A stretch of DNA of 64,000 bases, from positions 219,478 to 283,477 of the forward strand of contig JAHAKD010000001.1 in assembly GCA_018371855.1 (NCBI GenBank). Direction: 5' to 3'. This DNA is from Clostridium sp. Lineage in GTDB: Bacteria > Bacillota > Clostridia > TANB77 > CAG-508. How positions within the stretch are numbered: position 1 is the stretch's first letter; every line of letters begins with the position of its first letter. The notes below the pieces were generated by a model. That model had not been told where the DNA came from, did no database searches, and saw nothing but the letters and a program-made list of their open reading frames with translations. A program made the position numbers and the translations under genes. Shown one piece after another: positions 1 through 64,000 of this stretch.

Positions 1-14
1 GACATTGAAAAATG

Positions 15-35
15 AATATATAACATTGCACAAAA
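15..35 (+). repeat. 21-bp direct repeat AATATATAACATTGCACAAAA, left copy (candidate attL core)
   Basis: Exact match to 62222-62242. Followed by the degenerate arm CAGGGC-TGTTGCGTAAT. Confidence 0.6.
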
Positions 36-194
36 CAGGGCTGTTGCGTAATTAATCGAAATCTTAGGTAGAAATAAAAAAATCTCCCTAAGGCACGGAA
101 GAATACAATTAGATTCAAGAAAATTTTTTAATTCTAAATTTTAATTCTAAAAATAAAATCCATACAACATTATCATTAACAAATATATAACAAG

Positions 195-229
195 CAACTT
201 AAATCAAGAGAAGTTTAAGTTGTTTTTTT
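195..229 (+). terminator. Rho-independent terminator-like hairpin
   Basis: CAACTTAAA-N10-TTTAAGTTG stem followed by a T7 run. Confidence 0.5.
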
Positions 230-263
230 GTTGTGCAAGAATTAGTAACATAAGTGAAAGAAG

Positions 264-494
264 GTGAAAGTAGTGAGTATTGGCGAAAATGTAATCAGAC
301 TTAGAAAAGAAAAACATTTAAGTAGAAATGACTTGGCAAGACAAATGGCAGGTACAACAGAAAGAAATAAAATTAAATGTGCAAACATGAAAATTTCAAG
401 AATAGAAGAGAATAGATCAGCAAATCCAGGTGTTTATACATTACAGTCTATAGCCAAACTTTTAGGAGTAACAATAGAAGATTTATTAAAATAA
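264..494 (+). CDS. XRE-family helix-turn-helix (HTH) transcriptional regulator
   Basis: IGENVIRLRKEKHLSRNDLARQM...LQSIAKLLGVTIEDLL is a typical Cro/C1 HTH pattern. GTG start after a purine-rich RBS. Confidence 0.75.
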   Translation: MKVVSIGENVIRLRKEKHLSRNDLARQMAGTTERNKIKCANMKISRIEENRSANPGVYTLQSIAKLLGVTIEDLLK

Positions 495-512
495 AAGGAG
501 GAAAGAGATACT

Positions 513-959
513 ATGGAAAACGAATTTACAATTAAAGAAACAGCTAATGCAATAGGACAAACAGTACAAAACTTATACAGAAAAATACCAGAATTGAAAA
601 AATTAGGATATGCAAGAGAAGATGAAAATGGCAATAAGTTTATTACAATAGAAGGAGTAAATTATTTAAGAGATAAAATAATTAATTCTAAAAGACCTAC
701 AAAAGAAGAAGAAAGACAGGAAACAGAAGAAAAAAATGTAAAAATCGCAAAATTAGAAACAGAAAAAGAATTTTTGGAAAAACAATTAGCAGAAGAAAAA
801 GCTAAAAATAGAGATTTACAAGATAGATATGACAAAAAAGACGAAGCCTTTAATAAAATAAGTGTTGCTAACGCACAGTATTTAATTGATACAAGTAAAC
901 AAATACAAGCTGTTCCAGAAAAGAAAAAATTTAGTCTATTTAGAAGAAATAGACATTAA
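513..959 (+). CDS. Putative DNA-binding protein (N-terminal HTH-like) with coiled-coil C-terminus
   Basis: RBS AAGGAGG lies 8 nt upstream. FTIKETANAIGQTVQNLYRK resembles a MerR/excisionase-like HTH. K/E-rich coiled coil follows. Confidence 0.5.
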   Translation: MENEFTIKETANAIGQTVQNLYRKIPELKKLGYAREDENGNKFITIEGVNYLRDKIINSKRPTKEEERQETEEKNVKIAKLETEKEFLEKQLAEEKAKNRDLQDRYDKKDEAFNKISVANAQYLIDTSKQIQAVPEKKKFSLFRRNRH

Positions 960-978
960 AGAAAGGAAGAAACGAAAG

Positions 979-1167
979 ATGATTTACACGATTTCTATAT
1001 TACTATTATTACTTTTAATAATTAACTTGTTGGCAATAGCTTTTATGCTCAACCTTTATTTAAAAAGAGTAAAAGAAACAGATAACTTTTTTAACGAATT
1101 AATAAAAGCAATAGCAAAGTTGCAAATAAAAGTAAGTGAAAATGAAATTTATTCAAAGGAGAAATAA
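979..1167 (+). CDS. Small membrane protein
   Basis: Internal ATG of ORF 886-1167, preceded by GAAAGGAAG. One strong transmembrane (TM) helix: ISILLLLLLIINLLAIAFMLNL. Confidence 0.45.
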   Translation: MIYTISILLLLLLIINLLAIAFMLNLYLKRVKETDNFFNELIKAIAKLQIKVSENEIYSKEK

Positions 1168-1292
1168 GAGATGAATAATAACAAAAGAGATGTAAAAGAG
1201 CAATGGAAAAAAATTTTAGACAAGATAAAAAAATTAGATAACTTGAAAATGCAATAAGCTAATTAAAAAAATTTTAATTAGGAGGAAAAAAC

Positions 1293-1880
1293 ATGAATCT
1301 AACAGGTGAAGCTAAACAATATCTTGATAAAGAAATAAAAGATAATTTTTTAGATTTACAAAATAAAATAATAGAAACTATTAAACAAGAAATTAATTTG
1401 TCCTTAAATAATTCTATAAAAGAAGCAAAAATACAAGAGCTTAATGATATGAAAAAAGAAACAAATGAAATTTTAGAAACATACTCATTTAAAAGAAATA
1501 ATATAAGTAATTTAAAAAATATGTATATAAATGCTATAAAAGTGGAAGAAAAACTTGGTAATTCGACTAAGGAATATGAGATAGAACTTGAAAAACTTAA
1601 ACTTAAAGAACTAAAGCTTAATTATATTACAAACATTTTTAATAACTATATAAAAGAAAAATTAAAAGATGATATTACAAGTAACTATAAAAATACCAAT
1701 ATTCCTATAACAAAAGTACCAGACAAACGAAAAGCATTACTTTTACAAAATTACTACATGAAAAATAAAGATAAAAAGGACATTATTGATTTCTATGAAA
1801 ACGAAGATAGAATCTATTACGATAAAAAAGAATTAATAAAAGAATTAACACCATTGCTTTTTGGAATTTTTGGAATTTAG
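1293..1880 (+). CDS. Hypothetical coiled-coil protein
   Basis: 195-aa ORF with RBS AGGAGGA 7 nt upstream. Confidence 0.6.
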   Translation: MNLTGEAKQYLDKEIKDNFLDLQNKIIETIKQEINLSLNNSIKEAKIQELNDMKKETNEILETYSFKRNNISNLKNMYINAIKVEEKLGNSTKEYEIELEKLKLKELKLNYITNIFNNYIKEKLKDDITSNYKNTNIPITKVPDKRKALLLQNYYMKNKDKKDIIDFYENEDRIYYDKKELIKELTPLLFGIFGI

Positions 1881-1892
1881 GAGAAAACTGAT

Positions 1893-2063
1893 ATGAAAAT
1901 ATTTATAATAGTACTTTTCTTATTAATCACTATTTTTATGTATTTAGTAATTGTCGGTGGAAATATAACAAAAACAGCCGAAGAAAGAGAAATTGAAAGA
2001 GAAGAAGAATTAAGATTTTTAGATAATTATAAAAAACAGAAAGAGGCAAAAGATGAAAAATAG
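1893..2063 (+). CDS. Small membrane protein (56 aa)
   Basis: ATG after GGAGAAAA. N-terminal TM helix MKIFIIVLFLLITIFMYLVIVGG. Below the ORF-track size cutoff. Confidence 0.4.
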   Translation: MKIFIIVLFLLITIFMYLVIVGGNITKTAEEREIEREEELRFLDNYKKQKEAKDEK

Positions 2064-2637
2064 ATTATTAAACAAAATAGAAGAATATAAAAAATTAAAA
2101 TTTAAAATTGATAAATTTATAATTTTATATTTTGTAATTTACTTAGTATTAATCGTACTTTTTAGATTAAATGTTATGAGTATTATTCTATTATCAATTA
2201 CTTTTGCAATATTAACATACATTACATATTACTTTAAAGAAAAAACAAAAATACAAACTATCAATAATGAAAATGTTAATTTAAATGTTAAAGATACTTT
2301 AAAACTATTGAAAGAATATTATACATCTTTAAGTTACGAAATTTACGAAGATAAAACAGCTATAAATACATTGTTTTTAGAAAAAAACAATAATAGATAT
2401 AAAGTTAAAATGTTAAACGAAAATTTTAAAATTGAAAACTTAACTTTAAAACATTTTAAAAGTGAATTTAAAGACTTAAAGCTTTCAAAACTTGTATTAG
2501 TAATTAATAAAAATATTGATAAAAAAATAAAAAAAGATTTACGAAAAGAAAATATTTTTATTATAGACAATGATTCTTTAAAGTTTATCAAATTTAAATG
2601 TGAAAATATTTTAAAACATGAAACTACTGGAAAATGA
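2053..2637 (+). CDS. Hypothetical membrane-anchored protein
   Basis: 194-aa ORF with two N-terminal TM helices. RBS AGAGG. Confidence 0.55.
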   Translation: MKNRLLNKIEEYKKLKFKIDKFIILYFVIYLVLIVLFRLNVMSIILLSITFAILTYITYYFKEKTKIQTINNENVNLNVKDTLKLLKEYYTSLSYEIYEDKTAINTLFLEKNNNRYKVKMLNENFKIENLTLKHFKSEFKDLKLSKLVLVINKNIDKKIKKDLRKENIFIIDNDSLKFIKFKCENILKHETTGK

Positions 2638-2722
2638 GTGTTTTAAATTAAAGACCTTTAAGATTTTAATTAGTATTTATTAAAATTTAAATAAAATTTA
2701 ATAGCATACGGAGGAAAAAAGC

Positions 2723-3673
2723 ATGGGTGTTTTTAGAGTAGAAAAAACAAAAAATTATACAGTAATGAGTAATTATCACTTTAGAGATAAAAGATTATCT
2801 TTTAAAGCGAAAGGAATATTATCTTTTATGTTATCCTTACCTGACGATTGGGATTATTCTGTTCAAGGATTAATTACTACAGCCAAAGATGGTAGAGATA
2901 GTGTGACTTCTGGTCTTAAAGAACTTGAACATTATGGGTATTTAAAAAGAGAACCGATTAGAGAAAAAGGAATAATAAAAGACTGGAATTATATTATTTT
3001 TGAACAACCAATTTGTGAAAGTACTGAAAATACTCATTTTGAACCAGATACGGAAAATCCGAAAGTGGATAGTGAACCAGATACGGAAAATCCAGATACG
3101 GAAAAACCACTTACGGAAAATCCGAAACAAATAAATACTAAAGATAATAAATATATAAATAATAATATATATATATCTTCAATTTCTAAAAAAAGCTCTT
3201 CTAAAGAAAATGAAAATATAGAAATTCATAACAATGAAGAGAAAAAAGAGAAAAAAGAGAAGAATGAAAAAATTGATAATGCTATTAATGAGTTTGAAGA
3301 AATTTGGAAGAATTACCCTAAAAAAGTCGGAAAAGCTAAGGCTAGAGAATTTTACATAGCTTGGACTGTTAAAGGTCGAAAACTTAAAACTAATAATTAC
3401 AGACTAAGGAAATTAACTAAAGAAGAAGTCGAGAAAGCTGTTAAAAACTATAATTTAGAAGTAATAAATAGAGAGTATCAATATATTAAAAATGCTGATA
3501 CATTCTTTAATACAGCAATTTTGGATTATATTACTTTAGAAAAACAAGATCCAATTAGCAAAAATACTCAAAGGACAAGTAGTACTTCAAAGAATACTTA
3601 TGGAAATTATAGTCAAAGAAAATATAGTAAATCAGATTTAAATAAACTGTATGCAAATAGCTGGCTAAAATAA
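2723..3673 (+). CDS. Replication-initiator-like winged-helix protein (HTH N-domain, DnaD/replisome-organizer-like C-domain)
   Basis: N-terminus KNYTVMSNYHFRDKRLSFKAKGILSFMLSLPDDWDYSVQGL is the motif of plasmid/phage/ICE Rep-type HTH proteins. The PDTENP repeat linker and the C-terminal FEEIWKNYPKKVGKAKA motif fit too. Confidence 0.6.
   Translation: MGVFRVEKTKNYTVMSNYHFRDKRLSFKAKGILSFMLSLPDDWDYSVQGLITTAKDGRDSVTSGLKELEHYGYLKREPIREKGIIKDWNYIIFEQPICESTENTHFEPDTENPKVDSEPDTENPDTEKPLTENPKQINTKDNKYINNNIYISSISKKSSSKENENIEIHNNEEKKEKKEKNEKIDNAINEFEEIWKNYPKKVGKAKAREFYIAWTVKGRKLKTNNYRLRKLTKEEVEKAVKNYNLEVINREYQYIKNADTFFNTAILDYITLEKQDPISKNTQRTSSTSKNTYGNYSQRKYSKSDLNKLYANSWLK
3044..3123 (+). repeat. Four direct repeats CCAGATACGGAAAA(T/A)CC inside the rep-like gene
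   Basis: Units at 3044-3060, 3077-3093, 3092-3108 and 3110-3123 (partial). Confidence 0.7.
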
Positions 3674-3693
3674 ATAGCAAAGGAGGCAGAATT

Positions 3694-4206
3694 ATGGTCT
3701 ATAATTTTGAAAGTTTTATATATGATAATTTGCAAAAATATATTGTAAAAGCAATAAATTCAAGGAAAATTACATTGACTGTAGGCGAAAATTTACTATT
3801 ACAAAATTTAATTAAACACAATACGAAGCTTAATGTAAAAGCACTTCAAGGACTTTTTAAAGAAAAACATGAAGATCTAAATTCAAGTTATAGAGGATTA
3901 AAGAATAAGCTTATAGATGTTGCAAAATTAAGTAAAATAAAAGATGAAACAGGAATTTCTATTAGCATTAAAATCTATGATTTAGTACGAGTTTCTAAAA
4001 TTGAAAAAAATACAACACGAAAAAAATTTAATAGAAGTACAGGAAAAGAAAAAGATGATAAATACTTTAATTTTGACAATTTCAATTATCCAAAAAAATT
4101 TAAGCATTTTAAACTTGTTAAAGTATATCCTAATTTTGCTAATTATAGAGATACTAGAACTAAATGTCTAACATCATTTAAAAAACAAGATTTAATAAAT
4201 TACTAG
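3694..4206 (+). CDS. Hypothetical protein
   Basis: 170-aa ORF with RBS AAGGAGG. Confidence 0.6.
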   Translation: MVYNFESFIYDNLQKYIVKAINSRKITLTVGENLLLQNLIKHNTKLNVKALQGLFKEKHEDLNSSYRGLKNKLIDVAKLSKIKDETGISISIKIYDLVRVSKIEKNTTRKKFNRSTGKEKDDKYFNFDNFNYPKKFKHFKLVKVYPNFANYRDTRTKCLTSFKKQDLINY

Positions 4207-4219
4207 GAGGAAAAAATAA

Positions 4220-4546
4220 ATGAATAAACAAATTGTTGCAAAAGTTAAATTTTCAAAAGATGGTAGAATATATAACTTTTTGGTAAAAGATAATATAAAA
4301 ATTGCAAAACTAAAAAAAGGTGGAACAGTAATTGTTGATACCAGGATAAGTAACAAAAAAGATGTTCATAAGCGAAAAAAAGCAGTTTTACAAGACGTGA
4401 AAATGATGGATATAGATAGAATGAAAATTAAGCCAAATGCTTATCTTGTAGGAACTTCACAACATGAAATGAAGTTATATACAAATGCAGAAAAAAGAGC
4501 ATTTTGGAAACAACAAAAATTAAAGAAAAAGAAAAATACTAAATAG
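4220..4546 (+). CDS. Hypothetical protein
   Basis: 108-aa ORF with RBS AGGAGGA. Confidence 0.6.
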   Translation: MNKQIVAKVKFSKDGRIYNFLVKDNIKIAKLKKGGTVIVDTRISNKKDVHKRKKAVLQDVKMMDIDRMKIKPNAYLVGTSQHEMKLYTNAEKRAFWKQQKLKKKKNTK

Positions 4547-4559
4547 GAGGAATGAAAAA

Positions 4560-4781
4560 ATGAATTTTAAAAAACAAAAAAAGAGAAAAACAAAATTTGT
4601 ATTTTACAGAACATTTTTTGAATCTATAGAAAAAATGCCTAAAGAAAATCAATTAGAATTATATAGAGCAGTAACTCATTATGCGTTAAATGGAGAAGAT
4701 ACAAATTTAAAGGACTCATCAGGAGCAGTATTTAATTTAATTAAAGCTAAAATTGATGAGAACAATAAGAAAATTTTATGA
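4560..4781 (+). CDS. Hypothetical conserved phage/plasmid-type small protein
   Basis: RBS AGGAGGA. The motif FYRTFFESIEKMPKENQLELYRAVTHYALNGE resembles small proteins adjacent to phage/plasmid replication genes. Confidence 0.55.
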   Translation: MNFKKQKKRKTKFVFYRTFFESIEKMPKENQLELYRAVTHYALNGEDTNLKDSSGAVFNLIKAKIDENNKKIL

Positions 4782-4806
4782 AAAGTTTAAGAAGGAGAAT
4801 TAAAGT

Positions 4807-5241
4807 ATGGAAATATTAGATAAAATTTTTTGTTGGATAAATAGTAATATAAAAAATGTACAATCACATTCTAAAGACAGTCGAAATACAGAATTAATTT
4901 TAGCTTACTATAACGGGTATGAAACAGCATTAAAAGAAATGAAGAAAGAAGTTGTAAAAATAAAACAAGAGAAAGAAGGAGGAATAAGTATGGAGGTAGA
5001 AAATAAAGAAATTGCAATTAAAGGAATTGCATTACTTTTAAAAGAAAAAGCTGTAGGTATCAAAGAAATTTGTGATGAAATAAAAGTAGATGGCAAAGTG
5101 TATGATAGTGAAATAATTTCATTAAATACAGTTACAGAAAATATGAAAACAATTATTGGCTCTCTTGAAGCATGTAAAAACTTATCAAATGAAAATAATA
5201 CAAAGGATAATAGTATAAATGAGCAGAAAGAAAAGGAATAG
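4807..5241 (+). CDS. Hypothetical protein
   Basis: 144-aa ORF with RBS AAGGAGA. Confidence 0.6.
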   Translation: MEILDKIFCWINSNIKNVQSHSKDSRNTELILAYYNGYETALKEMKKEVVKIKQEKEGGISMEVENKEIAIKGIALLLKEKAVGIKEICDEIKVDGKVYDSEIISLNTVTENMKTIIGSLEACKNLSNENNTKDNSINEQKEKE

Positions 5242-5416
5242 TAACAAATATAAAGATTTAGAAATATTTTTATATGGTAAGAGATTACATAAGTATAAAG
5301 CTGTTGCATATTGTAGATTACATAAATGTTATTTAGAGCCAGTAGATATAAAAGAGAAGGGTTGCAATTGGAAAGGAAAACATAGTAGTAGGTGTAATAA
5401 TTTACAAGAAATTTAA
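5219..5416 (+). CDS. Small Cys/His-rich protein (possible zinc-binding)
   Basis: 65-aa ORF overlapping the previous stop. Contains CRLHKC...C...C. Weak RBS. Confidence 0.4.
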   Translation: MSRKKRNSNKYKDLEIFLYGKRLHKYKAVAYCRLHKCYLEPVDIKEKGCNWKGKHSSRCNNLQEI

Positions 5417-5429
5417 AGAAGGTGAAAAA

Positions 5430-5657
5430 ATGTTAATAGGAGAAATTATAAAAAAATATAGAGAAGAAAATCATTTATCTCAGAGAAATTTTGCTAAAAG
5501 AACAATATTAAGTCCATCTTATATAAATACTTTAGAAAAATTATATAATCCAAAGACAGGTAAGCTATATTCTATAACTTTAGAAGTTGCAGATCAATTA
5601 GCGAAAGCAATGAACATGTCATTAAATGGATTATTAGAAAAGTGTGGCAATAAATAA
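5430..5657 (+). CDS. XRE-family HTH transcriptional regulator
   Basis: IIKKYREENHLSQRNFAKRT...LAKAMNMSLNGLLE. RBS AAGGTGA. Confidence 0.75.
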   Translation: MLIGEIIKKYREENHLSQRNFAKRTILSPSYINTLEKLYNPKTGKLYSITLEVADQLAKAMNMSLNGLLEKCGNK

Positions 5658-5780
5658 ATTGGAAAGGAGATATTATAAATGTTAAAAGATTTAATTGAAC
5701 CTATATTAGAAATGGGATATGAAATATTAGATTTCTTATTTGAGTTTGATGAAAATTAAAGAAAAATTGAGGTGAGAAAA

Positions 5781-5936
5781 ATGAAAGAAGATAAAAAAGT
5801 AGAACAATTAATTTCATTAGGAGTAAAAAGAATTAGTATGAGCAAAAAAGAATATGAAAATTTAAAACAAGAAACAAAAAATTTAATTAAATTAAATAAT
5901 ATAAAAATAGACTTGGAGGATAAAAAGAAATGCTAA
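5781..5936 (+). CDS. Small hypothetical protein (51 aa)
   Basis: ATG after GAGGTGAGAAAA. Its stop overlaps the start of the next gene (ATGCTAA). Confidence 0.35.
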   Translation: MKEDKKVEQLISLGVKRISMSKKEYENLKQETKNLIKLNNIKIDLEDKKKC

Positions 5937-6340
5937 AAGAAAACGATTTTATAAGGATTAGTTGGAGTGGAGAAATAGGACAAGTAGTAAAAGTTTTAAA
6001 AAATAATTGGTACAAAGTGAAATTTCCAGGATATACATATTTAAGAAAAATTAAAATAGATGAACATGACTTTAGGATATTACAAAGTAGTAGTTTGTTA
6101 GATATCTTAAAAATAGGTGATTTTGCTAATGGTTATAAAATTATTCATATTACTGGAACTTATGTAGAAGTTGAAAGTAGTAGAAATTACACATTATGTT
6201 TTGAAGAGCATGAAATAGAAGAAGTTTTGAGTAAAGAAAAATATGAATCTAATTTATTTAAGCCAAAATTTAAAGAAGTTTCGGATTTGTATTATTTGAC
6301 TGACAAAGAAAAAAATATAGTAAATAAAAGGAGAATCTGA
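5930..6340 (+). CDS. Hypothetical protein
   Basis: 136-aa ORF with RBS GGAGGA. Confidence 0.6.
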   Translation: MLKENDFIRISWSGEIGQVVKVLKNNWYKVKFPGYTYLRKIKIDEHDFRILQSSSLLDILKIGDFANGYKIIHITGTYVEVESSRNYTLCFEEHEIEEVLSKEKYESNLFKPKFKEVSDLYYLTDKEKNIVNKRRI

Positions 6341-6342
6341 TT

Positions 6343-6756
6343 ATGGATATAAAGAAGGCAAAAGAAAAAGAAGAAAATAAAATGAAAACAGAAAATCAAA
6401 AAGCAATAGAATATTTTAAAAGATTTACTAAATATACATGGCAATTAGCAAAAGACGAAGAAAGATTAAATGGAAAAACTATTTATCAGAAAGATTTAGA
6501 AAAAAGAACAAAATATTTTGAAACAATCTTAAGTCTTGTTAAAGATTATGAAAGGAAAAATAAATCTTTAATACATACAAATAAAAGTTATAAAGGTATT
6601 ATTAATAAATATAATGCGAATTTAAAAAATCTTTATAAAAAATATGAAAATGAATACAAAAAAGTAGAAAATTTAAGTCTATTAAATGCAAAAGATTTAG
6701 TGCTACAAGAAATAAGTTGTATGCTTGATGACATAAAAGAGATAAATAAAAAATAA
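6343..6756 (+). CDS. Hypothetical coiled-coil protein
   Basis: 137-aa ORF with RBS AAGGAGA, 2 nt after the previous stop. Confidence 0.6.
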   Translation: MDIKKAKEKEENKMKTENQKAIEYFKRFTKYTWQLAKDEERLNGKTIYQKDLEKRTKYFETILSLVKDYERKNKSLIHTNKSYKGIINKYNANLKNLYKKYENEYKKVENLSLLNAKDLVLQEISCMLDDIKEINKK

Positions 6757-6770
6757 GGAGAAAAAATAAA

Positions 6771-7565
6771 ATGAGTATTGGAGAAAAGATTAAATATTTA
6801 AGAGAAAAAAGCAATTTAAGTCAAAGGCAATTATCAATATTATTAAATGTTGAGCCAGCAACAGTATCAAGATATGAATTAAATATTAGAGTACCAAATA
6901 TAAAAATTGTAAAACAATTAGCAATGATATTTAATGTTACAACAGATTATTTATTAGGTATTGAATCTACAGTAGAAGAGTTTCCTACAATAGAAGATTT
7001 TATAGAAAAATATAAAGAAAATAATGAATTATATTTTAATCTCTATATAGAAATAACAAATGGAAATCATGAAAAGGCAAGAAAACTTTATGATGAATGT
7101 ATAAAAAGAAAAATAATAAATAAAGAAAATTCATCATGTAGCACGTATGAAAATTTTATCAATAATGGATATGGCAACTATTTTAGTAACTATAGAATGT
7201 TTTGTGATGACATATTTAAAAAAGAGCATAACGGTGGATATAGTTATGCTATTCAAGAAATAATAGCTGATAGTAAAACAAAAGAAAAATATATTAAATT
7301 TCTAAAAAAGCAAAAAGATAAAAAAATGAAAGATATAGAAAATCTAAAGATAGAAGATTATGAAGAAGATTTTAAACAATTTAAAGAAAATGTTAAAAAC
7401 ATATATCTTTTGGAAAAAGAATTTAATGGAAAAATAAATTTATTAAAATATAAAAATGCTCAAATTGAACATAAATACCACGAATATACAACTAATTCAT
7501 ATAATGAACATATATTTGAAAAATATTTTATAGAAAGAATTAAAAATAATGAAGATTACATATAG
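6771..7565 (+). CDS. XRE-family HTH regulator with a long C-terminal domain
   Basis: IGEKIKYLREKSNLSQRQLSILLNVEPATVSRYE...TTDYLLG. Confidence 0.7.
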   Translation: MSIGEKIKYLREKSNLSQRQLSILLNVEPATVSRYELNIRVPNIKIVKQLAMIFNVTTDYLLGIESTVEEFPTIEDFIEKYKENNELYFNLYIEITNGNHEKARKLYDECIKRKIINKENSSCSTYENFINNGYGNYFSNYRMFCDDIFKKEHNGGYSYAIQEIIADSKTKEKYIKFLKKQKDKKMKDIENLKIEDYEEDFKQFKENVKNIYLLEKEFNGKINLLKYKNAQIEHKYHEYTTNSYNEHIFEKYFIERIKNNEDYI

Positions 7566-7842
7566 AGAAATTATAAAAAAATTGGGATTTAAAAATTTTA
7601 TTTTATATTATCTAATAAGATATTTAGAAATTTTAATAAATTTACCATACAAAATATTAAAACTGATAATTGAAATTTTTTATACAGTATTTGACTTGTT
7701 AGATAGCTTATTTTACAAAAGAAACTTAATAGTAATATCCAATATAAGTAAAAGAGCAAATAGCTTTAGAATCAAGTGTCAAAATATATTAAACGGAGGA
7801 AAAAGTAATGAAACAAATAATATTAGAAAAAGATCTAAATAA
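7549..7842 (+). CDS. Hypothetical protein
   Basis: 97-aa ORF overlapping both neighbours. No clear RBS. Confidence 0.35.
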   Translation: MKITYREIIKKLGFKNFILYYLIRYLEILINLPYKILKLIIEIFYTVFDLLDSLFYKRNLIVISNISKRANSFRIKCQNILNGGKSNETNNIRKRSK

Positions 7843-8872
7843 TTTAAATGAAGCAATAGATAAATTAAATGATGAATTTGAAACCGTTTACAAAGATAAA
7901 AGTGTTTTCGAGAAAAATAAAATTTTAGATATAAAATTTCTAATTAATCAAGTAAGAATAGATTTGCAAGATGAAAATATGCAAACTTTAAGCTATATAT
8001 TAGATAGAAATTCAAAACTAGAATTAATAACTTTTAAAGGAAAAAGAGAAAAAGATGTTTTTTATTTTAATATAGATAATTCAATTATTATTAAACAAGG
8101 AGAATTTTTAGTTTTATTTTTAAATGCAGATTTTTCAAGTGATAATTTGGCAGATAATACATTTTATAATCACTTTAATGAAGAAATAAGAAATATATTA
8201 AAGCAATTTAATACTAGAACAGAATTATTAGAGTTTCAGCATAAATTAAAAAATTGCATTACTTTTGTATTTAAATATGAAACATATGCTAAAAGCTATG
8301 ATAATAAATTTAAAGAATATATAAAAAATAATCTATATGATTCTATTTCTAATGAAAGTTCTAAAATTTCTATTTTGTTGGATAAAGAATTATATGAATT
8401 ACATAATGATTATAACAAATTCAATAAAATGCTAACAAAAGAATTTGGTTATATACAGGATATATATGGACTAACTTCTATCAGTCAATTATTATATATT
8501 ATGTTAAAAACTTTTACTCTATTTAGTAGTTTGCCAATTAGGAAATGTCAGAATTGTGGTAACTTTTTTATGGCTCAAAATAGAAAAGATGAATTATATT
8601 GTGGTAACATATATATGGATACAGGTAAAACTTGTAAACAAATTGGAGCAATGGAAAAATATGTACATAGCTTAGAAAAAGAACCTATTATAGCAGTATA
8701 TAAAAATATGAGAAAAAGAAAATATATGAAGTTTAAAAGAAACCCTGATAAAAAGGAATTAGAAATAAAATTTGAAGAATGGGATAAAAAGTCTAAAATT
8801 GAATTTGAAAAATATAAAAAACATGAAATAACAACAGAAGAATTTGAGAATTGGTTAAATCAAAATTATTAA
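7808..8872 (+). CDS. Hypothetical protein with C-terminal Cys cluster
   Basis: 354-aa ORF with RBS GGAGGA. Contains CQNCGNFF...YCGN...CKQIG, a putative zinc ribbon. Confidence 0.6.
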   Translation: MKQIILEKDLNNLNEAIDKLNDEFETVYKDKSVFEKNKILDIKFLINQVRIDLQDENMQTLSYILDRNSKLELITFKGKREKDVFYFNIDNSIIIKQGEFLVLFLNADFSSDNLADNTFYNHFNEEIRNILKQFNTRTELLEFQHKLKNCITFVFKYETYAKSYDNKFKEYIKNNLYDSISNESSKISILLDKELYELHNDYNKFNKMLTKEFGYIQDIYGLTSISQLLYIMLKTFTLFSSLPIRKCQNCGNFFMAQNRKDELYCGNIYMDTGKTCKQIGAMEKYVHSLEKEPIIAVYKNMRKRKYMKFKRNPDKKELEIKFEEWDKKSKIEFEKYKKHEITTEEFENWLNQNY

Positions 8873-8903
8873 AATTTAAATGTAAAAAAGGAGGGAGAAA
8901 AAA

Positions 8904-9125
8904 TTGGATAATATATTTATATTTATTCTAAGATTTAATATAGCAGTAACTTTAACATTACTTTTTGTAACAATATATTTTTATTTTAAAAGTATATTAA
9001 ATAAAGGATTTAAAACTAAAGTAATATCTAAAAGAAAAGCAAAGGATTGCTTATATGTAACAACTATATCAACAGTAATATTTTTTGTAATGCTTTTTGC
9101 GTTTGTATTATTTATAATGCCATAA
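8904..9125 (+). CDS. Small membrane protein
   Basis: TTG start 7 nt after GGAGGGAG. Two TM helices. Confidence 0.5.
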   Translation: MDNIFIFILRFNIAVTLTLLFVTIYFYFKSILNKGFKTKVISKRKAKDCLYVTTISTVIFFVMLFAFVLFIMP

Positions 9126-9314
9126 ATTTAGATACTATTTAATTAAATAACAGATGAGTGAAGAAAATGAAGAATAAAAAGACCAGTATAATAAAAAAGA
9201 TTATGAAAATTATATTTAAAACACTATTTTGTTGTATCATACTTAATATTTTAAATATATTTATTTAAAAATACATATTAAGATATTATCACTTATTTTT
9301 TTATTGTAGTTAAG

Positions 9315-9441
9315 TAGTAAACGCAGGATAAACGCACCGTGTCGTGCGTGGAAACAACTAGAGGGGCAAGCCCTCTACTATAATGTATAAACTTTAAATA
9401 TGCCGTGTATTTAATGCTTAAAATGTTTATAAGGGAACATT
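9315..9441 (+). repeat. Left copy of ~127-bp imperfect inverted repeat (oriT-like, two hairpins)
   Basis: AAACGCAGGATAAACGCACCGTGTCGTGCGT and CTAGAGGGGCAAGCCCTCTACTATAATGT are identical to the reverse complement of 13194-13321. Hairpins ACGCAC-N6-GTGCGT and TAGAGGG-N5-CCCTCTA. Confidence 0.8.
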
Positions 9442-9458
9442 CAAAGGAGGAAAAATTT

Positions 9459-11576
9459 ATGGGAAAAATTTTAATTATTGCAGAAAAAAATAGTATGGCT
9501 AGAGATATTGTTTCAGCTATAGGAGGTTGTTCTTACAACAAAAAAGAAAGCTATTACGAAAATAATAAGTATATTGTAATGAGCTTACTAGGACATGTTA
9601 TGACATTGTATGATATGGAAGATTATGATGAAAAGTTAAAAGCTTGGGATTTAGATTATTTACCATTCTTTCCACCAAAATGGAAATTAAAAGTAAAAAA
9701 AGAAGCTTATTTAAAACAAAAATACAATTTAGCTCAAAAACTAATAACATCTAAAGATGTAGATGAAATAATTAATGCAGGAGATCCAGATACAGAAGGA
9801 GAAGTCCTTGTAAATGAGGTAGTCTATTCGGTGTTTGAGGGTAAACATATACAAAAACCTGTAAAAAGAATTTGGATAAAAGACCATGTAGCAAGAACAA
9901 TTTTACAAGAATTAAAATATGCAAGAGATATAAAAAATACTAATAACGTATATCAAGAAGGATTAGCAAGAAGCCACATAGACTGGCTATATGGTATAAA
10001 TTTAACAAGATATGTTACTATAATGGCTAATGCTAATACAACATTTAACACGGGTAGAGTAATTATTCCAGCTGTTAAATATGTATATGATAGAGATTTA
10101 GAAATAGAAAATTTTAAGCCTAAAAAATACTATGTTGTAGTACCAACAATTACAAAAGATAATAAAGATATTAAACTGAATTTTAGTGATTTAAAATTTG
10201 ATACAAAAGAAGAAGCAGAAAGTAGCTTAGGAAGCTTAAAAAATGGAAAAATAAAAGTAGTAGAAATAGAAAAACAAGAAAAGAAAAAAGAGCCTAAAAA
10301 ACTATTTTCTCTATCTACATTACAAGTCTACATGTCAAAGAAATTTAAGTATAGTCCAGATGATACTTTAAATACAGTTCAAAAATTATACGAAGCAGGA
10401 TATTTAACATACCCAAGAACTAATTCAGAATACATGACAGAAGCAGAAATTACTAAAGCAGAAAATATTATAAAAGCATTAAATAATAAAGGATTTACAG
10501 ATGTAGAAATAAAAAAGACAAAGAAGATTTTTGATGACTCTAAAATTGATAGCCATAGTGCTATTACTCCTACAGAGAAAATAGCAGATTTAAATAATTT
10601 GTCTGGAAAAGAAAAAGAACTATATGAAGTTGTACGAAATCGATTTTTAGCAAACTTTGTTAAAGAAGAATGTAAATTAGATGTAACTAAAATAACTTTT
10701 GAATTTGGAAATTATAAATGTAATTTAACAGGAACAATAATAAAACAATTAGGATATTTAAAATATGAAAATGATTTAAATGAAAAGGATTTACCAAAAT
10801 TTGAAGAAGAAGAAATGTTTACCCCTAAACATTTAGATTTAGAAGAAAAAGTAACAACTCCTACTGGAAAAGTTACAGAAGCAGAATTAATACAATTCTT
10901 CAATAAGCCATTTAAAAATTTTGATAAAGAAGAAACAGAAGATGATGAATTAGATGATACAGAAGATTATAAGAAATTATTAAAAGGTATTGAAATTGGT
11001 ACAGAAGCAACTAGAGCTTCTACAATAAAAAAAATAATAGATATTTATTATATTTCAAAAGATAAAAATGGAAAATTATCAATTACAGATAAAGGAAGAG
11101 CTTTTATAGAGATACTTAAAAAATTGAATATTAATTTATGGAAAGAAAAAACTGTAGAATTATCTCAAAAACTAAAAGAAGTACATAATTCAAAAACAAC
11201 TGTAGATGAAGTAGAAAAAGAAGCAAAAGATGAAATTAAAAATATTATAAATCAAAAAGTAGAAAATGTAGCAGTTTCTAATTTAAATATAAATAATTCC
11301 AATAATAAAAATACTAACAAAGAAATTGGAATATGTCCTTTATGTGGTAAAAATGTTATTGCTTTAAAAGGAAAATATGGAACTTTTTATAAATGTTCTA
11401 ATTGTGATTTTAAAATTAGTGGTAAAATAGCAGGGAAAACAATTACGCAATCAATCGTTAAAGAATTATTAAAAAATGGAGAAACAAAAAATATAGATGG
11501 ATTCATCTCCAAAAATGGTAAAGAGTTTGCAGGTAAACTTTGTTTAAATAATAATAAAATTGAATTTAAATTTTAA
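9459..11576 (+). CDS. topB: Type IA DNA topoisomerase (Topo III-like) with C-terminal zinc ribbon
   Basis: TOPRIM motifs ILIIAEKNSMARDI and DPDTEGE. Active-site region GYLTYPRTNSEY. CPLCGKNV...CSNCDF. Start ATG 9459 lies 8 nt after AAGGAGGA. Confidence 0.85.
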   Translation: MGKILIIAEKNSMARDIVSAIGGCSYNKKESYYENNKYIVMSLLGHVMTLYDMEDYDEKLKAWDLDYLPFFPPKWKLKVKKEAYLKQKYNLAQKLITSKDVDEIINAGDPDTEGEVLVNEVVYSVFEGKHIQKPVKRIWIKDHVARTILQELKYARDIKNTNNVYQEGLARSHIDWLYGINLTRYVTIMANANTTFNTGRVIIPAVKYVYDRDLEIENFKPKKYYVVVPTITKDNKDIKLNFSDLKFDTKEEAESSLGSLKNGKIKVVEIEKQEKKKEPKKLFSLSTLQVYMSKKFKYSPDDTLNTVQKLYEAGYLTYPRTNSEYMTEAEITKAENIIKALNNKGFTDVEIKKTKKIFDDSKIDSHSAITPTEKIADLNNLSGKEKELYEVVRNRFLANFVKEECKLDVTKITFEFGNYKCNLTGTIIKQLGYLKYENDLNEKDLPKFEEEEMFTPKHLDLEEKVTTPTGKVTEAELIQFFNKPFKNFDKEETEDDELDDTEDYKKLLKGIEIGTEATRASTIKKIIDIYYISKDKNGKLSITDKGRAFIEILKKLNINLWKEKTVELSQKLKEVHNSKTTVDEVEKEAKDEIKNIINQKVENVAVSNLNINNSNNKNTNKEIGICPLCGKNVIALKGKYGTFYKCSNCDFKISGKIAGKTITQSIVKELLKNGETKNIDGFISKNGKEFAGKLCLNNNKIEFKF

Positions 11577-11589
11577 ATTTTAAAAAAAG

Positions 11590-11622
11590 AAGATTTATAC
11601 TAATATTTTAAATCTTTTTTTT
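11590..11622 (+). terminator. Rho-independent terminator after topB
   Basis: AAGATTTA-N11-TAAATCTT followed by a T-run. Confidence 0.6.
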
Positions 11623-11953
11623 ATATGTTAAATTATTCATTTTTTAGATTATAAAAAGAAAAATAAACTTTTAGATATTGTAGAATATATATCTAAAAAA
11701 ATATAAAATTTTAAAGACAAAAAATAATTTTTGTCTTTTTTTGTGCTTATTTTTTAAAAAATTTATAATGTTTATAGGTAAACACTATAATTCTAATAAG
11801 ATTAAATTCATTTTTAAATTAATAATCTAGTAATATAATTCATCAACTATTTTTTAAAAATGGCTTAGAATTAATTTTCAAAAGCCATTTTTCATTTCTT
11901 TTTTTGAAAATTCAATAAAGATAATTTTCATATAAAAAAAAATTTAAATATAA

Positions 11954-12009
11954 AATGCAATATTTTTGAAATATTTTTAACGAAAATTACGCTTTTTTCC
12001 TTTTATAAT
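11954..12009 (+). promoter_or_regulatory. Conserved promoter cassette, subtype II (P1, upstream of parB)
   Basis: AATGCAATATTTTTGAAATATTTTTAACGAAAATTACG...TATAAT. Near-identical to 17203-17258 and 45821-45876. Confidence 0.55.
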
Positions 12010-12044
12010 TTTTATAAATAAAAAAACAAGGAGGAATGATTAGT

Positions 12045-13184
12045 ATGGAAAACATAAAAAATGGAACACCAATAAAAAATAATCCTAGAGGAACTTTTAT
12101 TCCATTGATAAGAAATAATCTTCAAAGATTACAAATTGCAATGGACGAAGCTAAAAAATTTGTTGATGAAGGATTAAGTTATAATGAAGTTTTAAAAAAG
12201 GTAGATTCAAGAGTTTTATTTGTTGAAGATATTGACAAATTATTTGAAGGAAAAAGTAAAGAAGGTAATCAAAAAACAAACATTCAAGATGAAAATTATG
12301 AAAATTTAGTAGAAGAGAATAGAGAGGAATTGCCTTTTGAAAATGAAATAATTGAAGAAGAATCTATCAATACAGAAGAAAAAGGCAATATGGAGGAAAT
12401 GTTTATAGGTAAACATTCGGAAGAAAATAATAATTTTGAAGAAATTGATATTAACAATATATATGCAAATGAAGAACAGGCAAGAAAAGAATTTAATGAA
12501 TCTGAAATAAATGAATTAGCAAATTCTATTAAACGCTATGGATTACTTAGCCCTATCATTGTAGCCAAAACAGGAGATAATCACTATATGATAGTTGCTG
12601 GAGAAAGAAGATGGAGAGCTTGTAAATCTTTAAATTTGGATAAAATAAAATGTCAAATAATAAATAATGAAGAAGAAGATTTAGATTTTATATCTTTAAT
12701 AGAAAATTTTCAAAGAAAAGATCTAAATCCAATAGAAAAAGCAGTTGCATTAAATAATGTTATGAGCAAATATGAACTAACGCAAGAAGAATTAGCTGAA
12801 AAATTGGGAAAAGCTAGAAGTACAGTAACAAATATTTTAAGAATTTTGGATTTAGATAGTAGAGTTTTAGATTTACTTAAAGAAAAAAAGCTTACCTATA
12901 AACATTGCAAAACTTTATTATCAATAAAAGATCAAGAAAAACAGTATCAAAAAGCCTTAGAATTAATAGAAAATGATGTATCTTCTACCAAAGCCGAGGA
13001 AGAAATAAAACAAGAGGAAGAAAAGGAAAATTTACCACCAATATATATGGAAATAGAGCAAAAATGTCAAAATATTTTTGGTGAAAATCTTAAAATTCAA
13101 GCCAAACCTAAATCAAAAACTGTATCTTTTAAATTTAAAACTGATGAAGAATTAGAAAAATTTTTAAATTTATTAAAAAAATAG
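12045..13184 (+). CDS. parB: ParB/Spo0J-family partition protein with long acidic N-terminal extension
   Basis: ELANSIKRYGLLSPIIVAKTGDNHYMIVAGERRWRACKSL is the ParB box. HTH QEELAEKLGKARSTVTNILR. ATG 12045 lies 9 nt after GGAGGA. Confidence 0.85.
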   Translation: MENIKNGTPIKNNPRGTFIPLIRNNLQRLQIAMDEAKKFVDEGLSYNEVLKKVDSRVLFVEDIDKLFEGKSKEGNQKTNIQDENYENLVEENREELPFENEIIEEESINTEEKGNMEEMFIGKHSEENNNFEEIDINNIYANEEQARKEFNESEINELANSIKRYGLLSPIIVAKTGDNHYMIVAGERRWRACKSLNLDKIKCQIINNEEEDLDFISLIENFQRKDLNPIEKAVALNNVMSKYELTQEELAEKLGKARSTVTNILRILDLDSRVLDLLKEKKLTYKHCKTLLSIKDQEKQYQKALELIENDVSSTKAEEEIKQEEEKENLPPIYMEIEQKCQNIFGENLKIQAKPKSKTVSFKFKTDEELEKFLNLLKK

Positions 13185-13193
13185 CTAATACAA

Positions 13194-13321
13194 AATGTTC
13201 CCTTATAAACATTTTGAGCAGTAAAAACAATGTGCTTTTTTAAGTTTTACATTATAGTAGAGGGCTTGCCCCTCTAGATGTTCATACGCACGACACGGTG
13301 CGTTTATCCTGCGTTTAACTA
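13194..13321 (-). repeat. Right copy of ~127-bp inverted repeat; candidate oriT next to the relaxase operon
   Basis: Reverse complement matches 9315-9441, apart from an 8-nt variable block and a divergent middle segment. Confidence 0.8.
13305..13312 (+). other. Candidate nic site TATCCTG|C
   Basis: Matches the IncP/Ti-type nick-region consensus YATCCTG|Y. The nick position is 8 nt 3' of hairpin ACGCAC-N6-GTGCGT and ~45 nt upstream of the RHH accessory gene. Confidence 0.4.
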
Positions 13322-13355
13322 TACTATATATCAAGAAATGGGAGGCAAAAATATA

Positions 13356-13829
13356 ATGGAAGAGAAAAAAGAACAAAAAGTAACTAAATATAAAAAATCT
13401 AAAGCAAAGCAAAAAACCTTTTATATTTCAGATAAATTAAATAAGACATTAATAAATTACCAATCAGAAAAACAATATACATCTTTTTCTGAAACAATGA
13501 ACAATATTCTAAAGGAATATTTTAGCGTGCAAGCTAATAAAGACAATATTACTATGATTACGGAAATTTTAAGAAATGTAATAAGACAAGAATTAAATAG
13601 TAAATTTGAAAGACAAATTGCATTAGAAGTAAAAGGTCTAAAAAATAATTTGTCGAACTCTTATTTACAGGCAAAAATACTGTCAGTTCTATTTAATTCA
13701 GATGATGATAAAGAATTTATGAGAAATGCAATTAAGGAAGCAAACGCAATAGGTTATAAAGCTATTAAAAATTATGATATAAAAACTGACTTTGAAAAAT
13801 TAGCAAATTTGGATAAAGGAGAAAATTAA
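13356..13829 (+). CDS. Ribbon-helix-helix relaxosome accessory-like protein
   Basis: ATG 13356 after GGGAGGCAAAAATATA. KTFYISDKLNKTLINYQSEKQYTSFSETMNNILKEYF is an RHH-like pattern. Located immediately upstream of the relaxase. Confidence 0.5.
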   Translation: MEEKKEQKVTKYKKSKAKQKTFYISDKLNKTLINYQSEKQYTSFSETMNNILKEYFSVQANKDNITMITEILRNVIRQELNSKFERQIALEVKGLKNNLSNSYLQAKILSVLFNSDDDKEFMRNAIKEANAIGYKAIKNYDIKTDFEKLANLDKGEN

Positions 13830-13831
13830 AA

Positions 13832-14008
13832 ATGATTTTTTGTAGTTTTTGTGGAGATAAAATAGAACCATTAAATATTTTTTATCATGATAAGAGAAAT
13901 AATAAAAACTATTGTGAGATATGTTTAGATACATATATTGCACAAGACAAGTTAAAAGTTATAAATGAAAATGGTGAAAAATTAGAAAGAAGTGTTGCTA
14001 ATGAATAA
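13832..14008 (+). CDS. Small zinc-ribbon protein (58 aa)
   Basis: CSFCGDK...CEICLD (two CxxC pairs). Tightly packed between the RHH and relaxase genes. Confidence 0.4.
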   Translation: MIFCSFCGDKIEPLNIFYHDKRNNKNYCEICLDTYIAQDKLKVINENGEKLERSVANE

Positions 14009-15713
14009 TGCTCCAGTTGTATTTAAATGGATTAATAAACAAGAAATATATAGTAAAAGAACTAATCAAGCAAAAGATAATAGATTACAAGCCCATATTG
14101 ATAGATGTCATATTGATTATATTGCTACAAAAGCAGAAGCTGTTAAAAACGAATATGGTGAACATGCGTTATTTGGAACTATCTATGATAAAAAAGGTAT
14201 TCCTCTTGAAGTAGAAAAAATGTCTTTAAGTGATATTAGAAAAAGAGTAGGGGAGATTACCCAAAATGATGGTGATGTTTTCAAAACAATTATAAGTTTA
14301 GATGGTGATGACGCATTAGAGCAACAATATAATACTAGAGAAAAATGGAAAGAACTCGTTGAACATAAAATAGAGGAAATAAGAAAATCTGTCAAACCAG
14401 AAATTCCAGTAGAAAATTTTGAGTATGCAGTTTCTTTTCATGCAAAAGAAGGACACCCTCATGTTCATATTGATTTTTGGAATAATAAAGATTATGAGAA
14501 TACAACTAAAAAGCCATTTATAAATTATAAAAATATTAGAAAAGAATTTGTTAAAGAAATATTTTGTAATAAATTACAAGAATTGTATAACGTAAAAAAT
14601 GTTTCAAAAAAAGAAATTTCAATTTTAGCAAAAGATGAATTAGAAAGATATAAAAAAGATTTAATAAATGCCTTAAATTTGAAAAATCTTGAACTAAATA
14701 TAGTAGATACTACTAAAGAAGAAAAATTAATAAAAGATATTTCTAATAAATTGAAAGTCGGACAAAAAATATATTTATATGATAAAGATTATCCTAATAA
14801 TTTCACAGAAATTAAAAAAGTTAGGAAATGGTACGAAAGCAAGAAATTTAATAATGTAAAGAAGTGGTATAAAGATAAACTTGAATTTAAAAATAATGGA
14901 AAAAAAGGGATCTTATATAAAGAAGATACTTTATCAGATACAGCTTCTTTCTTAAAAGATTTTAATGAAATAGGAATTGCAAAAAGTAGTTTAGAACTTG
15001 AAACGATAATAAAAAATACAACAGAAGAAGATTTAAAAATAAGTAATCTTTTAAAAGAAGTTATGCCAGAAGAGATACCAGATAGAATTTTAGATTATAG
15101 ATTTAAAGAAGAAAATTTTGAAATAATATCAAGCAAACTTCAGGATTTAAAAAATATCACGAATAATTTTGAAAAAGGATTCAAGTATCAATATCAAACA
15201 CCAGAAGTAAAGCAAGCAATAGATGATATTTCTAAATTAATTTTAAATACTTCGATGGAATGTAAAGAAATGTTTTATGAATATATTAATTCCGAAATAG
15301 AAGCAAGTAAATATTTAGCAGATATAGAAAATTCTACTGACTACGAAAGAGTAAAACAAAGAGCTAAAGATACTATGTATTCTAAGATAGGGAATCAAAT
15401 TTTGCAATTTATAAAAAATACTAAAAGCGAAGCAAGAGAAGAAAATTGGAAAAAAAGGCAAGAAGAATATGAAAATAAAAAAGCAGAATATGAAATAAAT
15501 AGGAAACAAAGTCAGATTGATTATAAAAAGAGAAATGAAACGAAGAATTTAATTAAATCAGTATTTTCTACATTAGACGAAGAAAATACTGTAAATCAAG
15601 CAAGAAATACTAGACTTAAAGAAAGTTTTAAAAATATGTCAAAAGAAGCTAAAAGAGAATGGATTAAAAAAATGCGTAATTCATCTGGTTTTGACTGGGG
15701 ATTTGATAGGTAA
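14001..15713 (+). CDS. Conjugative relaxase (HUH-type, MOBP/MobL-like)
   Basis: N-terminal Tyr motif HIDYIATKAEAV. His cluster FHAKEGHPHVHIDFWN. Sits next to the oriT-like repeat. Long coiled-coil C-terminus. An alternative GTG start is at 13992. Confidence 0.6.
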   Translation: MNNAPVVFKWINKQEIYSKRTNQAKDNRLQAHIDRCHIDYIATKAEAVKNEYGEHALFGTIYDKKGIPLEVEKMSLSDIRKRVGEITQNDGDVFKTIISLDGDDALEQQYNTREKWKELVEHKIEEIRKSVKPEIPVENFEYAVSFHAKEGHPHVHIDFWNNKDYENTTKKPFINYKNIRKEFVKEIFCNKLQELYNVKNVSKKEISILAKDELERYKKDLINALNLKNLELNIVDTTKEEKLIKDISNKLKVGQKIYLYDKDYPNNFTEIKKVRKWYESKKFNNVKKWYKDKLEFKNNGKKGILYKEDTLSDTASFLKDFNEIGIAKSSLELETIIKNTTEEDLKISNLLKEVMPEEIPDRILDYRFKEENFEIISSKLQDLKNITNNFEKGFKYQYQTPEVKQAIDDISKLILNTSMECKEMFYEYINSEIEASKYLADIENSTDYERVKQRAKDTMYSKIGNQILQFIKNTKSEAREENWKKRQEEYENKKAEYEINRKQSQIDYKKRNETKNLIKSVFSTLDEENTVNQARNTRLKESFKNMSKEAKREWIKKMRNSSGFDWGFDR

Positions 15714-15736
15714 ATTAAGAAAGGAGAAGATTAAAA

Positions 15737-16927
15737 ATGATTGAACGTGATGAACATGGTCAAGCAATAATTGAAAAAAGAGAAAAATATATTTATGTAT
15801 CTTCCGAGCAAGAAAATTGGCTAGAAGAAGTAATGAACGAAAAGAAAATTATTTTATCTCAACGTTTTATGAATATTTATAATGTTATAAATTTCTTTTC
15901 TGGTACATTACAGAATTTAAACGGTATAGACTATTTTGTAATCGTTCTAAAAGCTTTTAAAGGATCTTCTAAAGATGATGAGATATTAAGCATGTTAAAA
16001 TTACTTCTTCAAAAAGAAACTTGTAAAATAATTGTAGTAGATCAAGGAGTAAAGAAAGGAAATGTATTAATTTCTGACATCATTAAACTTGGAATATATA
16101 ATTGTATAACACCAGGAGATGACAATTTAGCAAAAAGCTTGTTAAAAAAAGCTGTAACTGGAGGTATGACTTATTCTGACACAATGGCTTTCAGAGTAGA
16201 TGAGGCAACAATAAATATAAATCAAAATACAAAAGTAATAAAAAATAACTTTATAAAAGTAAAAACAAACATATCTATTGGTATAGCAAGTACCGAAAGA
16301 CATTTAGGGGCAACTACTGTAGCAATAAATTTAGTAAATTGGCTAAATCAAATACCTAATACTACAGCATGTTATATAGAAAATAATAATCATAATTCAA
16401 TAAAAAGTTTAGAAAACTATAAAGAATCAGCAGTAAATGAAGAAGAAGGAAAGATTACTATCAATAGAATAAACTATTATCAAAAGCCAAATTCTGAAAC
16501 ACTAGCAAGAATACAAGCAACACAATATGACTTTTATGTATATGATTACGGAAACTATAATGAAATGACTGAAATTGAAAAAAATTCTTTTGTAAAATCT
16601 GATTTAAAAATCTTAGTTTCTGGTTCAAAAGCATGGGAAACAGACAATTTAATAAATGCCTTGATGGTATTAAATAAAGATGTAAATACCTTTCTTTTAA
16701 TTAATTTTACAGAATTAGAAGAAAGACAAAATTTCAAAGAAAGTATTGGGGAGGAGTGGAGTAATAAAACTTTCTTTATTGATAATACTCCTAATCCATT
16801 TAAACTAAATAGTAATACAAATATATTTGAAAAATTATTTACACCTTACTTACAAAATACAGAAATAAAGGAAAAAAAGAAGAAATTTAAATTTAATTTA
16901 TTTGGAAAAAAGGGTGATAAAAAATGA
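15737..16927 (+). CDS. Hypothetical protein with degenerate ParA/MinD-like P-loop region
   Basis: 396-aa ORF with RBS AGGAGAAG. ISIGIASTERHLGATTVAINL resembles a deviant Walker A segment. The assignment is weak. Confidence 0.35.
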   Translation: MIERDEHGQAIIEKREKYIYVSSEQENWLEEVMNEKKIILSQRFMNIYNVINFFSGTLQNLNGIDYFVIVLKAFKGSSKDDEILSMLKLLLQKETCKIIVVDQGVKKGNVLISDIIKLGIYNCITPGDDNLAKSLLKKAVTGGMTYSDTMAFRVDEATININQNTKVIKNNFIKVKTNISIGIASTERHLGATTVAINLVNWLNQIPNTTACYIENNNHNSIKSLENYKESAVNEEEGKITINRINYYQKPNSETLARIQATQYDFYVYDYGNYNEMTEIEKNSFVKSDLKILVSGSKAWETDNLINALMVLNKDVNTFLLINFTELEERQNFKESIGEEWSNKTFFIDNTPNPFKLNSNTNIFEKLFTPYLQNTEIKEKKKKFKFNLFGKKGDKK

Positions 16928-17199
16928 AAGAAAAGCAAAGTGTAGCAGAAAAATTAAAAATAAAAAAAGAGGTTGAAGCAGTAAAGAAAAATTTAAATTT
17001 AAATAATAACGAAAAAATCATTATTAATAAACAATCAAAAATTGAAAAGATTTTTAAATTTATTATTACATTTATTAAAACTTTAATTAAAATAATCTTC
17101 TTTATTTTAGTTGGAGTTCTTGTTACTGTTGGTATAACAGTATTAATTAATGAAAATACAAGAGAAATCTTTCTAAACAATATACATATTTTTAAATAA
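16924..17199 (+). CDS. Small membrane protein
   Basis: ATGA overlap with the previous gene. C-terminal TM helix IIFFILVGVLVTVGITVLI. Confidence 0.5.
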   Translation: MKEKQSVAEKLKIKKEVEAVKKNLNLNNNEKIIINKQSKIEKIFKFIITFIKTLIKIIFFILVGVLVTVGITVLINENTREIFLNNIHIFK

Positions 17200-17202
17200 A
17201 AC

Positions 17203-17258
17203 AATGCAATATTTTTGAAATATTTTTACCAAAAACTACTAACTTTTTATACTATAAT
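17203..17258 (+). promoter_or_regulatory. Conserved promoter cassette, subtype II (P2, upstream of the sortase operon)
   Basis: AATGCAATATTTTTGAAATATTTTTACCAAAAACTAC...TATAAT. Confidence 0.55.
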
Positions 17259-17288
17259 TTTTTTATTGTAAATAAGAAAAGGAGGTTT

Positions 17289-17906
17289 TTGAAGTTGTTT
17301 AAGAAAAACAAAAAAGAAGAGAAGAAAGAAAAAGGAAAAATATCAAAGAAGAAGAAAATCATTATTTCAATATCCATTTTAGTGTTAATCATAGTTATTA
17401 CTATTACAAGTATTTTATTAGTCAATTATTTTAATAATAAAGATAAAGATGAATCTATTATTGATACTAATACAATGAGTATAACAAATACATCAGATGA
17501 TAATCAAGAACAAGAACAAGGAGTAATTGCATATTTAACAATCCCTTCTATTTTACTTACAAATGCTCCAGTTAAAGAAGGTACAGATATGGAAACATTA
17601 AATAATTATTTAGGACATTTTACAGATTCAGCTTATCTTGAAGGGAACGTTGCTATTGCTGGTCATAATAGAGGATATGAAAAAAATTATCTTGAAAATT
17701 TAGATAAAGTAAAACAAGGCGATGAAATTACATATCAAACTAAATATCAGACTAAAAAATATAAAGTATCAGAAATAAAAACAATTAAAGATAAAGATGT
17801 ATATGTAATCGAAAATACTCCTGAAAATAAAATTACATTAATTACTTGCGTTAAAAATAAAGGAAGTCTTAGATTATGTATTGTGGGAGATGAAGTAAAA
17901 GAATGA
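17289..17906 (+). CDS. Sortase (transpeptidase)
   Basis: N-terminal TM anchor, catalytic His in VAIAGHNRG, the TLITC Cys motif and a downstream Arg (SLRLC). TTG start; an alternative TTG is at 17295. Confidence 0.8.
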   Translation: MKLFKKNKKEEKKEKGKISKKKKIIISISILVLIIVITITSILLVNYFNNKDKDESIIDTNTMSITNTSDDNQEQEQGVIAYLTIPSILLTNAPVKEGTDMETLNNYLGHFTDSAYLEGNVAIAGHNRGYEKNYLENLDKVKQGDEITYQTKYQTKKYKVSEIKTIKDKDVYVIENTPENKITLITCVKNKGSLRLCIVGDEVKE

Positions 17907-18367
17907 ATTTAAAGGAAAAAGTGAAAGATATATTTCAAGAACTTTTAGAAAATTTTGAAAATAAAGAAGAAGAGAAAGAGGCTTTAGAAGGAAAAGAATA
18001 TCTTTCTAAAAATGAAATTAACTTGCTAGATACATTTACATATAAAAATCTATGGAAAGATTTGTGTATTTGTGTAGATAATAAATTTTTTAATGTAAAT
18101 CCAGAAAAAGTGATAATTGATAATAAAGGTGATGTCTTTTATCAAGATAAAGAAGAAAGATTATATATTGGAAAAATAGAAGATACAATATATTATTTTA
18201 ACAATTTAAATGATAAATACGAAAAAATTAATGTAGATAAATTTTGTACTTCTACAGAATTTATAATTAAAGGTGTTAAACTAACTCAATATTTAAAAGA
18301 AAAATTAGATAATAAATTTTTCATAAATGTTATAAACATGAAGAGAGGAGTAAATATAAATGGTTAA
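17903..18367 (+). CDS. Hypothetical protein
   Basis: 154-aa ORF with ATGA overlap with the sortase gene. Confidence 0.6.
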   Translation: MNLKEKVKDIFQELLENFENKEEEKEALEGKEYLSKNEINLLDTFTYKNLWKDLCICVDNKFFNVNPEKVIIDNKGDVFYQDKEERLYIGKIEDTIYYFNNLNDKYEKINVDKFCTSTEFIIKGVKLTQYLKEKLDNKFFINVINMKRGVNING

Positions 18368-19124
18368 AATTTTATTGATTTTATCAGTAATTATAAATGT
18401 AATTTTAATAGTTAAAGTTTTAAAACAAAGAAACGAATTAAATGAGTTTTATGAAGAAGATGAAGAAGAATATGAAAATAGTTTAAATGATGATAGCAAT
18501 AATACCAATGAAAATTCAGATAAGGTAAATTACATATACAAATATATTAAAAATGAAAGAGAAGGACTTTTAGCAAGAATTAAAGACAATAATTTAAATT
18601 ATCAAACTGAATATACAAATTTGAAAAAACAGTTAAATGAAAAAGATGAAGTAATAAAACAACAAGAAGATCAAATTCAAAAGTTACTAAATGAAATTAG
18701 TAGTTTGGAAACTATTAAAGAACAACAACTAAAAGAAGAATCTATAATAGAAGAGAAACCTAAAAAAACAAGAAAAAAGAGAAAAACACAGGAGAATGAA
18801 AATATAGAAATTGAGAAAGATAAAACAAGTAATAGTGAAGAAGATTTAGTAAACTTATTATTTGAAAAAGAAGAAAATAAGAAAGTAGATTCAAAACTTG
18901 CTAAAATGCAAAAAGGAGAACTTTTAAATTATTTTACTAATTTGTTTAATACTTTAAGAAATGGAGATCCATCAAATAAAGAAGTACAAGAAACTTATAC
19001 AAATGCGATTAAAGATATAAGAGATTATGAAGAAGCAAAACAAATTTCTACAGGTTTGGTAACAGAAGAAGGAAAATTAAAGATGAGAAGTTTAATGAAT
19101 TACATAGACCAGTTACAAATGTAA
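18360..19124 (+). CDS. Membrane-anchored coiled-coil protein
   Basis: N-terminal TM helix ILLILSVIINVILIV, then a K/E-rich coiled coil. Confidence 0.6.
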   Translation: MVKILLILSVIINVILIVKVLKQRNELNEFYEEDEEEYENSLNDDSNNTNENSDKVNYIYKYIKNEREGLLARIKDNNLNYQTEYTNLKKQLNEKDEVIKQQEDQIQKLLNEISSLETIKEQQLKEESIIEEKPKKTRKKRKTQENENIEIEKDKTSNSEEDLVNLLFEKEENKKVDSKLAKMQKGELLNYFTNLFNTLRNGDPSNKEVQETYTNAIKDIRDYEEAKQISTGLVTEEGKLKMRSLMNYIDQLQM

Positions 19125-19145
19125 ATTACGAAGGTATTTTTATAT

Positions 19146-19628
19146 ATGGATAGTATTAAAGAAAATATGATTGTTGCTAAATCTTTTGTTAATTCATTAA
19201 AAAACAAAGAGGATTTTGTTATTGATAATTTCTTTAAAAAACATAATTTAAGTTTAGAATTAAAAGAAGAACTGAAAGAACAATTAAATGATATAAATAT
19301 TTTACAGGAAACAAAGACTTTCAAAATATATCAAATAGCATTAATAAATAAATTACAAGAATATTTTTTTAAGACAACTTTTATTGGAGATACTTTAAAT
19401 AAAGTAGATGGATTCTTATGTGATTTAAATAATAAAAAAGTACTTTCTTTAACCAATATTGAAGCAAAATATACTTTTAAATATTTAACAGATTCTTTAA
19501 ATAAAGAAGAAAAAATAATAGAAAAAGAAACTCTATATAATGAAGAAGTTGCAAATGCAAAATTTAATTATTTTTTTGATTTACAAAAAAATAACTCTAA
19601 AGATAATGAGGAGGAAGATGAACTATGA
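19146..19628 (+). CDS. Acidic-tail protein (C-terminus NEEEDEL), function unknown
   Basis: 160-aa ORF. Its stop overlaps the next ATG (CTATGA). Confidence 0.6.
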   Translation: MDSIKENMIVAKSFVNSLKNKEDFVIDNFFKKHNLSLELKEELKEQLNDINILQETKTFKIYQIALINKLQEYFFKTTFIGDTLNKVDGFLCDLNNKKVLSLTNIEAKYTFKYLTDSLNKEEKIIEKETLYNEEVANAKFNYFFDLQKNNSKDNEEEDEL

Positions 19629-19897
19629 GTAATATTACTTTAGACAAAAAAATGAAAAATAGGCTAGAAGATACTTATGAAAAAATGCGAATATAAATTG
19701 AAACTTTAAAAAATACATGGAACTCTATTCCTAGTCAAATTCGAGAACAGTTAAATGCTTAATTTAATGAAGATTATACTCCAGATTATTGTATTAGATG
19801 GCTCGAAACATCAATTGATGATTTATATAGAAATTCAGATGAAGTATTTGAAGATTTAAAAAATGAATTAGAAAATGAAGATGAAAATGACCTCTAA
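19625..19897 (+). pseudogene. Decayed acidic-tail gene with two in-frame TAA stops (C-terminus ENEDENDL)
   Basis: A single 90-codon frame from the coupled ATG to TAA at 19895, interrupted by TAA at 19694-19696 and 19760-19762. Confidence 0.55.
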
Positions 19898-19957
19898 ATA
19901 TTTAAAATATTTTAATGACTAATTTTAAAAAAATTGCATAAAATAATAGTAAATCTA

Positions 19958-19986
19958 TTGATTTTTAAATGGATTTGTGCTATATT
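19958..19986 (+). promoter_or_regulatory. Sigma-A-type promoter for the antitoxin RNA/toxin operon
   Basis: TTGATT-17 nt-TATATT with a TG-extended -10 (TGTGCTATATT). Confidence 0.55.
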
Positions 19987-19996
19987 AAATATAGTA

Positions 19997-20101
19997 ATAA
20001 ATGGTATGTCGCAACCTATGCTTGCGACTAATAAATGGGCTAGTGAATAAATGGTATGTCGCAACCTATGCTTGCGACTGATAAATGGGCTAGTGAATAA
20101 A
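19997..20101 (+). ncRNA. Type III antitoxin RNA: 2.1 tandem copies of a 50-nt repeat
   Basis: Period is exactly 50 nt (20001 vs 20051) with one mismatch (20031 A vs 20081 G). Each unit holds the hairpin GTCGCAA-N7-TTGCGAC. It lies between a promoter and a terminator, directly upstream of a ToxN-like gene. Confidence 0.7.
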
Positions 20102-20110
20102 TAGTTTTTT

Positions 20111-20139
20111 AGGAGATTCTTTTTAGACCAGAATCTCCT
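20111..20139 (+). terminator. Hairpin/attenuator between the antitoxin repeats and the toxin gene
   Basis: AGGAGATTCT-N9-AGAATCTCCT. A terminator in this position is typical of toxI-toxN operons. Confidence 0.55.
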
Positions 20140-20160
20140 TAATTAATTTAGGAGGAAATA

Positions 20161-20928
20161 ATGAATATACAACAAGGATATTTTTATTTCATTTCAGATT
20201 TATATTTTGATAGAGTACAAGATAAAGAATTGTTACAAAATAAAGAAAGTGGAACCAAAAGACCAGCTTATTATTGTTTCAAAGATAGTAATAATAATAG
20301 AATCTTTTGGTTTGTTCCTATTTCTAGTAGAGTTGAAAAATATAAAAAAATATATAATCATAAAATACAAAAACAAAAGAATAAAGGAATAAAAAAGCCA
20401 AAAGTTGATACTATCGTTTTTGGTAAAATTTCTGGAAAAGAAAATGTATTTTTAATACAAAACATGTTTCCTGTAATTGATAAATATATTATTGATACTT
20501 TTCTTAGAAAAAATGCTTTAGTTTCAATAGATGATAAAACAAAAAAAGAGATAAACCTAAAAGCTAATACAGTATTATCTTTAGTAAACAAAGGTATTAA
20601 AAGTATGGTATTTCCAGATATATTAAAATTGAAAGGAATTATGAAAGATGAAATTTTAAAACAACTTGAAATTGAAGATATATTTAACAATAAAAAACTT
20701 ACATTTATAGATGAATTTAAAAACATTATTAGTAATGCAATTAATAAAGAAGATATATCTTTATACCTACAATACATAAAAGATTCCAATATATTATCAG
20801 AATATACTAATATTTTAAATTCTAGTGATGATATTACTAAAATAAAAACAGACATAATATTAAAAACAGACGAATTGTTTAATGTAGAAGAAAACTCTGA
20901 CGAAGAAACAAATGAAGATGAAGTTTAA
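20161..20928 (+). CDS. toxN: Type III toxin (ToxN/AbiQ/TenpN-superfamily endoRNase-like) with ~85-aa C-terminal extension ending in the acidic tail TNEDEV
   Basis: FYFISDLYFDRVQDKELLQNKESGTKRPAYYCF...WFVPISSRVEKYKKIY resembles the ToxN/AbiQ/TenpN N-terminal pattern. The repeat-terminator-toxin architecture also fits. Confidence 0.65.
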   Translation: MNIQQGYFYFISDLYFDRVQDKELLQNKESGTKRPAYYCFKDSNNNRIFWFVPISSRVEKYKKIYNHKIQKQKNKGIKKPKVDTIVFGKISGKENVFLIQNMFPVIDKYIIDTFLRKNALVSIDDKTKKEINLKANTVLSLVNKGIKSMVFPDILKLKGIMKDEILKQLEIEDIFNNKKLTFIDEFKNIISNAINKEDISLYLQYIKDSNILSEYTNILNSSDDITKIKTDIILKTDELFNVEENSDEETNEDEV

Positions 20929-20964
20929 AGTTATTATTCTTAAATATCCCCTTTTAATATAGAT

Positions 20965-21011
20965 AAGCCATTAAAATAGTAGTTAAGCTATTTTAATGGC
21001 TTTATTTTTTT
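20965..21011 (+). terminator. Rho-independent terminator
   Basis: AAGCCATTAAAATAG-N8-CTATTTTAATGGCTT followed by a T-run. Confidence 0.7.
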
Positions 21012-21027
21012 GTAATTCAAATTTTCT

Positions 21028-21079
21028 TTTAAATATTTAAAGGTATATATTTTAATGAAAATTGCAATATTTGTGCAAT
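21028..21079 (+). promoter_or_regulatory. Conserved promoter/operator cassette, subtype I (P3, upstream of virD4)
   Basis: Palindrome TTTAAATATTTAAA, then GGTATATATTTTAAT, then ATTGCAATATTTGTGCAAT. Confidence 0.55.
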
Positions 21080-21140
21080 TTTTTTGTTAAAAATTACTTA
21101 TTTTTTGTTTTACCATTTATGGCAAGGAGGAAAAGAGAAA

Positions 21141-23711
21141 ATGGGAAACAAAAAATTTAGAACGAAACTTACAATGACTATTATTTCTACTATACTTGCT
21201 TCTGTTTTATCAGTAATAATCGCATATTGCTTGATGGAAATATTCCTAAGAACACCATTAAATTTATTAAATTTTAATATTGGTAATATGTTTAAAACGA
21301 TATTTGGAAATCAAGATGGAATCCAAATGTTTATAATTATCTTACTTGCGTTTATGATTTTAATATTATCTACGGCATTTAAGTTGTTTAAATTAAACGA
21401 TTATAAATCTAAACTCTATGAAGTAACACCAGATATAAAAATACCATATCCAGTAAAAAATCAAACACAATTTGGTTCGTCATGGTGGCTTACTAAAAAA
21501 CAGATAGATAATCAAAAAGAATTGTATAAAAATACATTTGATCCAGAAAATCCAACAATTCATAAACTTATGAAAATGTCTGAAACTCAAAGAAAAGATG
21601 AAGAAAAATTAATGAAAGAAATTGATGAAGGAAAGCCTGTTCCAAAACTTTCTACCGATAATTTAGAGCCAAAAAATCCAAATTTTGAAACTAAAATATT
21701 TAAAAAAGGTGGACTTGTTGTAGGAAAAAAGGATAGAACTGTTGTAAATTTTGTAAAACAATTTCCTTTTATAAAAACTAGAAAAGTAGAAGATATTTAT
21801 TATATTGGAGATGATATGCACAGTTTAACTGTTGGGGCAACACGTTCAGGAAAAACAAGAAATTTAGTTTTAGAAACAATAGCAAATACAGGTTTAGCTG
21901 GTGAAAGTATGATTTTATCAGATCCAAAAGGAGAGCTATTTGAATATACATCTGGTATGCTTAGAGAATTAGGCTATAATGTTGTAACATTAGATTTTAA
22001 AAATCCACTTAAAAGTTCAAAATATAATTTCTTGCAACCTGTTATTGATATGATTGATAAAAATGATATTCCAAAAGCAGTTTCTTACTGTTCTGATATT
22101 GTAAAATCTTTAGTTGGTGAAAAAGGTAATCAAGAAGCTATATGGTACAATGGAGAACAAGCCGTTGAAAAATGTGGAATTATGGCAGTTGTAATGGAAA
22201 ATTCTGATAGAGTAAATGACCAAAAAATTTGGACTTTATTTAAAGAAAAAATTTGTGAAGATTATCAAAAATATTTAAATTCTCCAGAAGCTAAAAAATT
22301 AAATGAATATGGAGAAGAACTAGAAGCAGACACTATTGAAGAATTTAGAAAGAGAAAGTATGAAGATTATAAAAAAGACTATTATAGATTATCTAAAGAA
22401 GAAAGAAAAAATATAAAATATAAATATTTTGAAAATGCTAAAGAGAAGATATTAAACTATATTATTGAAAATAATACTAATTCTGAAAATTTAGACTTTT
22501 TATTAACAGCAAAAGATTTTAATACTGAATTAAATAAAGCTATCAATGAAAATTATGAAGAGTTACAAAATAAATTTAAAGAATTAAATGAAGATAGTTC
22601 TAATGAATTTTTAGAAGTTGTTTCTAATTGGAAAAACTTATTAGACTTAGAGCCACACCCAGAACTTCAAAATCTGAGAAATGTTTATGAATTTATTGCA
22701 AGAATGTGTGTTGAGCAATCTGATAAAACAATGCTAATTGATACATTCTTAGATAAATTACCACAAGATCACCCAGCAGTAACACAATTTCAAAGTGCAA
22801 AAATTGCACCTTCTAAAACAAGAGGCTCATTCTTTACAAGTGCATTAGCAACACTTTCAATATTTACAGATCCATATATTGCTGATATGCTTGCAAAAAG
22901 TGATATAGATGTAACTTCATTTAACACTCAAAAAACAGCCCTATACATGATTTTGCCTGATGAAAAAACAACCTTTTATGGTTTATGTTCGCTATTCGTA
23001 AATCAATGCTACACGAAACTTTGCGAAGTTGCAGACGCACAAGGTGGAAGATTAAATAATAGGGTAAACTTTATACTAGATGAGTTTGGTAACTTTAGTG
23101 CTATTAATAATTTTGGTGGATTCTTAACCGTTGGTGGTGGTAGAGGAATACGTTTTAATTTGTTTTTACAGTCATTTTCACAATTAAATGACAAGTACGG
23201 AGATAAAGTTGCACCAAATATTTTGGATAACTGTCATGTCTGGACTTATCTTAAAACTTCTAATGCAGATACAGCCAAGAAAATTAGTGAAAAATTAGGA
23301 ACATATACAACTTCAACATGGTCAGAAAGCAATTCCTCTAGTGGAGGAGCAGTAAACGAATCTAAATCTCACAATTTAAGTAAAAGAGAACTTTTAACAC
23401 CAGATGAGGTTTTAAGAGTCCAAAGACCATATTTACTTACAATGATTTCTGGAATTAATCCTTGTATGACTTATGCTCCAGACCTTTCTAAATGGTATTT
23501 TAATAAAGTATTAGGATTAGGAGATCCAGCATGGAATACAAAAATTAGACAGATTAGAGAAGATGAAAGACCAGAAAGAAGTGTGTCACAAGCACTTTTA
23601 TGGGATATTGATAGAAAAATGAAAAAAGAAAAGGAGAAAGAAGAAGAAAACAAAAGAAGAGAAAAAGAATTAAATTGGAAAAGACAATTAATAAATAGCA
23701 ATTTTAATTAA
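21141..23711 (+). CDS. virD4: Type IV coupling protein (VirD4/TraG family) with enlarged K/E-rich insertion
   Basis: N-terminal TM helices. Walker A GATRSGKTR. Walker B VNFILDEFGN. ATG 21141 after AAGGAGGAAAAGAGAAA. Confidence 0.85.
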   Translation: MGNKKFRTKLTMTIISTILASVLSVIIAYCLMEIFLRTPLNLLNFNIGNMFKTIFGNQDGIQMFIIILLAFMILILSTAFKLFKLNDYKSKLYEVTPDIKIPYPVKNQTQFGSSWWLTKKQIDNQKELYKNTFDPENPTIHKLMKMSETQRKDEEKLMKEIDEGKPVPKLSTDNLEPKNPNFETKIFKKGGLVVGKKDRTVVNFVKQFPFIKTRKVEDIYYIGDDMHSLTVGATRSGKTRNLVLETIANTGLAGESMILSDPKGELFEYTSGMLRELGYNVVTLDFKNPLKSSKYNFLQPVIDMIDKNDIPKAVSYCSDIVKSLVGEKGNQEAIWYNGEQAVEKCGIMAVVMENSDRVNDQKIWTLFKEKICEDYQKYLNSPEAKKLNEYGEELEADTIEEFRKRKYEDYKKDYYRLSKEERKNIKYKYFENAKEKILNYIIENNTNSENLDFLLTAKDFNTELNKAINENYEELQNKFKELNEDSSNEFLEVVSNWKNLLDLEPHPELQNLRNVYEFIARMCVEQSDKTMLIDTFLDKLPQDHPAVTQFQSAKIAPSKTRGSFFTSALATLSIFTDPYIADMLAKSDIDVTSFNTQKTALYMILPDEKTTFYGLCSLFVNQCYTKLCEVADAQGGRLNNRVNFILDEFGNFSAINNFGGFLTVGGGRGIRFNLFLQSFSQLNDKYGDKVAPNILDNCHVWTYLKTSNADTAKKISEKLGTYTTSTWSESNSSSGGAVNESKSHNLSKRELLTPDEVLRVQRPYLLTMISGINPCMTYAPDLSKWYFNKVLGLGDPAWNTKIRQIREDERPERSVSQALLWDIDRKMKKEKEKEEENKRREKELNWKRQLINSNFN

Positions 23712-23723
23712 AAACTAAAAAGT

Positions 23724-23757
23724 AAAACTCTTGACATACAAAGAGTTTTATTTTTTT
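23724..23757 (+). terminator. Rho-independent terminator after virD4
   Basis: AAAACTCTT-N8-AAGAGTTTT followed by a T-run. Confidence 0.65.
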
Positions 23758-23783
23758 GACTTTTAAAATCATTTTTAAATACC

Positions 23784-23872
23784 TTTAAATATTTAAAGGT
23801 ATATATTTTAATAAGAAATGCAATATTTATGCAATTTTTTTAACAAAAACTAGATTTTTTTCCTTCTATAAT
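23784..23872 (+). promoter_or_regulatory. Conserved promoter/operator cassette, subtype I (P4)
   Basis: TTTAAATATTTAAAGGTATATATTTTAAT...AATGCAATATTTATGCAATTTTTTTAACAAAAAC...TATAAT. Confidence 0.6.
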
Positions 23873-23909
23873 CTTTTTATAAAAATAAAAAAATGGGAGG
23901 GAATAAAAA

Positions 23910-24278
23910 GTGAAGAAAAAAACAACTTTTTTAAAGAAAATTAACAAAATTACTAGCCTAGTAACTTTAGGATTACTTGGTATGCAAAATACAGTTTTTG
24001 CAGATGTAGTTGAGGAAGCTGGTGGTGGAGGTTCGATAAGAGATTCTAAAATTGGTCAAGGAATGTTCAATTTAGTAAAAGATGTAACAGGAACATTACA
24101 ATGGATTTTACCAGTTGTTGGTGCATGCTTCATTGTTTACTATGTAATAAGAATACAAACAGGAGAAGAACAAGACGCAATGAGATATAAAAAATCTATA
24201 ATAAGAGTATTAATTTGTATAGTTGTTGGTGTATTAGCAGTTACAATAATTAATTTAATATCAAAGTACTTTGTTTAA
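23910..24278 (+). CDS. VirB2/TrbC-like small membrane protein (pilin-like T4SS component)
   Basis: Signal peptide, then TM1 (LQWILPVVGACFIVYYVI), a charged loop (TGEEQD) and TM2. GTG start 9 nt after GGGAGGG. Confidence 0.5.
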   Translation: MKKKTTFLKKINKITSLVTLGLLGMQNTVFADVVEEAGGGGSIRDSKIGQGMFNLVKDVTGTLQWILPVVGACFIVYYVIRIQTGEEQDAMRYKKSIIRVLICIVVGVLAVTIINLISKYFV

Positions 24279-24293
24279 AAGGAGGAAAAGAAT

Positions 24294-25049
24294 ATGAATT
24301 TTGATGATAAATTACAAAATTATATAAAAGATACTGAAAAAAACAGAATTAATTTTTTAAATGAAGCTTATTTGAAATTACCAAAAGAAATACAAGATAA
24401 AATAAATGATGACGATATTACAAATATTGCCAAAGGTAAAAAAGTAGAAAAAACACAAGAACTTGAAGAATTACAAAAAGAGCAAGAAAAGCTATTTAAG
24501 GAAAAAGAAGATGAATTAGTAGGAGATTTATCAAAAGAATTAAAAATAGGATTTGAAGATTCGAAAAATATGTTTAGTGAAATTAAAAGATATGCAGTAG
24601 CTGGAGTTATGGCAGGAGTACCAGGTCTTATGATTATGCTTATATATGATTTATTACAAGAGCGACAAATAAAAAATGAATTTACCGAAAAAGTAGAAAA
24701 AGCAATAAAGTCAGAAAATTTTACAGATATAAATCAATCTTTTAAAAGTATTCAAAATAAAGTAGGTAAAGTAGTTAGTGTCGAAAAACTAGGGGATTTA
24801 TTAAAATCTTCTGATATTTATTTAAAGATAAGGGAAAATCAAGATTTAAGGAAAGAAGTTAGTTCAAATTTTGGAAAATTAATAGATAAAAGTGTATCTA
24901 CTGTTTCTAAAATTAAACAAAATGAAGAAACAAATACAAAAACTACCGTATCAGAAAAAATAACTAAAACTTCCGAAACAACAGAAGATACAGAAGATGA
25001 GGAAGAAAAAGGTGGATTAGAATTAATAGACACTATGTTTATTAAATAA
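24294..25049 (+). CDS. T4SS-operon membrane protein, function unknown
   Basis: 251-aa ORF with RBS AGGAGGA. Central TM helix VAGVMAGVPGLMIMLIYDLL. Confidence 0.6.
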   Translation: MNFDDKLQNYIKDTEKNRINFLNEAYLKLPKEIQDKINDDDITNIAKGKKVEKTQELEELQKEQEKLFKEKEDELVGDLSKELKIGFEDSKNMFSEIKRYAVAGVMAGVPGLMIMLIYDLLQERQIKNEFTEKVEKAIKSENFTDINQSFKSIQNKVGKVVSVEKLGDLLKSSDIYLKIRENQDLRKEVSSNFGKLIDKSVSTVSKIKQNEETNTKTTVSEKITKTSETTEDTEDEEEKGGLELIDTMFIK

Positions 25050-25075
25050 TAATATCAAGTAAATGGAGGAAAAAA

Positions 25076-25417
25076 ATGGCATTTTTAATTGGATTATTAA
25101 TTTCAACTGTATTAGGTTTAATTATTAGAGAATGTTTAGGCTTTGTTGTAACATTACTTAATAATTTCTTTTACGACGCATTTGCCGTTGAAACTAACTT
25201 CTATGATATGGTAAATACAGGAGTATTTAATATAAATACTCTATATCATGCGATATATATATTTGCTATTTCTATACTTATTATGTTATTTGTAAAAAAG
25301 ATGATTGAAACCTATTTTGCATGGAGCAATGGTGATCCAGAAAATAATCCATTAAATGTTTTAATACGGATTTGTGGAAGCTTTAATAATCATGATAAGT
25401 TTTGGATTTCTGTATGA
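25076..25417 (+). CDS. Polytopic membrane protein, VirB6/TrbL-like candidate, N-terminal part
   Basis: RBS GGAGGA and TM helices. The frame ends inside the overlap with 25374-25931. Confidence 0.45.
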   Translation: MAFLIGLLISTVLGLIIRECLGFVVTLLNNFFYDAFAVETNFYDMVNTGVFNINTLYHAIYIFAISILIMLFVKKMIETYFAWSNGDPENNPLNVLIRICGSFNNHDKFWISV

Positions 25418-25931
25418 AACTTTTGTAAATATTTTATATAGTTTCTATACTTCTATTACAACAGCAGGATTTGGCTCAGCTTCTGATTTACAGTCTATGT
25501 TAGGAACATTTACGGTGAGTACAGCTTTAATAAATTCAATAGGATTATTTATATATGCAATAATAGCATTTCAATTTGTTTTAATTTACTTCCAAAATTT
25601 AAGTAGAGGTATTGAAATATTAATTTTAAGATTTGGTATTCCATTTGCATGTATTGGACTTTTAAATGCGGATAAAGGAGTATTTAGAGGATATATTCAA
25701 CAATTTGTTAAAGTTTCTTTTACTGTAATAGTTCAACTTACGTTATTAAGATTAGCAATCACTCTATTAGTAAATGGAAATGGAATATTAGCTTTAGCAA
25801 CTTCATCACTTGCTATGAAAACGCCAGGATTATTATCTCAATTCTTAACAACTTATGGTGGAACAGATGGAAAAGCTGGAAAAATAGTACATAATGTGGG
25901 AATCGTTGCAGGTATGATGAAAAAACATTAA
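25374..25931 (+). CDS. Polytopic membrane protein, VirB6/TrbL-like candidate, C-terminal part
   Basis: Lies in the +1 frame relative to 25076-25417, open from 25365. GTG start with no RBS. Four or five TM helices. Confidence 0.45.
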   Translation: MEALIIMISFGFLYETFVNILYSFYTSITTAGFGSASDLQSMLGTFTVSTALINSIGLFIYAIIAFQFVLIYFQNLSRGIEILILRFGIPFACIGLLNADKGVFRGYIQQFVKVSFTVIVQLTLLRLAITLLVNGNGILALATSSLAMKTPGLLSQFLTTYGGTDGKAGKIVHNVGIVAGMMKKH

Positions 25932-25950
25932 TAAATATTAGGAGGCAAAA

Positions 25951-26571
25951 ATGTCAGCTATTGTATTAGATAAAAAATTTTTTGATAATAATAAAAGATT
26001 TGAATTAAATGTAATAAATAAAGAAGGAAGAATAGCAACATTAAAAAAGCAAATTGATTTATTTCATATATTAAAATCAAGACATGATTTTAATAAAAAA
26101 GAAGAAAGAAATTGGGCTGTTCAACATGGTCTATTTGAAAAATTTTGGTATGATTATGCACACCCAGAATTTGACCAAATGAACGCAAGAGGTATCAGTG
26201 TTCCAAATGTTTTAAATGAAATAATAAGACATCAACAAGAATACGGCTTAAATGTAATATCTTGCATATATGATAAAAAATGTATGTATAATGTGATGAA
26301 TAGTTTAATAATAAATTTAAAAGATACTACTAAAAAAGAAAATGTAATAAAAAGTTGTAAAAGATATATCAAAAATTTACAAAATAATATCAAATATTAC
26401 AGAAAAAATTTAAATTCTAAAGAAGAAGAAGAAATAGAAAATACAAATATGCAGATTGCATATAACAATATAAAACATCTTCCAAACTTTAATGAAACTT
26501 TTTTAAAAAATAACGAAAAGAATTTAAGCCAAAACAATAATGATGAAGAAACAGAAGAAGATGAGCTATAA
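25951..26571 (+). CDS. Acidic-tail protein (C-terminus ETEEDEL), function unknown
   Basis: 206-aa ORF with RBS AGGAGGC. Confidence 0.65.
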   Translation: MSAIVLDKKFFDNNKRFELNVINKEGRIATLKKQIDLFHILKSRHDFNKKEERNWAVQHGLFEKFWYDYAHPEFDQMNARGISVPNVLNEIIRHQQEYGLNVISCIYDKKCMYNVMNSLIINLKDTTKKENVIKSCKRYIKNLQNNIKYYRKNLNSKEEEEIENTNMQIAYNNIKHLPNFNETFLKNNEKNLSQNNNDEETEEDEL

Positions 26572-26648
26572 AAATTATTCTTAAAAAGTAAAGAAGTCTA
26601 TGAACAAGATATGCAAGAAGCATAATTTATTATGGAAAGGAATTAATT

Positions 26649-27503
26649 ATGAACCAAAATACTTATATCAATGTAAAAATGACAAAACAAGAAGCAATAA
26701 AATATTATGCAAATAAAATAGTCGAAGATTCAATTGAAGATTGTATGGAATTAAATTATTGCATGACAAATGAATATTATGAAGATAATGGATTTGTAAA
26801 AGAAAATCAAGATGAAATATTAGAAGAAATTAAAAAAGATGAAAGAATAGCAGATGTATATTTAAACAAATCAAGTAAGCCATATACCTTTGATATGGTA
26901 TTTTGGTCTGACTATTGTCCTGGATATTATGAAGATTATACAATGTCAAGGTTTATTCAAAATGATATAATAAAAGACTTCATAGATCAATTAATAAAAA
27001 TAAAAGATAATAGCATTTTCATACATAATACAACTACACAAAACATTATAAATAAATTACTAACAGCAAATAACTTCATCGTTTCATTATCAGAAGAAGA
27101 AAAAGAAGGTGCTAATAATATGTTAAAAGAATTTATTTGTGGCACAGGATTTTTTTATAAATATTTAGATAAAGACAAAGTTGTTGTAAATAAGGAAAAT
27201 ATAGCAGAATTAATAACAGAATTACAAGAAAAATATTACCAATTAGAGATATATAAAGATAGTAAACATATAAAAGATATATCATCAGAAGATATAGATG
27301 AAATGTTGAAAATATATGAAAAAGACAAGATTTATCCTGAAAAATATATTGGGTTATTTATATGTAAAGATGATAAAACAAAAACTTATTTAGCAATAGA
27401 TAACAGAAATGGAGATATGTATATAGAAGAATTTAAAACAGAAAAAGAATGTATGGATTATTTATTAGGAGAAGAAGATCAAGAGGAGGAAGATGAACTA
27501 TGA
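26649..27503 (+). CDS. Acidic-tail protein (QEEEDEL) with YxAIDNxxG module
   Basis: 284 aa. Contains GLFICKDDKTKTYLAIDNRNGDMYIEEF, a module shared with 53537-54208 and 57819-58754. Confidence 0.65.
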   Translation: MNQNTYINVKMTKQEAIKYYANKIVEDSIEDCMELNYCMTNEYYEDNGFVKENQDEILEEIKKDERIADVYLNKSSKPYTFDMVFWSDYCPGYYEDYTMSRFIQNDIIKDFIDQLIKIKDNSIFIHNTTTQNIINKLLTANNFIVSLSEEEKEGANNMLKEFICGTGFFYKYLDKDKVVVNKENIAELITELQEKYYQLEIYKDSKHIKDISSEDIDEMLKIYEKDKIYPEKYIGLFICKDDKTKTYLAIDNRNGDMYIEEFKTEKECMDYLLGEEDQEEEDEL

Positions 27504-28567
27504 TAATTAGAAACAAAGAAACAAAGGAATATATTCCTGTAAAAAATAAATATGGATATTCTAGTTTAGATTTTCAAACTGCTTTTCTTTATATGAGTAG
27601 ACTTCCAGAAAAAGAAAGAAATACTTTAGAAATATATGATAGGGAGCAAAATAAGATAATAGAACCTAAAAAATATGTATCAAATGATAGATATTTACTT
27701 TTCTTAGATAGTAAAGGAATTAATTTAGAAGATTATGCTATGGGAAAAGTTGAATTTAATACTAATGTTGAATATATGGAATTTATCGATAATCTCTCTC
27801 TAAAATTTGAAAATGATATAGGAAAACCTGTTTTATCTAATCAAGATGAATTTACAGATTATATGAAATATAAAGTATTAGGTGCTATTGCATTTAATGA
27901 AGCTTTAAATAATTTAGGAGTGGGAATCATAACTTCATCACCACAGATGAGTTATATGCTAGATAAATATAATATTTCGGAAGAAACAAATTTATCTTTA
28001 TACAAAAGAATTTCTGATAAATGGGAACAAGGTCAAAAATTAAGAATAGTTAGTAATTATAAAGAAGAAGTATTAGACAAAATTCCAACAAAATATTTAG
28101 ATAAATATTTAAAAGTTCTACCCAATGAAAAAGCAGATTCACATGAATTGTATAGAGATATTTCTAAGTATAAAAGAATTGTAGAAAATATTGATAAAAT
28201 AGAAGATAAAAAAGAGCCTGTTAAATTTTTAATTAATTATTCTGAAAATAGGGAATTAAGAAAAGATGATGTTTTAAATTTTAAAGAAATGGAAAGTAAA
28301 ACATACTTGGCAACATTAGAAGTAAAAGCAAGAAATAATGAAGATTCAAAGAAATATGGAGAAGAATTTCATACTTACGACAAAGTAGATTTTACAATAA
28401 TTTTAGATGATAGAAAAGATTTTAAAATTTATTTAGATAACAGAGAAGATATTGGCGATTATCAAAGTTTTAAATCATTTATGAAAAATACTTACATAGA
28501 TGAATTTAATAATAAAATAACTAAAATGTTAAATGAAGCAGAAGAAAGTGAGGAAGAATCTATTTAA
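27500..28567 (+). CDS. Acidic-tail protein (EAEESEEESI), function unknown
   Basis: 355 aa with ATGA-coupled start. The last 10 aa are identical to those of 35236-35688. Confidence 0.65.
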   Translation: MIIRNKETKEYIPVKNKYGYSSLDFQTAFLYMSRLPEKERNTLEIYDREQNKIIEPKKYVSNDRYLLFLDSKGINLEDYAMGKVEFNTNVEYMEFIDNLSLKFENDIGKPVLSNQDEFTDYMKYKVLGAIAFNEALNNLGVGIITSSPQMSYMLDKYNISEETNLSLYKRISDKWEQGQKLRIVSNYKEEVLDKIPTKYLDKYLKVLPNEKADSHELYRDISKYKRIVENIDKIEDKKEPVKFLINYSENRELRKDDVLNFKEMESKTYLATLEVKARNNEDSKKYGEEFHTYDKVDFTIILDDRKDFKIYLDNREDIGDYQSFKSFMKNTYIDEFNNKITKMLNEAEESEEESI

Positions 28568-28591
28568 ATAGAAAGTTGGTGAAAATTTTAG

Positions 28592-29311
28592 ATGTTTAGT
28601 GATTCTAGTACAACAATTATTTATAATATAGTAAATACTATGGGTTGGATCGCAGGAATTGCTTGTGTTGCAATGATAGTAATGGCAGTAATTAAAATAA
28701 TCACAGGAGATGAATCTGACGCAAAAATTTATTTAAGAAGAATTAAAAACGGAATTATTGCATTTATATTAATTTTTTCTATAACATCTATTACTAGATT
28801 AGTTATAAACTCTTATATCGGAACAGATGAAGCAACTATTGGTGATTTTAGTCAACATGCTTATGAAATTGGTAAATCAGCATTAACAGTAAAAGATGGA
28901 AAAGATGTTCAGCTAAGGCAAATAATATTATATAATGATATGAAATTAGTAAGAACTGATGTTGATGAAACCATTAAAGAAGGTACATTTTGGCACAAAA
29001 TAAAAATGAAAGTAGATGTATATAGAAACTATGATGAATGTCAAGGTGCAATGAAAGGCTGGAGTGCAGAAAAATTATATTATGTTTTTAAATCAAGTGA
29101 TGATGTAGGAGATTTAGAAGAAAAAGCAAAATATTATATATTCCCTAAAAATAGTATAGATGATATAGATGGTACAAAAGAAAGTTTTGAAAATTTAATT
29201 GGAAATTATAATTATAGTAAAAATGGATTATTGTTTACAGTTTTAACAGACGCAAATGGTGAAATAAATGCTGAAACTACAAACCCATACAAAGATACTG
29301 ATAATAAATAA
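28592..29311 (+). CDS. VirB2/TrbC-like N-terminal membrane hairpin fused to a ~160-aa extracytoplasmic domain
   Basis: TM1 (WIAGIACVAMIVMAVIKI), loop TGDESD, then TM2 (GIIAFILIFSITSI). Same topology as 23910-24278. Confidence 0.45.
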   Translation: MFSDSSTTIIYNIVNTMGWIAGIACVAMIVMAVIKIITGDESDAKIYLRRIKNGIIAFILIFSITSITRLVINSYIGTDEATIGDFSQHAYEIGKSALTVKDGKDVQLRQIILYNDMKLVRTDVDETIKEGTFWHKIKMKVDVYRNYDECQGAMKGWSAEKLYYVFKSSDDVGDLEEKAKYYIFPKNSIDDIDGTKESFENLIGNYNYSKNGLLFTVLTDANGEINAETTNPYKDTDNK

Positions 29312-29336
29312 AATATAAATAAAGGAGATTTTTAAT

Positions 29337-29657
29337 ATGGAGGAAAACAATAACTATAAAGTACAAATACCAGGTGCAGTAAAAACAAGAATGGAAATAT
29401 TTGATGGTGTGGGAATACCAGAAATAATTTATACAGCAATAGGAGCAGGAATTGGCTTAGTAATAGCAATGCTAATTTACCAAATATCTAAAAACTATAT
29501 TGTTGCATTAATTATATTTGCAATTTGTTCTGGAGGAACTTTTGCAAGTGTAATAAAAGATAAAAACGGAGGTAGTATTGCTCAAACAATTAAAAATGTA
29601 ATTATATTTGTGAAAAGTCAAAAAGTATTTAAATATGTTCGTACAAAAGATTATTAA
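29337..29657 (+). CDS. PrgI/VirB3-like T4SS membrane protein
   Basis: 106 aa with two TM helices. The pattern RMEIFDGVGIPEIIYTAIGAG...VKSQKVFKY is typical of PrgI-family proteins, which normally precede VirB4. Confidence 0.55.
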   Translation: MEENNNYKVQIPGAVKTRMEIFDGVGIPEIIYTAIGAGIGLVIAMLIYQISKNYIVALIIFAICSGGTFASVIKDKNGGSIAQTIKNVIIFVKSQKVFKYVRTKDY

Positions 29658-29690
29658 AATATAAGAATTAAATACAAAAAACACATTAAA

Positions 29691-29726
29691 AAGTCTTACT
29701 TCATTCTTTAGTAAGGCTTCTTTTTA
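29691..29726 (+). terminator. Rho-independent terminator
   Basis: AAGTCTTACT-N9-AGTAAGGCTT followed by CTTTTT. Confidence 0.6.
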
Positions 29727-29786
29727 ATATTTAAAACATTTTAAAGGATAAAAGCATTAAAAAATAAGCATTTTTTAATTATACAT

Positions 29787-29800
29787 TTTAAATATTTAAA
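29787..29800. promoter_or_regulatory. Orphan copy of the palindrome TTTAAATATTTAAA
   Basis: Exact 14-bp palindrome without the downstream TGCAAT block. Confidence 0.4.
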
Positions 29801-30065
29801 GTAATTTAAATAACTTTTATTAAAATGTTTAATTGATTATTTTAAAAATTTATTGTATAATACAATATTGAAATGCTAGAATCAACTGTTATGAAAATAA
29901 CAAAAACATATAAAACCAGAGATAAAAAATTGTATGAAGAAATGAAAACAATAACACAATGACATTATAATTTAGAACTAGAAGATGTAGAATACTTAGC
30001 AAGTATTACCCTATTTATGACTATATGGTAAAAAATATAGGAAATTTTATATAGAGGTGGAACAA

Positions 30066-30419
30066 ATGGAAAATAAATATATATACCAATTAAATAAATC
30101 CTTTTATAAAAAACTTTCAAAAGAAATACAATTACTTTTTAGACTTTCTCCTAAAGATTTTAAAGAATTAATAAATTATGAAGGAACATACGGATTTTCA
30201 ACTTCTATTTATAATACTTGTAGAAAGCTACATAAAGATAATTTAGCGAAATATTATTATAAATCATCAGAAAATGATGGTTTGGATAGTGTTATTGTAA
30301 AAAAACTAATTAGTTTTAAAACAAGAAAAATATTCATACCTAAATCATTTGATTCAAATGATTACTATAGGAAATCTTATAAGGAAAATAAAATTTATTT
30401 AGACAATATCACAAAATAA
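30066..30419 (+). CDS. Hypothetical protein
   Basis: ATG 8 nt after AGAGG (the ORF track starts at GTG 30057). Confidence 0.5.
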   Translation: MENKYIYQLNKSFYKKLSKEIQLLFRLSPKDFKELINYEGTYGFSTSIYNTCRKLHKDNLAKYYYKSSENDGLDSVIVKKLISFKTRKIFIPKSFDSNDYYRKSYKENKIYLDNITK

Positions 30420-30523
30420 ATATTGATTTAACCCCAGATTCATGAAATATAATATATACATTATATTTATTATCAAAGTTATTATAGGTATTTTTATTAA
30501 AAAATAACATTTTTTAGCAAAGT

Positions 30524-30549
30524 AAAGTCTTAAATGACTTTATTTTTTT
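30524..30549 (+). terminator. Weak rho-independent terminator
   Basis: AAAGTC-N6-GACTTT followed by a T-run. Confidence 0.4.
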
Positions 30550-30584
30550 ATATTTTAAATTTAATTTCTATTTTAACATTTCCT

Positions 30585-30673
30585 TTTAAACATTTAAAGA
30601 TATAGATTTTAATAGAGAATGCAATATTTATGCAATTTTTTTAACAAAAATTACGTTTTTTTCTTTCTATAAT
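30585..30673 (+). promoter_or_regulatory. Conserved promoter/operator cassette, subtype I (P5)
   Basis: TTTAAACATTTAAAGATATAGATTTTAAT...AATGCAATATTTATGCAATTTTTTTAACAAAAATTACG...TATAAT. Confidence 0.6.
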
Positions 30674-30707
30674 ATCAATATAATTTTATTAAGATGGGAG
30701 GAGAAAA

Positions 30708-31331
30708 ATGGGTAAGTTCAAATTATTTAGTCGTTCTAATAAAAATAAATCAGGGCAAAAAGAAGAAATATCAGCAAATACATTTTTAAATATTAGAACT
30801 GTGCAAGATGGAAAAATCTATACAATAGACAATAAAATTTTAGGAATTTTAAGAATATATCCAAAAAATTGTAACTTAATGAGCCAAGATGAAAGAAAAG
30901 CACATGCAAGAGTTCTAACCTCTAATATGGCTACAGAACTAAAGCCATTTAAACTGTATTTTGCAAATCGACCAGTAGATTTACAAAGAAATCAAGACTA
31001 TCAGGCTATGCTTATGGATAATGAAGCGAATTCTACTAAGTTCTATCTTTTAAATCAAAGAATGAAGTCGTTTGGTATGTTGTCAGCAACAGGCAAAGCA
31101 CAAGAATCTGAAATTTACTTAATCATTTGGGAAACAAAACTAGATGACCATTCAGCAGTAGAAATTGATAAAAGATTAAATGAAATGAAAAGAAACTTAT
31201 CAAATGCAACATATAAAACAGAAATTTTAAATGATAAGCAAATAATTCAAGTCATTAATGGCTTTACTAATCCAATTACGGCATATTTAGAAGATCAAGA
31301 TTATATGGATAATGTAGTTCAAATAAAATAA
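30708..31331 (+). CDS. T4SS-associated protein resembling a stand-alone VirB4 N-terminal domain (tentative)
   Basis: RBS GGGAGGAG. LNIRTVQDGKIYTIDNKILGILRIYPKNCNLMSQDE...FKLYFANRPVDL resembles the N-terminal region of Gram-positive VirB4 proteins. Confidence 0.35.
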   Translation: MGKFKLFSRSNKNKSGQKEEISANTFLNIRTVQDGKIYTIDNKILGILRIYPKNCNLMSQDERKAHARVLTSNMATELKPFKLYFANRPVDLQRNQDYQAMLMDNEANSTKFYLLNQRMKSFGMLSATGKAQESEIYLIIWETKLDDHSAVEIDKRLNEMKRNLSNATYKTEILNDKQIIQVINGFTNPITAYLEDQDYMDNVVQIK

Positions 31332-31349
31332 AAGGAGGTAAAAAGGAAA

Positions 31350-34300
31350 ATGAGCAAAAAAATATTTAAAAATACAACTATTCTATTATTAATATTTTTC
31401 ATGATAATTCAAATTATATTACCTAGTCTAGTTCAAGCTAATTATACATTTCCTATGGACGCATATTTAGTTTCAAGTCATACAACACCATATATGATTT
31501 ATTATAAAGGGCAACGTTCACACGCTTCTTTTGTTACATACAATTATAATGGTGTAAACTATCCAGCATATTGTATGAATGATGGAAGTCCAGGAGCAGA
31601 AACAAATCCATATACTGTTCATGTTGATGGAGTATGGAATAATAATGCAATATGGAGAGTTGCATTTCATGGCTATCCTTATACAACGCCAGCAAGTATG
31701 GGATTAAATAGTGATGATGAAGCATTTTATGTAACGAAACATGCTATGTATTGTGTTTTAGGACAAAGAAATATAGCAGATTATTCACCAATGTCAGGAT
31801 ATGAAAGAGTATATAATGCTTTAGTAAATTTAGTAAATTATGGATTTAATGGAGGAGATGTATATCAATCAGCAAGAGTTGATATTACTAAAGAAGGAAA
31901 TTTATATAAAGATAATATTGGTGGAACTAACTATTATTCACAAAATTATAGAATCACTTCACCAGTTGAACTTGCAAGCTATGATGTAGAAAGATTGAAT
32001 TTCCCTTATGGCACTAAAATATTTAATATGTCAAATGGAGAACAATATAACTTTACAGGAGAACAAACTATTAAAGTTTCTATACCAGAAACAAGTATTA
32101 CTTCTGATGTAAATGGTACAGTAGTAGTACAAAATGCAAATTGTAAAACATATCCTATTTTATATGGAAACACATCAGTACCAGGTACTCAAAACTATTG
32201 TCTAGTCGGCGATCCATACGAATTTGCAGGAGCAAATATTAGTGAACAATTTAGAGGAAATGTTTCTACTATAACAGTAAATAAAACAGATGTAGAAACT
32301 AATCAAGCAATAAATGATACTGAATTTCAATTATTAAAAGATGGTCAAGTTTTACAAACTAAAACTACAGATGATAACGGAAAAGTAACATTTACAGATT
32401 TATATGCAGGAAATTACACAGTAAAAGAAACAAGAACTAATGATAATTATGTTCCAAATAATCAAGAACAACAGCAAAGCTTAATCTATAACCAAAATGC
32501 AACAATGAATTTAACAAATGAACATAAGAAAGGTACTTTAAAAGTAAATAAAATTGATAAAGATAATCATAAAATTCAGATGGGACATGTCTTATTTGAT
32601 GTATATTCACGAGAATTTGATAAAGTTATAGATACCATTAGAACTGATGAAAATGGTGAAATAACAATACCTAATATGAGAACTGGTACTTATACTCTAA
32701 AAGAAAAAGAAACAAATAAATGGTATACTTTAGCACCAGATACAGATGTAGAAGTTTTTTGGGAGCAAGAAAAGCCAGTATCTGAATATACTATAGAAAA
32801 TGAAAAGAAGAAAGGTCAAATTAAAATTTATAAATTTGATCAGGATTTTGCTTCAAATCCAGTTTCTTATGTAGAAGATGATAGTAATCTTCCAGACAAG
32901 ATAATGCTTGAAGGAGTTAAGTTTGATATATATGATGATAGTGGAAACAAAGTACAGACAATAACAACAGATGAAAATGGTGAAGCTACTAGTATGAGAT
33001 TACCTGTTGATACAACTTATACAGTAAAAGAGGTAGAAACGTTAGATAATTATTATTTAAATACAGAAACACAAGAAGTTCATTTTAATAATGTTGATGG
33101 TGATCAACAGACTTTATATGTACTAAATGAGCATAAAAAAGGAAATGCTAAAATCACTAAAGTAGATAAAGATGACCATGATACTAAATTAGGTGCAGTC
33201 GAATTTGATGTTTATTCTTATGAATTTGATACAGTTATAGGTCGTGCTACAACAGACGCAAATGGAGAAATTAACATAGAAAACTTAAGAACAGGTAAAT
33301 ATCAATTAAGAGAAACAAAGACAAATGATTTTTATAAATTAGCAGTTCCAGTTGATTTTGAGGTAAAAGATAAAGAAACTACTGATGTAGTAGTAGAAAA
33401 CGAAAAGAAAAAAGGACAAGTAAAAATCATTAAAGTTGATAAAGATAATAATCAAATAAAATTACAAGGTGTAAAATTTAATATTTATGATAAAAATGGA
33501 AAACTAGTAGATACAATAACTACTGATAAAAATGGAGAAGCAACAAGTTCAAAACTTCCATTAATGTATAACCCTTATTCAGTAAAAGAAGTTGAAACTA
33601 ATATGTTATATGAATTAAAAGAAACACCACAAACAATAGAATTAGAAGAAGATCAAATAAAGAATTTAACTTTTGAAAACGAAAGAAAGAAAGGTCAATT
33701 ACAAGTAACTAAAGTTGATTTAGATAATCCAGATACAAAACTTGAAGGAGTTACATTTGAAATATACAAAGAAGATGGAACAAAAATAGATACTATGACA
33801 ACAGGCGAAAACGGAATTGCAACAAGCCATAGACTTCCAGCTTATGATAGATATATTTTAAAAGAAGTAAAAACATTAGATAATTATAGATTAAATACTA
33901 AGGAAACACCTTTTGTTCTTGCATGGAATCAAACTTTAAAATTAACAGTACAAAACGAAAAGAAGAAAGGTCAAATACAAATTTATAAATTTGACCAAGA
34001 TTATCCATTACACATGAATAGAAGTTCAGATACAGAAGAAACTCCAGAAATTATGCTTGAAGGTGTTAAGTTTGAAATATATGATAAAGACCAAAACTTA
34101 GTAGATACTATAGTAACAGACAAAGATGGAACAGCAACAAGTAAAGAACTTCCAATAGACAATATTTATACAGTAAAGGAAGTTGAAACTAAAGAAAATT
34201 ATATATTAAATAATGAAACACAAGAAGTTCAATTTACAGAAGATAAAGAAATACAAACATTAGAAATTGAAAATGAACATGAGAAAGGTAATGTTAAAAT

Positions 34301-35153
34301 TACAAAAGTAGATAAAGATAGTCCAGATTTAGTTTTACCTAATGCAAAATTTGACATATATTCTTATGAATTTGATAAAGTTGTAAATACAGTTACAACA
34401 AACGAAAAAGGCGAAATTAATATAGAAAACTTAAGAACAGGTAAATATCAATTAAGAGAAATTGAAGCTCCAGAATTTTATAATAAATCTGATACTATTG
34501 ATTTTGAAGTAAGGAACAATGAAACTACTATTTTAAATGTAGTAGATGAAAAACAAAAAGGAACTATTGTAATCAATAAAACAGATTTAGATGACCAAAA
34601 TATTAAACTTGAAGGAGTTAAGTTTGAGATATACGATAAAGACCAAAACTTAGTAGATACATTAGTAACAGATAAAAATGGAATGGCAACAAGCAAAGCT
34701 CTTCCAATAGACAATGTTTATACAATAAAAGAAATAGAAACAGCTGATAATTATTATCTAAGTGATAAAACTTATGAGGTTCAATTTACAGAGGACAAAG
34801 AAGTTAAGACAGTAAACATTACTAATGAGCATGAAAAAGGCAATGTAGATATATATAAACATGATTCAGAGGAAGAAAAGGCTTTACAAGGAGCAGAATT
34901 TGAACTTACTAACCTAACAGAAAACAAAGTAATTGGCAAATATACTACAGATGAAAATGGAAAAATAAATATAACTGGATTAAGAACAGGAGTTTACTTA
35001 TTAAAAGAAACAAAAACTCCAGAGGGATATAAATTATCTAAAGATATTACATTTGAAGTAAAAGCTGATTCTACAACAACTTTAGATATAGCAGAATTAA
35101 AAATTGATAAACCAGTTACAACAATGGAAGTATTACCAAAGACAGGATTCTAA
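31350..35153 (+). CDS. Large surface adhesin: signal peptide, thioester-like N-domain, 10 Cna-B/SpaA-type repeats, C-terminal LPKTGF-stop
   Basis: YPAYCMNDGSPG plus TKHAMYCVL (thioester-domain-like). Repeats start NE[HKR][KE]KGx[IV]x[IV]xKxD and contain TTDxNGExxxxxLxxGxYxxKE. Ends VLPKTGF*. Confidence 0.85.
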   Translation: MSKKIFKNTTILLLIFFMIIQIILPSLVQANYTFPMDAYLVSSHTTPYMIYYKGQRSHASFVTYNYNGVNYPAYCMNDGSPGAETNPYTVHVDGVWNNNAIWRVAFHGYPYTTPASMGLNSDDEAFYVTKHAMYCVLGQRNIADYSPMSGYERVYNALVNLVNYGFNGGDVYQSARVDITKEGNLYKDNIGGTNYYSQNYRITSPVELASYDVERLNFPYGTKIFNMSNGEQYNFTGEQTIKVSIPETSITSDVNGTVVVQNANCKTYPILYGNTSVPGTQNYCLVGDPYEFAGANISEQFRGNVSTITVNKTDVETNQAINDTEFQLLKDGQVLQTKTTDDNGKVTFTDLYAGNYTVKETRTNDNYVPNNQEQQQSLIYNQNATMNLTNEHKKGTLKVNKIDKDNHKIQMGHVLFDVYSREFDKVIDTIRTDENGEITIPNMRTGTYTLKEKETNKWYTLAPDTDVEVFWEQEKPVSEYTIENEKKKGQIKIYKFDQDFASNPVSYVEDDSNLPDKIMLEGVKFDIYDDSGNKVQTITTDENGEATSMRLPVDTTYTVKEVETLDNYYLNTETQEVHFNNVDGDQQTLYVLNEHKKGNAKITKVDKDDHDTKLGAVEFDVYSYEFDTVIGRATTDANGEINIENLRTGKYQLRETKTNDFYKLAVPVDFEVKDKETTDVVVENEKKKGQVKIIKVDKDNNQIKLQGVKFNIYDKNGKLVDTITTDKNGEATSSKLPLMYNPYSVKEVETNMLYELKETPQTIELEEDQIKNLTFENERKKGQLQVTKVDLDNPDTKLEGVTFEIYKEDGTKIDTMTTGENGIATSHRLPAYDRYILKEVKTLDNYRLNTKETPFVLAWNQTLKLTVQNEKKKGQIQIYKFDQDYPLHMNRSSDTEETPEIMLEGVKFEIYDKDQNLVDTIVTDKDGTATSKELPIDNIYTVKEVETKENYILNNETQEVQFTEDKEIQTLEIENEHEKGNVKITKVDKDSPDLVLPNAKFDIYSYEFDKVVNTVTTNEKGEINIENLRTGKYQLREIEAPEFYNKSDTIDFEVRNNETTILNVVDEKQKGTIVINKTDLDDQNIKLEGVKFEIYDKDQNLVDTLVTDKNGMATSKALPIDNVYTIKEIETADNYYLSDKTYEVQFTEDKEVKTVNITNEHEKGNVDIYKHDSEEEKALQGAEFELTNLTENKVIGKYTTDENGKINITGLRTGVYLLKETKTPEGYKLSKDITFEVKADSTTTLDIAELKIDKPVTTMEVLPKTGF

Positions 35154-35174
35154 AATAAATAATTATTAATAAAT

Positions 35175-35210
35175 GGCAACTATTGAAATAAAAGATAGTT
35201 GCCTTCTTTA
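35175..35210 (+). terminator. Terminator (GCAACTAT...ATAGTTGC family)
   Basis: GGCAACTAT-N11-ATAGTTGCC. The same stem sequence recurs at 41875 and 53481. Confidence 0.55.
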
Positions 35211-35235
35211 AATTATAAAGAGAGAGGGAAAAATT

Positions 35236-35688
35236 ATGAGTGAAACATATCAAGAGATGAAAAAAAGACAAGAAGAAGAATTAACAAAAATTCCAAAAAA
35301 GTTTGCTTTTACAGATGAACAATTTAAACAAGGAATGAAAGAATTGGGCTTAAATGAAAATGATACAGATAAAATTGTAGGTATTGGAGCAGGTGGCTTC
35401 ATGAAAAAAACAGATGTAGAAGATTATAAAGGATTGCAAAAAAAACATTTTAAAGAATTTTGGAAAGAAATTGTTAATGATAAAGTTGGAGATAAGTTTA
35501 TAAAAGATATGTTTTTATATGAATTAAATAATCACGAATATGGTTATACGAATGATATTACAGATACACTAATGAGTTTAGGATTAAGTGATAAAGATAT
35601 TAGAGAAAATGAAAACTTAAGAACAGGCTTAATACTAGCAGAAAAGGAAATATTAGAGGCAGAAGAAAGCGAAGAAGAATCTATTTAA
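35236..35688 (+). CDS. Acidic-tail protein (EAEESEEESI); conserved small protein type found on conjugative elements
   Basis: 150 aa with RBS AGAGGGA. Contains FAFTDEQFKQGMKELGL...FLYELNNHEYGYT. Confidence 0.65.
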   Translation: MSETYQEMKKRQEEELTKIPKKFAFTDEQFKQGMKELGLNENDTDKIVGIGAGGFMKKTDVEDYKGLQKKHFKEFWKEIVNDKVGDKFIKDMFLYELNNHEYGYTNDITDTLMSLGLSDKDIRENENLRTGLILAEKEILEAEESEEESI

Positions 35689-35695
35689 AATAGTT

Positions 35696-35709
35696 TTAAA
35701 TATTTAAAG
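35696..35709. promoter_or_regulatory. Orphan copy of the palindrome TTTAAATATTTAAA
   Basis: Exact palindrome followed by GGTATTTTAAT. Lies upstream of 35858. Confidence 0.4.
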
Positions 35710-35857
35710 GTATTTTAATTGATTTAGAAAATTATTTTAAAAATAGAGAAGTAGAAGTATCTGAAATGAAACTTTAGAAGAAGCAGAAAAAATGCTATAT
35801 AAACATAAACAAAATTTTTTAAAAAATGGAACAGAAAAATACAAGGAGGAAACTAAT

Positions 35858-36517
35858 ATGGATAAATTAAATATAAAAGTAGAATTAAAAAAAATAAACA
35901 AGGAAGATTCAAACTTAAAAGGATTTGCTGATATAACGTTAGCAGGAGTTACAATAAAAGATGTTGCAGTAAAAGAAATTCCTACAAAAGAAGGAACAAT
36001 AGTAGCTTTTGATACACCTAATATTGATAAATACCAAGATAAAGAAGGAAATATGAAATACATAAAAAGTGTAAGCATAAATACTAAAAAGGATAACTTA
36101 ATACCAGAGATAAGAAAAGCTTTATTAGAAGCCTTAACATCAAACGAAACTAATGAATATGGAAAGACAGTTATAAATCATGAAACAAATATTGAATATG
36201 ATAAAGATTATGTGAAATCTTATATTAGACCATTATCTTTTGAAAATAATCCTTATATAAAAGCAACTGGTAGAATACTAGTAGGTGGTGTTTTAGCATT
36301 AAATAATGTACGATTAAATGAAGGCGTTTCAAAGGAAGGTAATGAATTTCAATCAATTTCTGTTCCAGAAAAAAAGATTGATCAAGAATATAAACCTTTA
36401 GTATATCTTGATAAAGATTTAAGAGATAAAATAAAAGATAATTTAGTTTCAGAATATAATAAAGAAACTAAGGAACAAGAAGCAAATAATGAAGAAGCAG
36501 AAGAAGATGAGATTTAA
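35858..36517 (+). CDS. SpoVG-like N-terminal domain protein with extension and acidic tail (EAEEDEI)
   Basis: ATG 35858 after AAGGAGGAAACTAAT. LNIKVELKKINKEDSNLKGFADITLAGVTIKDVAVKE is SpoVG-fold-like. Confidence 0.5.
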   Translation: MDKLNIKVELKKINKEDSNLKGFADITLAGVTIKDVAVKEIPTKEGTIVAFDTPNIDKYQDKEGNMKYIKSVSINTKKDNLIPEIRKALLEALTSNETNEYGKTVINHETNIEYDKDYVKSYIRPLSFENNPYIKATGRILVGGVLALNNVRLNEGVSKEGNEFQSISVPEKKIDQEYKPLVYLDKDLRDKIKDNLVSEYNKETKEQEANNEEAEEDEI

Positions 36518-36559
36518 AATTATTATTCTAAATAACCCCTCTTTTAATATAGATACATA

Positions 36560-36607
36560 AAAGCTCTTAAAGTAGTAATTAAGCTATTTTAAGGGCTTTA
36601 TTTTTTT
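36560..36607 (+). terminator. Rho-independent terminator (homologous to 20965-21011)
   Basis: AGCTCTTAAAGTAG-N8-CTATTTTAAGGGCT followed by a T-run. Confidence 0.6.
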
Positions 36608-36624
36608 ATCTTTTAAAATAATCC

Positions 36625-36713
36625 TTTAAATATTTAAAGGTATAGATTTTAATATCAAATGCAATATTTATGCAATTTTTTTAACAAAAATAAGATTTTA
36701 TTCCCTCTATAAT
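36625..36713 (+). promoter_or_regulatory. Conserved promoter/operator cassette, subtype I (P6, upstream of virB4)
   Basis: TTTAAATATTTAAAGGTATAGATTTTAAT...AATGCAATATTTATGCAATTTTTTTAACAAAAATAAG...TATAAT. Confidence 0.6.
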
Positions 36714-36750
36714 TTTTTTATAAAAATAAAAAATAGGAGGGAATAAAAAG

Positions 36751-38580
36751 GTGAAAAAAGTAGAAATAGAGCAAATACCAATTAATAATGACTTATTAAA
36801 CTTAATTACTCCACAGGGGATAGTTCTAAAATACAATAAAGTACAACTAGGGGAGATTACATCTAAACTTCAATATGTTGCAGGTTATCCTTCTACTGTA
36901 AATTTAGGCTGGCTAAGTAATTTAAAAGATATTCCAAATACTACTGTTTCTTTAACTGTTACACCAATAGAAGATGTTCAGGCTTATGTAGATGGTGTTT
37001 CAAAAGGTATTACAGCATTAAGAAATACTTTAAACTCTACACAAAATGAAGCAACAAGGCAAATGTGCGAATTTAAAATTGCTTCTGCAGAAAGAATTAT
37101 CAAAGATATTACTGTAGATAATATTCCATACATAAATCTTTCAATTATTTTCAAAACAAATGGTGAAACAGATCAAGATTTCCAAAACAATGTGAAATTA
37201 ATAAAAAATAGAGTTGCAGGTATGGGATTAAAAGCAAGAGTTCCAGCATATTTACAAAAAGAAGCTTTAAAACAATCTGCTCCATACGATACATCATATA
37301 AAGAAATAACAGATATTTCTAATAAGACTATGAGCTTAAATGCTTTATTTTCAGGATTACCATTTAGTGGCTCTGGATTAATTGACGCAGAAGGTTATTA
37401 TATTGGAGTAGATGAAAATGGCAGAATGGTAGCTCCTTCATTTTTCTTTAAAGGAAATGATAGAACAAACTCAAATATTATAATTGAAGGTTCTTCTGGC
37501 TCTGGTAAATCATTCTTAGCAAAAAAGATTATGCTAAATGAATATTTAAATGGAACAAAAATATGGATAATAGATCCAGAGTCTGAATATCGACCAATCT
37601 GTAAACTATTAGGTGGAAAATGGATTGACTGTTCAGGTGGAGAAGGAGAATTTGTTGGAAGAATAAATCCACTTCAAATAAATCCTGTTCCTACAGCTGG
37701 CTTTGAAGATGAGGAAGAAGATAGTGAATACAATACAACAAAATCAGCATTAGCTTTGCACTTAGATTTCTTAACTACATTCTTTAAATTATATTATCCA
37801 GAAATTACATCACTTGAAATGAGCTTGCTTAACGAAACTTTGGAAGAATTATATAAAAGTTTTGGAATAAATTATGATACAGATATTACAAATTTTAAAA
37901 CTATTCAATTTCCAATTATGCAAGACTTATATAGTTTATTAGAGGAAAAAGTAAAAGAAAAGAGTAATCACCAAAAAGAATATGAAGAATTAAGAGCAGC
38001 ATTAAGACAAATGGCAATAGGAAACAATAGTGAAATATTTAACGGACATACAACAATACAATTTGATTCAGATTTTATTTGCTTAGATGTATATTCTCTT
38101 CAAGGAGCAAGTGAAAACGTTAAAAGATGTCAATATTTTAATATTTTAAGATACTGCCAAGATCAATCATTTAAAGATAGAAGAGAAAGAGATTTAGTAT
38201 TCTGTGATGAAGCATATTTGCTTATTGATAAAAAAGTTCCTCAATCAATAGAATTTATGAGAAATTTTTGTAAAAGAGCAAGAAAATATGAATCTGGCTT
38301 AGTTACAATTACACAAAGTTTAGTAGATTTCTTAGCTCCAGAAGTAAAACAATACGGACAGGCTTTGCTTGATAACTCTACATATAAATTTTTCTTTGGA
38401 ATAGATGGTAAAGACCTTGAAGAAGTTGTCGACTTGTATAATTTAAATACAGAAGAAAAAGCAATACTTTCACAAAAAGAAAAAGGACGTGGCTTATTCT
38501 TCGTAGGTTCAGGACATCAATTAATAAATGTTAAACCTTTAGAATTTGAAATGCCTTATTTAGTTGGTGGTGGTAGATAA
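36751..38580 (+). CDS. virB4: VirB4-family T4SS ATPase
   Basis: Walker A GSSGSGKSF. Walker B LVFCDEAYLL. The N-domain pattern YVAGYPSTVNLGWLSNL is typical of Gram-positive VirB4 (PrgJ/TrsE-like). GTG start after GGAGGG. Confidence 0.85.
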   Translation: MKKVEIEQIPINNDLLNLITPQGIVLKYNKVQLGEITSKLQYVAGYPSTVNLGWLSNLKDIPNTTVSLTVTPIEDVQAYVDGVSKGITALRNTLNSTQNEATRQMCEFKIASAERIIKDITVDNIPYINLSIIFKTNGETDQDFQNNVKLIKNRVAGMGLKARVPAYLQKEALKQSAPYDTSYKEITDISNKTMSLNALFSGLPFSGSGLIDAEGYYIGVDENGRMVAPSFFFKGNDRTNSNIIIEGSSGSGKSFLAKKIMLNEYLNGTKIWIIDPESEYRPICKLLGGKWIDCSGGEGEFVGRINPLQINPVPTAGFEDEEEDSEYNTTKSALALHLDFLTTFFKLYYPEITSLEMSLLNETLEELYKSFGINYDTDITNFKTIQFPIMQDLYSLLEEKVKEKSNHQKEYEELRAALRQMAIGNNSEIFNGHTTIQFDSDFICLDVYSLQGASENVKRCQYFNILRYCQDQSFKDRRERDLVFCDEAYLLIDKKVPQSIEFMRNFCKRARKYESGLVTITQSLVDFLAPEVKQYGQALLDNSTYKFFFGIDGKDLEEVVDLYNLNTEEKAILSQKEKGRGLFFVGSGHQLINVKPLEFEMPYLVGGGR

Positions 38581-38581
38581 T

Positions 38582-39289
38582 ATGGAAGAAAACAATGGAA
38601 ATGTGTTCGATACACTTTTTAGCTTAGGTAGAAGCTTAAAAACTAAACTTATTATAGGAATATTTATGGGAGGCTTTATATTTATTATCTTCTTTGTTTT
38701 GATAATTGGTACAGCTTTTGCTTCTGATAAAGATAAAAATGAGGGTGCAGATTCAAGTGGAAATGAATATTCAGATACTGATAATACTTCTGGAAGTTCA
38801 GAAGTAGGAGAAATTATAAATCAAGATGGATTAAGTTGGATAGGAAGCGACCATACATTTTGTTCACCTGTTCAAACACTAACTGGTATAGGTTCAGGAT
38901 TTGGTAAAAAAGGTTCGGCATGGAGTTTAGGGTATCACACAGGACTTGATTTATTTGGAAATCCTAGAACGAATATAGTAGCTGTATATCCTGGAAAAGT
39001 AGTACAAGCAATAAATGCAGGAAGCTATGGAAATCATGTTGTAATAGAACATAATTATAATGGATTTAAGTTTTATACTTTATATGCACACATGACAGCA
39101 GGTTCTCTTAAAGTCAAAACAGGTCAAGAAGTCCAACAAGGGCAAGTTTTAGGAGTAATTGGTCAAACAGGTAATGCTTTTGGTATTCATTGTCATTTTG
39201 AAGTAAGATACCCACAAAATGCTTTTCAATCTTCTTCACTTCATGATCCTATATCAGAACTATATAATGGTGGAATAAAAAATAGATAG
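38582..39289 (+). CDS. Membrane-anchored M23/LytM peptidoglycan hydrolase
   Basis: HTGLDL, HVVIEH and HCHFEV motifs with an N-terminal TM helix. The ORF track starts at 38564. Confidence 0.8.
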   Translation: MEENNGNVFDTLFSLGRSLKTKLIIGIFMGGFIFIIFFVLIIGTAFASDKDKNEGADSSGNEYSDTDNTSGSSEVGEIINQDGLSWIGSDHTFCSPVQTLTGIGSGFGKKGSAWSLGYHTGLDLFGNPRTNIVAVYPGKVVQAINAGSYGNHVVIEHNYNGFKFYTLYAHMTAGSLKVKTGQEVQQGQVLGVIGQTGNAFGIHCHFEVRYPQNAFQSSSLHDPISELYNGGIKNR

Positions 39290-39305
39290 AAAGGAGGATT
39301 TTAAA

Positions 39306-39764
39306 TTGGATAAAAAAGATTTAAAAAAGCAATTAATTATATTAAGTATTATTTTAGTAATAGTAATAGGTGTAGCAATATTTGTAAATGTAGCTTTAAA
39401 TAATAAAGAACAAAACACAAATACTAATACTGTTACGGATTTAAATGGAAATCAAACAAGTATGCAAGATGTTAAGATAAATGGATATACAAAAGAACAA
39501 ATAGAAAACATGAAACCATTGCTTAATACAGACGCATATCAAAAATATATGGAAACATTTAATGCGATAGAAAATGGCTCAATTCCTTATCAAGAAAATT
39601 TTAAATTAGATATTGATGAGCAAGAAAATACGACTGACAATAATATTGTAGACAATACAACTTCAGGCATAAATGAAGCAGAGCAAAATGGAGATTACTC
39701 ATTTCTAACTATAAATGGTGAACAAACTGATATAAAAGTTTATGACAATGTAGAAGGAGATTAA
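39306..39764 (+). CDS. Membrane-anchored T4SS-operon protein
   Basis: TTG start 7 nt after GGAGGA. N-terminal TM helix. Confidence 0.55.
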   Translation: MDKKDLKKQLIILSIILVIVIGVAIFVNVALNNKEQNTNTNTVTDLNGNQTSMQDVKINGYTKEQIENMKPLLNTDAYQKYMETFNAIENGSIPYQENFKLDIDEQENTTDNNIVDNTTSGINEAEQNGDYSFLTINGEQTDIKVYDNVEGD

Positions 39765-39765
39765 T

Positions 39766-40047
39766 ATGCTGGAAATTTTAACAAATATTTTAAATGTAAT
39801 TTTAAAATTCAAGATACTAGAAGCCATTATACCTTTAATTTTATTAATGATTATTGTATGGCTTTTAGGTGGTAATAGAAATATTATATTAGGACTATTA
39901 TTTAATACAATTTTTGGATTTATATTTTTAATACTTTTAAGATTAATTGGATTTATAACAGTTATAACCTCTATTGATGTAATAATAGTATCTATTGGAG
40001 GAATAATTGGAATTATTTATATTTTAGTTAAAAGTATTATATTTTAA
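39766..40047 (+). CDS. Small polytopic membrane protein
   Basis: 93 aa and almost entirely hydrophobic. RBS AGGAGA. Confidence 0.6.
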   Translation: MLEILTNILNVILKFKILEAIIPLILLMIIVWLLGGNRNIILGLLFNTIFGFIFLILLRLIGFITVITSIDVIIVSIGGIIGIIYILVKSIIF

Positions 40048-40073
40048 AAAAAGGAAGGAGAGAAATATAGGAA

Positions 40074-41204
40074 ATGAAAAGAAATTTTAAAAGTTTAGTG
40101 ATAGTTACAAGTCTAACAGTAGTTAGCATGGGAATTATCGCATTAAATAATATTAGTCTTGCATTTACAGAAAATCAATTAGAACTTAATGGAGATACAT
40201 TAAAAAGAAGTTTCTTTGTAGAATCAGATGATGAAATAAATTTTAAAACATTTATAAATTCAGATAATAACAAGACATACCAAGATGAAGAAGGAAACAC
40301 TTATACCATTCATGATGTAATAGCAACGGAAAGTGATACTAACGCTAAAGAAGTAAGTGATACAAAAACATTAAATAATCTTACTACAAATGACCAAACA
40401 GCAATTTTAAATCAAGCAGGAGATACGTTAATCTATGATAAAGACGGATTTTTTGGAACTTTAAACTATAGTAATATGGATATTCAAGAAATAGACACAG
40501 GCACTTACGAAAGATTATTGTCATTAAATATTCCTTTTTCAGGATATTCTAAAAATGATTTAAATAATATATCAAAAACTATAACAAGGAACGGAAGAAA
40601 TTGGACTTTAATTAATGTAGACTGGACTCCAGATAGTATGCAAAATGTAGATGGAAGTCAAGTTCCTGTAACATATTCAGGAACTATGCATTATCAAACT
40701 GTAGGTGTATTTTCAAATCCAAAACAATATAATGTAACAATAACTTATACAGGAACAGTAAATAAAGAGAATCCAGATTATATTTATACAGCAACTTATA
40801 AAAAAGAAATGCCTGTAGAAGCACCTGTAGAAGAAAAAACAAATTATACACCTATAATAATTACTCTATCAGGTGCAGGAGTTGTACTATTAATAATCTT
40901 ATTATACTTCTTATCAAGAAATGCTAAAATTTATAGTAAAAATGCTAATGGAAACTATGAATTAGTAAAGAAAGTACATATTAGTAGTAATAATCCTAAA
41001 ATAGATCTATCATCTCTATCTAGTTGCACTAGCAAAGTTTCAAATGGTGTAATTTATATAAGTAATTCACCATCGAACTTATATAAAGTTTCTTTAAAAG
41101 ATTCACTTTTCAATAAAGTTTCTGGAAAAGATTTAGAAATTAAACTAACTAATATTTCTAAAAAAATAAGAATTGTAAATAAAAATATTGAATTTAAAAT
41201 TTAA
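40074..41204 (+). CDS. Secreted/membrane-anchored T4SS-operon protein
   Basis: Signal peptide and a C-proximal TM helix (IIITLSGAGVVLLIILLYFL). Confidence 0.6.
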   Translation: MKRNFKSLVIVTSLTVVSMGIIALNNISLAFTENQLELNGDTLKRSFFVESDDEINFKTFINSDNNKTYQDEEGNTYTIHDVIATESDTNAKEVSDTKTLNNLTTNDQTAILNQAGDTLIYDKDGFFGTLNYSNMDIQEIDTGTYERLLSLNIPFSGYSKNDLNNISKTITRNGRNWTLINVDWTPDSMQNVDGSQVPVTYSGTMHYQTVGVFSNPKQYNVTITYTGTVNKENPDYIYTATYKKEMPVEAPVEEKTNYTPIIITLSGAGVVLLIILLYFLSRNAKIYSKNANGNYELVKKVHISSNNPKIDLSSLSSCTSKVSNGVIYISNSPSNLYKVSLKDSLFNKVSGKDLEIKLTNISKKIRIVNKNIEFKI

Positions 41205-41226
41205 TTGCTTAGAGGTGAATATAGTT

Positions 41227-41550
41227 ATGGATTATCTAGAAGAAAAGAAAGATAATAATTTTATGAATCTAGTTGAATTATTACATTACTTATATATTGA
41301 CGCAAATAACTTAGCAACTCCAGAAACAGAAAAAGAATTATCAGAAGAAGCAAAATTTAATCCTCTTGTATTAGAATATAAACTTGCTAGAGTTTACTAC
41401 GAAAATGATCCAAAAGGATTAAATGATTATAAGAAACAAATGATAGACAGATTTTCAGCTAATGAATATATTCAAGCAACAAGAATTTTCAGTTTAACTT
41501 ATTTAGATAAATATTCAGAAAATTTTACTGATGATGAATTAGAAGTTTAG
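41227..41550 (+). CDS. Small protein with variant acidic tail (TDDELEV)
   Basis: ATG 41227 after AGAGGTGAATATAGTT. Confidence 0.5.
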   Translation: MDYLEEKKDNNFMNLVELLHYLYIDANNLATPETEKELSEEAKFNPLVLEYKLARVYYENDPKGLNDYKKQMIDRFSANEYIQATRIFSLTYLDKYSENFTDDELEV

Positions 41551-41570
41551 GGGAAAGGAGAGAACAGCAA

Positions 41571-41864
41571 ATGAAAAAATATTATTATAACATAAAAGAT
41601 ACTTATATAAAATTTTGGAAAAATACTAATAATAAATTTTATGATTTAGAACTATATGATAAAAACTTCATAAGATTTTACAACGGTAAAATAAAATTTT
41701 CTCCATTACCGGTTCCTTTAACTAATAAAATCTGTATTAATAAAATTCTAAAAGAAATTTTAGCATACTTAAATATTTCTAAAGATGAATTTAAAAATAT
41801 CGTTGAGATAAAAAATAAAGAAACAATAGATAAATTAGAAAATATTGAAGTTAGAATTGAATAA
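41571..41864 (+). CDS. Hypothetical protein
   Basis: 97 aa with RBS AAGGAGAG. Confidence 0.55.
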   Translation: MKKYYYNIKDTYIKFWKNTNNKFYDLELYDKNFIRFYNGKIKFSPLPVPLTNKICINKILKEILAYLNISKDEFKNIVEIKNKETIDKLENIEVRIE

Positions 41865-41874
41865 TTGTAAATGA

Positions 41875-41906
41875 AAGCAACTATTGAACTATATAGTTGC
41901 TTTTTT
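41875..41906 (+). terminator. Terminator (GCAACTAT...ATAGTTGC family)
   Basis: AAGCAACTAT-N8-ATAGTTGCTT followed by a T-run. Confidence 0.65.
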
Positions 41907-41912
41907 AAAAAA

Positions 41913-41938
41913 ACGACGCACGAGAATCAATTTTAAGC
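41913..41938 (+). repeat. GC-rich motif ACGACGCACGAGAATCAATTTTAAGC, copy 1
   Basis: Also present at 61920-61943 (+) and 62684-62707 (-). Confidence 0.7.
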
Positions 41939-41981
41939 GATTTTAAATAATAAGCAATATAAGTTTAAGGGGGAAATTAAA

Positions 41982-43052
41982 ATGAATAAAAAAGATTTAA
42001 ACAGATATTATGAATTTATAAATAAATATGAAGCTTATACCAAGAATAGACTAAAAAGTTTTAGTTCTAAAGATGAGGAAGAAGGATTTTTAAAATTTAT
42101 AGATGAGATGAAAAAAAATAGTGAAACTATAAAAGAAGAATGTTTTAATCATTTTTTAAACATGGCAAATATTGATGAAGATAAAATAATGAAAGCATTT
42201 AGATTTGATAGTAGATTTGGAGATGTCTTTATTAGTGAAGATAACATATATGGAAAAGCAAAAGATATAATTGATTATTTTGAAAATGAATTTGCTCATT
42301 CTGCTGAATATTTTAATGAAGAAGATGAAGAAGAAAAAGAAAATTTTGAAAATATGTTAAAAGAAACTATTGAAGAATTAAAAAATACAAAAGAAAAATA
42401 TGTTGTAATGGGTATTCACCCAATGGACGGACAATTCCATATTTTAGATACAGAAGAAGAGCTATACGAATTAATCTCACTTGCAAAAGAAGCACAAGAT
42501 GAAATAAATAAAACTATGGAAAAGGAAGAATTTCATATTGTAAATAGAAAAGATGAAGAACATTACTTTAGAATAGATCTAAAAGATAATTCTAGTTGTT
42601 ATGTAGCAATTACAGATGATATTGAATCTATTGCAAGACAAGATGTAATTAGTGAAGCTCTAAATGATAACCTAATTACAGAAGGCGAATTAGATAACAT
42701 AGCAGAAATATCAGCTATTGCAAAAACAGAATTTGAATGTATGAAAAGTCATAATAGAAATTATCCATGTACTACTTATAAAGACTTATTAAATAGAATT
42801 TTAGGTGATTGTAATGTAGGAATAAATAGTAAAGAAGCAAGAGATAAGATTGATGAAAATACAAAGAATTTGGATAAAAAAGAAACTATAAATTCTTTAG
42901 AAATTAATGAAATAAAATTATATATTTTAGGATTAGGCGATGAACAATTTTATGTAACAAGAAATTCTAATGAAGTATTTAATAAAGCACAATTACTTGA
43001 TAGTATCGAACAGGAAAAATCAAGAGAAAGTGAAGAGGAGGAAGAAATTTAA
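41982..43052 (+). CDS. Acidic-tail protein (SEEEEEI), function unknown
   Basis: 356 aa with RBS AGGGGGA. Confidence 0.65.
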   Translation: MNKKDLNRYYEFINKYEAYTKNRLKSFSSKDEEEGFLKFIDEMKKNSETIKEECFNHFLNMANIDEDKIMKAFRFDSRFGDVFISEDNIYGKAKDIIDYFENEFAHSAEYFNEEDEEEKENFENMLKETIEELKNTKEKYVVMGIHPMDGQFHILDTEEELYELISLAKEAQDEINKTMEKEEFHIVNRKDEEHYFRIDLKDNSSCYVAITDDIESIARQDVISEALNDNLITEGELDNIAEISAIAKTEFECMKSHNRNYPCTTYKDLLNRILGDCNVGINSKEARDKIDENTKNLDKKETINSLEINEIKLYILGLGDEQFYVTRNSNEVFNKAQLLDSIEQEKSRESEEEEEI

Positions 43053-43053
43053 G

Positions 43054-44280
43054 ATGAATAATAATATTAAATTAGAAGAAGGAAAAATTTATAAAGGTGA
43101 AAATGGAATTAATTATTTTGTTATACAAAGTAGAAAAAATATAGCATTACTAAAAGCAGATGAATACGTTATAGCCAATGGAACAATGCAAGATAATAAT
43201 ACAAATGAAATTTCATGGAATTATGGAAGTTACTATAATAATTTACTTAGTGGAACATTAAAATTTAATGATATTGCACTATCTGAACAAGAAAAAATTC
43301 AAGACTTAAAACAAGGATTAAATGAAGTTGATAATTATACTCTATTTTCTAGTGTAGTTGAACATATTCAAAATAAAGATAAATACATAATAACAGATAA
43401 TGATTTAATAAAATTAAGAAATCTTTATGAATTTGAAGCAGAGGAAGATATTAAATCATTAATACCTGATAACATAAAGAATACGGAGCATGAATTAAAT
43501 TTTGATAATATAAAAAAAGAAATAATAGATTATTTAAAGGAAATGGATATAGATCTAAATAAAATTCCAGAAAAAAAGATTGAAGAAATGGCAGAAGATG
43601 TATTTAAATATAGCATTGATACAAATGATACTCCAAGTAATCTTATTTGGGCAGTTGATTATTTTAGAGAAGATATAGACAAGTTAAAAGAAGAAAAGAA
43701 ACAAAACAAAAGCTATTTACCATATATTATAGAAAAAAGTAAAGATATTTCTTTAGTTAAATATTTATCAAAAGAAACTCTATATTCTGTTGAAATTCAA
43801 AATAAAGACATTGGTATGTCTATATATATGGGAACAGATTTTAATAAAGCAAAAGAAATTTACGAAAAGGAAAAATTATTTATGAATATTCAAAAAGCTT
43901 CTAATAATATCTTGAATAATGCTGATGTAGAAGTCTATCGAGAAAAACTAAATAAAGCTGTAATTGGAACTAATTTTTTATTAGGAAGAAAATCTACATT
44001 AATAGAATATTTACAAAATGAGTTATCAAATGCTGATAAAGATTTTTATGAATATAACAATAATGAAAAAGAAGATTTTAAACAAAAAACCGAAAAAATC
44101 TTAAATGAATTAAAACAAGAAAAAAATTCTTTAGAACCTATGTATTTATATGTAAATCCTATAAATAAAAATTATGAAATAGCAAATTCCGAACAAACAA
44201 TAAATAAATTAAATGAATTGAATACCAAAGTAAATGAATATACAAACGAATCAGAGGAAAGTGAGGAAGATGAACTATGA
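43054..44280 (+). CDS. Acidic-tail protein (ESEEDEL); paralog of 55044-55691
   Basis: ATG lies 1 nt after the previous stop, with the SD GAGGAGGA inside the upstream tail codons. The NEVDNYTLFSSVVEH and IDYLKEMDIDLNKIPEKKIEEM blocks are shared with 55044-55691. Confidence 0.65.
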   Translation: MNNNIKLEEGKIYKGENGINYFVIQSRKNIALLKADEYVIANGTMQDNNTNEISWNYGSYYNNLLSGTLKFNDIALSEQEKIQDLKQGLNEVDNYTLFSSVVEHIQNKDKYIITDNDLIKLRNLYEFEAEEDIKSLIPDNIKNTEHELNFDNIKKEIIDYLKEMDIDLNKIPEKKIEEMAEDVFKYSIDTNDTPSNLIWAVDYFREDIDKLKEEKKQNKSYLPYIIEKSKDISLVKYLSKETLYSVEIQNKDIGMSIYMGTDFNKAKEIYEKEKLFMNIQKASNNILNNADVEVYREKLNKAVIGTNFLLGRKSTLIEYLQNELSNADKDFYEYNNNEKEDFKQKTEKILNELKQEKNSLEPMYLYVNPINKNYEIANSEQTINKLNELNTKVNEYTNESEESEEDEL

Positions 44281-45509
44281 ACATAAAAATAGGAAAATTT
44301 AATTTTATTAACAATAGAGAAAATAGAATATTCTTAAGTGGATATAACATTGATGAACGATTATTTAATTATTTCTATTTAGATGGAAAAGAAGATACCC
44401 TTTATGTAAGTTCAAGAGATAATTTTGATAAAATAAATGATTTTAAATATAATAATTATTCAGAATTTGACTTAGAAAGAAAATTATCAAAGAATTTTCT
44501 TGTTCTTGACTATAATATGGAAATAAAAAATGCTGTAAATAGATTTATAAATGATAAAGCTAGACAAATTTATAGAACAGAATCATATTCACGTTATAAG
44601 TTATACAAAGATATTTCTTTAAGTGAAATACTTTCAGTAGATAAAAATTCTAAATTTTCTTTAAGACATACTTACGATTCTTATATAGATGTAGAAGATA
44701 ATAAAATAATAGTAGATGGAATAAAATTAGATCCTTACACACAAGTCATTTTAAATTTAGAAGATTTTTATAAAAATGGAAGATTTAATAATGAAATAAA
44801 AGCAACTTTAATAAAATTAGAATTGCAAGATAATATAGCTCCTAAATTCGTTTCAACTTTAATTGAAATTAATAGTTTTTTACAAAATAAAAATTCTGTA
44901 AATATATTATTTAATGATTGTGAAAAAGCTAAAATCGAACCTAGTTGTGGATCGTTTCTATATTTTGGGCATAATTATATAGAATTATCATTAACAGAAA
45001 AAACATGTAATTCATTGAAAAAAACAAACTCTAATATTAATCCAAATAATTTAAAATTAGGAGATTTACAGGGTTTATCTTATGGTAAAGAAGTATTAAA
45101 TATTGAATCAAAAAATTTAAAAAATATTGTAAATCAAATAGTTATTTCTCCTAAAGATAAATTATTCTATAGATTAGATGTATTAGAAAAAAATATAAAT
45201 GAAGATTATAGTAATATTTATAATGAAAATATAAATCTAAATTTACCATCTGATTTAAAAACACTTAAAAACTTAGATGAATTAGAAAGTATAACTTATG
45301 GTACAGGAGTTAAAGAAATAGATAATAAAATAAGTGATTTATCAAAAAAACTATATGACATAAATATTATTAGAAATACTAATAATGTCGAAGAATTTAA
45401 TTATGCAATAAAAGATTTAAATGATTATGAACTAAATTCTATTGCAAATATAAAATCGTACATAATTTCTAATGAGGAAAGTGAAGAAACAGAGGAAGAT
45501 GAATTATGA
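44277..45509 (+). CDS. Acidic-tail protein (ETEEDEL), function unknown
   Basis: 410 aa with ATGA-coupled start. Confidence 0.65.
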   Translation: MNIKIGKFNFINNRENRIFLSGYNIDERLFNYFYLDGKEDTLYVSSRDNFDKINDFKYNNYSEFDLERKLSKNFLVLDYNMEIKNAVNRFINDKARQIYRTESYSRYKLYKDISLSEILSVDKNSKFSLRHTYDSYIDVEDNKIIVDGIKLDPYTQVILNLEDFYKNGRFNNEIKATLIKLELQDNIAPKFVSTLIEINSFLQNKNSVNILFNDCEKAKIEPSCGSFLYFGHNYIELSLTEKTCNSLKKTNSNINPNNLKLGDLQGLSYGKEVLNIESKNLKNIVNQIVISPKDKLFYRLDVLEKNINEDYSNIYNENINLNLPSDLKTLKNLDELESITYGTGVKEIDNKISDLSKKLYDINIIRNTNNVEEFNYAIKDLNDYELNSIANIKSYIISNEESEETEEDEL

Positions 45510-45778
45510 TTTTCAAAACAAATGATTATGAAAAATTTCTATTAAAACTTTCTGAAATCTTAAATTTTAATTATGATAAAGAAACAAATTTAGAACTCTC
45601 TAAAAGAATATATAAAAGAGCTAAACTTATTGGGATAATAAGAAAAAATGATCTTAAATGTAAAATATATGAAATAAAAATGAATAATAAAAATATTTCT
45701 ATTTCAATATATCAATATGAAAATAACATTAAATATTATACTTTAAAATTGAATGATACTTTATTTAAAAACAATTAA
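45506..45778 (+). CDS. Hypothetical protein (no tail)
   Basis: 90 aa with ATGA-coupled start. Confidence 0.55.
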   Translation: MIFKTNDYEKFLLKLSEILNFNYDKETNLELSKRIYKRAKLIGIIRKNDLKCKIYEIKMNNKNISISIYQYENNIKYYTLKLNDTLFKNN

Positions 45779-45786
45779 AATTTCTT

Positions 45787-45876
45787 TTTAAATATTTAAA
45801 ACATTTTAATTAAATAAAACAATGCAATATTTTTGAAATATTTTTATCAAAAACTACGTTTTTTTATCTATATAAT
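45787..45876 (+). promoter_or_regulatory. Conserved promoter/operator cassette, subtype II (P7)
   Basis: TTTAAATATTTAAA...AATGCAATATTTTTGAAATATTTTTATCAAAAACTACG...TATAAT. Confidence 0.6.
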
Positions 45877-45915
45877 TTTATTATTAAAATAAAAAAGTAA
45901 AGGAGAGATTTAGTT

Positions 45916-46170
45916 ATGGAAAATGAACAAAAAAGAAGTAAATTTATTGAAATTGCAAATAGGAGAGTAGGAGATATATTACATAAAGTAAATAATTTAA
46001 AACCTCTTGCAAATACTACTAGTTATTCTTATACTCAAAAAGATGTAGATAAAATATTTGGAGCTATTGAAAATGCAGTAGCAAATGTAAAAGAATCTTT
46101 TAAACCAAAAGATAATAAAAAAGAAGATGTATTTGATTTATTAAGTGATGACGAAGAAAGTGAGGATTAA
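45916..46170 (+). CDS. Small protein with loose acidic tail (SDDEESED)
   Basis: 84 aa with RBS AAGGAGAG. Confidence 0.6.
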   Translation: MENEQKRSKFIEIANRRVGDILHKVNNLKPLANTTSYSYTQKDVDKIFGAIENAVANVKESFKPKDNKKEDVFDLLSDDEESED

Positions 46171-46172
46171 AT

Positions 46173-46430
46173 ATGCAAGTTACAGACGTAAACGTAACTT
46201 TAAATACTGGAAGTAAAGTAAAAGCTACTGTAGATCTGGTTCTTGACAATGAACTTGAAATAACAGGAATTAGAATTGTTGAAGTATCAAATAATAAACT
46301 TTTAATTGCTTTTCCAAATAAAAGATATAAAGAAAAATTTTTAGATATTGCACACCCAATAAATTCTAGGACAAGAGAATATATACAAAAAGAAATATTA
46401 AAAAAATATAATAAAATGTTGAAAAAATAA
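46173..46430 (+). CDS. spoVG: SpoVG-family protein
   Basis: MQVTDVNVTL...ATVDLVLDNELEITGIRIVE...LIAFPNKRY...FLDIAHPINSRTREYIQKEIL aligns along its whole length with the canonical SpoVG pattern. Confidence 0.8.
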   Translation: MQVTDVNVTLNTGSKVKATVDLVLDNELEITGIRIVEVSNNKLLIAFPNKRYKEKFLDIAHPINSRTREYIQKEILKKYNKMLKK

Positions 46431-46535
46431 AATTTCTATACTATAATAATAATGTATTTTTTATATATTATAATTTTTTCTTTAGTGTCAATAAATATGA
46501 AAAAAGTAACAAATTTGTAAGAATGTTGTGCAAAG

Positions 46536-46568
46536 GAATCGAGAATTTATTTTCTTGATTCTTTTTTT
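46536..46568 (+). terminator. Rho-independent terminator
   Basis: GAATCGAGAA-N6-TTCTTGATTC followed by T7. Confidence 0.6.
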
Positions 46569-46656
46569 ATAAATTTATTCAGGAAATAGGATTTATTCTA
46601 ATTTTTGTGCTATAATAAAAAAGAATATAAGTTTAATAATAGGGGGAGATGATTAA

Positions 46657-46854
46657 ATGCCAGAAAACCCAGAATTAAGAAAAAAATGGAATAGAGATTA
46701 CGAAAATAAGAAAAAAGAACAATATGATAGAATGTTTATTAGAATTGATAAAAATTTAAAAAATAAATTTAAAGAAAAGATAGAAAAAGATAATAATTAT
46801 ACTGATATGAGCGACTTTATAATAAAAAATATAGAAAATTATTTAAAAAAATGA
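46657..46854 (+). CDS. Small ribbon-helix-helix-like protein
   Basis: RMFIRIDKNLKNKFKEKIE...MSDFIIKNIENYL is a CopG/Arc-like pattern. An extended -10 (TGCTATAAT) lies upstream. Confidence 0.45.
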   Translation: MPENPELRKKWNRDYENKKKEQYDRMFIRIDKNLKNKFKEKIEKDNNYTDMSDFIIKNIENYLKK

Positions 46855-46863
46855 AAAAAATTC

Positions 46864-46892
46864 TTGACTTCGTGCGTACGATATGCTATAAT
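46864..46892 (+). promoter_or_regulatory. Sigma-A-type promoter
   Basis: TTGACT-17 nt-TATAAT. Confidence 0.6.
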
Positions 46893-46933
46893 ATAATTAA
46901 TAAGATAAATATGGTATTAAGGGGGAATTTAAA

Positions 46934-55691: not shown

Positions 55692-56725
55692 TTTTATATG
55701 GAAAAATCATTGATGAACCACGATACGACCAAGTAGAAGAAACCAATGAAACTTATTTTTACATAACTGTAGAGGATTTAAAACAAAATAAACAAAAAGT
55801 AGTTCTTTCTTATAATGTTAGTAATGATTATGAAATATATCAAATAGGTAAAAACATCAAAGCAGAAATTAAAATAGCAGAAGATATAAATTTAAATATA
55901 GCAACTAAAATTAATTTTATTACAAAACAAGAATTAATAGATAAGGCTCTAAATGAATACAGGAAAGGTAATATCTCTTTAGATAATTATATAAATGTAT
56001 GTAAAAGAAATTTACAAAATGATAATACTAAAGAACAAAAGAATTTATATAAACAAGATATTAAAAGATATAATATTTTAAGTTTTAAAGATAAAGAAAT
56101 TATAGAAAATCTTACAGAAGATGAAATTTATAGAAAAATTGAATCTTACTTAAAAGAATCTTTACAACTTGCTGATATTGATACTGATATAATTGGTATT
56201 CAACTTGTCGGATCAAGAACTAAAGGGATAAATAAATCAATTTCAGATTTAGATGTACTAGTAGAATATAATAACTCTGAAATTCACGAAGATGACCTTT
56301 TTAACTATTTAAATGATGAAGATGATAGATTATATATCAATGGAGTGAAAGTTGATTTTAATCCAATTAATGAAGAAAGGTCAGGGTATAATATAAAATC
56401 ATGGCTAAAAGAAAATTATAACTACGATAAAAATTTAGATGAAAAAGGAAATATAGTACATAACAATATGGAGGAAACTCAAAAGAAAGTAGAAACAATA
56501 TATGAAAAAGTAATTACTGATGGGCTAAAAGATACATTGTCTGGAAACTATGTAATAGATTTAAATAAGCTTAAATTAAATTCTAAGGAAGAAAATTTGT
56601 TTATTAATATGTTAAATAGTGATAATAGAATAAACGACCTAGAAATTAATCCTAAAACGAAAGAAATAGATATAATTTTCTACTTAGATTATTGCCCTAA
56701 CGTAGAAGATGAGGAGGAAATCTAA
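55688..56725 (+). CDS. Nucleotidyltransferase-fold protein (MNT/Pol-beta-like) with acidic tail (EDEEEI)
   Basis: LVGSRTKGINKSISDLDVLV is the GS-x9-DxD NTase signature. Confidence 0.55.
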   Translation: MILYGKIIDEPRYDQVEETNETYFYITVEDLKQNKQKVVLSYNVSNDYEIYQIGKNIKAEIKIAEDINLNIATKINFITKQELIDKALNEYRKGNISLDNYINVCKRNLQNDNTKEQKNLYKQDIKRYNILSFKDKEIIENLTEDEIYRKIESYLKESLQLADIDTDIIGIQLVGSRTKGINKSISDLDVLVEYNNSEIHEDDLFNYLNDEDDRLYINGVKVDFNPINEERSGYNIKSWLKENYNYDKNLDEKGNIVHNNMEETQKKVETIYEKVITDGLKDTLSGNYVIDLNKLKLNSKEENLFINMLNSDNRINDLEINPKTKEIDIIFYLDYCPNVEDEEEI

Positions 56726-56727
56726 TT

Positions 56728-57804
56728 ATGGGATTTACATTAGTAAAAAATTTAAGAGTTAATAAGGAAACAGGTGTAGTTTCTGGAGATTTTGCAGATA
56801 GTAATACTTTTGATTATTATAATAAACATATATATGAGCATTTAAAGGATATTTACCAAGATAAAGAAGGAAAACGTAATCCATTACAAAAATATTCTAG
56901 GTTTATTAGTGATATTATTGCTGGCAATATTCAAGGCTCTATTGGTAAATATAGTAAATTATCAATACCAAACTATTATGATGATTTAAGCTATTTTATG
57001 AGAGAAAGCGAAAATACTAAGGAAGATCCATTTGTTCTTACATATTTAAAATATAAAGACGAAATAAATAAAACTCTAACAGATAAACCAGAATATATAA
57101 TTAAAATAAATAATAATTTTTATTTACAAAAATTAAACAAAAAAACATATATTCCTACATATAAAAAAGAAAATGCACAATTATTTGCAGAATCAGATTT
57201 TAATAGAATTAAAGAAGCTTTTAACAATAGTATAGCAATAAATATTAATACAAATGAAGAAATAAGTTTAAAGAATTATGAAAGAAAAGTTATTCCTTCT
57301 GAAATTGAAAAAAATTACAATTTAAAGATTCCTACAAATGAATCATTTAAAGATATTTCTAAAAAAATAAATGATTTTAAACTTTATATAGATTCATTAA
57401 GTAATAAGAATGTAAATAAAAACACAATTACAGAAGTATTTAATGAAGAAATAAATAGAATTTTAAACAATAATCTTCCTGGTGAAAAACCGTTTTTTAG
57501 TTTTGGAAGGAAAACAGAAAATAATGAATTACCTAATATTGTAACAATACTTTATCCGATATTAAATGAAACTACGTCATTAGATGATAATAAGAAATAT
57601 TATGTTGGATATAAATTTAAATGCTTAAATCTTGAAAAAAATATTGAAAATGAATATGACGGAGGACATTTATCAATAGGTTATTTATTAGATAGTGAAT
57701 CAACTTTAAAAAAAGAATTATATAATGTTGAGAAAAATTTTGAAAAAGATGTTTTAAATTATGAAAAACACAAAAATGAAGAAGTAGAAGAAGATGAAAT
57801 TTAA
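56728..57804 (+). CDS. Acidic-tail protein (EVEEDEI), function unknown
   Basis: 358 aa. The SD GAGGAGGA lies in the upstream tail codons. Confidence 0.65.
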   Translation: MGFTLVKNLRVNKETGVVSGDFADSNTFDYYNKHIYEHLKDIYQDKEGKRNPLQKYSRFISDIIAGNIQGSIGKYSKLSIPNYYDDLSYFMRESENTKEDPFVLTYLKYKDEINKTLTDKPEYIIKINNNFYLQKLNKKTYIPTYKKENAQLFAESDFNRIKEAFNNSIAININTNEEISLKNYERKVIPSEIEKNYNLKIPTNESFKDISKKINDFKLYIDSLSNKNVNKNTITEVFNEEINRILNNNLPGEKPFFSFGRKTENNELPNIVTILYPILNETTSLDDNKKYYVGYKFKCLNLEKNIENEYDGGHLSIGYLLDSESTLKKELYNVEKNFEKDVLNYEKHKNEEVEEDEI

Positions 57805-57818
57805 AGAGGTGAATATAA

Positions 57819-58754
57819 ATGCAAAATTTTTTAAGTGATGAAGAAAAAATGAAGGACTTTAAAAAATTATCAAAAAATGAATTTTTAGATAGTTATAGTT
57901 ATTTAACAGAAGAAGAATATGATAATACTAAAAAACTGTATAATTCTTTATTAGATAAAATTAAAAGTTATGATGAAATTAAAATTAGACAAGAAGAATT
58001 GCAAACAAAATTAAAGAAAATAGAAAATCAAATATTAAATATGATACCTAATAATATATCAAAAGAAAATTTTAGTAATCTAATTAATGAAATTAGATAT
58101 GATTATCATGAAAAAGATAATATAGAAAATAGAGAAATTAATATGTTAAATGCTTTCAAACAAAATAATATTAAGCTTTGTAATACTTATTTAACTAAAG
58201 GAGTTAGTCCAGATAAAATTTTTCAATATATAAGAAATGTTGGATATAATAATTTTTGTTTAGATCAACAAGAATTTTTTAATAAGAATTTTAAACCTAA
58301 AGTAATTACTAAAGAACAATTTGATGTATTATATAAAAAATTTGAAAATAAACAAGCTTTCACTAAAGAAGAATTAGGAAACTTTTTAATTAAGGAAAAT
58401 GGAATTTATACAGCAATAGATAATACATCTGGAAATTTGTTTACAGAAGATTTTAAGGATAGAACTTTAGCTCTTAGATATTTAAATGGTGAAGGAATAG
58501 AAAAATTAAGAGATGAAGAATGTAGGTATGAAATAGGAATATATGAAACAAAAGAAGATTATGAGCAAGGCGAGCCTTTTCAGCACGATGTAATTTCAGA
58601 TTTAAAAGAAGCAGAAAATATATTAAATAATTTAATGAAGTCAAATAATTATTATTCTGGATTTGTATTAGACCAAAAAACTGGAATTGAAGAATATGCG
58701 TATTATAGTGATGAGCAAATAGAAGATGAAGAAGGCGAGGAAGATGAAATTTAA
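57819..58754 (+). CDS. Acidic-tail protein (EGEEDEI) with YxAIDNxxG module
   Basis: 311 aa. Contains GNFLIKENGIYTAIDNTSGNLFTEDF. Confidence 0.65.
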   Translation: MQNFLSDEEKMKDFKKLSKNEFLDSYSYLTEEEYDNTKKLYNSLLDKIKSYDEIKIRQEELQTKLKKIENQILNMIPNNISKENFSNLINEIRYDYHEKDNIENREINMLNAFKQNNIKLCNTYLTKGVSPDKIFQYIRNVGYNNFCLDQQEFFNKNFKPKVITKEQFDVLYKKFENKQAFTKEELGNFLIKENGIYTAIDNTSGNLFTEDFKDRTLALRYLNGEGIEKLRDEECRYEIGIYETKEDYEQGEPFQHDVISDLKEAENILNNLMKSNNYYSGFVLDQKTGIEEYAYYSDEQIEDEEGEEDEI

Positions 58755-58826
58755 ATCATCTTCTTTTTTTCTCTTTTTAATATTTTGGTAATTCAACAGC
58801 CTCAACGGTTATAGAAACAATATGTA

Positions 58827-58880
58827 GACAAGAGGTACAATATTATAGGGACAAAAAGTACGATATTAATGGACGTAAGA
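58827..58880 (+). repeat. Two to three direct repeats GACAA(G/A)A(G/A)GTAC(A/G)ATATTA
   Basis: Units at 58827-58845 and 58850-58868, with a degenerate third from 58872. Confidence 0.5.
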
Positions 58881-58932
58881 AAAAACATTTTTCCCTAATT
58901 GATACTATAGATCAATAAAATAATATTTTTTA

Positions 58933-58961
58933 TTGACAAAAGGTATACTTTAGTGTATAAT
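58933..58961 (+). promoter_or_regulatory. Consensus sigma-A promoter upstream of the recombination module
   Basis: TTGACA-17 nt-TATAAT with TG at -15/-14. Confidence 0.7.
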
Positions 58962-59058
58962 GTAAAGTGTTGCTTTTAATATATTAAATTAGAAAGGAGG
59001 ATCTAAATATACCAAAGATTAAGCAACTAAAATATTATTATATATGAGGAGAAAAGAT

Positions 59059-59397
59059 ATGCCAAAGAGAAAAATTGAGCCTTCTGAATATCCAAATATT
59101 TTAGAACTATATGAAAGTGGCTTAGCTCCAGAACAAATAGCAAAAAAGTATCATGTAGGTAGAACTTCAATTTTATATATATTAAATAAATATTATCCAA
59201 AAGAATTTGAAGAAATTAGACTTAGAGATAGAAATGTAAAAGTCTTTTTTGTTAAAAAAAGTAGCCCCAAAATTGCTATTCCAAAATTATTTTTTAGCAA
59301 AATAAATGTAGATGAAAATAACCCAAAAGTTCAAGTACATCTAAATGAAAAAGACAAAACTATTATTTTAAAAAAGCCAATAGAAAATGATGTTTAG
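59059..59397 (+). CDS. HTH plus AbrB/SpoVT-like DNA-binding protein (candidate regulator or recombination directionality factor)
   Basis: LAPEQIAKKYHVGRTSILYIL is an HTH. The C-terminal KIAIPKLFFSKINV...KVQVHLNEKDKTIILKK is swapped-hairpin-like. ATG 59059 lies 6 nt after GAGGAG. Confidence 0.45.
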   Translation: MPKRKIEPSEYPNILELYESGLAPEQIAKKYHVGRTSILYILNKYYPKEFEEIRLRDRNVKVFFVKKSSPKIAIPKLFFSKINVDENNPKVQVHLNEKDKTIILKKPIENDV

Positions 59398-59410
59398 AAG
59401 TAAAAAAATA

Positions 59411-59448
59411 TTTAAGGCTCTTTTTGCGTGCAAGCCTTAAATAATTTT
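59411..59448 (+). terminator. Terminator-like hairpin
   Basis: TTTAAGGCT-N13-AGCCTTAAA. Confidence 0.45.
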
Positions 59449-59568
59449 CAATTTAATATTAAATTAAAGTTATTTGCATTTCTTTATTCTTTACTTATAA
59501 TAATATATTTAACCCTAGTTGTCAATAAAATTTTGAAAAAAATATGAGAAAAAAGGAGTGAAATTTGT

Positions 59569-60552
59569 ATGAAAAATACAGATATTAAAAATATTCCAGA
59601 TATTTTAAAATATTTTTTAAGTTACTTAAAAGCTCATAATTTTTCAGATGGTACAATTACTGTTTATAGGGATCATGTATATGAATTTTTATCGTTTTAT
59701 AAAGATTATAAAGATTTAGATATTGAATTAAAAAATATTGGAATATTCATTGTCTTACAAATTGAAACAGCAGATATTAGAGCTTATTTAGTTCATCTAA
59801 GTTATGATTCAAAAAACAATTCGAGTACACGAGAAAATAAACTTAATGCTATATCTTCATTCTTTAGTTGGGTACTTTCTACTAATCCAAATTTAAAAAA
59901 AGAAGAAAATCCTACTTATGGAATTAATGATATAACAAGAATAAACAAATTGCCGAAATATTTAAATTTAGATAATGCACATAAGATTCAATCCATTTTT
60001 GATAATAATAATTGTAGAAATCCTATTAGAAATAATATGATAATAACTTTATTTTTAGCTACAGGAATAAGACTTTCTGAATTACACAATTTAAATATTG
60101 AAGATGTTATATTAGATGAAAACTGTCTTTTTATCAAAAAAGGTAAAGGAAAAAAAGATAGATACGCTTATTATAATGATAATTGCAAAAAACAATTAGA
60201 AGAATATCTAAGATATAGAAATAAAATTGAAGTGGATTCAAATGCACTATTTTTAAGCGAAAGAGGTGAAAGACTAGCCAGAAGGACTATCCAATATATA
60301 ATAGAAAAAGCTTATGAACTTATGGGATTAAATGATTTTGACTTCTCTGTTCATACATTAAGACATACATTTGCTACATTAACTTATATATATGTAAAAC
60401 AAGATGTACTTTTACTTAAAGAAATGTTAGGTCATGCTAGAATAACTTCAACTGAAATTTATACTCATGTTGCAGATAAACAAATTGAAAATGCTATGAA
60501 TAGTAATCCTTTAAGTAATTTTGATGTAACAAAATATAACAAAACAGCATAG
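59569..60552 (+). CDS. Tyrosine recombinase (XerC/XerD-like) 1
   Basis: ATGIRLSEL (Arg), HTLRHTFAT (His-x-x-Arg) and LGHARITSTEIYTHV (His, Tyr). Confidence 0.85.
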   Translation: MKNTDIKNIPDILKYFLSYLKAHNFSDGTITVYRDHVYEFLSFYKDYKDLDIELKNIGIFIVLQIETADIRAYLVHLSYDSKNNSSTRENKLNAISSFFSWVLSTNPNLKKEENPTYGINDITRINKLPKYLNLDNAHKIQSIFDNNNCRNPIRNNMIITLFLATGIRLSELHNLNIEDVILDENCLFIKKGKGKKDRYAYYNDNCKKQLEEYLRYRNKIEVDSNALFLSERGERLARRTIQYIIEKAYELMGLNDFDFSVHTLRHTFATLTYIYVKQDVLLLKEMLGHARITSTEIYTHVADKQIENAMNSNPLSNFDVTKYNKTA

Positions 60553-60569
60553 AAGGAGATGATTTTTAA

Positions 60570-60830
60570 ATGAATAATGAAAATAAAATTCACAGAAACA
60601 CTATAGAATTACTGGATTGTCAAGTCAATCTAATTTTAAAAAGTTTAGGATTTTATTTAAATACTTTTGAAAATTTTTCTTTTTCTAATAATGCTAATAT
60701 GAATAAAGAATTAGAATTACAAACAAGTATAATTCGTGATACATATAATCAAATACTTAACGAGTGCAAAGATGGAATACAAAATCCAGCAATAGATACT
60801 TATTATAAAATAACAGAAAAAACAGCTTAA
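60570..60830 (+). CDS. Small protein between the two recombinases
   Basis: 86 aa with RBS AAGGAGA. Confidence 0.55.
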   Translation: MNNENKIHRNTIELLDCQVNLILKSLGFYLNTFENFSFSNNANMNKELELQTSIIRDTYNQILNECKDGIQNPAIDTYYKITEKTA

Positions 60831-60846
60831 AATAGGAGGGAGAGAT

Positions 60847-61833
60847 ATGTATAGAAGTAAGGAAATTAAAATTAATTTTGATAAAAATCCAGATTTTCTT
60901 AATGAAATGTTAAATTACTATATTGTAGTCTTAAATAGATCTCCCTCTTCAATGAAGGAAGAAAATATTGTTTTAAGAAATTTCTTAAAATATATTGCAG
61001 TAAAATTTAAAATTAAAGAAGAAAATACAGATATGGATATTTCTAATCTTAGTATAGATATTTTAAAAAAGGTAAGGAAGGTACATATTGAAAATTATTT
61101 ATCTTATTTAAGTACAATAAATAAATCTAGTACTATATCTAAAAAAGTCTGTTGTATTAGACATCTGTTTTATTATTTTAGTGAAAAGAATAAAATATTA
61201 AAAGAAAATCCTACTAAAGATTTAAAATGTTTAAGAAGGGAAAAGAGCCTTCCTAAATATTTATCCTTAGAAGAAAGTAAAAAAGTATTAACAGATACTT
61301 ATAATAACGAGGAAGATAAATATTATCTTAGAAATTATTGTATTGTTACTTTATTTTTAAATTTAGGAATAAGAGTAGCAGAATTAGTAAGTATTGATAT
61401 TAACGATATAAATGAAAATAAAATTACAATATTAGGAAAGGGAAGAGAGGAAAGAGTTTTATACTTAAATGAGATAAGTTTAAAAGCAATCGAAGAATAT
61501 CTAAAAAATAGGATTAAGCCAGAATTAATAATACCAGATGAGCAACACTCTGAAAGAGCATTATTTTTAAGTTCAAGAAAAACTAGAATCTCTATAAGAG
61601 CAGTACAAGTAATAATAGAAAATGCTTTTAAAGAAGCTGGATTAGATTATAAAAATCTTTCTGTTCATAAATTAAGACATACATGTGCAACTTTACTATA
61701 TCTATATGGAAATATAGATATAAGGACAATACAAAAAGTATTAGGACATGATTATATAGAAACTACAGAAATATATACTCATATTAACAACAAATACATA
61801 AAAGAATTGATTAGGAATAGTCCGATAGTATAA
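60847..61833 (+). CDS. Tyrosine recombinase (XerC/XerD-like) 2
   Basis: LGIRVAEL, HKLRHTCAT and LGHDYIETTEIYTHI. Confidence 0.85.
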   Translation: MYRSKEIKINFDKNPDFLNEMLNYYIVVLNRSPSSMKEENIVLRNFLKYIAVKFKIKEENTDMDISNLSIDILKKVRKVHIENYLSYLSTINKSSTISKKVCCIRHLFYYFSEKNKILKENPTKDLKCLRREKSLPKYLSLEESKKVLTDTYNNEEDKYYLRNYCIVTLFLNLGIRVAELVSIDINDINENKITILGKGREERVLYLNEISLKAIEEYLKNRIKPELIIPDEQHSERALFLSSRKTRISIRAVQVIIENAFKEAGLDYKNLSVHKLRHTCATLLYLYGNIDIRTIQKVLGHDYIETTEIYTHINNKYIKELIRNSPIV

Positions 61834-61919
61834 CTTATCATCTGTTATTAATTACTAAAAAGTTAAAAAACTTGAAAGTATTGAAATATATGTATTTTAT
61901 AAAAAAGTAGTTAAAAATT

Positions 61920-61943
61920 GACGCACGAGAATCAATTTTAAGC
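61920..61943 (+). repeat. GC-rich motif GACGCACGAGAATCAATTTTAAGC, copy 2
   Basis: Forms an inverted pair with 62684-62707, bracketing the right junction. Confidence 0.7.
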
Positions 61944-62066
61944 CATTTTTATTTTTCAGTAATATAGTTTTATTTCTAAAAAAGTCTTAAAATAGTATAA
62001 AATAAGCTTTTTAAGAAATTATAGAAAAATTACTCAAAAGTTTTTGTAAAAAATTCTAAAAAATAC

Positions 62067-62095
62067 TTGACAACAAAAATTTGTAATGATATATA
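62067..62095 (+). promoter_or_regulatory. Sigma-A-like promoter pointing toward the right junction
   Basis: TTGACA-17 nt-TATATA. Confidence 0.4.
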
Positions 62096-62197
62096 GTAAA
62101 TAACTTAATAATTTGTTTTAAAAATATAATTTATTTAAGTTGTTTGCATTGAATGTTAGGATTCTATGTAGATTAAGAATTAAATTTAGGAGATAGG

Positions 62198-62211
62198 AAG
62201 GGCTAGCCCTT
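62198..62211. repeat. GC-rich perfect palindrome AAGGGCTAGCCCTT
   Basis: Self-complementary 14-mer, 10 nt upstream of the right direct repeat. Confidence 0.7.
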
Positions 62212-62221
62212 TAAAAAAAGC

Positions 62222-62242
62222 AATATATAACATTGCACAAAA
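62222..62242 (+). repeat. 21-bp direct repeat, right copy (candidate attR core)
   Basis: Exact match to 15-35. Confidence 0.6.
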
Positions 62243-62259
62243 TCAAAGTTTTGTGCAAT
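62232..62259. repeat. 28-bp perfect palindrome ATTGCACAAAA-TCAAAG-TTTTGTGCAAT (11-6-11)
   Basis: The two 11-bp arms are exact reverse complements. This geometry fits a tyrosine-recombinase core site. Confidence 0.7.
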
Positions 62260-62683
62260 AAGGCGTAGGGGTAAAATATAAAGATTATGTTCTGGTACTC
62301 CTTGATACATCTGGCTTACAGCTATTTATGTACTTCTTCTTTTTCTCTAAATATTGCTTATTTTATGTGTTTTTATTATTTCTTATTATTTTATATTATT
62401 CATTATTATTTGTATTAAATTTGTAATTATATATAATTTGTTATCCTTAATATTTAAACCTTTTAAAATCAATTTTAAAGCTTTTTAATTTTATTATTAT
62501 ATAACTTGTTATCTAATTATTTTTTTATTATCTTATTTATTATTTTATCTGAAGAAATTTTTTATTACTTTTATATTATTTGTATTTTTTTAGAAAATTT
62601 TATCCAATTTGCTCAAAGTCGCTAAAACCCTCTATTTGCCGTATTTTTAAGACAACAAACTATATGTCTAAAATATAAAAACG

Positions 62684-62707
62684 GCTTAAAATCGATTCTC
62701 GTGCGTC
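62684..62707 (-). repeat. GC-rich motif, copy 3 (inverted; one A-to-G difference)
   Basis: The reverse complement reads GACGCACGAGAATCGATTTTAAGC. Confidence 0.7.
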
Positions 62708-63154
62708 GTATTTTTGACACTTTTTAGCCATTTTTTGAAAGTATTGATTTATAGGCATTTATAAGTATTTTTATATATTTTATCTATATTAGATATAACA
62801 TTTTATATATTCTAAACATATAACTTGTTAGGTTTATTATTAAAATGTCTTAAAAACGATTTTAAAGCTTAATAAATTATAATTTTATTTGCATAATCTA
62901 AGTAGCTTTTTATAATTTAATTTTCATATTACTAAATCTATTTTACAATTTATAATTTTAGTTTTCTTATTATAATGTATCTTAATTTTAATTCAAATTA
63001 GATTTTAAACAATTTATTTAATCAAAATGATAAATTACATATTATAAATATAAATTCATTTTAAAACTAATTTTTAGTTATTGATTTTTAATTTGAACTG
63101 TTCAAATGTTCGTTTTTGAGATTTTAGTGTTTGGTATAAAAATTTTATAATTTA

Positions 63155-63169
63155 AACATTGCACAAAAT
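63155..63169 (+). repeat. Partial third copy of the junction repeat (AACATTGCACAAAAT)
   Basis: 15-nt match to 62229-62243. Confidence 0.5.
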
Positions 63170-63385
63170 TTTGAATTATATAATTTATTATAATTTTATT
63201 TGTATCTTAAATTTATTTTTTAAAAATAGCCTATTGCCCTACTCCCTTCTATAAAACCTGTAAAACAAAAAAGATTAGTTATATTTCAAACTAATCTCAT
63301 AAATTGTAAGTTGACGAGATGCATTATCTTCAAACATCATTCAAAATATATGAACAAATCTATATAAAATTTTAATCTTAATGTT

Positions 63386-64000: not shown

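Follow-up and report, generated by a model that had tools for sequence, protein, structure and literature searches.

The stretch of clostridial DNA that we analysed (64,000 nucleotides, hereafter the window) carries two oriT-like arms in inverted orientation around a parB gene, and the same pair is found in about 20 related elements. The sequence of the arms and of their relatives suggests that each is probably a copy of the element's oriT, with a presumed nick in TCCTG|C, served by a MOBL/MOBP-like relaxase encoded downstream of the right arm.

Two oriT-like arms around parB

The features to which we refer are the following.

9318..9441, − strand: left arm, oriT-like copy, placed and oriented alike in about 20 relatives
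Complement of 9323-9330, − strand: left-arm core TATCCTG|C, presumed nick between 9324 and 9323
9332-9349, 9359-9377, 9422-9441: left-arm hairpins H1, H2 and H3
9459..11576, + strand: topB, type IA topoisomerase III (Pfam Topoisom_bac 1.2e-92; NCBIfam topB)
10814-10833, 11767-11786 (one mismatch), 12398-12417: extra H3-type palindromes AATGTT-N8-AACATT
12036..13184, + strand: parB (ParB_N and HTH_ParB)
13194..13317, + strand: right arm, oriT-like copy
13194-13213, 13258-13276 (loop CTTGC), 13286-13303, + strand: right-arm hairpins H3, H2 and H1
13305-13312, + strand: right-arm core TATCCTG|C, i.e. TATCCTGC, presumed nick 13311|13312
13356..13829, + strand: 157-aa ORF directly upstream of the relaxase, candidate relaxosome accessory protein
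13992..15713, + strand: relaxase, 573 aa, MOBL/MOBP-like

A repeat search returned the arms as a 124-nt inverted repeat, 85% complementary, with 3752 nt between the two halves (9318-9441 and 13194-13317), and self-BLAST aligned 9315-9441 with 13194-13321 (88% over 130 columns). The imperfect inverted repeats of ~127 bp reported in a preliminary description of this DNA are thus real. So are the identical blocks and the high GC content that it mentioned: the outer 31-mer ACGCACGACACGGTGCGTTTATCCTGCGTTT recurs without mismatch at 9319-9349 (−) and 13286-13316 (+), where none is expected by chance, a 29/30-nt block (CTAGAGGGGCAAGCCCTCTACTATAATGT) is the same in both arms, and the arms contain the two 60-nt windows with the highest GC content of the 64 kb (0.55 and 0.53; the mean is 0.24). 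There are three hairpins per arm and not two as first described, the third (H3) being the palindrome AATGTT-N8-AACATT at the inner end. In the right arm the stem of H1 (ACGCAC at 13286-13291, GTGCGT at 13298-13303) is followed by a T and then by TATCCTGC, which puts the presumed nick after G13311, 8 nt from H1 and 45 nt ahead of the ATG at 13356. These distances, and the presence of the same motif on the − strand of the left copy, agree with the preliminary description. As single-stranded DNA the right arm is predicted to fold at -20.4 kcal/mol (z -4.4).

The arms fit tightly between genes. The left one stops 17 nt short of the topB start codon; the right one begins 10 nt past the parB stop and ends 38 nt ahead of the accessory ORF, which is followed by the relaxase and by genes for a T4CP, a VirB4-like ATPase and a sortase. 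This is the oriT-like anatomy proposed earlier, i.e. hairpins 5' of a core of MOBP consensus, beside accessory and relaxase genes, in two opposed copies, and the pair is conserved. The octamer YATCCTGY by itself is not significant (4 found, 3.7 expected); significance arises from its context. A third TATCCTGC, at 10395-10402 (−), was rejected as a nick site: it merely reflects the EAGYLTYPRT codons of the topB active site. The label RHH once given to the 157-aa ORF found no support in profile searches, and the ORF keeps its position and sequence in distant relatives (32-38% identity).

Only parB is present between the arms in every family member. The earlier statement that the repeats bracket topB-parB must therefore be narrowed to parB, since topB is optional and is missing from the interior in two relatives (L014 and L016). 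All four exact copies of the H3-type palindrome in the window lie within 9.4-13.2 kb, and when one mismatch is allowed there are 10 matches against 1.6 expected. The copy at 11767-11786 sits between a -35 (TTTATA) and a -10 (TATAAT) upstream of parB. The interior palindromes are candidate binding sites (parS or operator) in common with the inner ends of the arms. Of the components of a ParABS system, a ParB with ParB_N and HTH domains and clustered palindromic sites are both present; no ParA/CbiA-type match was found among the scanned ORFs of the window, and parA might lie outside it.

Both arms are conserved and under selection

The pair occurs in all relatives that share 35% or more relaxase identity and have sufficient flanking DNA, always divergent, always around parB, with the − strand copy on the left and the + strand copy on the right. 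These are elements from Clostridia metagenome genomes with relaxase identities down to 35%, and the count comprises 17 loci with both arms and 3 pairs split across loci. There are exactly two arm copies per element. The segment they flank is of variable content (1.3-5.6 kb) and always lies upstream of the relaxase, with whose clade the arm sequence co-varies.

Within the arms, conservation is concentrated in a few positions. TCCTGC is invariant in 30 aligned arms, the GCTTG of the H2 loop in the same 30 and in 59 further copies, and the span from GCTTG to TCCTG is 48-49 nt in all copies. Both arms of every element keep the core T(A/T)TCCTGC and its 8-nt spacing unchanged, with 0-1 nt between the end of H1 and T(A/T)TCCTG; L014 and L016 have the core variant TTTCCTGC. 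The stems change in sequence and keep their pairing: the 12 different H1 stems and the 6 of H2 are all Watson-Crick, and H3 covaries too. In 20 of the 21 distinct arms a fraction of 0-0.0135 of the shuffled sequences reached the observed H1 stem; in the remaining one (L005_L) it was 0.059. For H2, 95.6% of the cells are paired, three of the seven pairs change on both sides, and none of 500 shuffles equalled the observation. The two arms of an element are also more alike in the core (0.93) and in H3 (0.91) than in the linker between them (0.67), and their similarity ends 6-7 nt past TCCTGC.

The arms of one element may carry different stems. The right arm of L011, L013, L020 and L023 carries AGGAAAGA/TCTTTCCT, the left arm AGAAAAAC/GTTTTTCT; both pairs are conserved from genome to genome, and in this clade the arms have diverged to 75-80% identity. 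In L002 a compensatory change from G-C to A-T affects one arm only. Arms of the same element thus have different H1 stems that each still pair, showing that both copies are under selection. A search of other Clostridia genomes with the descriptor GCTTG-N36/37-T(A/T)TCCTG yields dozens more copies, some of them apparently solo. In two solo copies (L168 and L089) a foreign junction, marked by a remnant of a relaxase tail, starts at most ~10 nt past ATCCTG|C.

A candidate relaxase and its putative mode of action

The 573-aa protein has a 3-His motif (H150, H157, H159) and a Tyr43 that are invariant among its homologues, yet current profiles barely recognise it. It matches NCBIfam MobP3 at 5.7e-33 (114.8 bits, below the cut-off of 150) and Pfam Relaxase at 0.0016, also below cut-off. 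PF18555 (MobL) matches 13 of 18 homologues, the best at 4e-13, but not the window protein. The top fold match of a model of its N-domain, MobA of R1162 (2ns6), is not significant (probability 0.72, E 0.11). A tblastn search of 72,556 plasmids gave matches only in Bacillus, Exiguobacterium and Subdoligranulum records, at 23% identity, and no relationship to TaxC. Hence, the cognate relaxase appears at best distantly MOBP-like, and we assign it to a family only weakly.

If the arms are oriTs, this relaxase, probably with the 157-aa protein and possibly with ParB, would recognise the hairpin array H3-H2-H1, cut one strand in T(A/T)TCCTG|C, 8 nt 3' of H1, and remain attached to the 5' end. With the cores at the outer ends, pointing outwards, the two copies would start opposite transfers. 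From the right copy the + strand would leave, so that the accessory, relaxase and T4SS genes enter first and transfer follows the direction of transcription. From the left copy it would be the − strand, which is the template of all genes, and the upstream genes would enter first. In either case parB (and topB) would enter last. Transfer of either strand, raised in the preliminary description, would thus follow from the geometry, and it matches what was proposed for R6K. The inversion itself would be explained by deletion: a same-strand oriT pair would lead to relaxase-mediated loss of the DNA between its copies, and only opposite-strand pairs would be stable.

One might speculate further that the segment is a dedicated bidirectional transfer origin around an orphan ParB, where both arms fire in vivo, ParB bound to H3-type palindromes within the arms and between them organises or bridges two relaxosomes, and parB is the last to leave. 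We consider this extension rather unlikely as it stands. If true, either strand of the element, or flanking chromosomal DNA on either side when it is integrated, would be exportable. Possibly, the arms also anneal in the transferred single strand into a ~124-bp stem, which would restore, at the trailing end, double-stranded sites for protein binding or priming.

Alternative explanations

Selection on both arms would also be expected if one of them were a protein-binding site only. One arm might be the working oriT and the other a duplicate binding platform that is never productively nicked, be it an operator coupling topB-parB to the relaxase operon, a decoy or a boundary. The left arm directly precedes the topB RBS and the right arm the accessory-relaxase operon, an H3-type palindrome lies in the promoter-like site before parB, and the diverged arms of the L011 clade, with their different H1 stems, could reflect different roles. 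But a mere operator has no need of the T(A/T)TCCTGC core and 8-nt spacing that are invariant in both arms of every element, and the promoter-like TATAAT of the arm is not conserved in other clades. We hold this explanation to be rather unlikely. The position of the cut is a separate matter. The second invariant motif, GCTTG, is the nic core GCTTG|C of Tn1549, pRJ6 and pRS01, and such nics are tabulated for Gram-positive elements (oriT tables reproduced in PMC7755788), so that the arms could be oriTs nicked in the H2 loop (GGGCTTG|CCCC). The invariance of GCTTG, in the aligned arms and further copies alike, speaks for this. Yet TCCTGC exactly fits a cut ~8 nt 3' of a hairpin, the similarity of the arms ends just after it, and the foreign junctions of L168 and L089 begin no more than ~10 nt past ATCCTG|C. 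In the complexes that have been solved, HUH relaxases cut ~8 nt 3' of the hairpin and not in the loop. A cut in the H2 loop thus seems to us quite improbable.

The arms might instead belong mainly to a centromere-like complex around parB, as its boundaries or as sites for ParB loading, their resemblance to oriTs being secondary. For proteins of the ParB family and their partners, binding to oriT regions or regulation of transfer genes is known (PMC12421886); parB alone is invariant among the interior genes, and the H3 palindrome recurs three more times (once with a mismatch) and only in the 4-kb segment, a pattern that L009 repeats with its own palindrome. Such a role would account for H3 but not for the invariant core, H1 or H2; moreover, several clades lack interior palindrome copies and no parA was found among the scanned ORFs of the window. 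It strikes us as very improbable. An inverted repeat around a segment of variable length and content also brings to mind recombination sites that invert or excise topB-parB, as the preliminary description suggested, or the terminal repeats of a transposon-like cassette. This is scarcely credible: the interior is inverted in 0 of the ~20 related assemblies, topB, parB, the accessory gene and the relaxase being co-oriented in all, there is no recombinase in or beside the arm-flanked segment, the arms follow the relaxase clade, and the segment keeps its place upstream of the relaxase.

Comparison with known systems

Two copies of the element's oriT would provide a concrete candidate, putative nick and recognition hairpins included, for a large conjugative family of gut and rumen Clostridia that is still uncharacterised, and the descriptor could help predict mobilisable DNA in microbiome data. 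It would also offer a second, independent system in which to ask the old question of what a second, opposed oriT is for.

The core is that of RP4 and the Ti borders. The MOBP consensus is (C/T)ATCCTG(C/T), and the nick octamer of RP4 is TATCCTGC itself (PMC3772185). In both cases an inverted repeat lies 5' of a (C/T)ATCCTG|(C/T) core, with the nick presumed here ~8 nt away (H1 ends at 13303, nick after 13311). RP4 and Ti have, however, a single oriT and Gram-negative hosts, and L014 and L016 use TTTCCTGC. Most homologues of the relaxase match the Firmicutes family of RelLS20 (MOBL; PF18555, 13/18), and in pLS20 too the oriT is upstream of the accessory gene(s) and relaxase. But pLS20, in which alone among MOBL members the nic has been mapped, has one oriT copy and no parB cassette, and its unrelated site GCCGG|CTTTT lies on the template strand where an inverted repeat begins. 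The presumed nick of the relaxase-proximal copy is here on the coding strand, the opposite of IncX, RP4 and pLS20. ICEclc, too, has two oriTs, and its one relaxase can nick at either (PMC10018362); that element is proteobacterial, with a TraI of MOBH type.

The pWBG749 family (MOBMG) and the cst-locus oriTs of pCS1, pCP13 and pCLL (see also PMC5770547) have, like our arms, a hairpin array (there AR3 and IR1-3) 5' of a short conserved core. Their minimal oriT is ~126 bp, and H3-H2-H1-core fit here within 124 nt; there too the hairpins vary with specificity around a fixed core, which is CTTATGCTCTT in that family and TTATCCTGC here. Staphylococcus plasmids with two oriTs always have them on opposite strands, same-strand pairs being deleted by the relaxase (PMC4652767). 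Yet the extra copies there occur as mimics on plasmids that are not conjugative, frequently with another specificity, rather than as a fixed cognate pair around parB within the conjugative element.

IncX plasmids (R6K; checked on pOLA52, NC_010378) have two inverted oriT copies of ~110-125 nt a few kb apart (5.4 kb, here 3.75 kb), both with TATCCTGC, the same 8-mer given as nic of the two IncX oriTs of pMAS2027, and one copy abuts the accessory and relaxase genes. For R6K, two functional oriTs, and with them possible transfer of either strand, were reported (Avila 1996, as cited in PMC2262945). In contrast, pOLA52 has its cores at the inner ends, facing inward (30782 +, 36257 −), while ours lie at the outer ends and face outward, its arms flank the replicon and each abut a ddp gene (ddp1, ddp3) while ours flank parB with or without topB, and the hairpin-to-core spacing, the Enterobacteriaceae host and the TaxC relaxase differ. 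Calling an opposed nic pair unusual, as was done at first, has to be qualified given IncX and the rule in Staphylococcus. Its closest precedents are the inward-facing IncX pairs (R6K, pOLA52) and the opposite-strand pairs of Staphylococcus plasmids. Dual inverted oriTs, which in 2012 were said to be unique to IncX, would thus also exist in Firmicutes, with opposite polarity and a different cargo, parB.

Two structured arms beside the relaxase gene

The inverted repeats that flank the parB region, reported in the preliminary description, were recovered by a repeat search as arms of 124 nt that are 85% complementary and spaced by 3752 nt (9318-9441 / 13194-13317), and by self-BLAST with limits of 9315-9441 / 13194-13321. 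Their outer part contains a 31-mer, ACGCACGACACGGTGCGTTTATCCTGCGTTT, which is exact in both arms (0 expected by chance), and a 30-nt block and an inner 23-nt block are also identical between them, with diverged linkers in between. The arms harbour the two highest-GC 60-nt stretches of the whole 64 kb (GC fraction 0.55 and 0.53; mean 0.24), in agreement with the earlier remark that they are among its most GC-rich non-coding DNA. As single-stranded DNA, the right arm folds at -20.4 kcal/mol (z -4.4) and the left arm at -17.0 kcal/mol (z -3.1), and each forms three hairpins rather than the two originally described.

Features of the arms (left arm on the - strand, right arm on the + strand)
13194-13213 and 9422-9441: hairpin H3, AATGTT-N8-AACATT
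13258-13276 and 9359-9377: hairpin H2, TAGAGGG-CTTGC-CCCTCTA
13286-13303 and 9332-9349: hairpin H1, ACGCAC-N6-GTGCGT
13305-13312 (+) and the complement of 9323-9330: octamer TATCCTGC, with one T between H1 and the octamer

The putative cut, after the G of the octamer, lies 8 nt from H1. The octamer alone is not significant, since the window has 4 matches to YATCCTGY for 3.7 expected. The third copy of TATCCTGC, at 10395-10402 (-), lacks hairpin context and is the reverse complement of the topB codons for the active-site residues EAGYLTYPRT of topoisomerase IA, i.e. a coding coincidence. The arms do not read as intrinsic terminators, as no T-run follows H2 on the coding side, nor as promoters, as promoter-like matches are no commoner than in shuffles and the TATAAT of the arm is not kept in other clades. 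A search for known RNA families (Rfam) gave no match to the arms, and we found no similar DNA in plasmid records.

Gene context and relaxase

All genes are on the + strand and G+C content is ~24%. The arms enclose topB (Topoisom_bac, 1.2e-92), an AT-rich spacer and parB (ParB_N, 2.7e-25; HTH_ParB, 1.7e-29). The right arm is followed by an ORF of 157 aa, whose earlier label as a ribbon-helix-helix (RHH) protein is unsupported in Pfam and NCBIfam even at E = 10, and then by a relaxase of 573 aa. Farther downstream are genes for a sortase, a T4CP, a T4SS pilin, a VirB4-like ATPase, an M23 peptidase, thioester/SpaA adhesins and two tyrosine recombinases. The window carries a conjugative element of Gram-positive type, probably integrative because related elements occur on contigs as long as 612 kb. 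The window ORFs that were scanned include no ParA, and an exact sequence look-up of the window ParB returned no record. To the left of the left arm, the putative leading region, we found no anti-defence genes, only Xre-type regulators.

The relaxase scores 5.7e-33 with the NCBIfam MobP3 profile (below the cut-off) and 0.0016 with Pfam Relaxase; 13 of 18 homologues match PF18555 (MobL). Residues H150, H157, H159 and Y43 are invariant. A sequence search of the PDB gave no match, and a fold search with the whole protein was uninformative. For the N-terminal 220 residues (model pLDDT 79.5) the top PDB match was MobA of R1162, which is not significant (prob 0.72, E 0.11). The nearest annotated 'MobP3' plasmid, pBMB67, is without the parB/topB cassette upstream of its relaxase gene. 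We found no third, cryptic oriT at the relaxase gene's 3' end, and next to the left arm no remnant of the relaxase tail, which could have hinted at how the duplication arose.

Conservation and covariation of the arms

We collected loci from relaxase homologues and from two scans of species-representative genomes, and one metagenome scan added more; they are Clostridia metagenome-assembled genomes from human, rodent, rabbit and ruminant guts. Where relaxase identity is at least 35% and the upstream DNA is long enough, every locus has, upstream of the relaxase gene, a pair of inverted repeats of 90-166 nt, in which the left arm always carries the core T(A/T)TCCTG|C on the - strand and the right arm carries it on the + strand. 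In total, 17 loci have both arms and 3 further pairs are split over adjacent loci; there are exactly two copies per element. The interior spans 1.3-5.6 kb, with parB constant and the other genes variable. The repeats were said to bracket topB and parB: this holds for parB, which is always inside, and fails for topB, which is missing from the interiors of L014 and L016. Other interiors hold additional small ORFs that separate topB from parB (L001, 6300-8050) or a response-regulator receiver protein (L011 clade, 5761-7030). A HipA_C kinase-like gene found at 50237-51169 in the window lies just upstream of the left arm in two distant relatives (L005, 2508-3596; L007, 3314-4387).

Two stretches, TCCTGC and the GCTTG of the H2 loop, do not vary among the 30 arms aligned, and the span from GCTTG to TCCTG is 48-49 nt in every copy. 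RNAalifold on a MAFFT alignment recovered no more than a part of H2, owing to misplaced gaps, and we turned to anchored hairpin tables together with shuffles. H1 occurs with 12 distinct stems (e.g. ACGCAC/GTGCGT, GTCCA/TGGAC, ACATAGC/GCTATGT, AGGAAAGA/TCTTTCCT, GAGATACT/AGTATCTC) and H2 with 6, and this variation consists of compensatory changes. Of the 21 distinct arms, L005_L has 0.059 as the fraction of shuffles attaining the observed H1 stem; in the other 20 it is 0-0.0135. In H2, 95.6% of cells are paired, against 40-63% in slid controls, no shuffle attains the observed value, and 3 of the 7 pairs are altered on both sides. H3 likewise covaries. L011, L013, L020 and L023 have AGGAAAGA/TCTTTCCT as H1 of the right arm and AGAAAAAC/GTTTTTCT in the left arm, each kept between genomes and each a perfect hairpin, and L002 has a compensatory H2 change confined to a single arm. 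In the window's clade the two arms of an element resemble each other more than orthologous arms do in the core (0.93) and in H3 (0.91), whereas in the linker likeness is 0.67 within the element and 0.77 between orthologous arms. These patterns show that both arms are under selection. The L011 clade (L011, 8540-8565, and the equivalents in L012, L013, L020 and L023) has an extra short hairpin, AATTTC-N-GAAATT, 3' of the core in both arms.

Function of the arms

The arms are a conserved, structured and duplicated element adjoining the relaxase gene. We infer, with good support from comparative structure, that they are the oriT of the element. The relaxase would cut T(A/T)TCCTG|C. From the right copy the + strand would be exported, relaxase and T4SS genes first; from the left copy it would be the - strand, the template strand for all genes, upstream genes first. 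From either copy parB would be the last to leave. Their opposed orientation is readily explained, as a pair of oriTs on one strand is prone to relaxase-mediated loss of the intervening DNA (PMC4652767).

One of the arms may be just a binding site, although both bear the invariant core. The nick may instead fall inside the H2 loop, which is as invariant as the core, and GCTTG|C is listed as the nic core of Tn1549, pRS01 and pRJ6. An invertible or transposon-like cassette, the former suggested in the preliminary description for topB-parB, is not supported: comparing every locus by tblastn with the topB, parB, accessory and relaxase proteins revealed no inverted assembly, and there is no adjacent recombinase.

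The arms may also be mainly ParB sites, given that the H3 palindrome recurs between them.

Copies of the H3-type palindrome
9422-9441, 10814-10833, 11767-11786, 12398-12417, 13194-13213: AATGTT-N8-AACATT, with one mismatch in the 11767 copy and exact in the others

The 4 exact copies are all within the 9.4-13.2 kb segment, which beyond the H3 pair contains three copies (one mismatched); when one mismatch is allowed the window has 10 matches, for 1.6 expected. The palindrome at 11767-11786 sits between a -35 (TTTATA) and a -10 (TATAAT) upstream of parB, and L009, a related locus, shows an equivalent pattern with its own palindrome. It is tempting to speculate that these palindromes are candidate sites for ParB (parS), an operator or sites for an accessory protein. 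ParB-family systems act on oriT regions and transfer genes (PMC12421886).

Further copies and neighbouring features

A scan with the H2 pattern returned at least 118 blocks of 8 kb each, of which at least 59, among the matches listed, have the full descriptor GCTTG-N36/37-T(A/T)TCCTG. Many of the listed descriptor copies are within ~1 kb of contig ends. Apparent solo copies occur in L141 (1097-1144), L107 (1612-1660), L067 (156-204), L164 (2472-2519) and L109 (2325-2373 and 6762-6809, on the same strand). Neighbours of solo copies are housekeeping genes (aspS; tRNA U5-methyltransferase; RibD_C/GNAT/FtsW), and the L164 copy is in an island that lacks a relaxase gene and encodes an AEP-TOTE primase-helicase and a large serine recombinase. 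Other solo copies are followed by a decayed relaxase remnant, the last ~45 codons, with stops and frameshifts (L162, 2263-2524; L114, 4130-4391; L168, 2349-2551; L089, 6095-6283; E 1e-8 to 1e-14 against the L016 relaxase). In L168 and L089 the gap between ATCCTG|C and the start of the remnant is at most ~10 nt; in L114 and L162 the remnant begins 71-77 nt beyond the core. Such a junction may be the natural footprint of a deletion joined at the putative nick.

Inside the transfer operon of the window, a 50-nt tandem repeat (19992-20102; 2.2 copies, 96% matches) immediately precedes a CptIN-family type III toxin gene (20161-20928; NCBIfam 1e-49), which is the layout expected where such a toxin is paired with an RNA antitoxin. 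An 83-nt inverted repeat (83%; 61902-61983 / 62644-62725) comes after two adjacent tyrosine recombinase genes (59569-61833), and GC skew and strand bias shift beyond ~62 kb. This region may mark where the element ends, or it may be a recombination site.

Comparison with known systems

The window core equals the MOBP consensus (C/T)ATCCTG(C/T) (PMC3772185). The oriTs of MOBMG, the pWBG749 family, resemble the arms in size and in their hairpin array followed by a core, but that core, CTTATGCTCTT, differs. In pLS20, the MOBL prototype, the nic is unrelated to the window core and located on the template strand. Two oriTs are used in ICEclc, as proposed here, and the IncX plasmid R6K, with two functional oriTs, is cited as allowing the transfer of either strand. 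Another IncX plasmid, pOLA52, has arms of 110 nt (30691-30800 / 36246-36355; 95%) with TATCCTGC at 30782 (+) and 36257 (-), i.e. at the inner ends and facing inward, whereas the window has the opposite polarity. In pOLA52 a ddp gene abuts each arm and the replicon is inside, while the cargo of the window differs; the host belongs to a different phylum and the relaxases are unrelated by tblastn. Dual oriTs are already known, and the divergent oriT-like pair around parB is a variant of this layout.

Follow-up and report, generated by a model that had tools for sequence, protein, structure and literature searches.

About 20 otherwise unrelated soluble proteins per element share one eight-residue acidic tag at the C-terminus, with the consensus E-E-x-E-E-D-E-[L/I/V]-stop, and their genes adjoin the DNA-transfer genes. 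This tail is a short linear motif, selected at the protein level, on a variable, indel-rich linker, which is disordered where modelled. The window analysed here, a stretch of 64,000 nucleotides, contains one such mobile element of a gut Clostridium. No prior description of a shared acidic tail was found in the literature. A sequence-only reading of this DNA had taken the tail for a common address label, with docking on a hub protein as its alternative. The tag proved to be real, selected and defined at the protein level, and hub docking is equally compatible with the data.

Definition and specificity of the acidic tail

Tails were scored by a strict rule (at least four of the five residues before the last are D or E, and the last is L, I or V) and by a loose rule (at least five of the last eight residues are acidic). 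The strict rule held for 15 of the 74 curated plus-strand proteins in the window and the loose rule for 19 of them, plus one pseudogene. Inside the same proteins, the strict motif was found 8 times among 17,927 internal windows, a rate that predicts 0.03 tagged C-termini (binomial P ~1e-35). The occurrence of the tail is far above chance. By the strict rule, 15 of the 44 genes in 19146-58754 were tagged versus 0 of 30 elsewhere in the window (Fisher 2e-4), and the regulatory and DNA-processing half of the element had no tagged gene (0/26). The DNA pattern GARGARGAYGAR occurred 14 times on the plus strand, 12 times in frame and exactly at codons -5 to -2; in the window, no occurrence was intergenic and none was on the minus strand.

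Among 48 non-redundant tails, position -5 was E in 40 and D in 8, position -4 was E in 46 and D in 2, position -3 was D in 36 and E in 6, and position -2 was E in 46. The last residue was L (30), I (12), V (4) or F (2), and 10 different codons are used for it. At -3, D was preferred with a P of ~3e-28, for tails that are not independent of one another. The tail is thus a position-specific motif, not general acidity.

All of the coordinates and C-termini listed in the earlier reading were reproduced, and most of its entries share the tag; those at 41227-41550 (DDELEV) and 45916-46170 (DDEESED) are looser variants. Its statement that the bodies are unrelated was mostly correct, with weak relatedness among 26649, 53537 and 57819 and between 43054 and 55044, and paralogy was rejected as the source of the tail. 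None of the tagged proteins has a predicted transmembrane segment. No membrane, ATPase, DNA-processing or surface protein carries the tag, and the claim that the tag is missing from T4SS structural, DNA-processing, regulatory, surface and recombinase proteins was upheld.

Tagged genes and their transcription units

The tagged genes are described here in window order; all lie on the plus strand. The first (19146..19628) encodes a soluble orphan of 160 aa ending NEEEDEL, with a GAGGA within its tail DNA and a stop that overlaps the next start (ATGA); its L005 orthologue ends EEEDEI. It is followed by a tagged pseudogene with two in-frame stops (19625..19897, ending ENEDENDL), which is intact (90 aa) in L005. 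The copy of the element in the window also has a split VirB6 gene. A tandem repeat (50 bp x 2.2) with a hairpin downstream (19992..20102) is a candidate RNA antitoxin, which may form a type III toxin-antitoxin pair with the CptIN (ToxN-like) toxin at 20161..20928 (NCBIfam NF047359, 1e-49). This toxin ends ETNEDEV, and its domain (residues 6-159) is joined to an extension of ~95 aa with the tail; a terminator lies downstream (20965-21002). Next are soluble proteins of 206 aa (25951..26571, ending EETEEDEL, with the tail kept in the L005 and L012 orthologues) and 284 aa (26649..27503, ending QEEEDEL). An LPD25-domain protein of 355 aa (27500..28567; Pfam 8.6e-16) and a DUF7659 protein of 150 aa (35236..35688; Pfam 7e-49, AF2 pLDDT 95) have the same last 10 residues, EAEESEEESI, as had been noted; their 30 nt have 3 differences, all synonymous. 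A SpoVG-like protein (35858..36517) ends EEAEEDEI before a terminator at 36560-36599.

Within the T4SS operon, a small acidic protein (41227..41550) carries the looser DDELEV, which is kept in L012 and L054. Three tagged orphans follow, of 356 aa (41982..43052, SEEEEEI), 408 aa (43054..44280, EESEEDEL, a weak relative of 55044-55691) and 410 aa (44277..45509, EETEEDEL, with tail residues 398-410 predicted to be disordered). The small protein at 45916..46170 has a loose acidic end and no terminal aliphatic residue. A HipA_C-like kinase of 310 aa (50237..51169) ends EESEEDEI upstream of a terminator at 51181-51206. Finally, six consecutive tagged genes occupy 53537..58754: 53537-54208, 54205-55047, 55044-55691, 55688-56725 (a pol-beta NTase), 56728-57804 and 57819-58754, the last of which supplies, with the DNA that codes for its tail, the 5' arm of a terminator. 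The body domains recognised in the earlier reading (CptIN/ToxN-like RNase, HipA_C, NTP_transf_2 and SpoVG) were confirmed, and LPD25 and DUF7659 were identified as well.

The VirD4 coupling protein (21141..23711, plus strand, 856 aa; Pfam), the VirB4 ATPase (36751..38580, plus strand), the relaxase (13992-15713), ParB and the topoisomerase are untagged. One operator/promoter module, TTTAAATATTTAAAGGTAT ... TGCAATATTT[AG]TGCAAT at 21028..21079 (plus strand), has other full copies at 23784-23835, 30585-30636, 36625-36676 and 51226-51277 and variants at 11956, 17205 and 45823. In the transcription units that it defines, T4SS genes come first and tagged genes last, with VirB4, a pilin, a sortase or an adhesin leading and the tagged genes distal. 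Because the tagged genes are distal in T4SS units behind one repeated module, the donor produces the tagged proteins along with the machine. Similar to the earlier reading, which had placed tagged genes within or behind T4SS operons, we found the tag limited to soluble accessory proteins co-transcribed with T4SS genes.

Conservation, exchange and distribution of the tail

In the family of 44277..45509, members that are as little as 35% identical keep EE[ED]E[LI] and have indels in the linker, and most LPD25 family members (25-67% identity) are acidic at the end and terminate in L, I or M. The slot of 26649-27503 holds in L005, L012 and L056 a 265-aa protein ending EEDEL, and BLAST detected no similarity of the L005 and L012 slot proteins to the 26649..27503 product; judging from these sequences, the body was replaced and the tail kept. 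In answer to a check proposed in the earlier reading, the tail persists in relatives while bodies diverge or are replaced. The DUF7659 tail is found only in these ICE lineages and is absent in phages, a pLS20-like Paraclostridium plasmid and Flavonifractor, and the CptIN, SpoVG and HipA_C bodies have extensions plus the tail. The tail is gained and lost as a module. Tails are also swapped between orthologues (e.g., EEESI to EEDEL). Some of the resemblance between the tails of one element could stem from gene conversion among their short repeated 3' ends and not from co-evolution with a receptor.

The tag is specific to one element clade, ICEs of low-GC gut Clostridia. The relatives L005, L012 and L016 have 23 of 70 genes tagged, and in L056 the tag is on 15 of 17 genes in a row. 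At 25 other VirD4 loci, 0 of 285 genes were tagged, including 0 of 161 at GC <= 0.32, and two low-GC conjugative plasmids had 0 of 44 and 0 of 53 (0/97 combined). A low-GC artefact, the compositional explanation against which the earlier reading had asked for a check, was ruled out by these comparison elements. Since most pLS20-like and CD1115-type VirD4 elements lack such tails, the tag does not characterise Gram-positive T4SSs in general. In L054, an AbiEii body is among the tagged proteins. Other ICE types have tail styles of their own on cargo of the same sort (including ArdC-N/MPTase, PcfJ, NT5C and resolvase): alternating acidic/hydrophobic ends were seen in 9 of 25 genes of L009 and acidic ends in 8 of 18 genes of L027.

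Recognition of the tail and its alternatives

We tentatively favor the explanation that the proteins share the tail as a recognition tag for the substrate receptor of the T4SS. The ICE clade appends it to nearly every soluble, non-ATPase accessory protein co-transcribed with T4SS genes, and one element-encoded receptor would read this common address in the donor at mating time. The likeliest receptor would be VirD4 or an adaptor bound to it. VirD4 (21141..23711) is a candidate, with a helical, charged insert of ~170 aa (residues ~355-524) at the position of the all-alpha domain; this insert is missing from the L006 VirD4 (53-63% identical) and from the L029 and L030 matches. The cargo, separately encoded establishment, anti-defence or toxin proteins, would enter the channel C-terminus first and reach the recipient, as solo equivalents of the domains fused in polyvalent proteins.

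Several observations weigh against delivery. The relaxase, the canonical T4SS substrate, is untagged, as are ParB and the topoisomerase; the F-type plasmid pED208 has a system that translocates ParB homologues. Several tagged bodies are toxin-antitoxin or abortive-infection toxins (CptIN, HipA, and AbiEii in L054), which normally act inside the encoding cell, and the six-gene operon has no immunity-like genes between its tagged ones. A Mycoplasmatota plasmid without tails has a VirD4 of 1030 aa that aligns across the insert region. The split VirB6 gene and the tagged pseudogene in this copy of the element also count against delivery, as do the many VirD4 elements without tails and the possible gene conversion.

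The main rival, which we consider unlikely though well ahead of the remaining ones, is that the tails dock accessory proteins on one intracellular hub, encoded by the element or the host, and that nothing is exported. The hub could be a scaffold, a chaperone or holding factor, a relaxosome or ssDNA-handling complex, or an inhibitor that silences toxic cargo. A specific, selected C-terminal motif fits it equally well, as do the untagged relaxase and carriers that are toxins acting in their own cell, and an acidic run with a terminal aliphatic residue and a free carboxylate is the classic format of a pocket-docking peptide. Such tails are found in SSB (DDDIPF), in T7 gp2.5 and gp4, two different proteins that dock on one hub, T7 DNA polymerase, in F TraD, which docks on TraM, and in Hsp70/Hsp90, whose EEVD binds TPR clamps. 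Like the tails described here, they combine a disordered linker, an acidic run and a terminal hydrophobic residue with a free carboxylate; in those systems this end enters a basic/hydrophobic pocket. They have one or two carriers and many partners, whereas here there are ~20 unrelated carriers per element, whose tails do not end in Pro-Phe or an aromatic residue and whose bodies are neither OB-folds nor chaperones. The alternating tails of L009 and L006 hint at pairing with a partner by beta-strand addition. However, no candidate hub was found, the small, basic, soluble, untagged proteins at 30057, 30708 and 41571 having no informative matches. The strict tie to T4SS transcription units is more naturally explained by delivery, which is also favored by cargo families presumed to work in recipient cells (LPD25, pol-beta NTase, and ArdC in L009).

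It is improbable that the tail has a generic physico-chemical or proteostatic role, as a bristle that keeps proteins soluble or prevents aggregation, an intramolecular shield of enzymes that bind nucleic acids, or a C-terminal cap that modulates proteolysis, either by protection from proteases reading non-polar C-termini or as a lifetime-limiting degron. Looser acidic ends with no fixed motif in L027, in Flavonifractor L025 and in many distant DUF7659 and LPD25 relatives are consistent with such a role, and many bodies are plausibly nucleic-acid binders (RNase, NTase, SpoVG). In contrast, the motif is position-specific (D at -3, E at -5, -4 and -2, an aliphatic residue at the end), is missing in 382 genes of comparable low-GC conjugative elements, and is confined to one operon set.

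Purine-rich 3' ends might instead serve as Shine-Dalgarno (SD) sequences for overlapping downstream genes, or as homology for cassette shuffling, with the peptide as a by-product. GAGGA was present in 29 of 34 tails with an adjacent downstream start versus 5 of 14 without one (Fisher 0.0013), GAG being otherwise rare (9% of Glu codons), and 27 of 48 tails end in TGA, which overlaps the next start as ATGA in those read base by base. The swapped orthologue tails, the identical tails of two unrelated genes and the last tail's terminator arm point the same way. However, at the unit ends 20928, 36517 and 51169 the motif precedes terminators with GAA GAA codons and no SD, as it does at 26571, at 13419 in L012 and at 3458 in L054. 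Residue classes are kept through different codons (AGT, AGC or TCA for Ser, and the ten of the terminal residue), the differences between the two identical tails are synonymous, D is just as common at -3 in tails that have no downstream overlap, and other overlaps between genes in the window contain an SD but do not produce the motif. Because the motif is kept without an SD, is codon-independent and is absent from other SD overlaps, SD use is an overlay rather than the cause, and an origin at the DNA or RNA level is highly implausible.

Delivery by the T4SS has partial parallels in known systems. The Dot/Icm E-block of Legionella and Coxiella is likewise a Glu-rich C-terminal stretch common to many unrelated proteins, a portable signal recognised electrostatically through basic patches of DotM in the T4SS substrate-receptor (coupling) complex (PMC5802825). 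That parallel, drawn in the sequence-only reading, is an analogy only: the E-block lies ~8-20 residues from the end in no fixed register and is followed by non-acidic residues (e.g., ...SENEEKEEENEESSRFTM), whereas the tail here is position-specific EEDE plus an aliphatic residue at the extreme C-terminus. Dot/Icm is a Gram-negative T4BSS with DotL/M/N and IcmSW, of which no homologue was detectable here; the present system is a monoderm VirB4/VirD4 conjugation machine, whose targets would be bacteria. XVIPCD of Xanthomonas and Stenotrophomonas T4SS toxins, also a conserved C-terminal element on polymorphic cargo, is read by the VirD4 all-alpha domain, but it is a folded domain of ~120 residues in Gram-negative systems with adjacent immunity genes (PMC8740702).

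Many proteins are co-transferred by conjugative T4SSs (PMC8406263, PMC11288057). The proposed link to polyvalent proteins was reasonable, in that LPD25 and pol-beta NTase are polyvalent-protein domains of Firmicutes conjugative elements, with solo forms that adjoin T4SS genes and for which an early role in the recipient was proposed (Iyer, Burroughs, Anand, de Souza and Aravind 2017, PMC5512222); LPD16 and ArdC-N/MPTase of L009 belong to the same set. That text, searched for 'acidic', 'signal' and 'translocat', describes no C-terminal tag common to the proteins; here, in contrast, separate genes are each tagged and include toxin-type bodies (CptIN, HipA, AbiEii) and many orphans. The tail may be the first recognisable protein-delivery signal of a Gram-positive conjugation machine.

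The conjugative element and its transcription units

The window (~24% G+C), in which gene-like ORFs of at least 60 aa lie nearly all on the + strand, is essentially one integrative conjugative element (ICE). Its left junction lies at approximately position 260, since two compared contigs, L019 and L020, match the window from 264 onward and differ upstream, where one carries a tRNA-synt_2 gene and the other a metallophosphatase gene. A tRNA-synt_2 (Asn/Asp-tRNA synthetase-like) gene adjoins related elements in L056 (13361-18273), at the recombinase end, and in L019 (39-1430), at the regulatory (left) end; the left flank of L020 is different. The regulatory and DNA-processing part (1-19 kb) encodes XRE regulators, DUF6076, a type IA topoisomerase, ParB, a weak MobA/VirD2-like relaxase (13992-15713) and a sortase. 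The part from 19 to 59 kb contains a monoderm type IV secretion system (T4SS), with VirD4, two T4SS_pilin proteins, a split TrbL_4/VirB6, VirB4 and an M23 peptidase, together with two LPKTG adhesins bearing thioester and SpaA domains and the genes whose products share an acidic C-terminus (hereafter tagged genes). Two tyrosine recombinases are encoded at 59569-61833.

Close relatives of the element were found in gut metagenomes and MAGs (uncultured Clostridium sp., Ca. Faecimonas intestinavium and Clostridium sp. CAG:354); megablast of 25 kb and tblastn of the protein encoded at 27500-28567, both against plasmids, gave 0 matches. The VirB6 (TrbL_4) gene is split into overlapping ORFs (25076-25417 and 25374-25931) in the window and likewise in L001, and is intact (290 aa) in the related element L005, apparently also in L012. 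This split and the pseudogene at 19625-19897 suggest that the window copy may be transfer-defective. In a 60-aa ORF at 49358-49540, residues 1-26 match residues 18-43 of the adhesin encoded at 31350-35153 with 85% identity; this ORF is probably a remnant of an adhesin N-terminus. The basic, soluble 207-aa protein encoded at 30708-31331 has a precomputed Pfam match to 'TraC-like' (PF26593) and is among the most conserved proteins of the related elements (96-98% identity vs 80-90% for its neighbors).

A repeated operator/promoter module consists of the palindromic TTTAAATATTTAAAGGTAT, ~16 nt, TGCAATATTT[AG]TGCAAT and then TATAAT, the second element being a direct repeat, TGCAAT-N5-TGCAAT. The first element had 11 matches vs 0.06 expected and the second had 8 vs 0.1 expected. 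Full copies at 21028-21079, 23784-23835, 30585-30636, 36625-36676 and 51226-51277 precede VirD4 (21141-23711), the pilin gene 23910, gene 30708, VirB4 (36751-38580) and the second adhesin; variants at 11956, 17205 and 45823 precede ParB, the sortase and gene 45916, and half-sites are present at 29787 and 35695. The module heads at least eight transcription units of the transfer region, often directly after a terminator, an arrangement suggesting that a single regulator may switch the whole regulon. The tagged genes are the distal genes of module-headed units, so that the donor makes their products alongside the transfer machine.

Specificity of the acidic C-terminal tail

In the sequence-only reading, a set of otherwise dissimilar proteins was listed as ending in a Glu/Asp run followed by one aliphatic residue, and every listed C-terminus was reproduced from the sequence. 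Under a strict rule (at least 4/5 acidic residues, then L/I/V), 15 of the 74 window proteins carry the tail, and a loose rule (five or more acidic residues among the last 8) gives 19, plus the pseudogene 19625-19897. The strict pattern occurs at 8 of 17,927 internal positions of the same proteins, which predicts 0.03 C-termini (P ~1e-35). All tagged genes lie inside 19146-58754 (15/44 genes, vs 0/30 elsewhere in the window). The bodies, i.e., the proteins without their tails, are indeed mostly unrelated; all-vs-all BLASTP returned just two weak groups, and hidden paralogy was rejected as the source of the tails.

An artefact of low-GC composition, which had been named as one result that would undo the proposal, was rejected as well. 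A metagenome scan with a VirD4 alignment provided a control set of 25 loci, in which none of 285 genes had a strict tail, including 0/161 in the 13 loci at G+C <= 0.32. Similarly, strict tails were absent from a Mycoplasmatota plasmid (26.5% G+C, VirD4 31% identical; 0/44), a pLS20-like Paraclostridium bifermentans plasmid (26.4% G+C; 0/53), the genes of the chromosomal flank (0/23) and the left third of the window element itself (0/26). The relatives L005, L012 and L016 of the window element had tags on 23/70 genes, and in a further relative, L056, 15 of 17 consecutive genes adjoining the recombinases end in EE[SE]E[DE][DN]EL.

Residue preferences were read from a set of 48 non-redundant tails, drawn from the window and from five relatives (L005, L012, L016, L054 and L056). 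Counting back from the last residue, the profile was L30/I12/V4/F2 at -1, E46 at -2, D36/E6 at -3, E46/D2 at -4 and E40/D8 at -5, with E, S or T usual at -6 and mostly E at -7 and -8; the preference for Asp at -3 is extreme within a Glu-dominated tail, the 48 tails not being independent. Ten different codons serve for the last residue and three (AGT, AGC and TCA) for Ser at -6, and the identical 10-residue tails of 27500-28567 and 35236-35688 differ in their DNA at three positions, all synonymous. This codon variety, the synonymous differences and the residue pattern point to selection acting on the peptide. Among the eight window tails ending in Leu, the terminal codon is CTA in six (7/9 counting the CTC of the pseudogene), for example in the genes ending at 19628, 26571, 27503, 44280, 54208 and 55691, and CTA makes up 10.6% of Leu codons in the window; relatives also use TTA, CTT and TTG. 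Possible sources of this bias are gene conversion on a local scale and an effect of context where the ATGA overlap occurs.

The tail-coding DNA has uses of its own. The end of many tail-coding sequences overlaps the following start codon (ATGA), and a GAG codon there, rare overall (9% of Glu codons), creates GAGGA approximately 9 nt upstream of the start. Where a start codon adjoined downstream, 29/34 tails contained GAGGA, vs 5/14 where none did (P = 0.0013), so that the tail DNA doubles as a ribosome-binding site. We regard this Shine-Dalgarno function as an overlay and reject it as the cause of the motif, which is not confined to places where a downstream start needs it: tails with GAA GAA codons are kept at the ends of transcription units before intrinsic terminators (20965-21002, 36560-36599 and 51181-51206). 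In the last tagged gene, the tail-coding DNA (GAGGAAGATGAAATTTAA) is itself the 5' arm of a terminator (58737-58766): together with ATCATCTTCTT downstream it makes a terminator-like hairpin, with a T-run behind. A need for GAT GAA at -3/-2 in order to supply a TGA in the downstream frame was likewise rejected as a cause, because Asp at -3 is equally frequent where no overlap follows. A DNA motif independent of coding was rejected, since 12 of the 14 occurrences of the coding pattern GARGARGAYGAR are in frame at codons -5 to -2, and none is intergenic or on the - strand.

Retention of the tail and the proteins that carry it

In a check that the sequence-only reading had proposed, the tail was conserved in orthologues while bodies turn over, in the 44277 and LPD25 families and in the slot 26649-27503. 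The family of 44277-45509 retained EE[ED]E[LI] at identities between 99% and 35%, although the last 100 alignment columns are its most variable and the linker has indels. An exhaustive search with the LPD25 protein (27500-28567) yielded 18 cluster representatives, and most of the 17 that were fetched (25-67% identity) terminate in an acidic run plus a final L, I or M. In the slot of 26649-27503, L005 and L012 encode a 265-aa protein with no detectable similarity to the window protein, which also ends in EESEEDEL. Exact identity in close orthologues was no higher in the last 8 residues than in the body (70% vs 68%), because tails switch among dialects (EEESI, EEDEL and EENEL); thus, the motif class is conserved, not the exact sequence. 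For pairs with body identity below 60%, the tails were ~63% and the bodies 46% identical.

Other element types end their proteins differently. In L009 (3613-16068), around a gene for a 50%-identical DUF7659 protein, 9 of 25 genes have alternating acidic/hydrophobic ends (DIEMELDY, DITDDMF/Y, EIEMEVN and EKEMEMI), the carriers including ArdC-N/MPTase, PcfJ, NT5C and a resolvase; a CHAP-domain protein is also encoded there. Similar alternating ends (EIEDEMEI, NEMECDLE and QEMECELE) are present in L006 (10001-16294), whose MobL relaxase ends in DWENEL, and L027 (5421-13466) has looser poly-acidic ends (8/18 acidic). DUF7659 homologues above ~50% identity have acidic tails, which agree with the local dialect in each element examined; among distant homologues, an abundant Flavonifractor protein, two phage proteins and a Paraclostridium plasmid protein have no tail. 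A receptor co-evolving with the tails could account for the dialect matching, and so could gene conversion between the short repeats at the 3' ends. In two control elements without tails, L031 (~9638-10000) and L040 (~9590-10000), the gene directly upstream of VirD4 ends in FDDFF[AS]D[DE]E, an acidic/aromatic C-terminus that recalls coupling-protein docking tails.

The claim that recognisable machinery lacks the tag also stood: the membrane proteins, both ATPases, the peptidase, the adhesins, the sortase and the DNA-processing, regulatory and recombination proteins are all untagged, and no transmembrane segment was predicted in any tagged protein. Tagged bodies include an LPD25 domain (Pfam 8.6e-16) and an NTP_transf_2 domain (2.9e-7). 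Membership in the type III toxin-antitoxin family CptIN was found for 20161-20928 only; its locus (19992-20928) is complete and comprises a 50-bp x 2.2 tandem repeat as candidate antitoxin RNA, a hairpin (~20108-20140) and the toxin, whose domain spans residues 6-159 of 255 (NF047359, 168 bits vs a cut-off of 90). This toxin is unusual in its C-terminal extension of ~95 aa, which terminates in the acidic tag. The SpoVG-like and HipA_C bodies are extended in the same way, and an AbiEii protein in L054 ends in DEDEEDDEI. The tail is thus a modular add-on.

In AlphaFold2 models, the last 13 residues (398-410) of 44277-45509 had pLDDT <50, and the tail of the DUF7659 protein was a lower-confidence continuation of the last helix. 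Foldseek searches of the PDB with confident models of two tagged families (pLDDT 84 and 95) gave no match at E <= 0.001, a PDB sequence search with 30708, 40074 and 44277 returned nothing useful, and PHROGs and NCBIfam searches of the orphan proteins gave only the CptIN match and unnamed phrogs.

Possible recognition of the tail

These results establish the tail as a selected, clade- and position-specific C-terminal linear motif on soluble accessory proteins co-expressed with the T4SS. The simplest function for such a motif would be recognition by one common partner. With their acidic run closed by a hydrophobic C-terminal residue, and with a linker that is flexible in 44277, the tails resemble the docking tail of SSB, an OB-fold ssDNA-binding protein with the consensus D-D-D-[IL]-P-F; however, no tagged protein has an SSB domain or a Pro-Phe end. 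The proposed likeness to the Dot/Icm E-block held in part. The window tails share with it a Glu-rich acidic stretch in the last ~30 residues of unrelated proteins, but they are terminal and position-specific, whereas the E-block, as compared in CegC3 and Lpg1663 (PMC5802825), is internal, has no fixed register and is followed by non-acidic residues. Moreover, no Dot/Icm family (DotL/DotM/DotN/IcmSW-type coupling complex) of type IVB was among the Pfam matches of any window gene, and the window system comprises VirB4, VirD4, VirB6, pilin, M23 and sortase-anchored adhesins.

The LPD25 and pol-beta NTase bodies belong to families restricted, in a published list (PMC5512222), to polyvalent proteins of conjugative elements, and are encoded here as solo domains in a T4SS gene neighborhood; they make up 2 of the ~20 tagged proteins, and the remainder are mainly orphans. 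Iyer et al. assigned LPD25, pol-beta NTase, ArdC and LPD16 to proteins acting early in the recipient (PMC5512222); the first two are present in the window and the last two in L009. We favor a T4SS substrate receptor as the putative reader of the tail because of the strict operon association, these cargo types, the precedent of DotM, in which basic patches bind acidic C-terminal signals (PMC5802825), and the co-transfer of many proteins by conjugation systems (PMC8406263, PMC11288057).

One candidate receptor site is a helical, highly charged insert of ~170 aa in VirD4 (856 aa; residues ~355-524, window 22200-22730), at the position of the all-alpha domain. No Pfam family matches this insert, and neither the 53-63% identical VirD4 of L006 nor the VirD4s of tail-less loci have it. 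It is only a lead, because the much longer VirD4 of the tail-less Mycoplasmatota plasmid also aligns across this region. More speculatively, the polyanionic, unstructured C-terminus might engage the DNA-binding channel of the VirD4 hexamer. Taken as a whole, the export proposal has in our judgment somewhat less than an even chance of being correct: that this ICE clade uses a portable eight-residue tag, EExEEDE[L/I/V], to load 15-20 separate proteins per element into its T4SS and inject them into recipients. The putative cargo would comprise toxins of TA type, kinases, NTases and many proteins with new folds, and related elements would use tag dialects of their own, such as the alternating acidic/hydrophobic tails of L009 and L006.

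Three observations speak against export: the tag is lacking on the relaxase, ParB and topoisomerase, several of its carriers are toxins of TA or abortive-infection type, and no immunity genes are interleaved. Docking of the tails on a non-secretory hub, without export, therefore stays a strong rival. A generic stabilising role for the tail is much less likely, as is a DNA-level explanation, given that the motif persists before terminators without a Shine-Dalgarno role.

A full-text literature search returned no description of this C-terminal tail, which seems to belong to the known class of C-terminal recruitment signals as a member not found described. We know of no substrate signals for Gram-positive conjugation machines. 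Effector translocation by Gram-positive T4SSs was called a long-standing question in a 2025 review (PMC12857230), and a short, portable, position-specific tag, common to ~20 unrelated proteins per element, kept throughout a family of gut Clostridial ICEs and lacking in neighboring element types, would make it directly testable. If the export proposal is true, monoderm conjugation machines would have in the tail their first recognisable protein-translocation signal, and in its carriers their first effector repertoire. Confirmed export would reveal a large new repertoire of effector or establishment proteins, mostly of orphan folds, and offer a starting point for engineered delivery of proteins from one Gram-positive gut bacterium to another. 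Should the tails dock on a hub instead, they would represent an unrecognised organising principle for ICE accessory proteins, and the tag would still separate cargo from machinery in unannotated elements.

Follow-up and report, generated by a model that had tools for sequence, protein, structure and literature searches.

The locus appears from its sequence to be a genuine CptIN-family type III toxin-antitoxin module carried by a Gram-positive conjugative element, and its toxin ends in an acidic tail that it has in common with 16 other proteins of that element. The common tail suggests that the toxin may be delivered to the machinery of DNA transfer. In the reading that we favor, from sequence and from analogy with known systems, the CptIN operon is borne on an integrative and conjugative element (ICE), and the acidic tail would recruit CptN to the type IV secretion system (T4SS) for co-transfer into mating recipients; we consider this proposal evenly poised between right and wrong.

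The element resides in a low-GC gut Clostridium that resembles Clostridium sp. CAG:354, and the window is the whole 64,000-nucleotide stretch of its DNA that we analyzed. As the initial annotation had proposed, the module sits inside the transfer region: cptIN lies between a sortase gene (upstream) and a T4SS coupling-protein (T4CP) gene (directly downstream). Beyond the latter are genes for TrbL-like, T4SS pilin, VirB4-like, and M23 peptidase proteins, and the coupling-protein gene is syntenic in loci L001-L003. The features of the locus are as follows.

19958-19986, plus strand: putative sigma-A/70-type promoter of the cptIN operon (promoter scan: TTGATT, 17 nt, TGcTATATT, with extended -10)
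19992-20102, plus strand: cptI antitoxin RNA gene (Tandem Repeats Finder: period 50, 2.2 copies, 96% matches)
20112-20138, plus strand: terminator-like attenuating hairpin, 3′ of the repeats and 5′ of the toxin gene (GGAGAUUCU, 9-nt loop, AGAAUCUCC, then UUAAUUAAUUU)
20150-20155, plus strand: ribosome-binding site AGGAGG, 5 nt 5′ of the ATG, read from the sequence
20161-20928, plus strand: cptN ORF, 255 aa, C-terminal end ...EENSDEETNEDEV
20161-20622, plus strand: cptN toxin core, predicted endoribonuclease domain, aa 1-154 (NCBIfam, PDB 4rmo_A, AF2)
20620-20889, plus strand: C-terminal helical extension, aa ~154-243 (AF2 and homology to P0004 and P0012)
20890-20925, plus strand: disordered acidic C-terminal tail, aa 244-255, FNVEENSDEETNEDEV region (pLDDT and PSSM)
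20965-21002, no single strand: bidirectional intrinsic terminator at the end of the cptIN operon, ahead of the gene for the coupling protein (terminator scan: 16-bp stem, then TATTTTTTTG)
21141-23711, plus strand: T4SS coupling protein (VirD4/TraG-like), candidate receptor of the tag (Pfam T4SS-DNA_transf, E 5e-60; TraG-D_C; TrwB_AAD_bind)

Every layout element proposed in the initial annotation was found where it had been placed, in the canonical arrangement of a type III (RNA antitoxin) system. The promoter, TTGATT-17-TATATT, was recovered at 19958-19986 with a TG extension in addition. Promoter-like sites in this 24% GC DNA occur at the chance level (promoter scan: 15 found and 14.2 expected); four other loci (L001, L004, L007, and L012) have a strong promoter at the equivalent position, directly 5′ of the first repeat, which in three of the four is TTGACA-17/18-TATAAT. 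The cptI array is on the same strand as cptN, 58 nt 5′ of its ATG. The 50-nt period stood, and the count of 2.1 copies was corrected to 2.2: two full units, after which part of a third copy supplies the presumed cleavage site again. Unit boundaries were placed from the 3′-terminal GA, as in E. rectale CptI (CptI_Er), for which cleavage is after A45 (PMC4627078). The processed units would be 19997-20046 and 20047-20096, each AUAAAUGG...CUAGUGA. The hairpin seen in each copy also held, as GTCGCAA, 7 nt, and TTGCGAC fold as a 7-bp stem. Between the repeats and the toxin gene, the expected terminator hairpin is a stable structure at 20112-20138 (GGAGATTCT/AGAATCTCC; ΔG -12.6 kcal/mol, z = -3.5) that also forms when the leader is folded to its MFE. 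A simple terminator scan did not call it, because its U-tract, UUAAUUAAUUU, is imperfect. L001 and L004 have hairpins of different sequence at the equivalent position.

The toxin matched the NCBIfam equivalog model for CptIN (NF047359) at 168.2 bits (cut-off 90, E 1e-49), with the match spanning residues 6-159 and profile positions 1-148 of 150. A phmmer search linked it to PDB 4rmo_A (E 2.2e-26), and PHROG 33519 also recognized it. The AF2 model was confident overall (pLDDT 89.7, pTM 0.84; core residues 1-154 at about 90), and 4rmo_A was again the top PDB match when the model was searched with Foldseek (TM 0.85, target-normalized; rmsd 2.6 Å). Pfam returned no family for the toxin at E ≤ 10, including PF13958 (ToxN_toxin), in a search sensitive enough to detect the ToxN neighbor in L004 (E 5e-37), and a PADLOC scan gave no match. 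CptIN was the sole NCBIfam match, a result that bears on TenpN only so far as the library holds a dedicated TenpN model. Membership in the ToxIN, AbiQ, or TenpIN families was rejected on the strength of the NCBIfam CptIN and PDB 4RMO matches and the lack of ToxN_toxin (Pfam) and PADLOC matches. The initial annotation had called the N-terminal ~170 residues ToxN/AbiQ/TenpN-like. That they form a type III toxin was upheld; the family is instead CptN and the domain about 155-160 residues long, and among the profiles proposed as a check, CptIN (NCBIfam) matched, ToxN_toxin (Pfam) did not, and NCBIfam, so far as it has a TenpN model, gave no match to TenpN.

The RNase active site of CptN is a Ser-Ser/Thr-Arg triad (PMC4627078). 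By alignment, the triad maps to the stretch P-I-S55-S56-R57 of our toxin, which aligns with P-L-S-S-R of the E. rectale enzyme (CptN_Er), and S55 is invariant among 19 homologues. That CptN is an endoribonuclease is strongly supported by its homology with CptIN of E. rectale. A protein search in plasmids found eight plasmid-borne CptN homologues, none of the eight covering the C-terminal extension; a DNA search in plasmids and a protein search in phages found nothing.

The closest characterized relative is CptIN of Eubacterium rectale (PDB 4RMO; Rao et al., 2015, PMC4627078), a member of the family defined by Blower et al., 2012 (PMC3401426), whose census gave repeats of 40-48 nt in 1.9-3.4 copies. 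The two systems agree in toxin sequence family, fold, and PxSSR active-site stretch; in the order of promoter, about two tandem repeats, terminator, and toxin; and in a repeat unit with an A-rich linker (AUAAAUGG), a 3′-terminal GA, and covarying pseudoknot stems. They differ in several respects. The window toxin has 255 residues rather than 155-162, the excess being the helical domain and acidic tail, and its repeat is 50 nt rather than 45 nt. The residues that specify adenine in E. rectale, D81 and S85, are S and N in the window, and Y104 is F. The window locus, unlike that of E. rectale, lies within a conjugative element and adjoins a T4CP gene. Many CptN relatives in the present set have repeats of 48-52 nt.

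With ToxIN/AbiQ (PF13958), the window module shares the type III logic and the genetic layout, and the folds are distantly related (Kid/MazF-like matches). The ToxN-family toxins of two related elements, L004 and L174, likewise have acidic C-terminal tails. In contrast, the window toxin has no PF13958 or PADLOC match. ToxI repeats are 33-36 nt, and the ToxIN complex is heterohexameric rather than heterotetrameric (PMC4627078).

Tested at the level of the family, the CptI repeat RNA is predicted by covariation to fold as an H-type pseudoknot. The window unit aligns with CptI of E. rectale and 24 other family units. Across the 26 distinct units, pseudoknot stems S1 and S2 covary: 83% of cells are paired, versus 37-45% with slid partners; nine of the 11 pairs change on both sides, and none of 500 shuffles reaches the observed pairing value. 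Family-level pairing is 94.6% for S1 and 73.7% for S2. The evidence for RNA structure comes from covariation and not from energy, since the MFE of a single 50-nt unit was no better than that of shuffles (z = -0.3). In the window unit, S1 is clear (7 bp) and S2 fits two registers, CCUAU/AUGGG as in E. rectale or CUA/UAG as in most relatives; family-wide, the E. rectale-type register is paired in 41.5% of cells versus 73.7% for the 3′-proximal register. Pseudoknot folding of the unit, raised by the initial annotation, is accordingly borne out by the family, with an energy signal at background and an ambiguous S2 register in the window unit itself. An Rfam search with the repeat found no matching family, all matches being far under the gathering scores.

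The toxin continues beyond its catalytic core into helices (residues 154-248, pLDDT above 90 in AF2), and pLDDT falls below 50 for residues 244-255, which are not docked onto the core. An extension of ~85 residues had been proposed to carry the tag of the element. The length of 255 residues and the C-terminal tag were both confirmed; the tag itself is confined to the final ~12 residues, which are disordered. The helical domain (aa ~154-243) is a trait of one CptN subfamily and is not specific to conjugative elements: it is collinear and homologous in P0004 (E 3e-16) and in chromosomal P0012 (E 2e-4), and extended homologues that lack the acidic tail are chromosomal, among housekeeping genes, with no T4SS nearby. 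Pfam found no domain in residues 160-255, and a search of 1.84 billion representatives with the extension (residues 155-255) retrieved only fragments of the same protein.

The tail behaves as one instance of an element-wide motif. The toxin end ...SDEETNEDEV fits the tag EE-x-EEDE-[LIV], and tags of this type end 17 of the 76 ORFs in the window versus one of 1312 background ORFs, taken from equally AT-rich relatives; the idea that the tail is a compositional accident was rejected on this count. That the toxin carries the tag was also confirmed with a PSSM made from the tails of the other 16 tagged proteins. The CptN tail scored 12.8 bits, the other 16 tails 13.1-25.6 in leave-one-out scoring with one outlier, the best untagged ORF in the window -2.7, and the best background ORF 2.3, so that none of the 1312 reached 12.8. 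The CptN tail is the weakest of the set, with N at position -5 and a terminal V. Tails in sister elements read SDEESNEDEV, FDEESEEDEL, and SSEEENEDEI, and a CptN variant of 95% identity ends in the perfect consensus EESEEDEL. The other tagged cargo in the window includes an LPD25 polyvalent-protein domain, DUF7659, a HipA-like kinase, and a nucleotidyltransferase. These counts, together with the retention of the motif through different, synonymous codons, indicate a genuine tag that works as protein sequence.

Two further origins of the tail were considered and set aside. The resemblance of -EDEL ends to a KDEL-type signal for endoplasmic reticulum (ER) retrieval, which has K or H at position -4, fails in that this position is acidic here, the last residue of many tails is I or V, and the organism is a gut Clostridium. 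It is barely credible that the tail is a by-product of nucleotide constraints, with GAG GAA GAT GAA CTA TGA serving as a Shine-Dalgarno (SD) sequence plus overlapping ATG for the next gene, or of a Glu/Asp/Asn-rich composition in 24% GC DNA: seven of the 17 tagged genes do overlap the following gene by ATGA, in an eighth 3 nt separate the stop from the next start, and GAG occupies an SD-like position in 8/8 coupled tails versus 2/8 uncoupled ones, but in nine tagged genes, cptN among them, no start follows the stop within 10 nt (in seven of the nine the next one is 78-290 nt away), the amino-acid motif survives synonymous codon changes, and such tails are as rare in the AT-rich background as given above. 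For cptN, a Shine-Dalgarno/overlap cassette is largely refuted, as the next start lies 213 nt away, past the terminator, and the tail has no GGAG or GAGG.

The tail is not present in chromosomal CptN homologues. Among 128 distinct CptN proteins surveyed for a T4CP gene within 10 kb, five, from two lineages, had both acidic tail and T4CP and 121 had neither; one had an acidic tail on a 3.6-kb contig, and one had no tail and lay beside a truncated T4CP. In this set, nearly every acid-tailed CptN is encoded beside a T4SS coupling protein, and CptN subfamily copies on conjugative elements have acquired a disordered acidic tail of ~12 residues. An extended CptN in L018 that ends NKEED, beside a truncated T4CP gene, a DnaJ gene, and a D-Ala-D-Ala ligase gene, was ambiguous and is left out of the support.

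Two other element types have independently acid-tailed type III toxins. In L004, CptN-400 and ToxN-262 have in common a C-terminal module of 102 aa (65% identity) and each end in NNDEEEDER, and in L174, ToxN-188 ends SEEDEDEPEM. In both, acidic tails were confined to the toxins within the 20 kb seen, and the tail there may belong to toxins in particular and not mark cargo in general. A search with the 102-aa module alone retrieved only two fragments, and in the AF2 model of ToxN-262 the module was too poor (pLDDT 46-62) for a fold search. Neither this module nor the window extension is a widespread domain. In all, the association of tail with conjugation rests on only two to four independent lineages.

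A model that accommodates these observations begins with a single promoter that would drive the 2.2-copy array of 50-nt cptI repeats, with a leaky terminator hairpin that would let a minority of transcripts run on into cptN. CptN would cleave the transcript of the repeats just past the GA that ends each unit, and the 50-nt pseudoknot units would hold it inactive in a closed protein-RNA complex. The acidic tail would be the recruitment signal for the T4SS of the element, acting through the coupling protein or an adaptor, and CptN would be co-transferred into recipients during mating. In the recipient, CptN would be neutralized once the incoming element transcribes cptI and not before. The outcome would be addiction in advance or a transient shut-down of RNA in the recipient. 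Export poses a difficulty, as substrates of T4SSs are believed to be transported in an unfolded state and CptN would first have to be released from its tight complex with RNA.

Export of a toxin by a T4SS is plausible by the precedent of the type II toxin VbhT. VbhT/VbhA is a FicTA system of Bartonella plasmid pVbh, BID-fused FicT and PezT toxins occur on conjugative plasmids, and VbhT transfer has been shown experimentally (Harms et al., 2017, PMC5675462). As with VbhT, the toxin gene is embedded in a conjugative T4SS/Dtr locus, and the C-terminal addition has no counterpart in chromosomal relatives, the window tail being found only in T4CP-linked copies and on one short contig. As with the BID-fused toxins, different families of toxin gained such an addition more than once, each independently. 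VbhT-type systems are type II, with a protein antitoxin, in Alphaproteobacteria, and use as their signal a positively charged tail together with a folded BID domain; the window system, in contrast, has an RNA antitoxin and a short, acidic, disordered tail in a Gram-positive Clostridium.

The tail matches no characterized signal of type IVA (conjugation-type) T4SSs, namely BID domains, XVIPCD domains, or positively charged tails. Its sole counterpart among T4SS signals is a Glu-rich motif of Legionella, from a type IVB system in which DotM of the coupling complex binds Glu-rich effector tails (Meir et al., 2018, PMC5802825). Like the window tag, the E-block of Dot/Icm effectors is a Glu-rich C-terminal tail on many otherwise unrelated proteins; Dot/Icm belongs to type IVB and serves a Gram-negative pathogen in targeting eukaryotic cells, and the window motif, EE-x-EEDE-[LIV] at the extreme C terminus, is much sharper. 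The antibacterial X-Tfe effectors of Xanthomonas and Stenotrophomonas (PMC8740702, PMC6759196) are also toxic proteins with a modular C-terminal VirD4-targeting domain, XVIPCD, for delivery into other bacteria, and the 102-aa module of CptN-400 and ToxN-262 is conceptually similar to it. XVIPCD is a folded domain of ~120 aa in Gram-negative bacteria, immunity there is by protein and not RNA, and no sequence relationship to the window system is evident. The literature surveyed, with incomplete coverage, held no account of acidic tails or export of type III toxins, nor of an acidic T4SS signal in Gram-positive bacteria. Tagging had been held to be new for ToxIN-type systems. That stands insofar as we found no published acidic-tailed type III toxin; the concept is not new, as type II toxins with T4SS signals have been described (PMC5675462).

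A competing explanation, possible but in our judgment rather unlikely, is that cptIN is an ordinary ICE stability (post-segregational killing) or abortive-infection (Abi) module whose tail acts in the donor only, by docking at a common hub, control of turnover, or localization at the transfer apparatus. Type III systems are classic Abi modules, and CptIN of E. rectale stabilizes plasmids in E. coli (PMC4627078). Pfam found no known T4SS signal domain, and the module is intact, with its own promoter and terminators, next to damaged transfer genes, as expected when an addiction module outlives its element. However, a purely stabilizing or Abi role leaves unexplained the repeated gain of tails by type III toxins of conjugative elements, set against the 121 other CptN loci, and the C-terminal module common to two unrelated toxins. 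A degron on the toxin, moreover, would undermine post-segregational killing, which requires a stable toxin. As to the damage, in the window copy a VirB6/TrbL-like gene is frameshifted and a small tagged gene has two nonsense codons; sister elements of the L014/L095 type have an intact TrbL gene. Given these lesions, the T4SS of this copy may not work at all.

It is much less probable, and in our view very doubtful, that the tail regulates the toxin in cis, as a polyanionic RNA mimic in the basic RNA-binding groove that serves as a built-in partial antitoxin or tunes CptI exchange. The tail combines disorder with high acidity, electropositive surfaces are what CptN uses to bind RNA (PMC4627078), and in the regions seen of L004 and L174, acidic tails are on toxins only. 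Against this, 16 window proteins unrelated to RNases carry the motif, including its terminal hydrophobic residue, and AF2 places no tail on the core.

Returning to recruitment of CptN by the T4SS, a broader version of that proposal can be offered only tentatively, and we think it improbable as it stands: CptN and ToxN toxins may repeatedly have been turned into cargo of Gram-positive conjugative T4SSs by an added acidic C-terminal signal, either a bare tail of ~12 aa or a module of ~100 aa ending in one, and would enter the recipient without their RNA antitoxin, which would be unable to accompany them; recipient survival would then require that the element be established and cptI transcribed, a form of pre-emptive addiction or anti-defense.

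Several results hold even without export. An "uncharacterised protein" is re-annotated as CptN, an extended CptN subfamily is defined, and the set of CptI pseudoknot sequences with covariation is enlarged. If the tail is a T4SS recruitment signal, it would be the first sequence-defined protein-export signal of a Gram-positive conjugation machine, with about 17 candidate substrates in one element. If the proposal is true, toxin-antitoxin toxins delivered by conjugation would extend from type II systems and BID domains in Alphaproteobacteria to systems with RNA antitoxins, and an exportable toxin whose antidote is made solely from the transferred DNA would enforce establishment of the element or punish recipients that destroy it.

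By sequence and predicted fold, the window toxin is a CptN and not, as the initial annotation had proposed, a ToxN/AbiQ/TenpN-like protein. Pfam and PADLOC searches with the toxin gave no match. The NCBIfam equivalog model of the CptIN family toxin matched residues 6-159 with 168 bits (cut-off 90), and the sole match in a phmmer search of PDB sequences was Eubacterium rectale CptN (CptN_Er; 4RMO, E 2e-26). An AlphaFold2 model built from 19 homologues was confident (pLDDT 89.7, pTM 0.84); its best PDB match was 4rmo_A (TM 0.85, rmsd 2.6 Å), followed by MazF/Kid/CcdB folds. The stretch PISSR aligns to PLSSR of CptN_Er, consistent with the Ser-Ser-Arg triad reported there (PMC4627078). At the positions through which CptN_Er recognises the scissile adenine (D81, S85 and Y104), the window toxin has S, N and F, a divergence expected where an enzyme co-evolves with its own RNA.

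The layout of promoter, repeats, hairpin and toxin gene recognized earlier is present in full within 19958-21002:

19958-19986, + strand: promoter-like site TTGATT-17-TGcTATATT (promoter scan)
19992-20102, + strand: tandem repeat, period 50, 2.2 copies, 96% matches
20112-20138, + strand: hairpin GGAGAUUCU-9 nt-AGAAUCUCC, dG -12.6 kcal/mol, z = -3.5
+ strand: ribosome-binding site AGGAGG, with the ATG 5 nt further on (sequence read)
20161-20928, + strand: toxin ORF cptN, 255 codons
20965-21002: strong bidirectional terminator (terminator scan)

An A/U-rich stretch lies directly 3′ of the hairpin. Since the 24% GC window contains about as many promoter-like hexamer pairs as chance predicts (15 versus 14.2), the promoter call rests on position. 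A promoter also lies directly 5′ of the first repeat in four other family loci, three of which have a near-consensus TTGACA-17/18-TATAAT.

From about 60 loci we took the repeats lying 5′ of the CptN gene, phased the units on their 3′-terminal GA and placed 25 distinct ones in an alignment with the crystallised E. rectale CptI RNA. E. rectale CptN cuts after A45 of ...GUUGA (PMC4627078). The window unit, AUAAAUGGUAUGUCGCAACCUAUGCUUGCGACUAAUAAAUGGGCUAGUGA, aligns end to end with the family, A-rich linker (AUAAAUGG) and terminal GA included. Although the folding energy of the single sequence was uninformative (z = -0.3), covariation across the family supports folding as a two-stem pseudoknot: 83% of cells were paired, versus 37-45% with partners slid by 1-3 columns, 9 of the 11 pairs had changes on both sides, and none of 500 shuffles reached the observed values. 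Stem 1 of the window unit is the 7-bp hairpin GUCGCAA/UUGCGAC, which in L004, a comparison locus, becomes CUUGCAA/UUGCAAG through two compensatory changes. Stem 2 has two possible registers in the window, CCUAU/AUGGG (that of the E. rectale structure) or CUA/UAG beside the 3′ end; across the family, 73.7% of the 3′-end register is paired versus 41.5% of the E. rectale register. Rfam held no model for the repeat. The array comprises two full units bounded by three presumed cleavage sites, a copy number that matches the family norm of about 2 (PMC3401426). From its alignment, the window repeat is a CptI-type RNA.

The window locus is very likely a CptIN module that works like the E. rectale paradigm. 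The RNase would process the repeat transcript, whose pseudoknot units would then trap it, while the antitoxin:toxin ratio would be set by the terminator between repeats and toxin. CptIN as a family and type III toxin-antitoxin loci on mobile elements are already known. A 2012 census found cptIN on chromosomes only (PMC3401426); we found CptN homologues, all annotated as hypothetical, on 8 PLSDB plasmids (Clostridium perfringens, Megamonas, Oscillibacter, Fusobacterium and others).

Most CptN proteins have 156-168 aa. The C-terminal extension of about 85 aa, initially described as a tagged add-on, has two parts, and only the last 12 residues carry the acidic tag. The remainder is a collinear helical extension common to a CptN subfamily of 239-400 aa, including untagged relatives; it matches two homologues, P0004 (E 3e-16) and P0012 (E 2e-4), and was modeled with high confidence as a bundle of helices (residues 154-248, pLDDT above 90). 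Searched alone against 1.84 billion representative proteins, the extension retrieved only fragments of itself. Several members of the extended subfamily (P0011, P0012, P0014 and those of L015-L017) end right after the helices and are surrounded by housekeeping genes (DNA polymerase III delta, MurB, hydrogenase, DXP synthase), with no coupling-protein (T4CP) gene within 10 kb and no acid-tailed neighbor gene products; the helical extension itself is therefore unconnected with conjugation. On the L016 contig, the gene for an untagged 243-aa CptN with the extension is present in two identical copies separated by about 6 kb (2850-3581 and 8976-9707). The stretch 244-255 of the window toxin is distinct from the helical extension: the model shows it as disordered (pLDDT below 50), and it is strongly acidic and found only in element-borne copies.

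The window represents a conjugative element of Gram-positive type, encoding a topoisomerase, ParB, sortase, TrbL/VirB6-like protein, T4SS pilin, VirB4-like ATPase, M23 peptidase and LPXTG surface proteins, with a VirD4/TraG-like coupling-protein gene directly downstream of cptIN; proteins identical to the window's are assigned to Clostridium sp. CAG:354. The TrbL/VirB6-like gene, an intact 290-aa ORF in L001, L014 and L094-L097, is split in the window by a frameshift near residue 102 (ORFs 25076-25417 and 25374-25931, + strand), so this copy may be transfer-defective or the assembly may contain an indel error. Across all the loci retrieved there were 128 distinct CptN proteins, of which five, from two lineages, had both an acidic tail and a T4CP gene within 10 kb, and 121 had neither. 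One had the tail with no T4CP gene seen, on a 3.6-kb contig too short to judge, and one untailed protein lay near a truncated T4CP. In L011, whose contig is too short to reveal a nearby T4SS, the gene upstream (L011:341-1321) of an acid-tailed 387-aa CptN (P0007) gave a weak HipA_C-like match (E 9e-4), an echo of the tagged HipA-like kinase of the window.

We defined the tag as at least 5 Asp/Glu among the last 8 residues plus a terminal L, I or V. It was present on 17 of the 76 window ORFs, all on the + strand between 19146 and 58754, with the consensus EE-[STAG]-EEDE-[LI] (EE-x-EEDE-[LIV] including terminal V), and such tails occurred in only 1 of 1312 ORFs taken from chromosomal loci in relatives that are just as AT-rich. 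The tagged proteins are otherwise unrelated and most have no known domain; those with one include:

27500-28567, + strand: LPD25 polyvalent-protein domain protein
35236-35688, + strand: DUF7659 protein, whose Pfam model stops exactly at the tail start
35792-36517, + strand: SpoVG-like protein
50237-51169, + strand: HipA_C-like kinase
55688-56725, + strand: nucleotidyltransferase (NTP_transf_2)

Scored on a PSSM of the other 16 tails, the CptN tail SDEETNEDEV reached 12.8 bits, just under their leave-one-out range (13.1-25.6), versus maxima of -2.7 for untagged window ORFs and 2.3 for background ORFs. Sister copies of the element have SDEESNEDEV and SSEEENEDEI, and one 95%-identical CptN ends FDEESEEDEL, a perfect consensus. 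The toxin thus carries the tag of the putative effectors, as first noted, and on these scores its tail is a true instance of the element-wide tag. A 90-codon frame at 19625-19897 (+ strand), homologous to an intact 89-aa ORF of sister elements (L001:9242-9511, L014), ends in tag-like ...ENEDENDL; in-frame stops (TAA) at 19694 and 19760, each in place of a CAA (Gln) in the relatives, probably make it a pseudogene in this copy.

Seven tagged genes end ...GAG GAA GAT GAA CTA TGA, with ATGA as a stop/start overlap with the next gene (for example 19611-19628, 27486-27503 and 54191-54208, + strand). Here GAGGA doubles as the Shine-Dalgarno sequence of the next gene, whose ATG is contained in the Leu and stop codons. 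An eighth gene is followed by the next start 3 nt past its stop and has GAG codons at the same SD-like position, so that GAG is found there in 8/8 coupled versus 2/8 uncoupled tails. For the other nine tagged genes, no start follows within 10 nt of the stop; in seven of them, including cptN, the next one is 78-290 nt away. Because these nine keep the amino-acid motif with mostly GAA codons, the tag is taken to be under selection as protein, with the translational-coupling cassette as a secondary use.

Acid-tailed type III toxins also occur in other elements. L004, which contains VirB4, M23 peptidase, sortase, RNA ligase and T4CP, carries tandem cptIN and toxIN loci (L004:9847-12546), the former with a 49-nt repeat (2.2 copies) and a 400-aa toxin, the latter with 34-nt repeat arrays (11362-11553) and a 262-aa PF13958 toxin. 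Although these toxins are unrelated, they share 65% identity over their last 102 residues, and both terminate in IINRPPxSLNNDEEEDER; a third toxin, the ToxN P0125, has the same module. L174, an integrase-topoisomerase-ParB element with SpaA-type surface proteins, encodes a toxIN (L174:9841-10567; 33-nt repeat, 3.2 copies) whose 188-aa ToxN ends NTSEEDEDEPEM, a further independent case on an ICE-like element. As no acidic tails besides the toxins' were visible within 20 kb in L004 and L174, the tail could be toxin-specific there and not a general cargo mark. The 197-aa ToxN of L177 (1354-11676), flanked by a relaxase on one side and on the other by a T4CP/MobL block that includes an AcrVA2-like gene, has an extension of about 35 aa of mixed or basic character (...KINESRQSIHDKEKELIN); therefore, not all type III toxins near T4SS genes are acid-tailed. 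Our literature search, of incomplete coverage, found no description of an extended CptN subfamily, of type III toxins with acidic tails or with a C-terminal module in common, or of an acidic C-terminal tag common to many Gram-positive conjugative-element proteins.

The tail may best be read as recruiting proteins to the T4SS for co-transfer into recipients, with the full export model a tentative proposal that falls short of probable. For it speak the presence of the tail on many unrelated element proteins, its repeated gain by type III toxins in conjugative elements and the shuffling of C-terminal modules between toxin families. For type II systems, toxins are already known as conjugative T4SS substrates: the conjugative Vbh T4SS secretes VbhT, a FicT toxin encoded on plasmid pVbh that carries a fused BID signal, and BID-type signals were gained several times by FicT and PezT toxins (PMC5675462). 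In Legionella, DotM of the coupling complex binds Glu-rich tails, a precedent for an acidic T4SS signal (PMC5802825). Against export, the window tail is unlike any characterised signal of conjugation-type T4SS. T4SS substrates are presumed to pass through in an unfolded state, so CptN would need stripping from its RNA. This copy is also damaged, and the frameshifted TrbL-like gene and the two CAA-to-TAA changes in the small tagged gene mean that it may be transfer-dead. A role of the tail in the donor only is about as likely as export or somewhat less so, and an in-cis RNA mimic is improbable. That the tail is a nucleotide-level by-product is less probable still: the GAGGA/ATGA cassette couples the next gene in seven tagged genes, but nine without a nearby downstream start keep the motif.

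Since CptIN_Er stabilised plasmids in E. coli without conferring phage resistance (PMC4627078), element maintenance would by analogy be the default role of the module. Under the export model, the RNA antidote could not be co-exported as protein and would have to come from transcription of the incoming DNA, so that delivered toxin would be costly to recipients where establishment of the element fails. The interest of the finding hinges on this putative function of the tail.

Follow-up and report, generated by a model that had tools for sequence, protein, structure and literature searches.

A tail-less LPxTG ending conserved on thioester adhesins of a conjugative element family is a candidate minimal sortase signal

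Introduction

By the textbook rule LPXTG in a sortase substrate is followed by a segment that spans the membrane and by a basic tail, which together keep the protein in the membrane until the sortase acts. The stretch of DNA analysed here (64,000 nucleotides of contig JAHAKD010000001.1 from Clostridium sp., hereafter the window) encodes two adhesins that carry the motif and stop one residue later. The original prediction, made from the letters alone, took this to be a non-canonical sortase-substrate relationship and offered three options: processing of a soluble secreted substrate, ligation to another T4SS or pilin-like protein, or use of LPKTGF as a different recognition signal. The locus raises the question of whether such an ending is genuine, whether relatives keep it, and what a sortase could do with a substrate of this kind.

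The adhesins and their C-termini

The two adhesins and the features at their 3' ends are as follows.

31350..35153, + strand: adhesin 1, 1267 aa, with a signal peptide (...VQA/N), a thioester domain (Pfam PF08341), about 10 SpaA/CnaB-type repeats (PF17802, 10 stretches) and LPKTGF
35133..35153, + strand: tail-less sortase motif LPKTGF and TAA at the C-terminus of adhesin 1 (TTA CCA AAG ACA GGA TTC TAA)
35176..35202, + strand: terminator-like hairpin after adhesin 1, GCAACTAT...ATAGTTGC then UUCUUU (RNA folding)
51353..53455, + strand: adhesin 2, 700 aa, with a signal peptide (...VYA/D), a class II thioester domain (PF08341), two SpaA domains (PF17802, 2 stretches) and LPKTGF
53435..53455, + strand: tail-less sortase motif LPKTGF and TAA at the C-terminus of adhesin 2 (TTA CCA AAA ACA GGA TTC TAA)
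53484..53508, + strand: terminator-like hairpin 3' of adhesin 2, its stem identical in sequence to that of the adhesin 1 hairpin, then U6 (RNA folding)

Each of the two is a class II thioester (TIE) adhesin and comes closest to BaTIE (PDB 6FWV). This structure was matched by adhesin 2 in a phmmer search of the PDB (E 7e-30) and by its AF2 model (pLDDT 89.8) in Foldseek (E 1.9e-30), which also returned the 6FWY TED (TM 0.65). The thioester-domain Cys (Cys75 in YPAYCMN of adhesin 1, Cys80 in YCLN of adhesin 2) is invariant in the alignment and fits the [YFL]-C-hydrophobic-polar motif. A Gln some 210 residues past it, the candidate partner in the thioester (Gln281 in GTQNYC of adhesin 1, Gln291 of adhesin 2), is likewise invariant; the corresponding residues in TIEpLS20 are Cys68 and Gln256. 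Inspection of the sequences identified a Sec-type signal peptide in both adhesins, with a basic n-region, a hydrophobic core and an AXA-type site, and the AF2 model of adhesin 2 begins with a helix (residues 3-23) followed by a low-confidence linker.

The terminus of adhesin 1 is ...MEVLPKTGF-TAA and that of adhesin 2 is ...KKLPKTGF-TAA, exactly as originally read. The LPKTG part of the canonical tripartite signal is therefore present in both; the hydrophobic part (~15-20 residues) is absent, there being one Phe and then the stop, and the basic C-terminal tail is absent as well. The 21-nt LPKTGF-stop pattern has two exact occurrences in the window and none in 100 shuffles. According to the AF2 model of adhesin 2, a C-terminal beta domain of ~190 aa precedes the motif, its last strand extends to residue 685, and beyond it the chain (686-700) is coil and the pLDDT declines.

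It had also been claimed that further stops and a terminator make read-through implausible, and this was borne out. Extra in-frame stops lie 3' of both genes, no hydrophobic tail was found in any frame downstream of either, and both hairpins are stable (-13.6 kcal/mol, z -4.2, for adhesin 1; -17.1 kcal/mol, z -3.4, for adhesin 2) and are followed by U-rich tracts. A simple terminator scanner reported no terminator after either adhesin gene, as it is blind to these hairpins because their loops are 9 nt or longer.

Conservation of the ending in related loci

Related loci were viewed with 10-kb flanks and yielded 69 complete adhesins, which with the two of the window gave a set of 71. LP[KRVI]TG plus one residue is the ending of 69 of the 71, and one has a canonical anchor. 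In the 69 adhesins with this LPxTG+1 ending the final residue is F (19), C (16), K (15), M (7), Y (5), R (4) or E (3), and the stop codon is TAA in 47 and TAG in 22. A wider set was made from the best 150 of 550 matches, each the representative of a cluster at 50% identity. The LPxTG+1 ending occurs in 121 of these best 150, LPxTG plus three residues in seven and LPxTG with nothing after it in one, and five are canonical. Homologues with a normal hydrophobic tail, which would have spoken against the original prediction, are thus a small minority in both sets.

The ending is kept in relatives down to ~30% identity. In alignments of 17 and 33 relatives (36-96% identity) the L, P, T and G are invariant, and both the linker before the motif and the last residue are variable; for adhesin 2 the invariant residues are C80, Q291, L695, P696, T698 and G699. 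A basic tail was seen only in the minority of canonical relatives (for example ...LRKKDKNIDNAK). The sole canonical-tail locus of the related-locus set, L028, carries the sortase module of the tail-less loci as well. Over the last domain the canonical and tail-less proteins share 86-87% identity, and their sequences match right up to LPRTG. As the two forms are near-identical and occur in the same module, the same enzyme clade probably serves both.

The ending also recurs in separate assemblies. Adhesin 1 was read in identical form on 9 contigs; for adhesin 2, a relative with 92% identity and the same ending was read on 24 contigs and is listed in 55 index blocks. An assembly error can be excluded from these sequences as the source of the tail-less endings. 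A tail reached by read-through or frameshift was considered and rejected: when the 50 codons downstream were read in three frames at 69 loci, the sole hydrophobic matches were the N-termini of unrelated next genes, at a few loci.

The sortase and its conjugative context

17289..17906, + strand: element-encoded sortase, 205 aa, with an N-terminal membrane anchor and a compact catalytic domain (PF04203, E 8e-24)
15737..17199, + strand: two genes, for proteins of 396 aa and of 91 aa (the latter a membrane protein), found ahead of the sortase module both here and in related loci (phmmer)
40074..41204, + strand: protein Y, 376 aa, with a signal peptide, a beta-rich ectodomain of ~240 aa, a single transmembrane helix and a cytoplasmic domain
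46934..48019, + strand: protein X-like, 361 aa, with an N-terminal membrane anchor, a long linker rich in Ser, Gly and Thr, and a small C-terminal domain that is conserved
21084..23711, + strand: type IV coupling protein, VirD4/TraG-like (PF02534, E 5e-60)
36751..39289, + strand: VirB4-like ATPase (36751-38580) and M23 peptidoglycan hydrolase (38564-39289) (PF19044, PF12846, PF01551)

The sortase that the element had been said to encode is real. Its catalytic residues are His126 (AGHN), Cys187 (LITC) and Arg195 (LRLC), and these three motifs are visibly common to the aligned homologues from the loci, of which a 90% consensus line recovers just ITC and RL. The catalytic domain begins at about residue 80, straight after the membrane linker, leaving little space for a lid segment. 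Only the generic NCBIfam model TIGR01076 was passed; no curated class (A-F) cutoff was reached, the scores being 74.8 bits against 160 for class E, 62.9 against 160 for class C (the pilin-polymerising class), 58.8 against 165 for class D and 61.5 against 140 for SrtD. The best PDB match, 4D70 (C. perfringens SrtD), is weak (E 2e-12). With the sortase outside every curated class, specificity and nucleophile cannot be taken from its relatives.

Of the 71 adhesins, 57 have a homologue of this sortase upstream on their own strand, in 52 cases within 4 kb. In the window the distance from the sortase to the two adhesins is 13 and 33 kb, so here the linkage rests on the relatives. Similarly, Y is directly upstream of the sortase in relatives and has been relocated in the window, and X is directly upstream of the adhesin in relatives. 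The X-like protein of the window gave a weak but specific match to X of the relatives (E 5e-5), and the C-terminal domains were aligned; a homology search with X returned 8 matches and was swamped by the low-complexity linker. A search with Y gave 26 matches, of which 24 had an identity of 76% or higher; the Y of Clostridium sp. CAG:354 is 88% identical. The AF2 model of Y, of moderate confidence (pLDDT 74.6), had no Foldseek match in the PDB at E <= 0.001, so its fold is uninformative. The 396-aa and 91-aa genes had 30 and 29 matches in the related loci by phmmer, just upstream of Y and the sortase.

The adhesins belong to a conjugative T4SS element, as the window also carries a relaxase-like gene, a T4CP, VirB4, TrbL/VirB6, T4SS pilin-like genes, the M23 hydrolase and integrases. 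The adhesin 1 region had no megablast match among PLSDB plasmids, so the element is not a known C. perfringens plasmid or another catalogued one. No tRNA genes were found in the window, which therefore offers no clue to the integration site. The element family resides in RF39-type gut Firmicutes that are uncultured and very AT-rich, all represented by MAGs. For the window itself the host is indicated indirectly, by a 91% identical adhesin in a Ca. Faecimonas MAG and by the 88% identical Y of Clostridium sp. CAG:354. The presence of a wall-cutting M23 enzyme in the T4SS indicates that the host has peptidoglycan, and RF39 are predicted to possess m-DAP peptidoglycan (PMC10868615).

Interpretation of the tail-less ending

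Because most relatives share the ending, nearly always beside a dedicated sortase, we consider it probable (at roughly 0.6, judged from the sequences) that this element family has kept LP[KR]TG-X-COOH under selection as a genuine minimal sortase signal on its mating adhesins. The TIE adhesins would be exported by Sec, and the membrane-anchored sortase of the element would recognise LPxTG and cut between Thr and Gly, freeing just a Gly-X dipeptide. The Thr carboxyl of the adhesin would then be passed to a nucleophile in the envelope, most likely the m-DAP amine of a peptidoglycan precursor, so that the thioester head points outward and could grip recipient cells.

A single residue past the Gly would be retained since the sortase needs the Gly in amide linkage, with the identity of that residue nearly free. 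In vitro, a sortase can act on a soluble protein that ends in LPXTG and one or more further residues, provided that the Gly is not a free carboxylate (PMC5714338); this would account for a minimum of one residue past the Gly. The hydrophobic segment and basic tail would be dispensable for these adhesins, which calls for some replacement of membrane retention. The dedicated sortase is presumably made together with its substrate and may catch the C-terminus at the translocon exit, and the membrane proteins X and Y of the module may assist capture.

Against this reading, deletion of the hydrophobic domain or the charged tail of S. aureus protein A reportedly led to secretion in place of anchoring (Schneewind, 1992/93), from which a tail-less substrate would be poorly captured unless it is otherwise retained. 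The central claim of the original prediction, a non-canonical relationship between sortase and substrate, is supported by the conserved LPxTG+1 ending and the nearby sortase homologues. Among its three options, sortase processing of a substrate that is not retained in the membrane is favoured, and a signal independent of the sortase is argued against.

A second reading would be a distinct use of the sortase, dedicated to the T4SS, in which the adhesin Thr is ligated not to peptidoglycan but to an amine on a protein partner in the mating machine, such as X, the ectodomain of Y or a pilin-like protein of the T4SS. The retention tail would then be needless because the partner is itself membrane-anchored. 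Such a reaction would build a covalent adhesin-channel or pilus-like assembly. In S. pyogenes the thioester tip adhesin Cpa is joined by sortase to the pilus shaft. In the window the adhesin stalk consists of pilin-type SpaA/CnaB domains and many pilins are found among the Foldseek matches of adhesin 2, in the model of which LPKTG follows the last domain after only ~9 flexible residues, a spacing like that of pilins. The gene arrangement is also suggestive, as X is within 500 bp upstream of 45 of the 71 adhesins and Y adjoins the sortase in relatives, and in the ectodomain of Y two lysines are kept in 85% or more of 35 sequences.

In neither X nor Y, however, was a canonical pilin motif (YPKN-like) seen, the sortase score falls far under the class C cutoff, and both proteins are found beside the canonical-tail variant L028 as well. 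To our knowledge the known pilins all retain a full sorting signal. Two candidate acceptors were rejected: X, the C-terminal domain of which has no invariant lysine, and the oligo-Gly of the pilin-like protein at 23910-24278, in which the Gly4 past the signal peptide is absent from homologues. On balance ligation to a partner protein is unlikely, though it is the strongest of the alternatives.

Still less probable is that the sortase plays no part, the adhesin being secreted and either held non-covalently, which has been proposed for TIEpLS20, or acting as a soluble bridge, with LPxTG-X left as a vestige of a lost sorting signal or a docking epitope for another protein. Canonical substrates that lack the anchor are secreted, and the window sortase is far from both adhesins. 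TIEpLS20, moreover, functions with neither a sorting signal nor a sortase (PMC8092201). A vestige would decay, yet the L, P, T and G of this family are invariant at 30-40% identity, and the position of the stop is fixed while the last residue drifts. The sortase homologues upstream of most adhesins, and the interchange of canonical and tail-less forms in near-identical proteins of the same module, also argue for a minimal sortase signal and against a motif that the sortase ignores.

The last alternative, that the tail is real and was lost from view through an assembly error, a frameshift or programmed read-through of the stop codon, is effectively refuted, given an identical ending across dozens of independent assemblies and genomes, the use of both TAA and TAG after the motif, the lack of any hydrophobic segment downstream other than at the start of a next gene, and the hairpin and U-tract terminators behind both window genes.

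Significance

No description of an LPxTG+1 ending was found in the open-access literature, which was searched for the exact endings, for minimal or atypical sorting signals and for the combination of sortase, thioester domain and T4SS. The family is a large natural one (550 clusters at 50% identity, with about four-fifths of the best 150 tail-less) that retains only LPxTG plus one residue together with a dedicated sortase. If the motif is processed, membrane retention would be no universal requirement for sortase substrates, and the elements would hold a natural enzyme-tag pair evolved for a free C-terminus that is possibly useful in protein ligation. Were ligation to a partner protein the correct reading, conjugation of the Gram-positive type would include a covalently built, thioester-tipped, pilus-like adhesive structure. 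Elements of this family move genes among abundant, uncultured gut bacteria, and they offer a concrete handle on how mating adhesins such as TIEpLS20 attach to the donor surface.

Comparison with known systems

The family shares with the canonical tripartite system a Sec signal peptide, LPxTG and a sortase with a His/Cys/Arg triad, and differs in that two of the three parts of the sorting signal are missing in ~80-97% of its members. BaTIE of B. anthracis, SaTIE and EfmTIE86 have the same plan as the window adhesins, namely a signal peptide, a class II thioester domain, a CnaB/SpaA stalk and a C-terminal LPxTG. In those three a transmembrane segment follows LPXTG (PMC8092201), whereas the window adhesins stop one residue past the Gly; they also use host sortases, in contrast to the dedicated sortase encoded here in the same element.

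TIEpLS20 (gene 34 of the B. subtilis plasmid pLS20) is a class II TED adhesin whose gene lies in a conjugation operon, and mating-pair formation depends on it (PMC8092201). It resembles the window adhesins as a conjugation-encoded class II thioester adhesin, and the same source leaves open how the cell holds it. It has no LPXTG and is sortase-independent, whereas the family described here keeps LPxTG strictly and has a sortase gene linked to it.

The C. perfringens plasmid pCW3, like the window element, is a conjugative element with its own sortase. Its SrtD, encoded in the tcp conjugation region, is needed for efficient transfer (PMC8225981, citing Revitt-Mills 2021), and no tail-less substrate is reported for pCW3. 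Together TIEpLS20 and SrtD provide precedents for adhesins and sortases tied to conjugation. SrtD gave the best, albeit weak, PDB match to the window sortase, which scores far below the class D cutoff.

A further likeness is to the tags used in sortagging (LPETGG, LPETG-X), the minimal form of which is precisely what these adhesins end in. Sortagging tags are made in the laboratory and applied with a high concentration of purified enzyme, whereas in these elements the minimal tag is the natural form of the protein in vivo.

C-termini of the two adhesins

Both adhesins stop one residue after the glycine of their sorting motif, and translation gave exactly the endings that had been predicted for the two reading frames.

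Adhesin genes in the window
31350-35153, +, adhesin 1, 1267 aa; C-terminal end ...KPVTTMEVLPKTGF, stop TAA at 35151-35153
51353-53455, +, adhesin 2, 700 aa; C-terminal end ...LSIKKLPKTGF, stop TAA at 53453-53455

The 21-nt string TTACCAAARACAGGATTCTAA is present in two copies in the window and in none of 100 shuffles. Downstream of both genes the original prediction also proved accurate, as several more in-frame stops are present and a stable hairpin with a U-rich tract lies directly 3' of each, matching the terminators it had claimed; a simple terminator scan is blind to both hairpins because their loops are at least 9 nt. No hydrophobic stretch was found 3' of either gene in any downstream frame. 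A six-frame scan of the window for other LPxTG-like motifs near ORF ends gave no credible candidate besides the two adhesins, the few remaining matches being without the Leu and without an anchor-like tail after the motif. An artefactual origin of the tail-less ending is ruled out by its repeat occurrence: the exact adhesin 1 protein is present on 9 contigs from different samples, and a 92%-identical relative of adhesin 2 with the identical ending was read on 24 contigs (55 index blocks list that relative).

The hairpin stem (GCAACTATTGAA...ATAGTTGC) has three copies in the window against 0 expected. Those at 35176-35202 and 53484-53508 are the terminator-like hairpins adjoining the adhesin gene ends, and that at 41877-41900 lies 3' of ORF 41571-41864; the repeated stem may be either a terminator cassette that these genes share or just a small repeat.

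Conservation of the ending

The LPxTG-X ending is a real, conserved and non-random feature. Comparison with homologues, proposed earlier as a check, found the one-residue ending kept across the family and normal tails in a minority. Among 120 adhesin 2 relatives from databases (identity 33-100%), approximately 100 finish in LP[KR]TG plus exactly one residue, and a subset carries a normal tail, LPRTGGSDLGTFIATGIIIGINAIGLLIALRKKDKNIDNAK. Among 71 complete adhesins (69 in related loci, two in the window), 69 have one residue after the Gly, one has three and one, at locus L028, has a canonical tail. An unbiased scan with the adhesin 2 C-terminal domain against 1.84 billion cluster representatives gave 550 matches; the best 150 comprise 121 with one residue, seven with three, one with none, five canonical, two intermediate, one with a long non-hydrophobic tail, and 13 fragments or sequences without the motif.

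At the 69 one-residue ends the variable motif position holds R in 45, K in 21, V in two and I in one, with F, C, K, M, Y, R or E as the last residue. These ends (67 in loci L001-L084 and two in the window) use TAA (47) or TAG (22) as stop, and the missing TGA may be a mere effect of the 23-29% G+C found in all 86 loci. As L, P, T and G never vary across alignments spanning 36-96% identity and the linker ahead of the motif is variable, selection acts on the motif and the length of the remainder, not on which residue comes last. Proteins with canonical and with tail-less ends can be 86-87% identical over the last domain and agree right up to LPRTG, and the canonical forms belong to three or more distinct similarity groups.

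Identity of the adhesins

Each protein begins with a Sec-type signal peptide and an N-terminal thioester domain (PF08341), followed by a SpaA/CnaB-type stalk (PF17802; ten stretches in adhesin 1, two in adhesin 2). Of solved structures, the B. anthracis TIE protein 6FWV is the closest to adhesin 2 (phmmer, E 7e-30). A confident AF2 model of adhesin 2 (pLDDT 89.8) also matched 6FWV in Foldseek (E 1.9e-30), as well as the E. faecium TIE86 thioester domain, with Gram-positive pilins ranking below the TIE proteins. The thioester Cys (YPAYC) and a Gln ~210 residues C-terminal of it are invariant in alignments. These domain matches, the likeness to 6FWV and the invariant Cys and Gln identify both as class II TIE adhesins. 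In the model the last beta-strand of adhesin 2 stops at residue 685, so only ~9 flexible residues are predicted ahead of LPKTG.

A conserved thioester-domain motif, A-[FY]-x-[AV]-T-K-[QHM]-A-[VI]-Y, has His in adhesin 1 (~31700-31770, ...AFYVTKHAMYC...) and Gln in adhesin 2; the thioester-forming residue is probably the invariant Gln in GTQ[ND]Y, outside this motif. Relatives are named 'Cys-Gln thioester bond-forming surface protein' at NCBI and all come from MAGs.

The sortase and its module

The predicted element-encoded sortase is borne out by a PF04203 match and the His, Cys and Arg residues. It passes the generic sortase model only, scoring far under the cutoffs curated for classes C, D and E, and C. 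perfringens SrtD (4D70, E 2e-12) is its closest match of known structure.

Sortase module genes in the window
15737-17906, the module's first two genes and the sortase, together
17289-17906, +, sortase (PF04203; His126, Cys187, Arg195; N-terminal membrane anchor)
31350-35153 and 51353-53455, adhesins, dispersed
40074-41204, membrane protein Y, dispersed
46934-48019, X-like membrane protein, dispersed

For 57/71 adhesins a sortase homologue (median 36% identity) is encoded upstream on the same strand, within 4 kb for 52. This linkage and the conserved ending across relatives uphold the non-canonical sortase-substrate pairing suggested originally. The module order in relatives is a ~390-aa protein, an ~80-aa membrane protein, Y (a type I membrane protein), sortase, X (N-terminal anchor, long low-complexity linker, small C-terminal domain) and the TED adhesin; L028, the sole canonical-tail locus among the 71 adhesins, has the identical make-up. 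Y, sortase, X and adhesin are adjacent in most relatives; in the window they are dispersed over 36 kb and there are two adhesin genes.

The conjugative element

The window (24% G+C) is in essence a single integrative conjugative element. Ahead of the sortase lie a topoisomerase, ParB and a relaxase-like gene, the T4SS set comprises a VirD4-type coupling protein, pilin-like genes, TrbL/VirB6 and a VirB4-like ATPase, and two tyrosine recombinases are close to the right end.

The VirB4-type ATPase appears to be a split gene. A 207-aa TraC-like N-terminal domain (PF26593, 30708-31331) is just upstream of adhesin 1 and a 609-aa P-loop part (36751-38580) is 5.4 kb downstream, with adhesin 1, a DUF7659 gene and a SpoVG-like gene between them, an arrangement repeated on independent contigs.

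A strongly acidic C-terminal tail (~E-E-x-E-E-D-E-[L/I]-stop) was seen in 18/71 plus-strand ORFs of the window versus 0/38 minus-strand control ORFs, and in 174/1623 plus-strand ORFs of related loci.

Window sites of acidic-tail ORFs, all +
19146-19628
20161-20928
25951-26571
26649-27503
27500-28567
35236-35688
35792-36517
41982-45509
50237-51169
53537-58754

None of the acidic-tailed proteins inspected has a signal peptide, and the tail could act as a C-terminal tag by which proteins bound for the coupling protein or T4SS are recognised. Defence or toxin-like genes lie around adhesin 2, several of them with this tail: a HipA_C-like kinase in the window (50237-51169, 53537-58754), and AbiEii and nucleotidyltransferase genes in close relatives (L001-L004, positions 9050-9751 and 14336-15364).

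Proposed mechanism and host

On the simplest reading, LPxTG-X would serve as a minimal sortase signal. In substrates of S. aureus SrtA, the LPXTG Gly 'cannot be a free carboxylate' (PMC5714338), and a constant length with almost free identity fits, since one added residue is the shortest ending that spares the Gly this state. The sortase would cut between T and G, freeing Gly-X, and would pass the adhesin to an amine of the envelope; co-expression with a dedicated sortase and aid from X or Y are guesses at what might replace the lost tail's membrane retention.

Ligation to a protein partner is a doubtful alternative. The Y ectodomain has two conserved lysines, lacks the pilin motif and matches no solved fold, X is without an invariant Lys, and the Gly4-Ser stretch shortly after the signal peptide of the pilin-like protein 23910-24278 (PF18895) is not kept in homologues. 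As no conserved protein nucleophile was found among these three, peptidoglycan is the favoured acceptor. A sortase-independent role of the ending is more unlikely still, given its conservation and linkage to the sortase.

A wall in the host is implied by the element's M23 wall hydrolase. Among named genomes, the closest relative of adhesin 2 (91% identity) comes from a Ca. Faecimonas intestinavium MAG; the genus is GTDB CAG-877, order RF39, family CAG-611 (PMC8035907), placed by NCBI in Bacilli incertae sedis. Most RF39 have a predicted m-DAP peptidoglycan wall and a reduced PBP set (PMC10868615). Clostridium sp. CAG:354 carries an 88%-identical Y.

Comparison with known systems

The open-access literature searched yielded no account of tail-less LPxTG-X substrates as a natural family. 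The system would work like other LPXTG/sortase systems and its adhesins are class II TIE members, but the ending lacks two of the three features that define a canonical sorting signal and the sortase fits none of the curated classes. TIEpLS20, the pLS20 conjugation adhesin, is also a class II TIE adhesin (PMC8092201) and is needed for conjugation, but has no sorting signal. pCW3 SrtD is a plasmid-borne sortase needed for transfer (PMC8225981). Engineered LPXTG-X tags are a precedent for the tail-less form of the motif.
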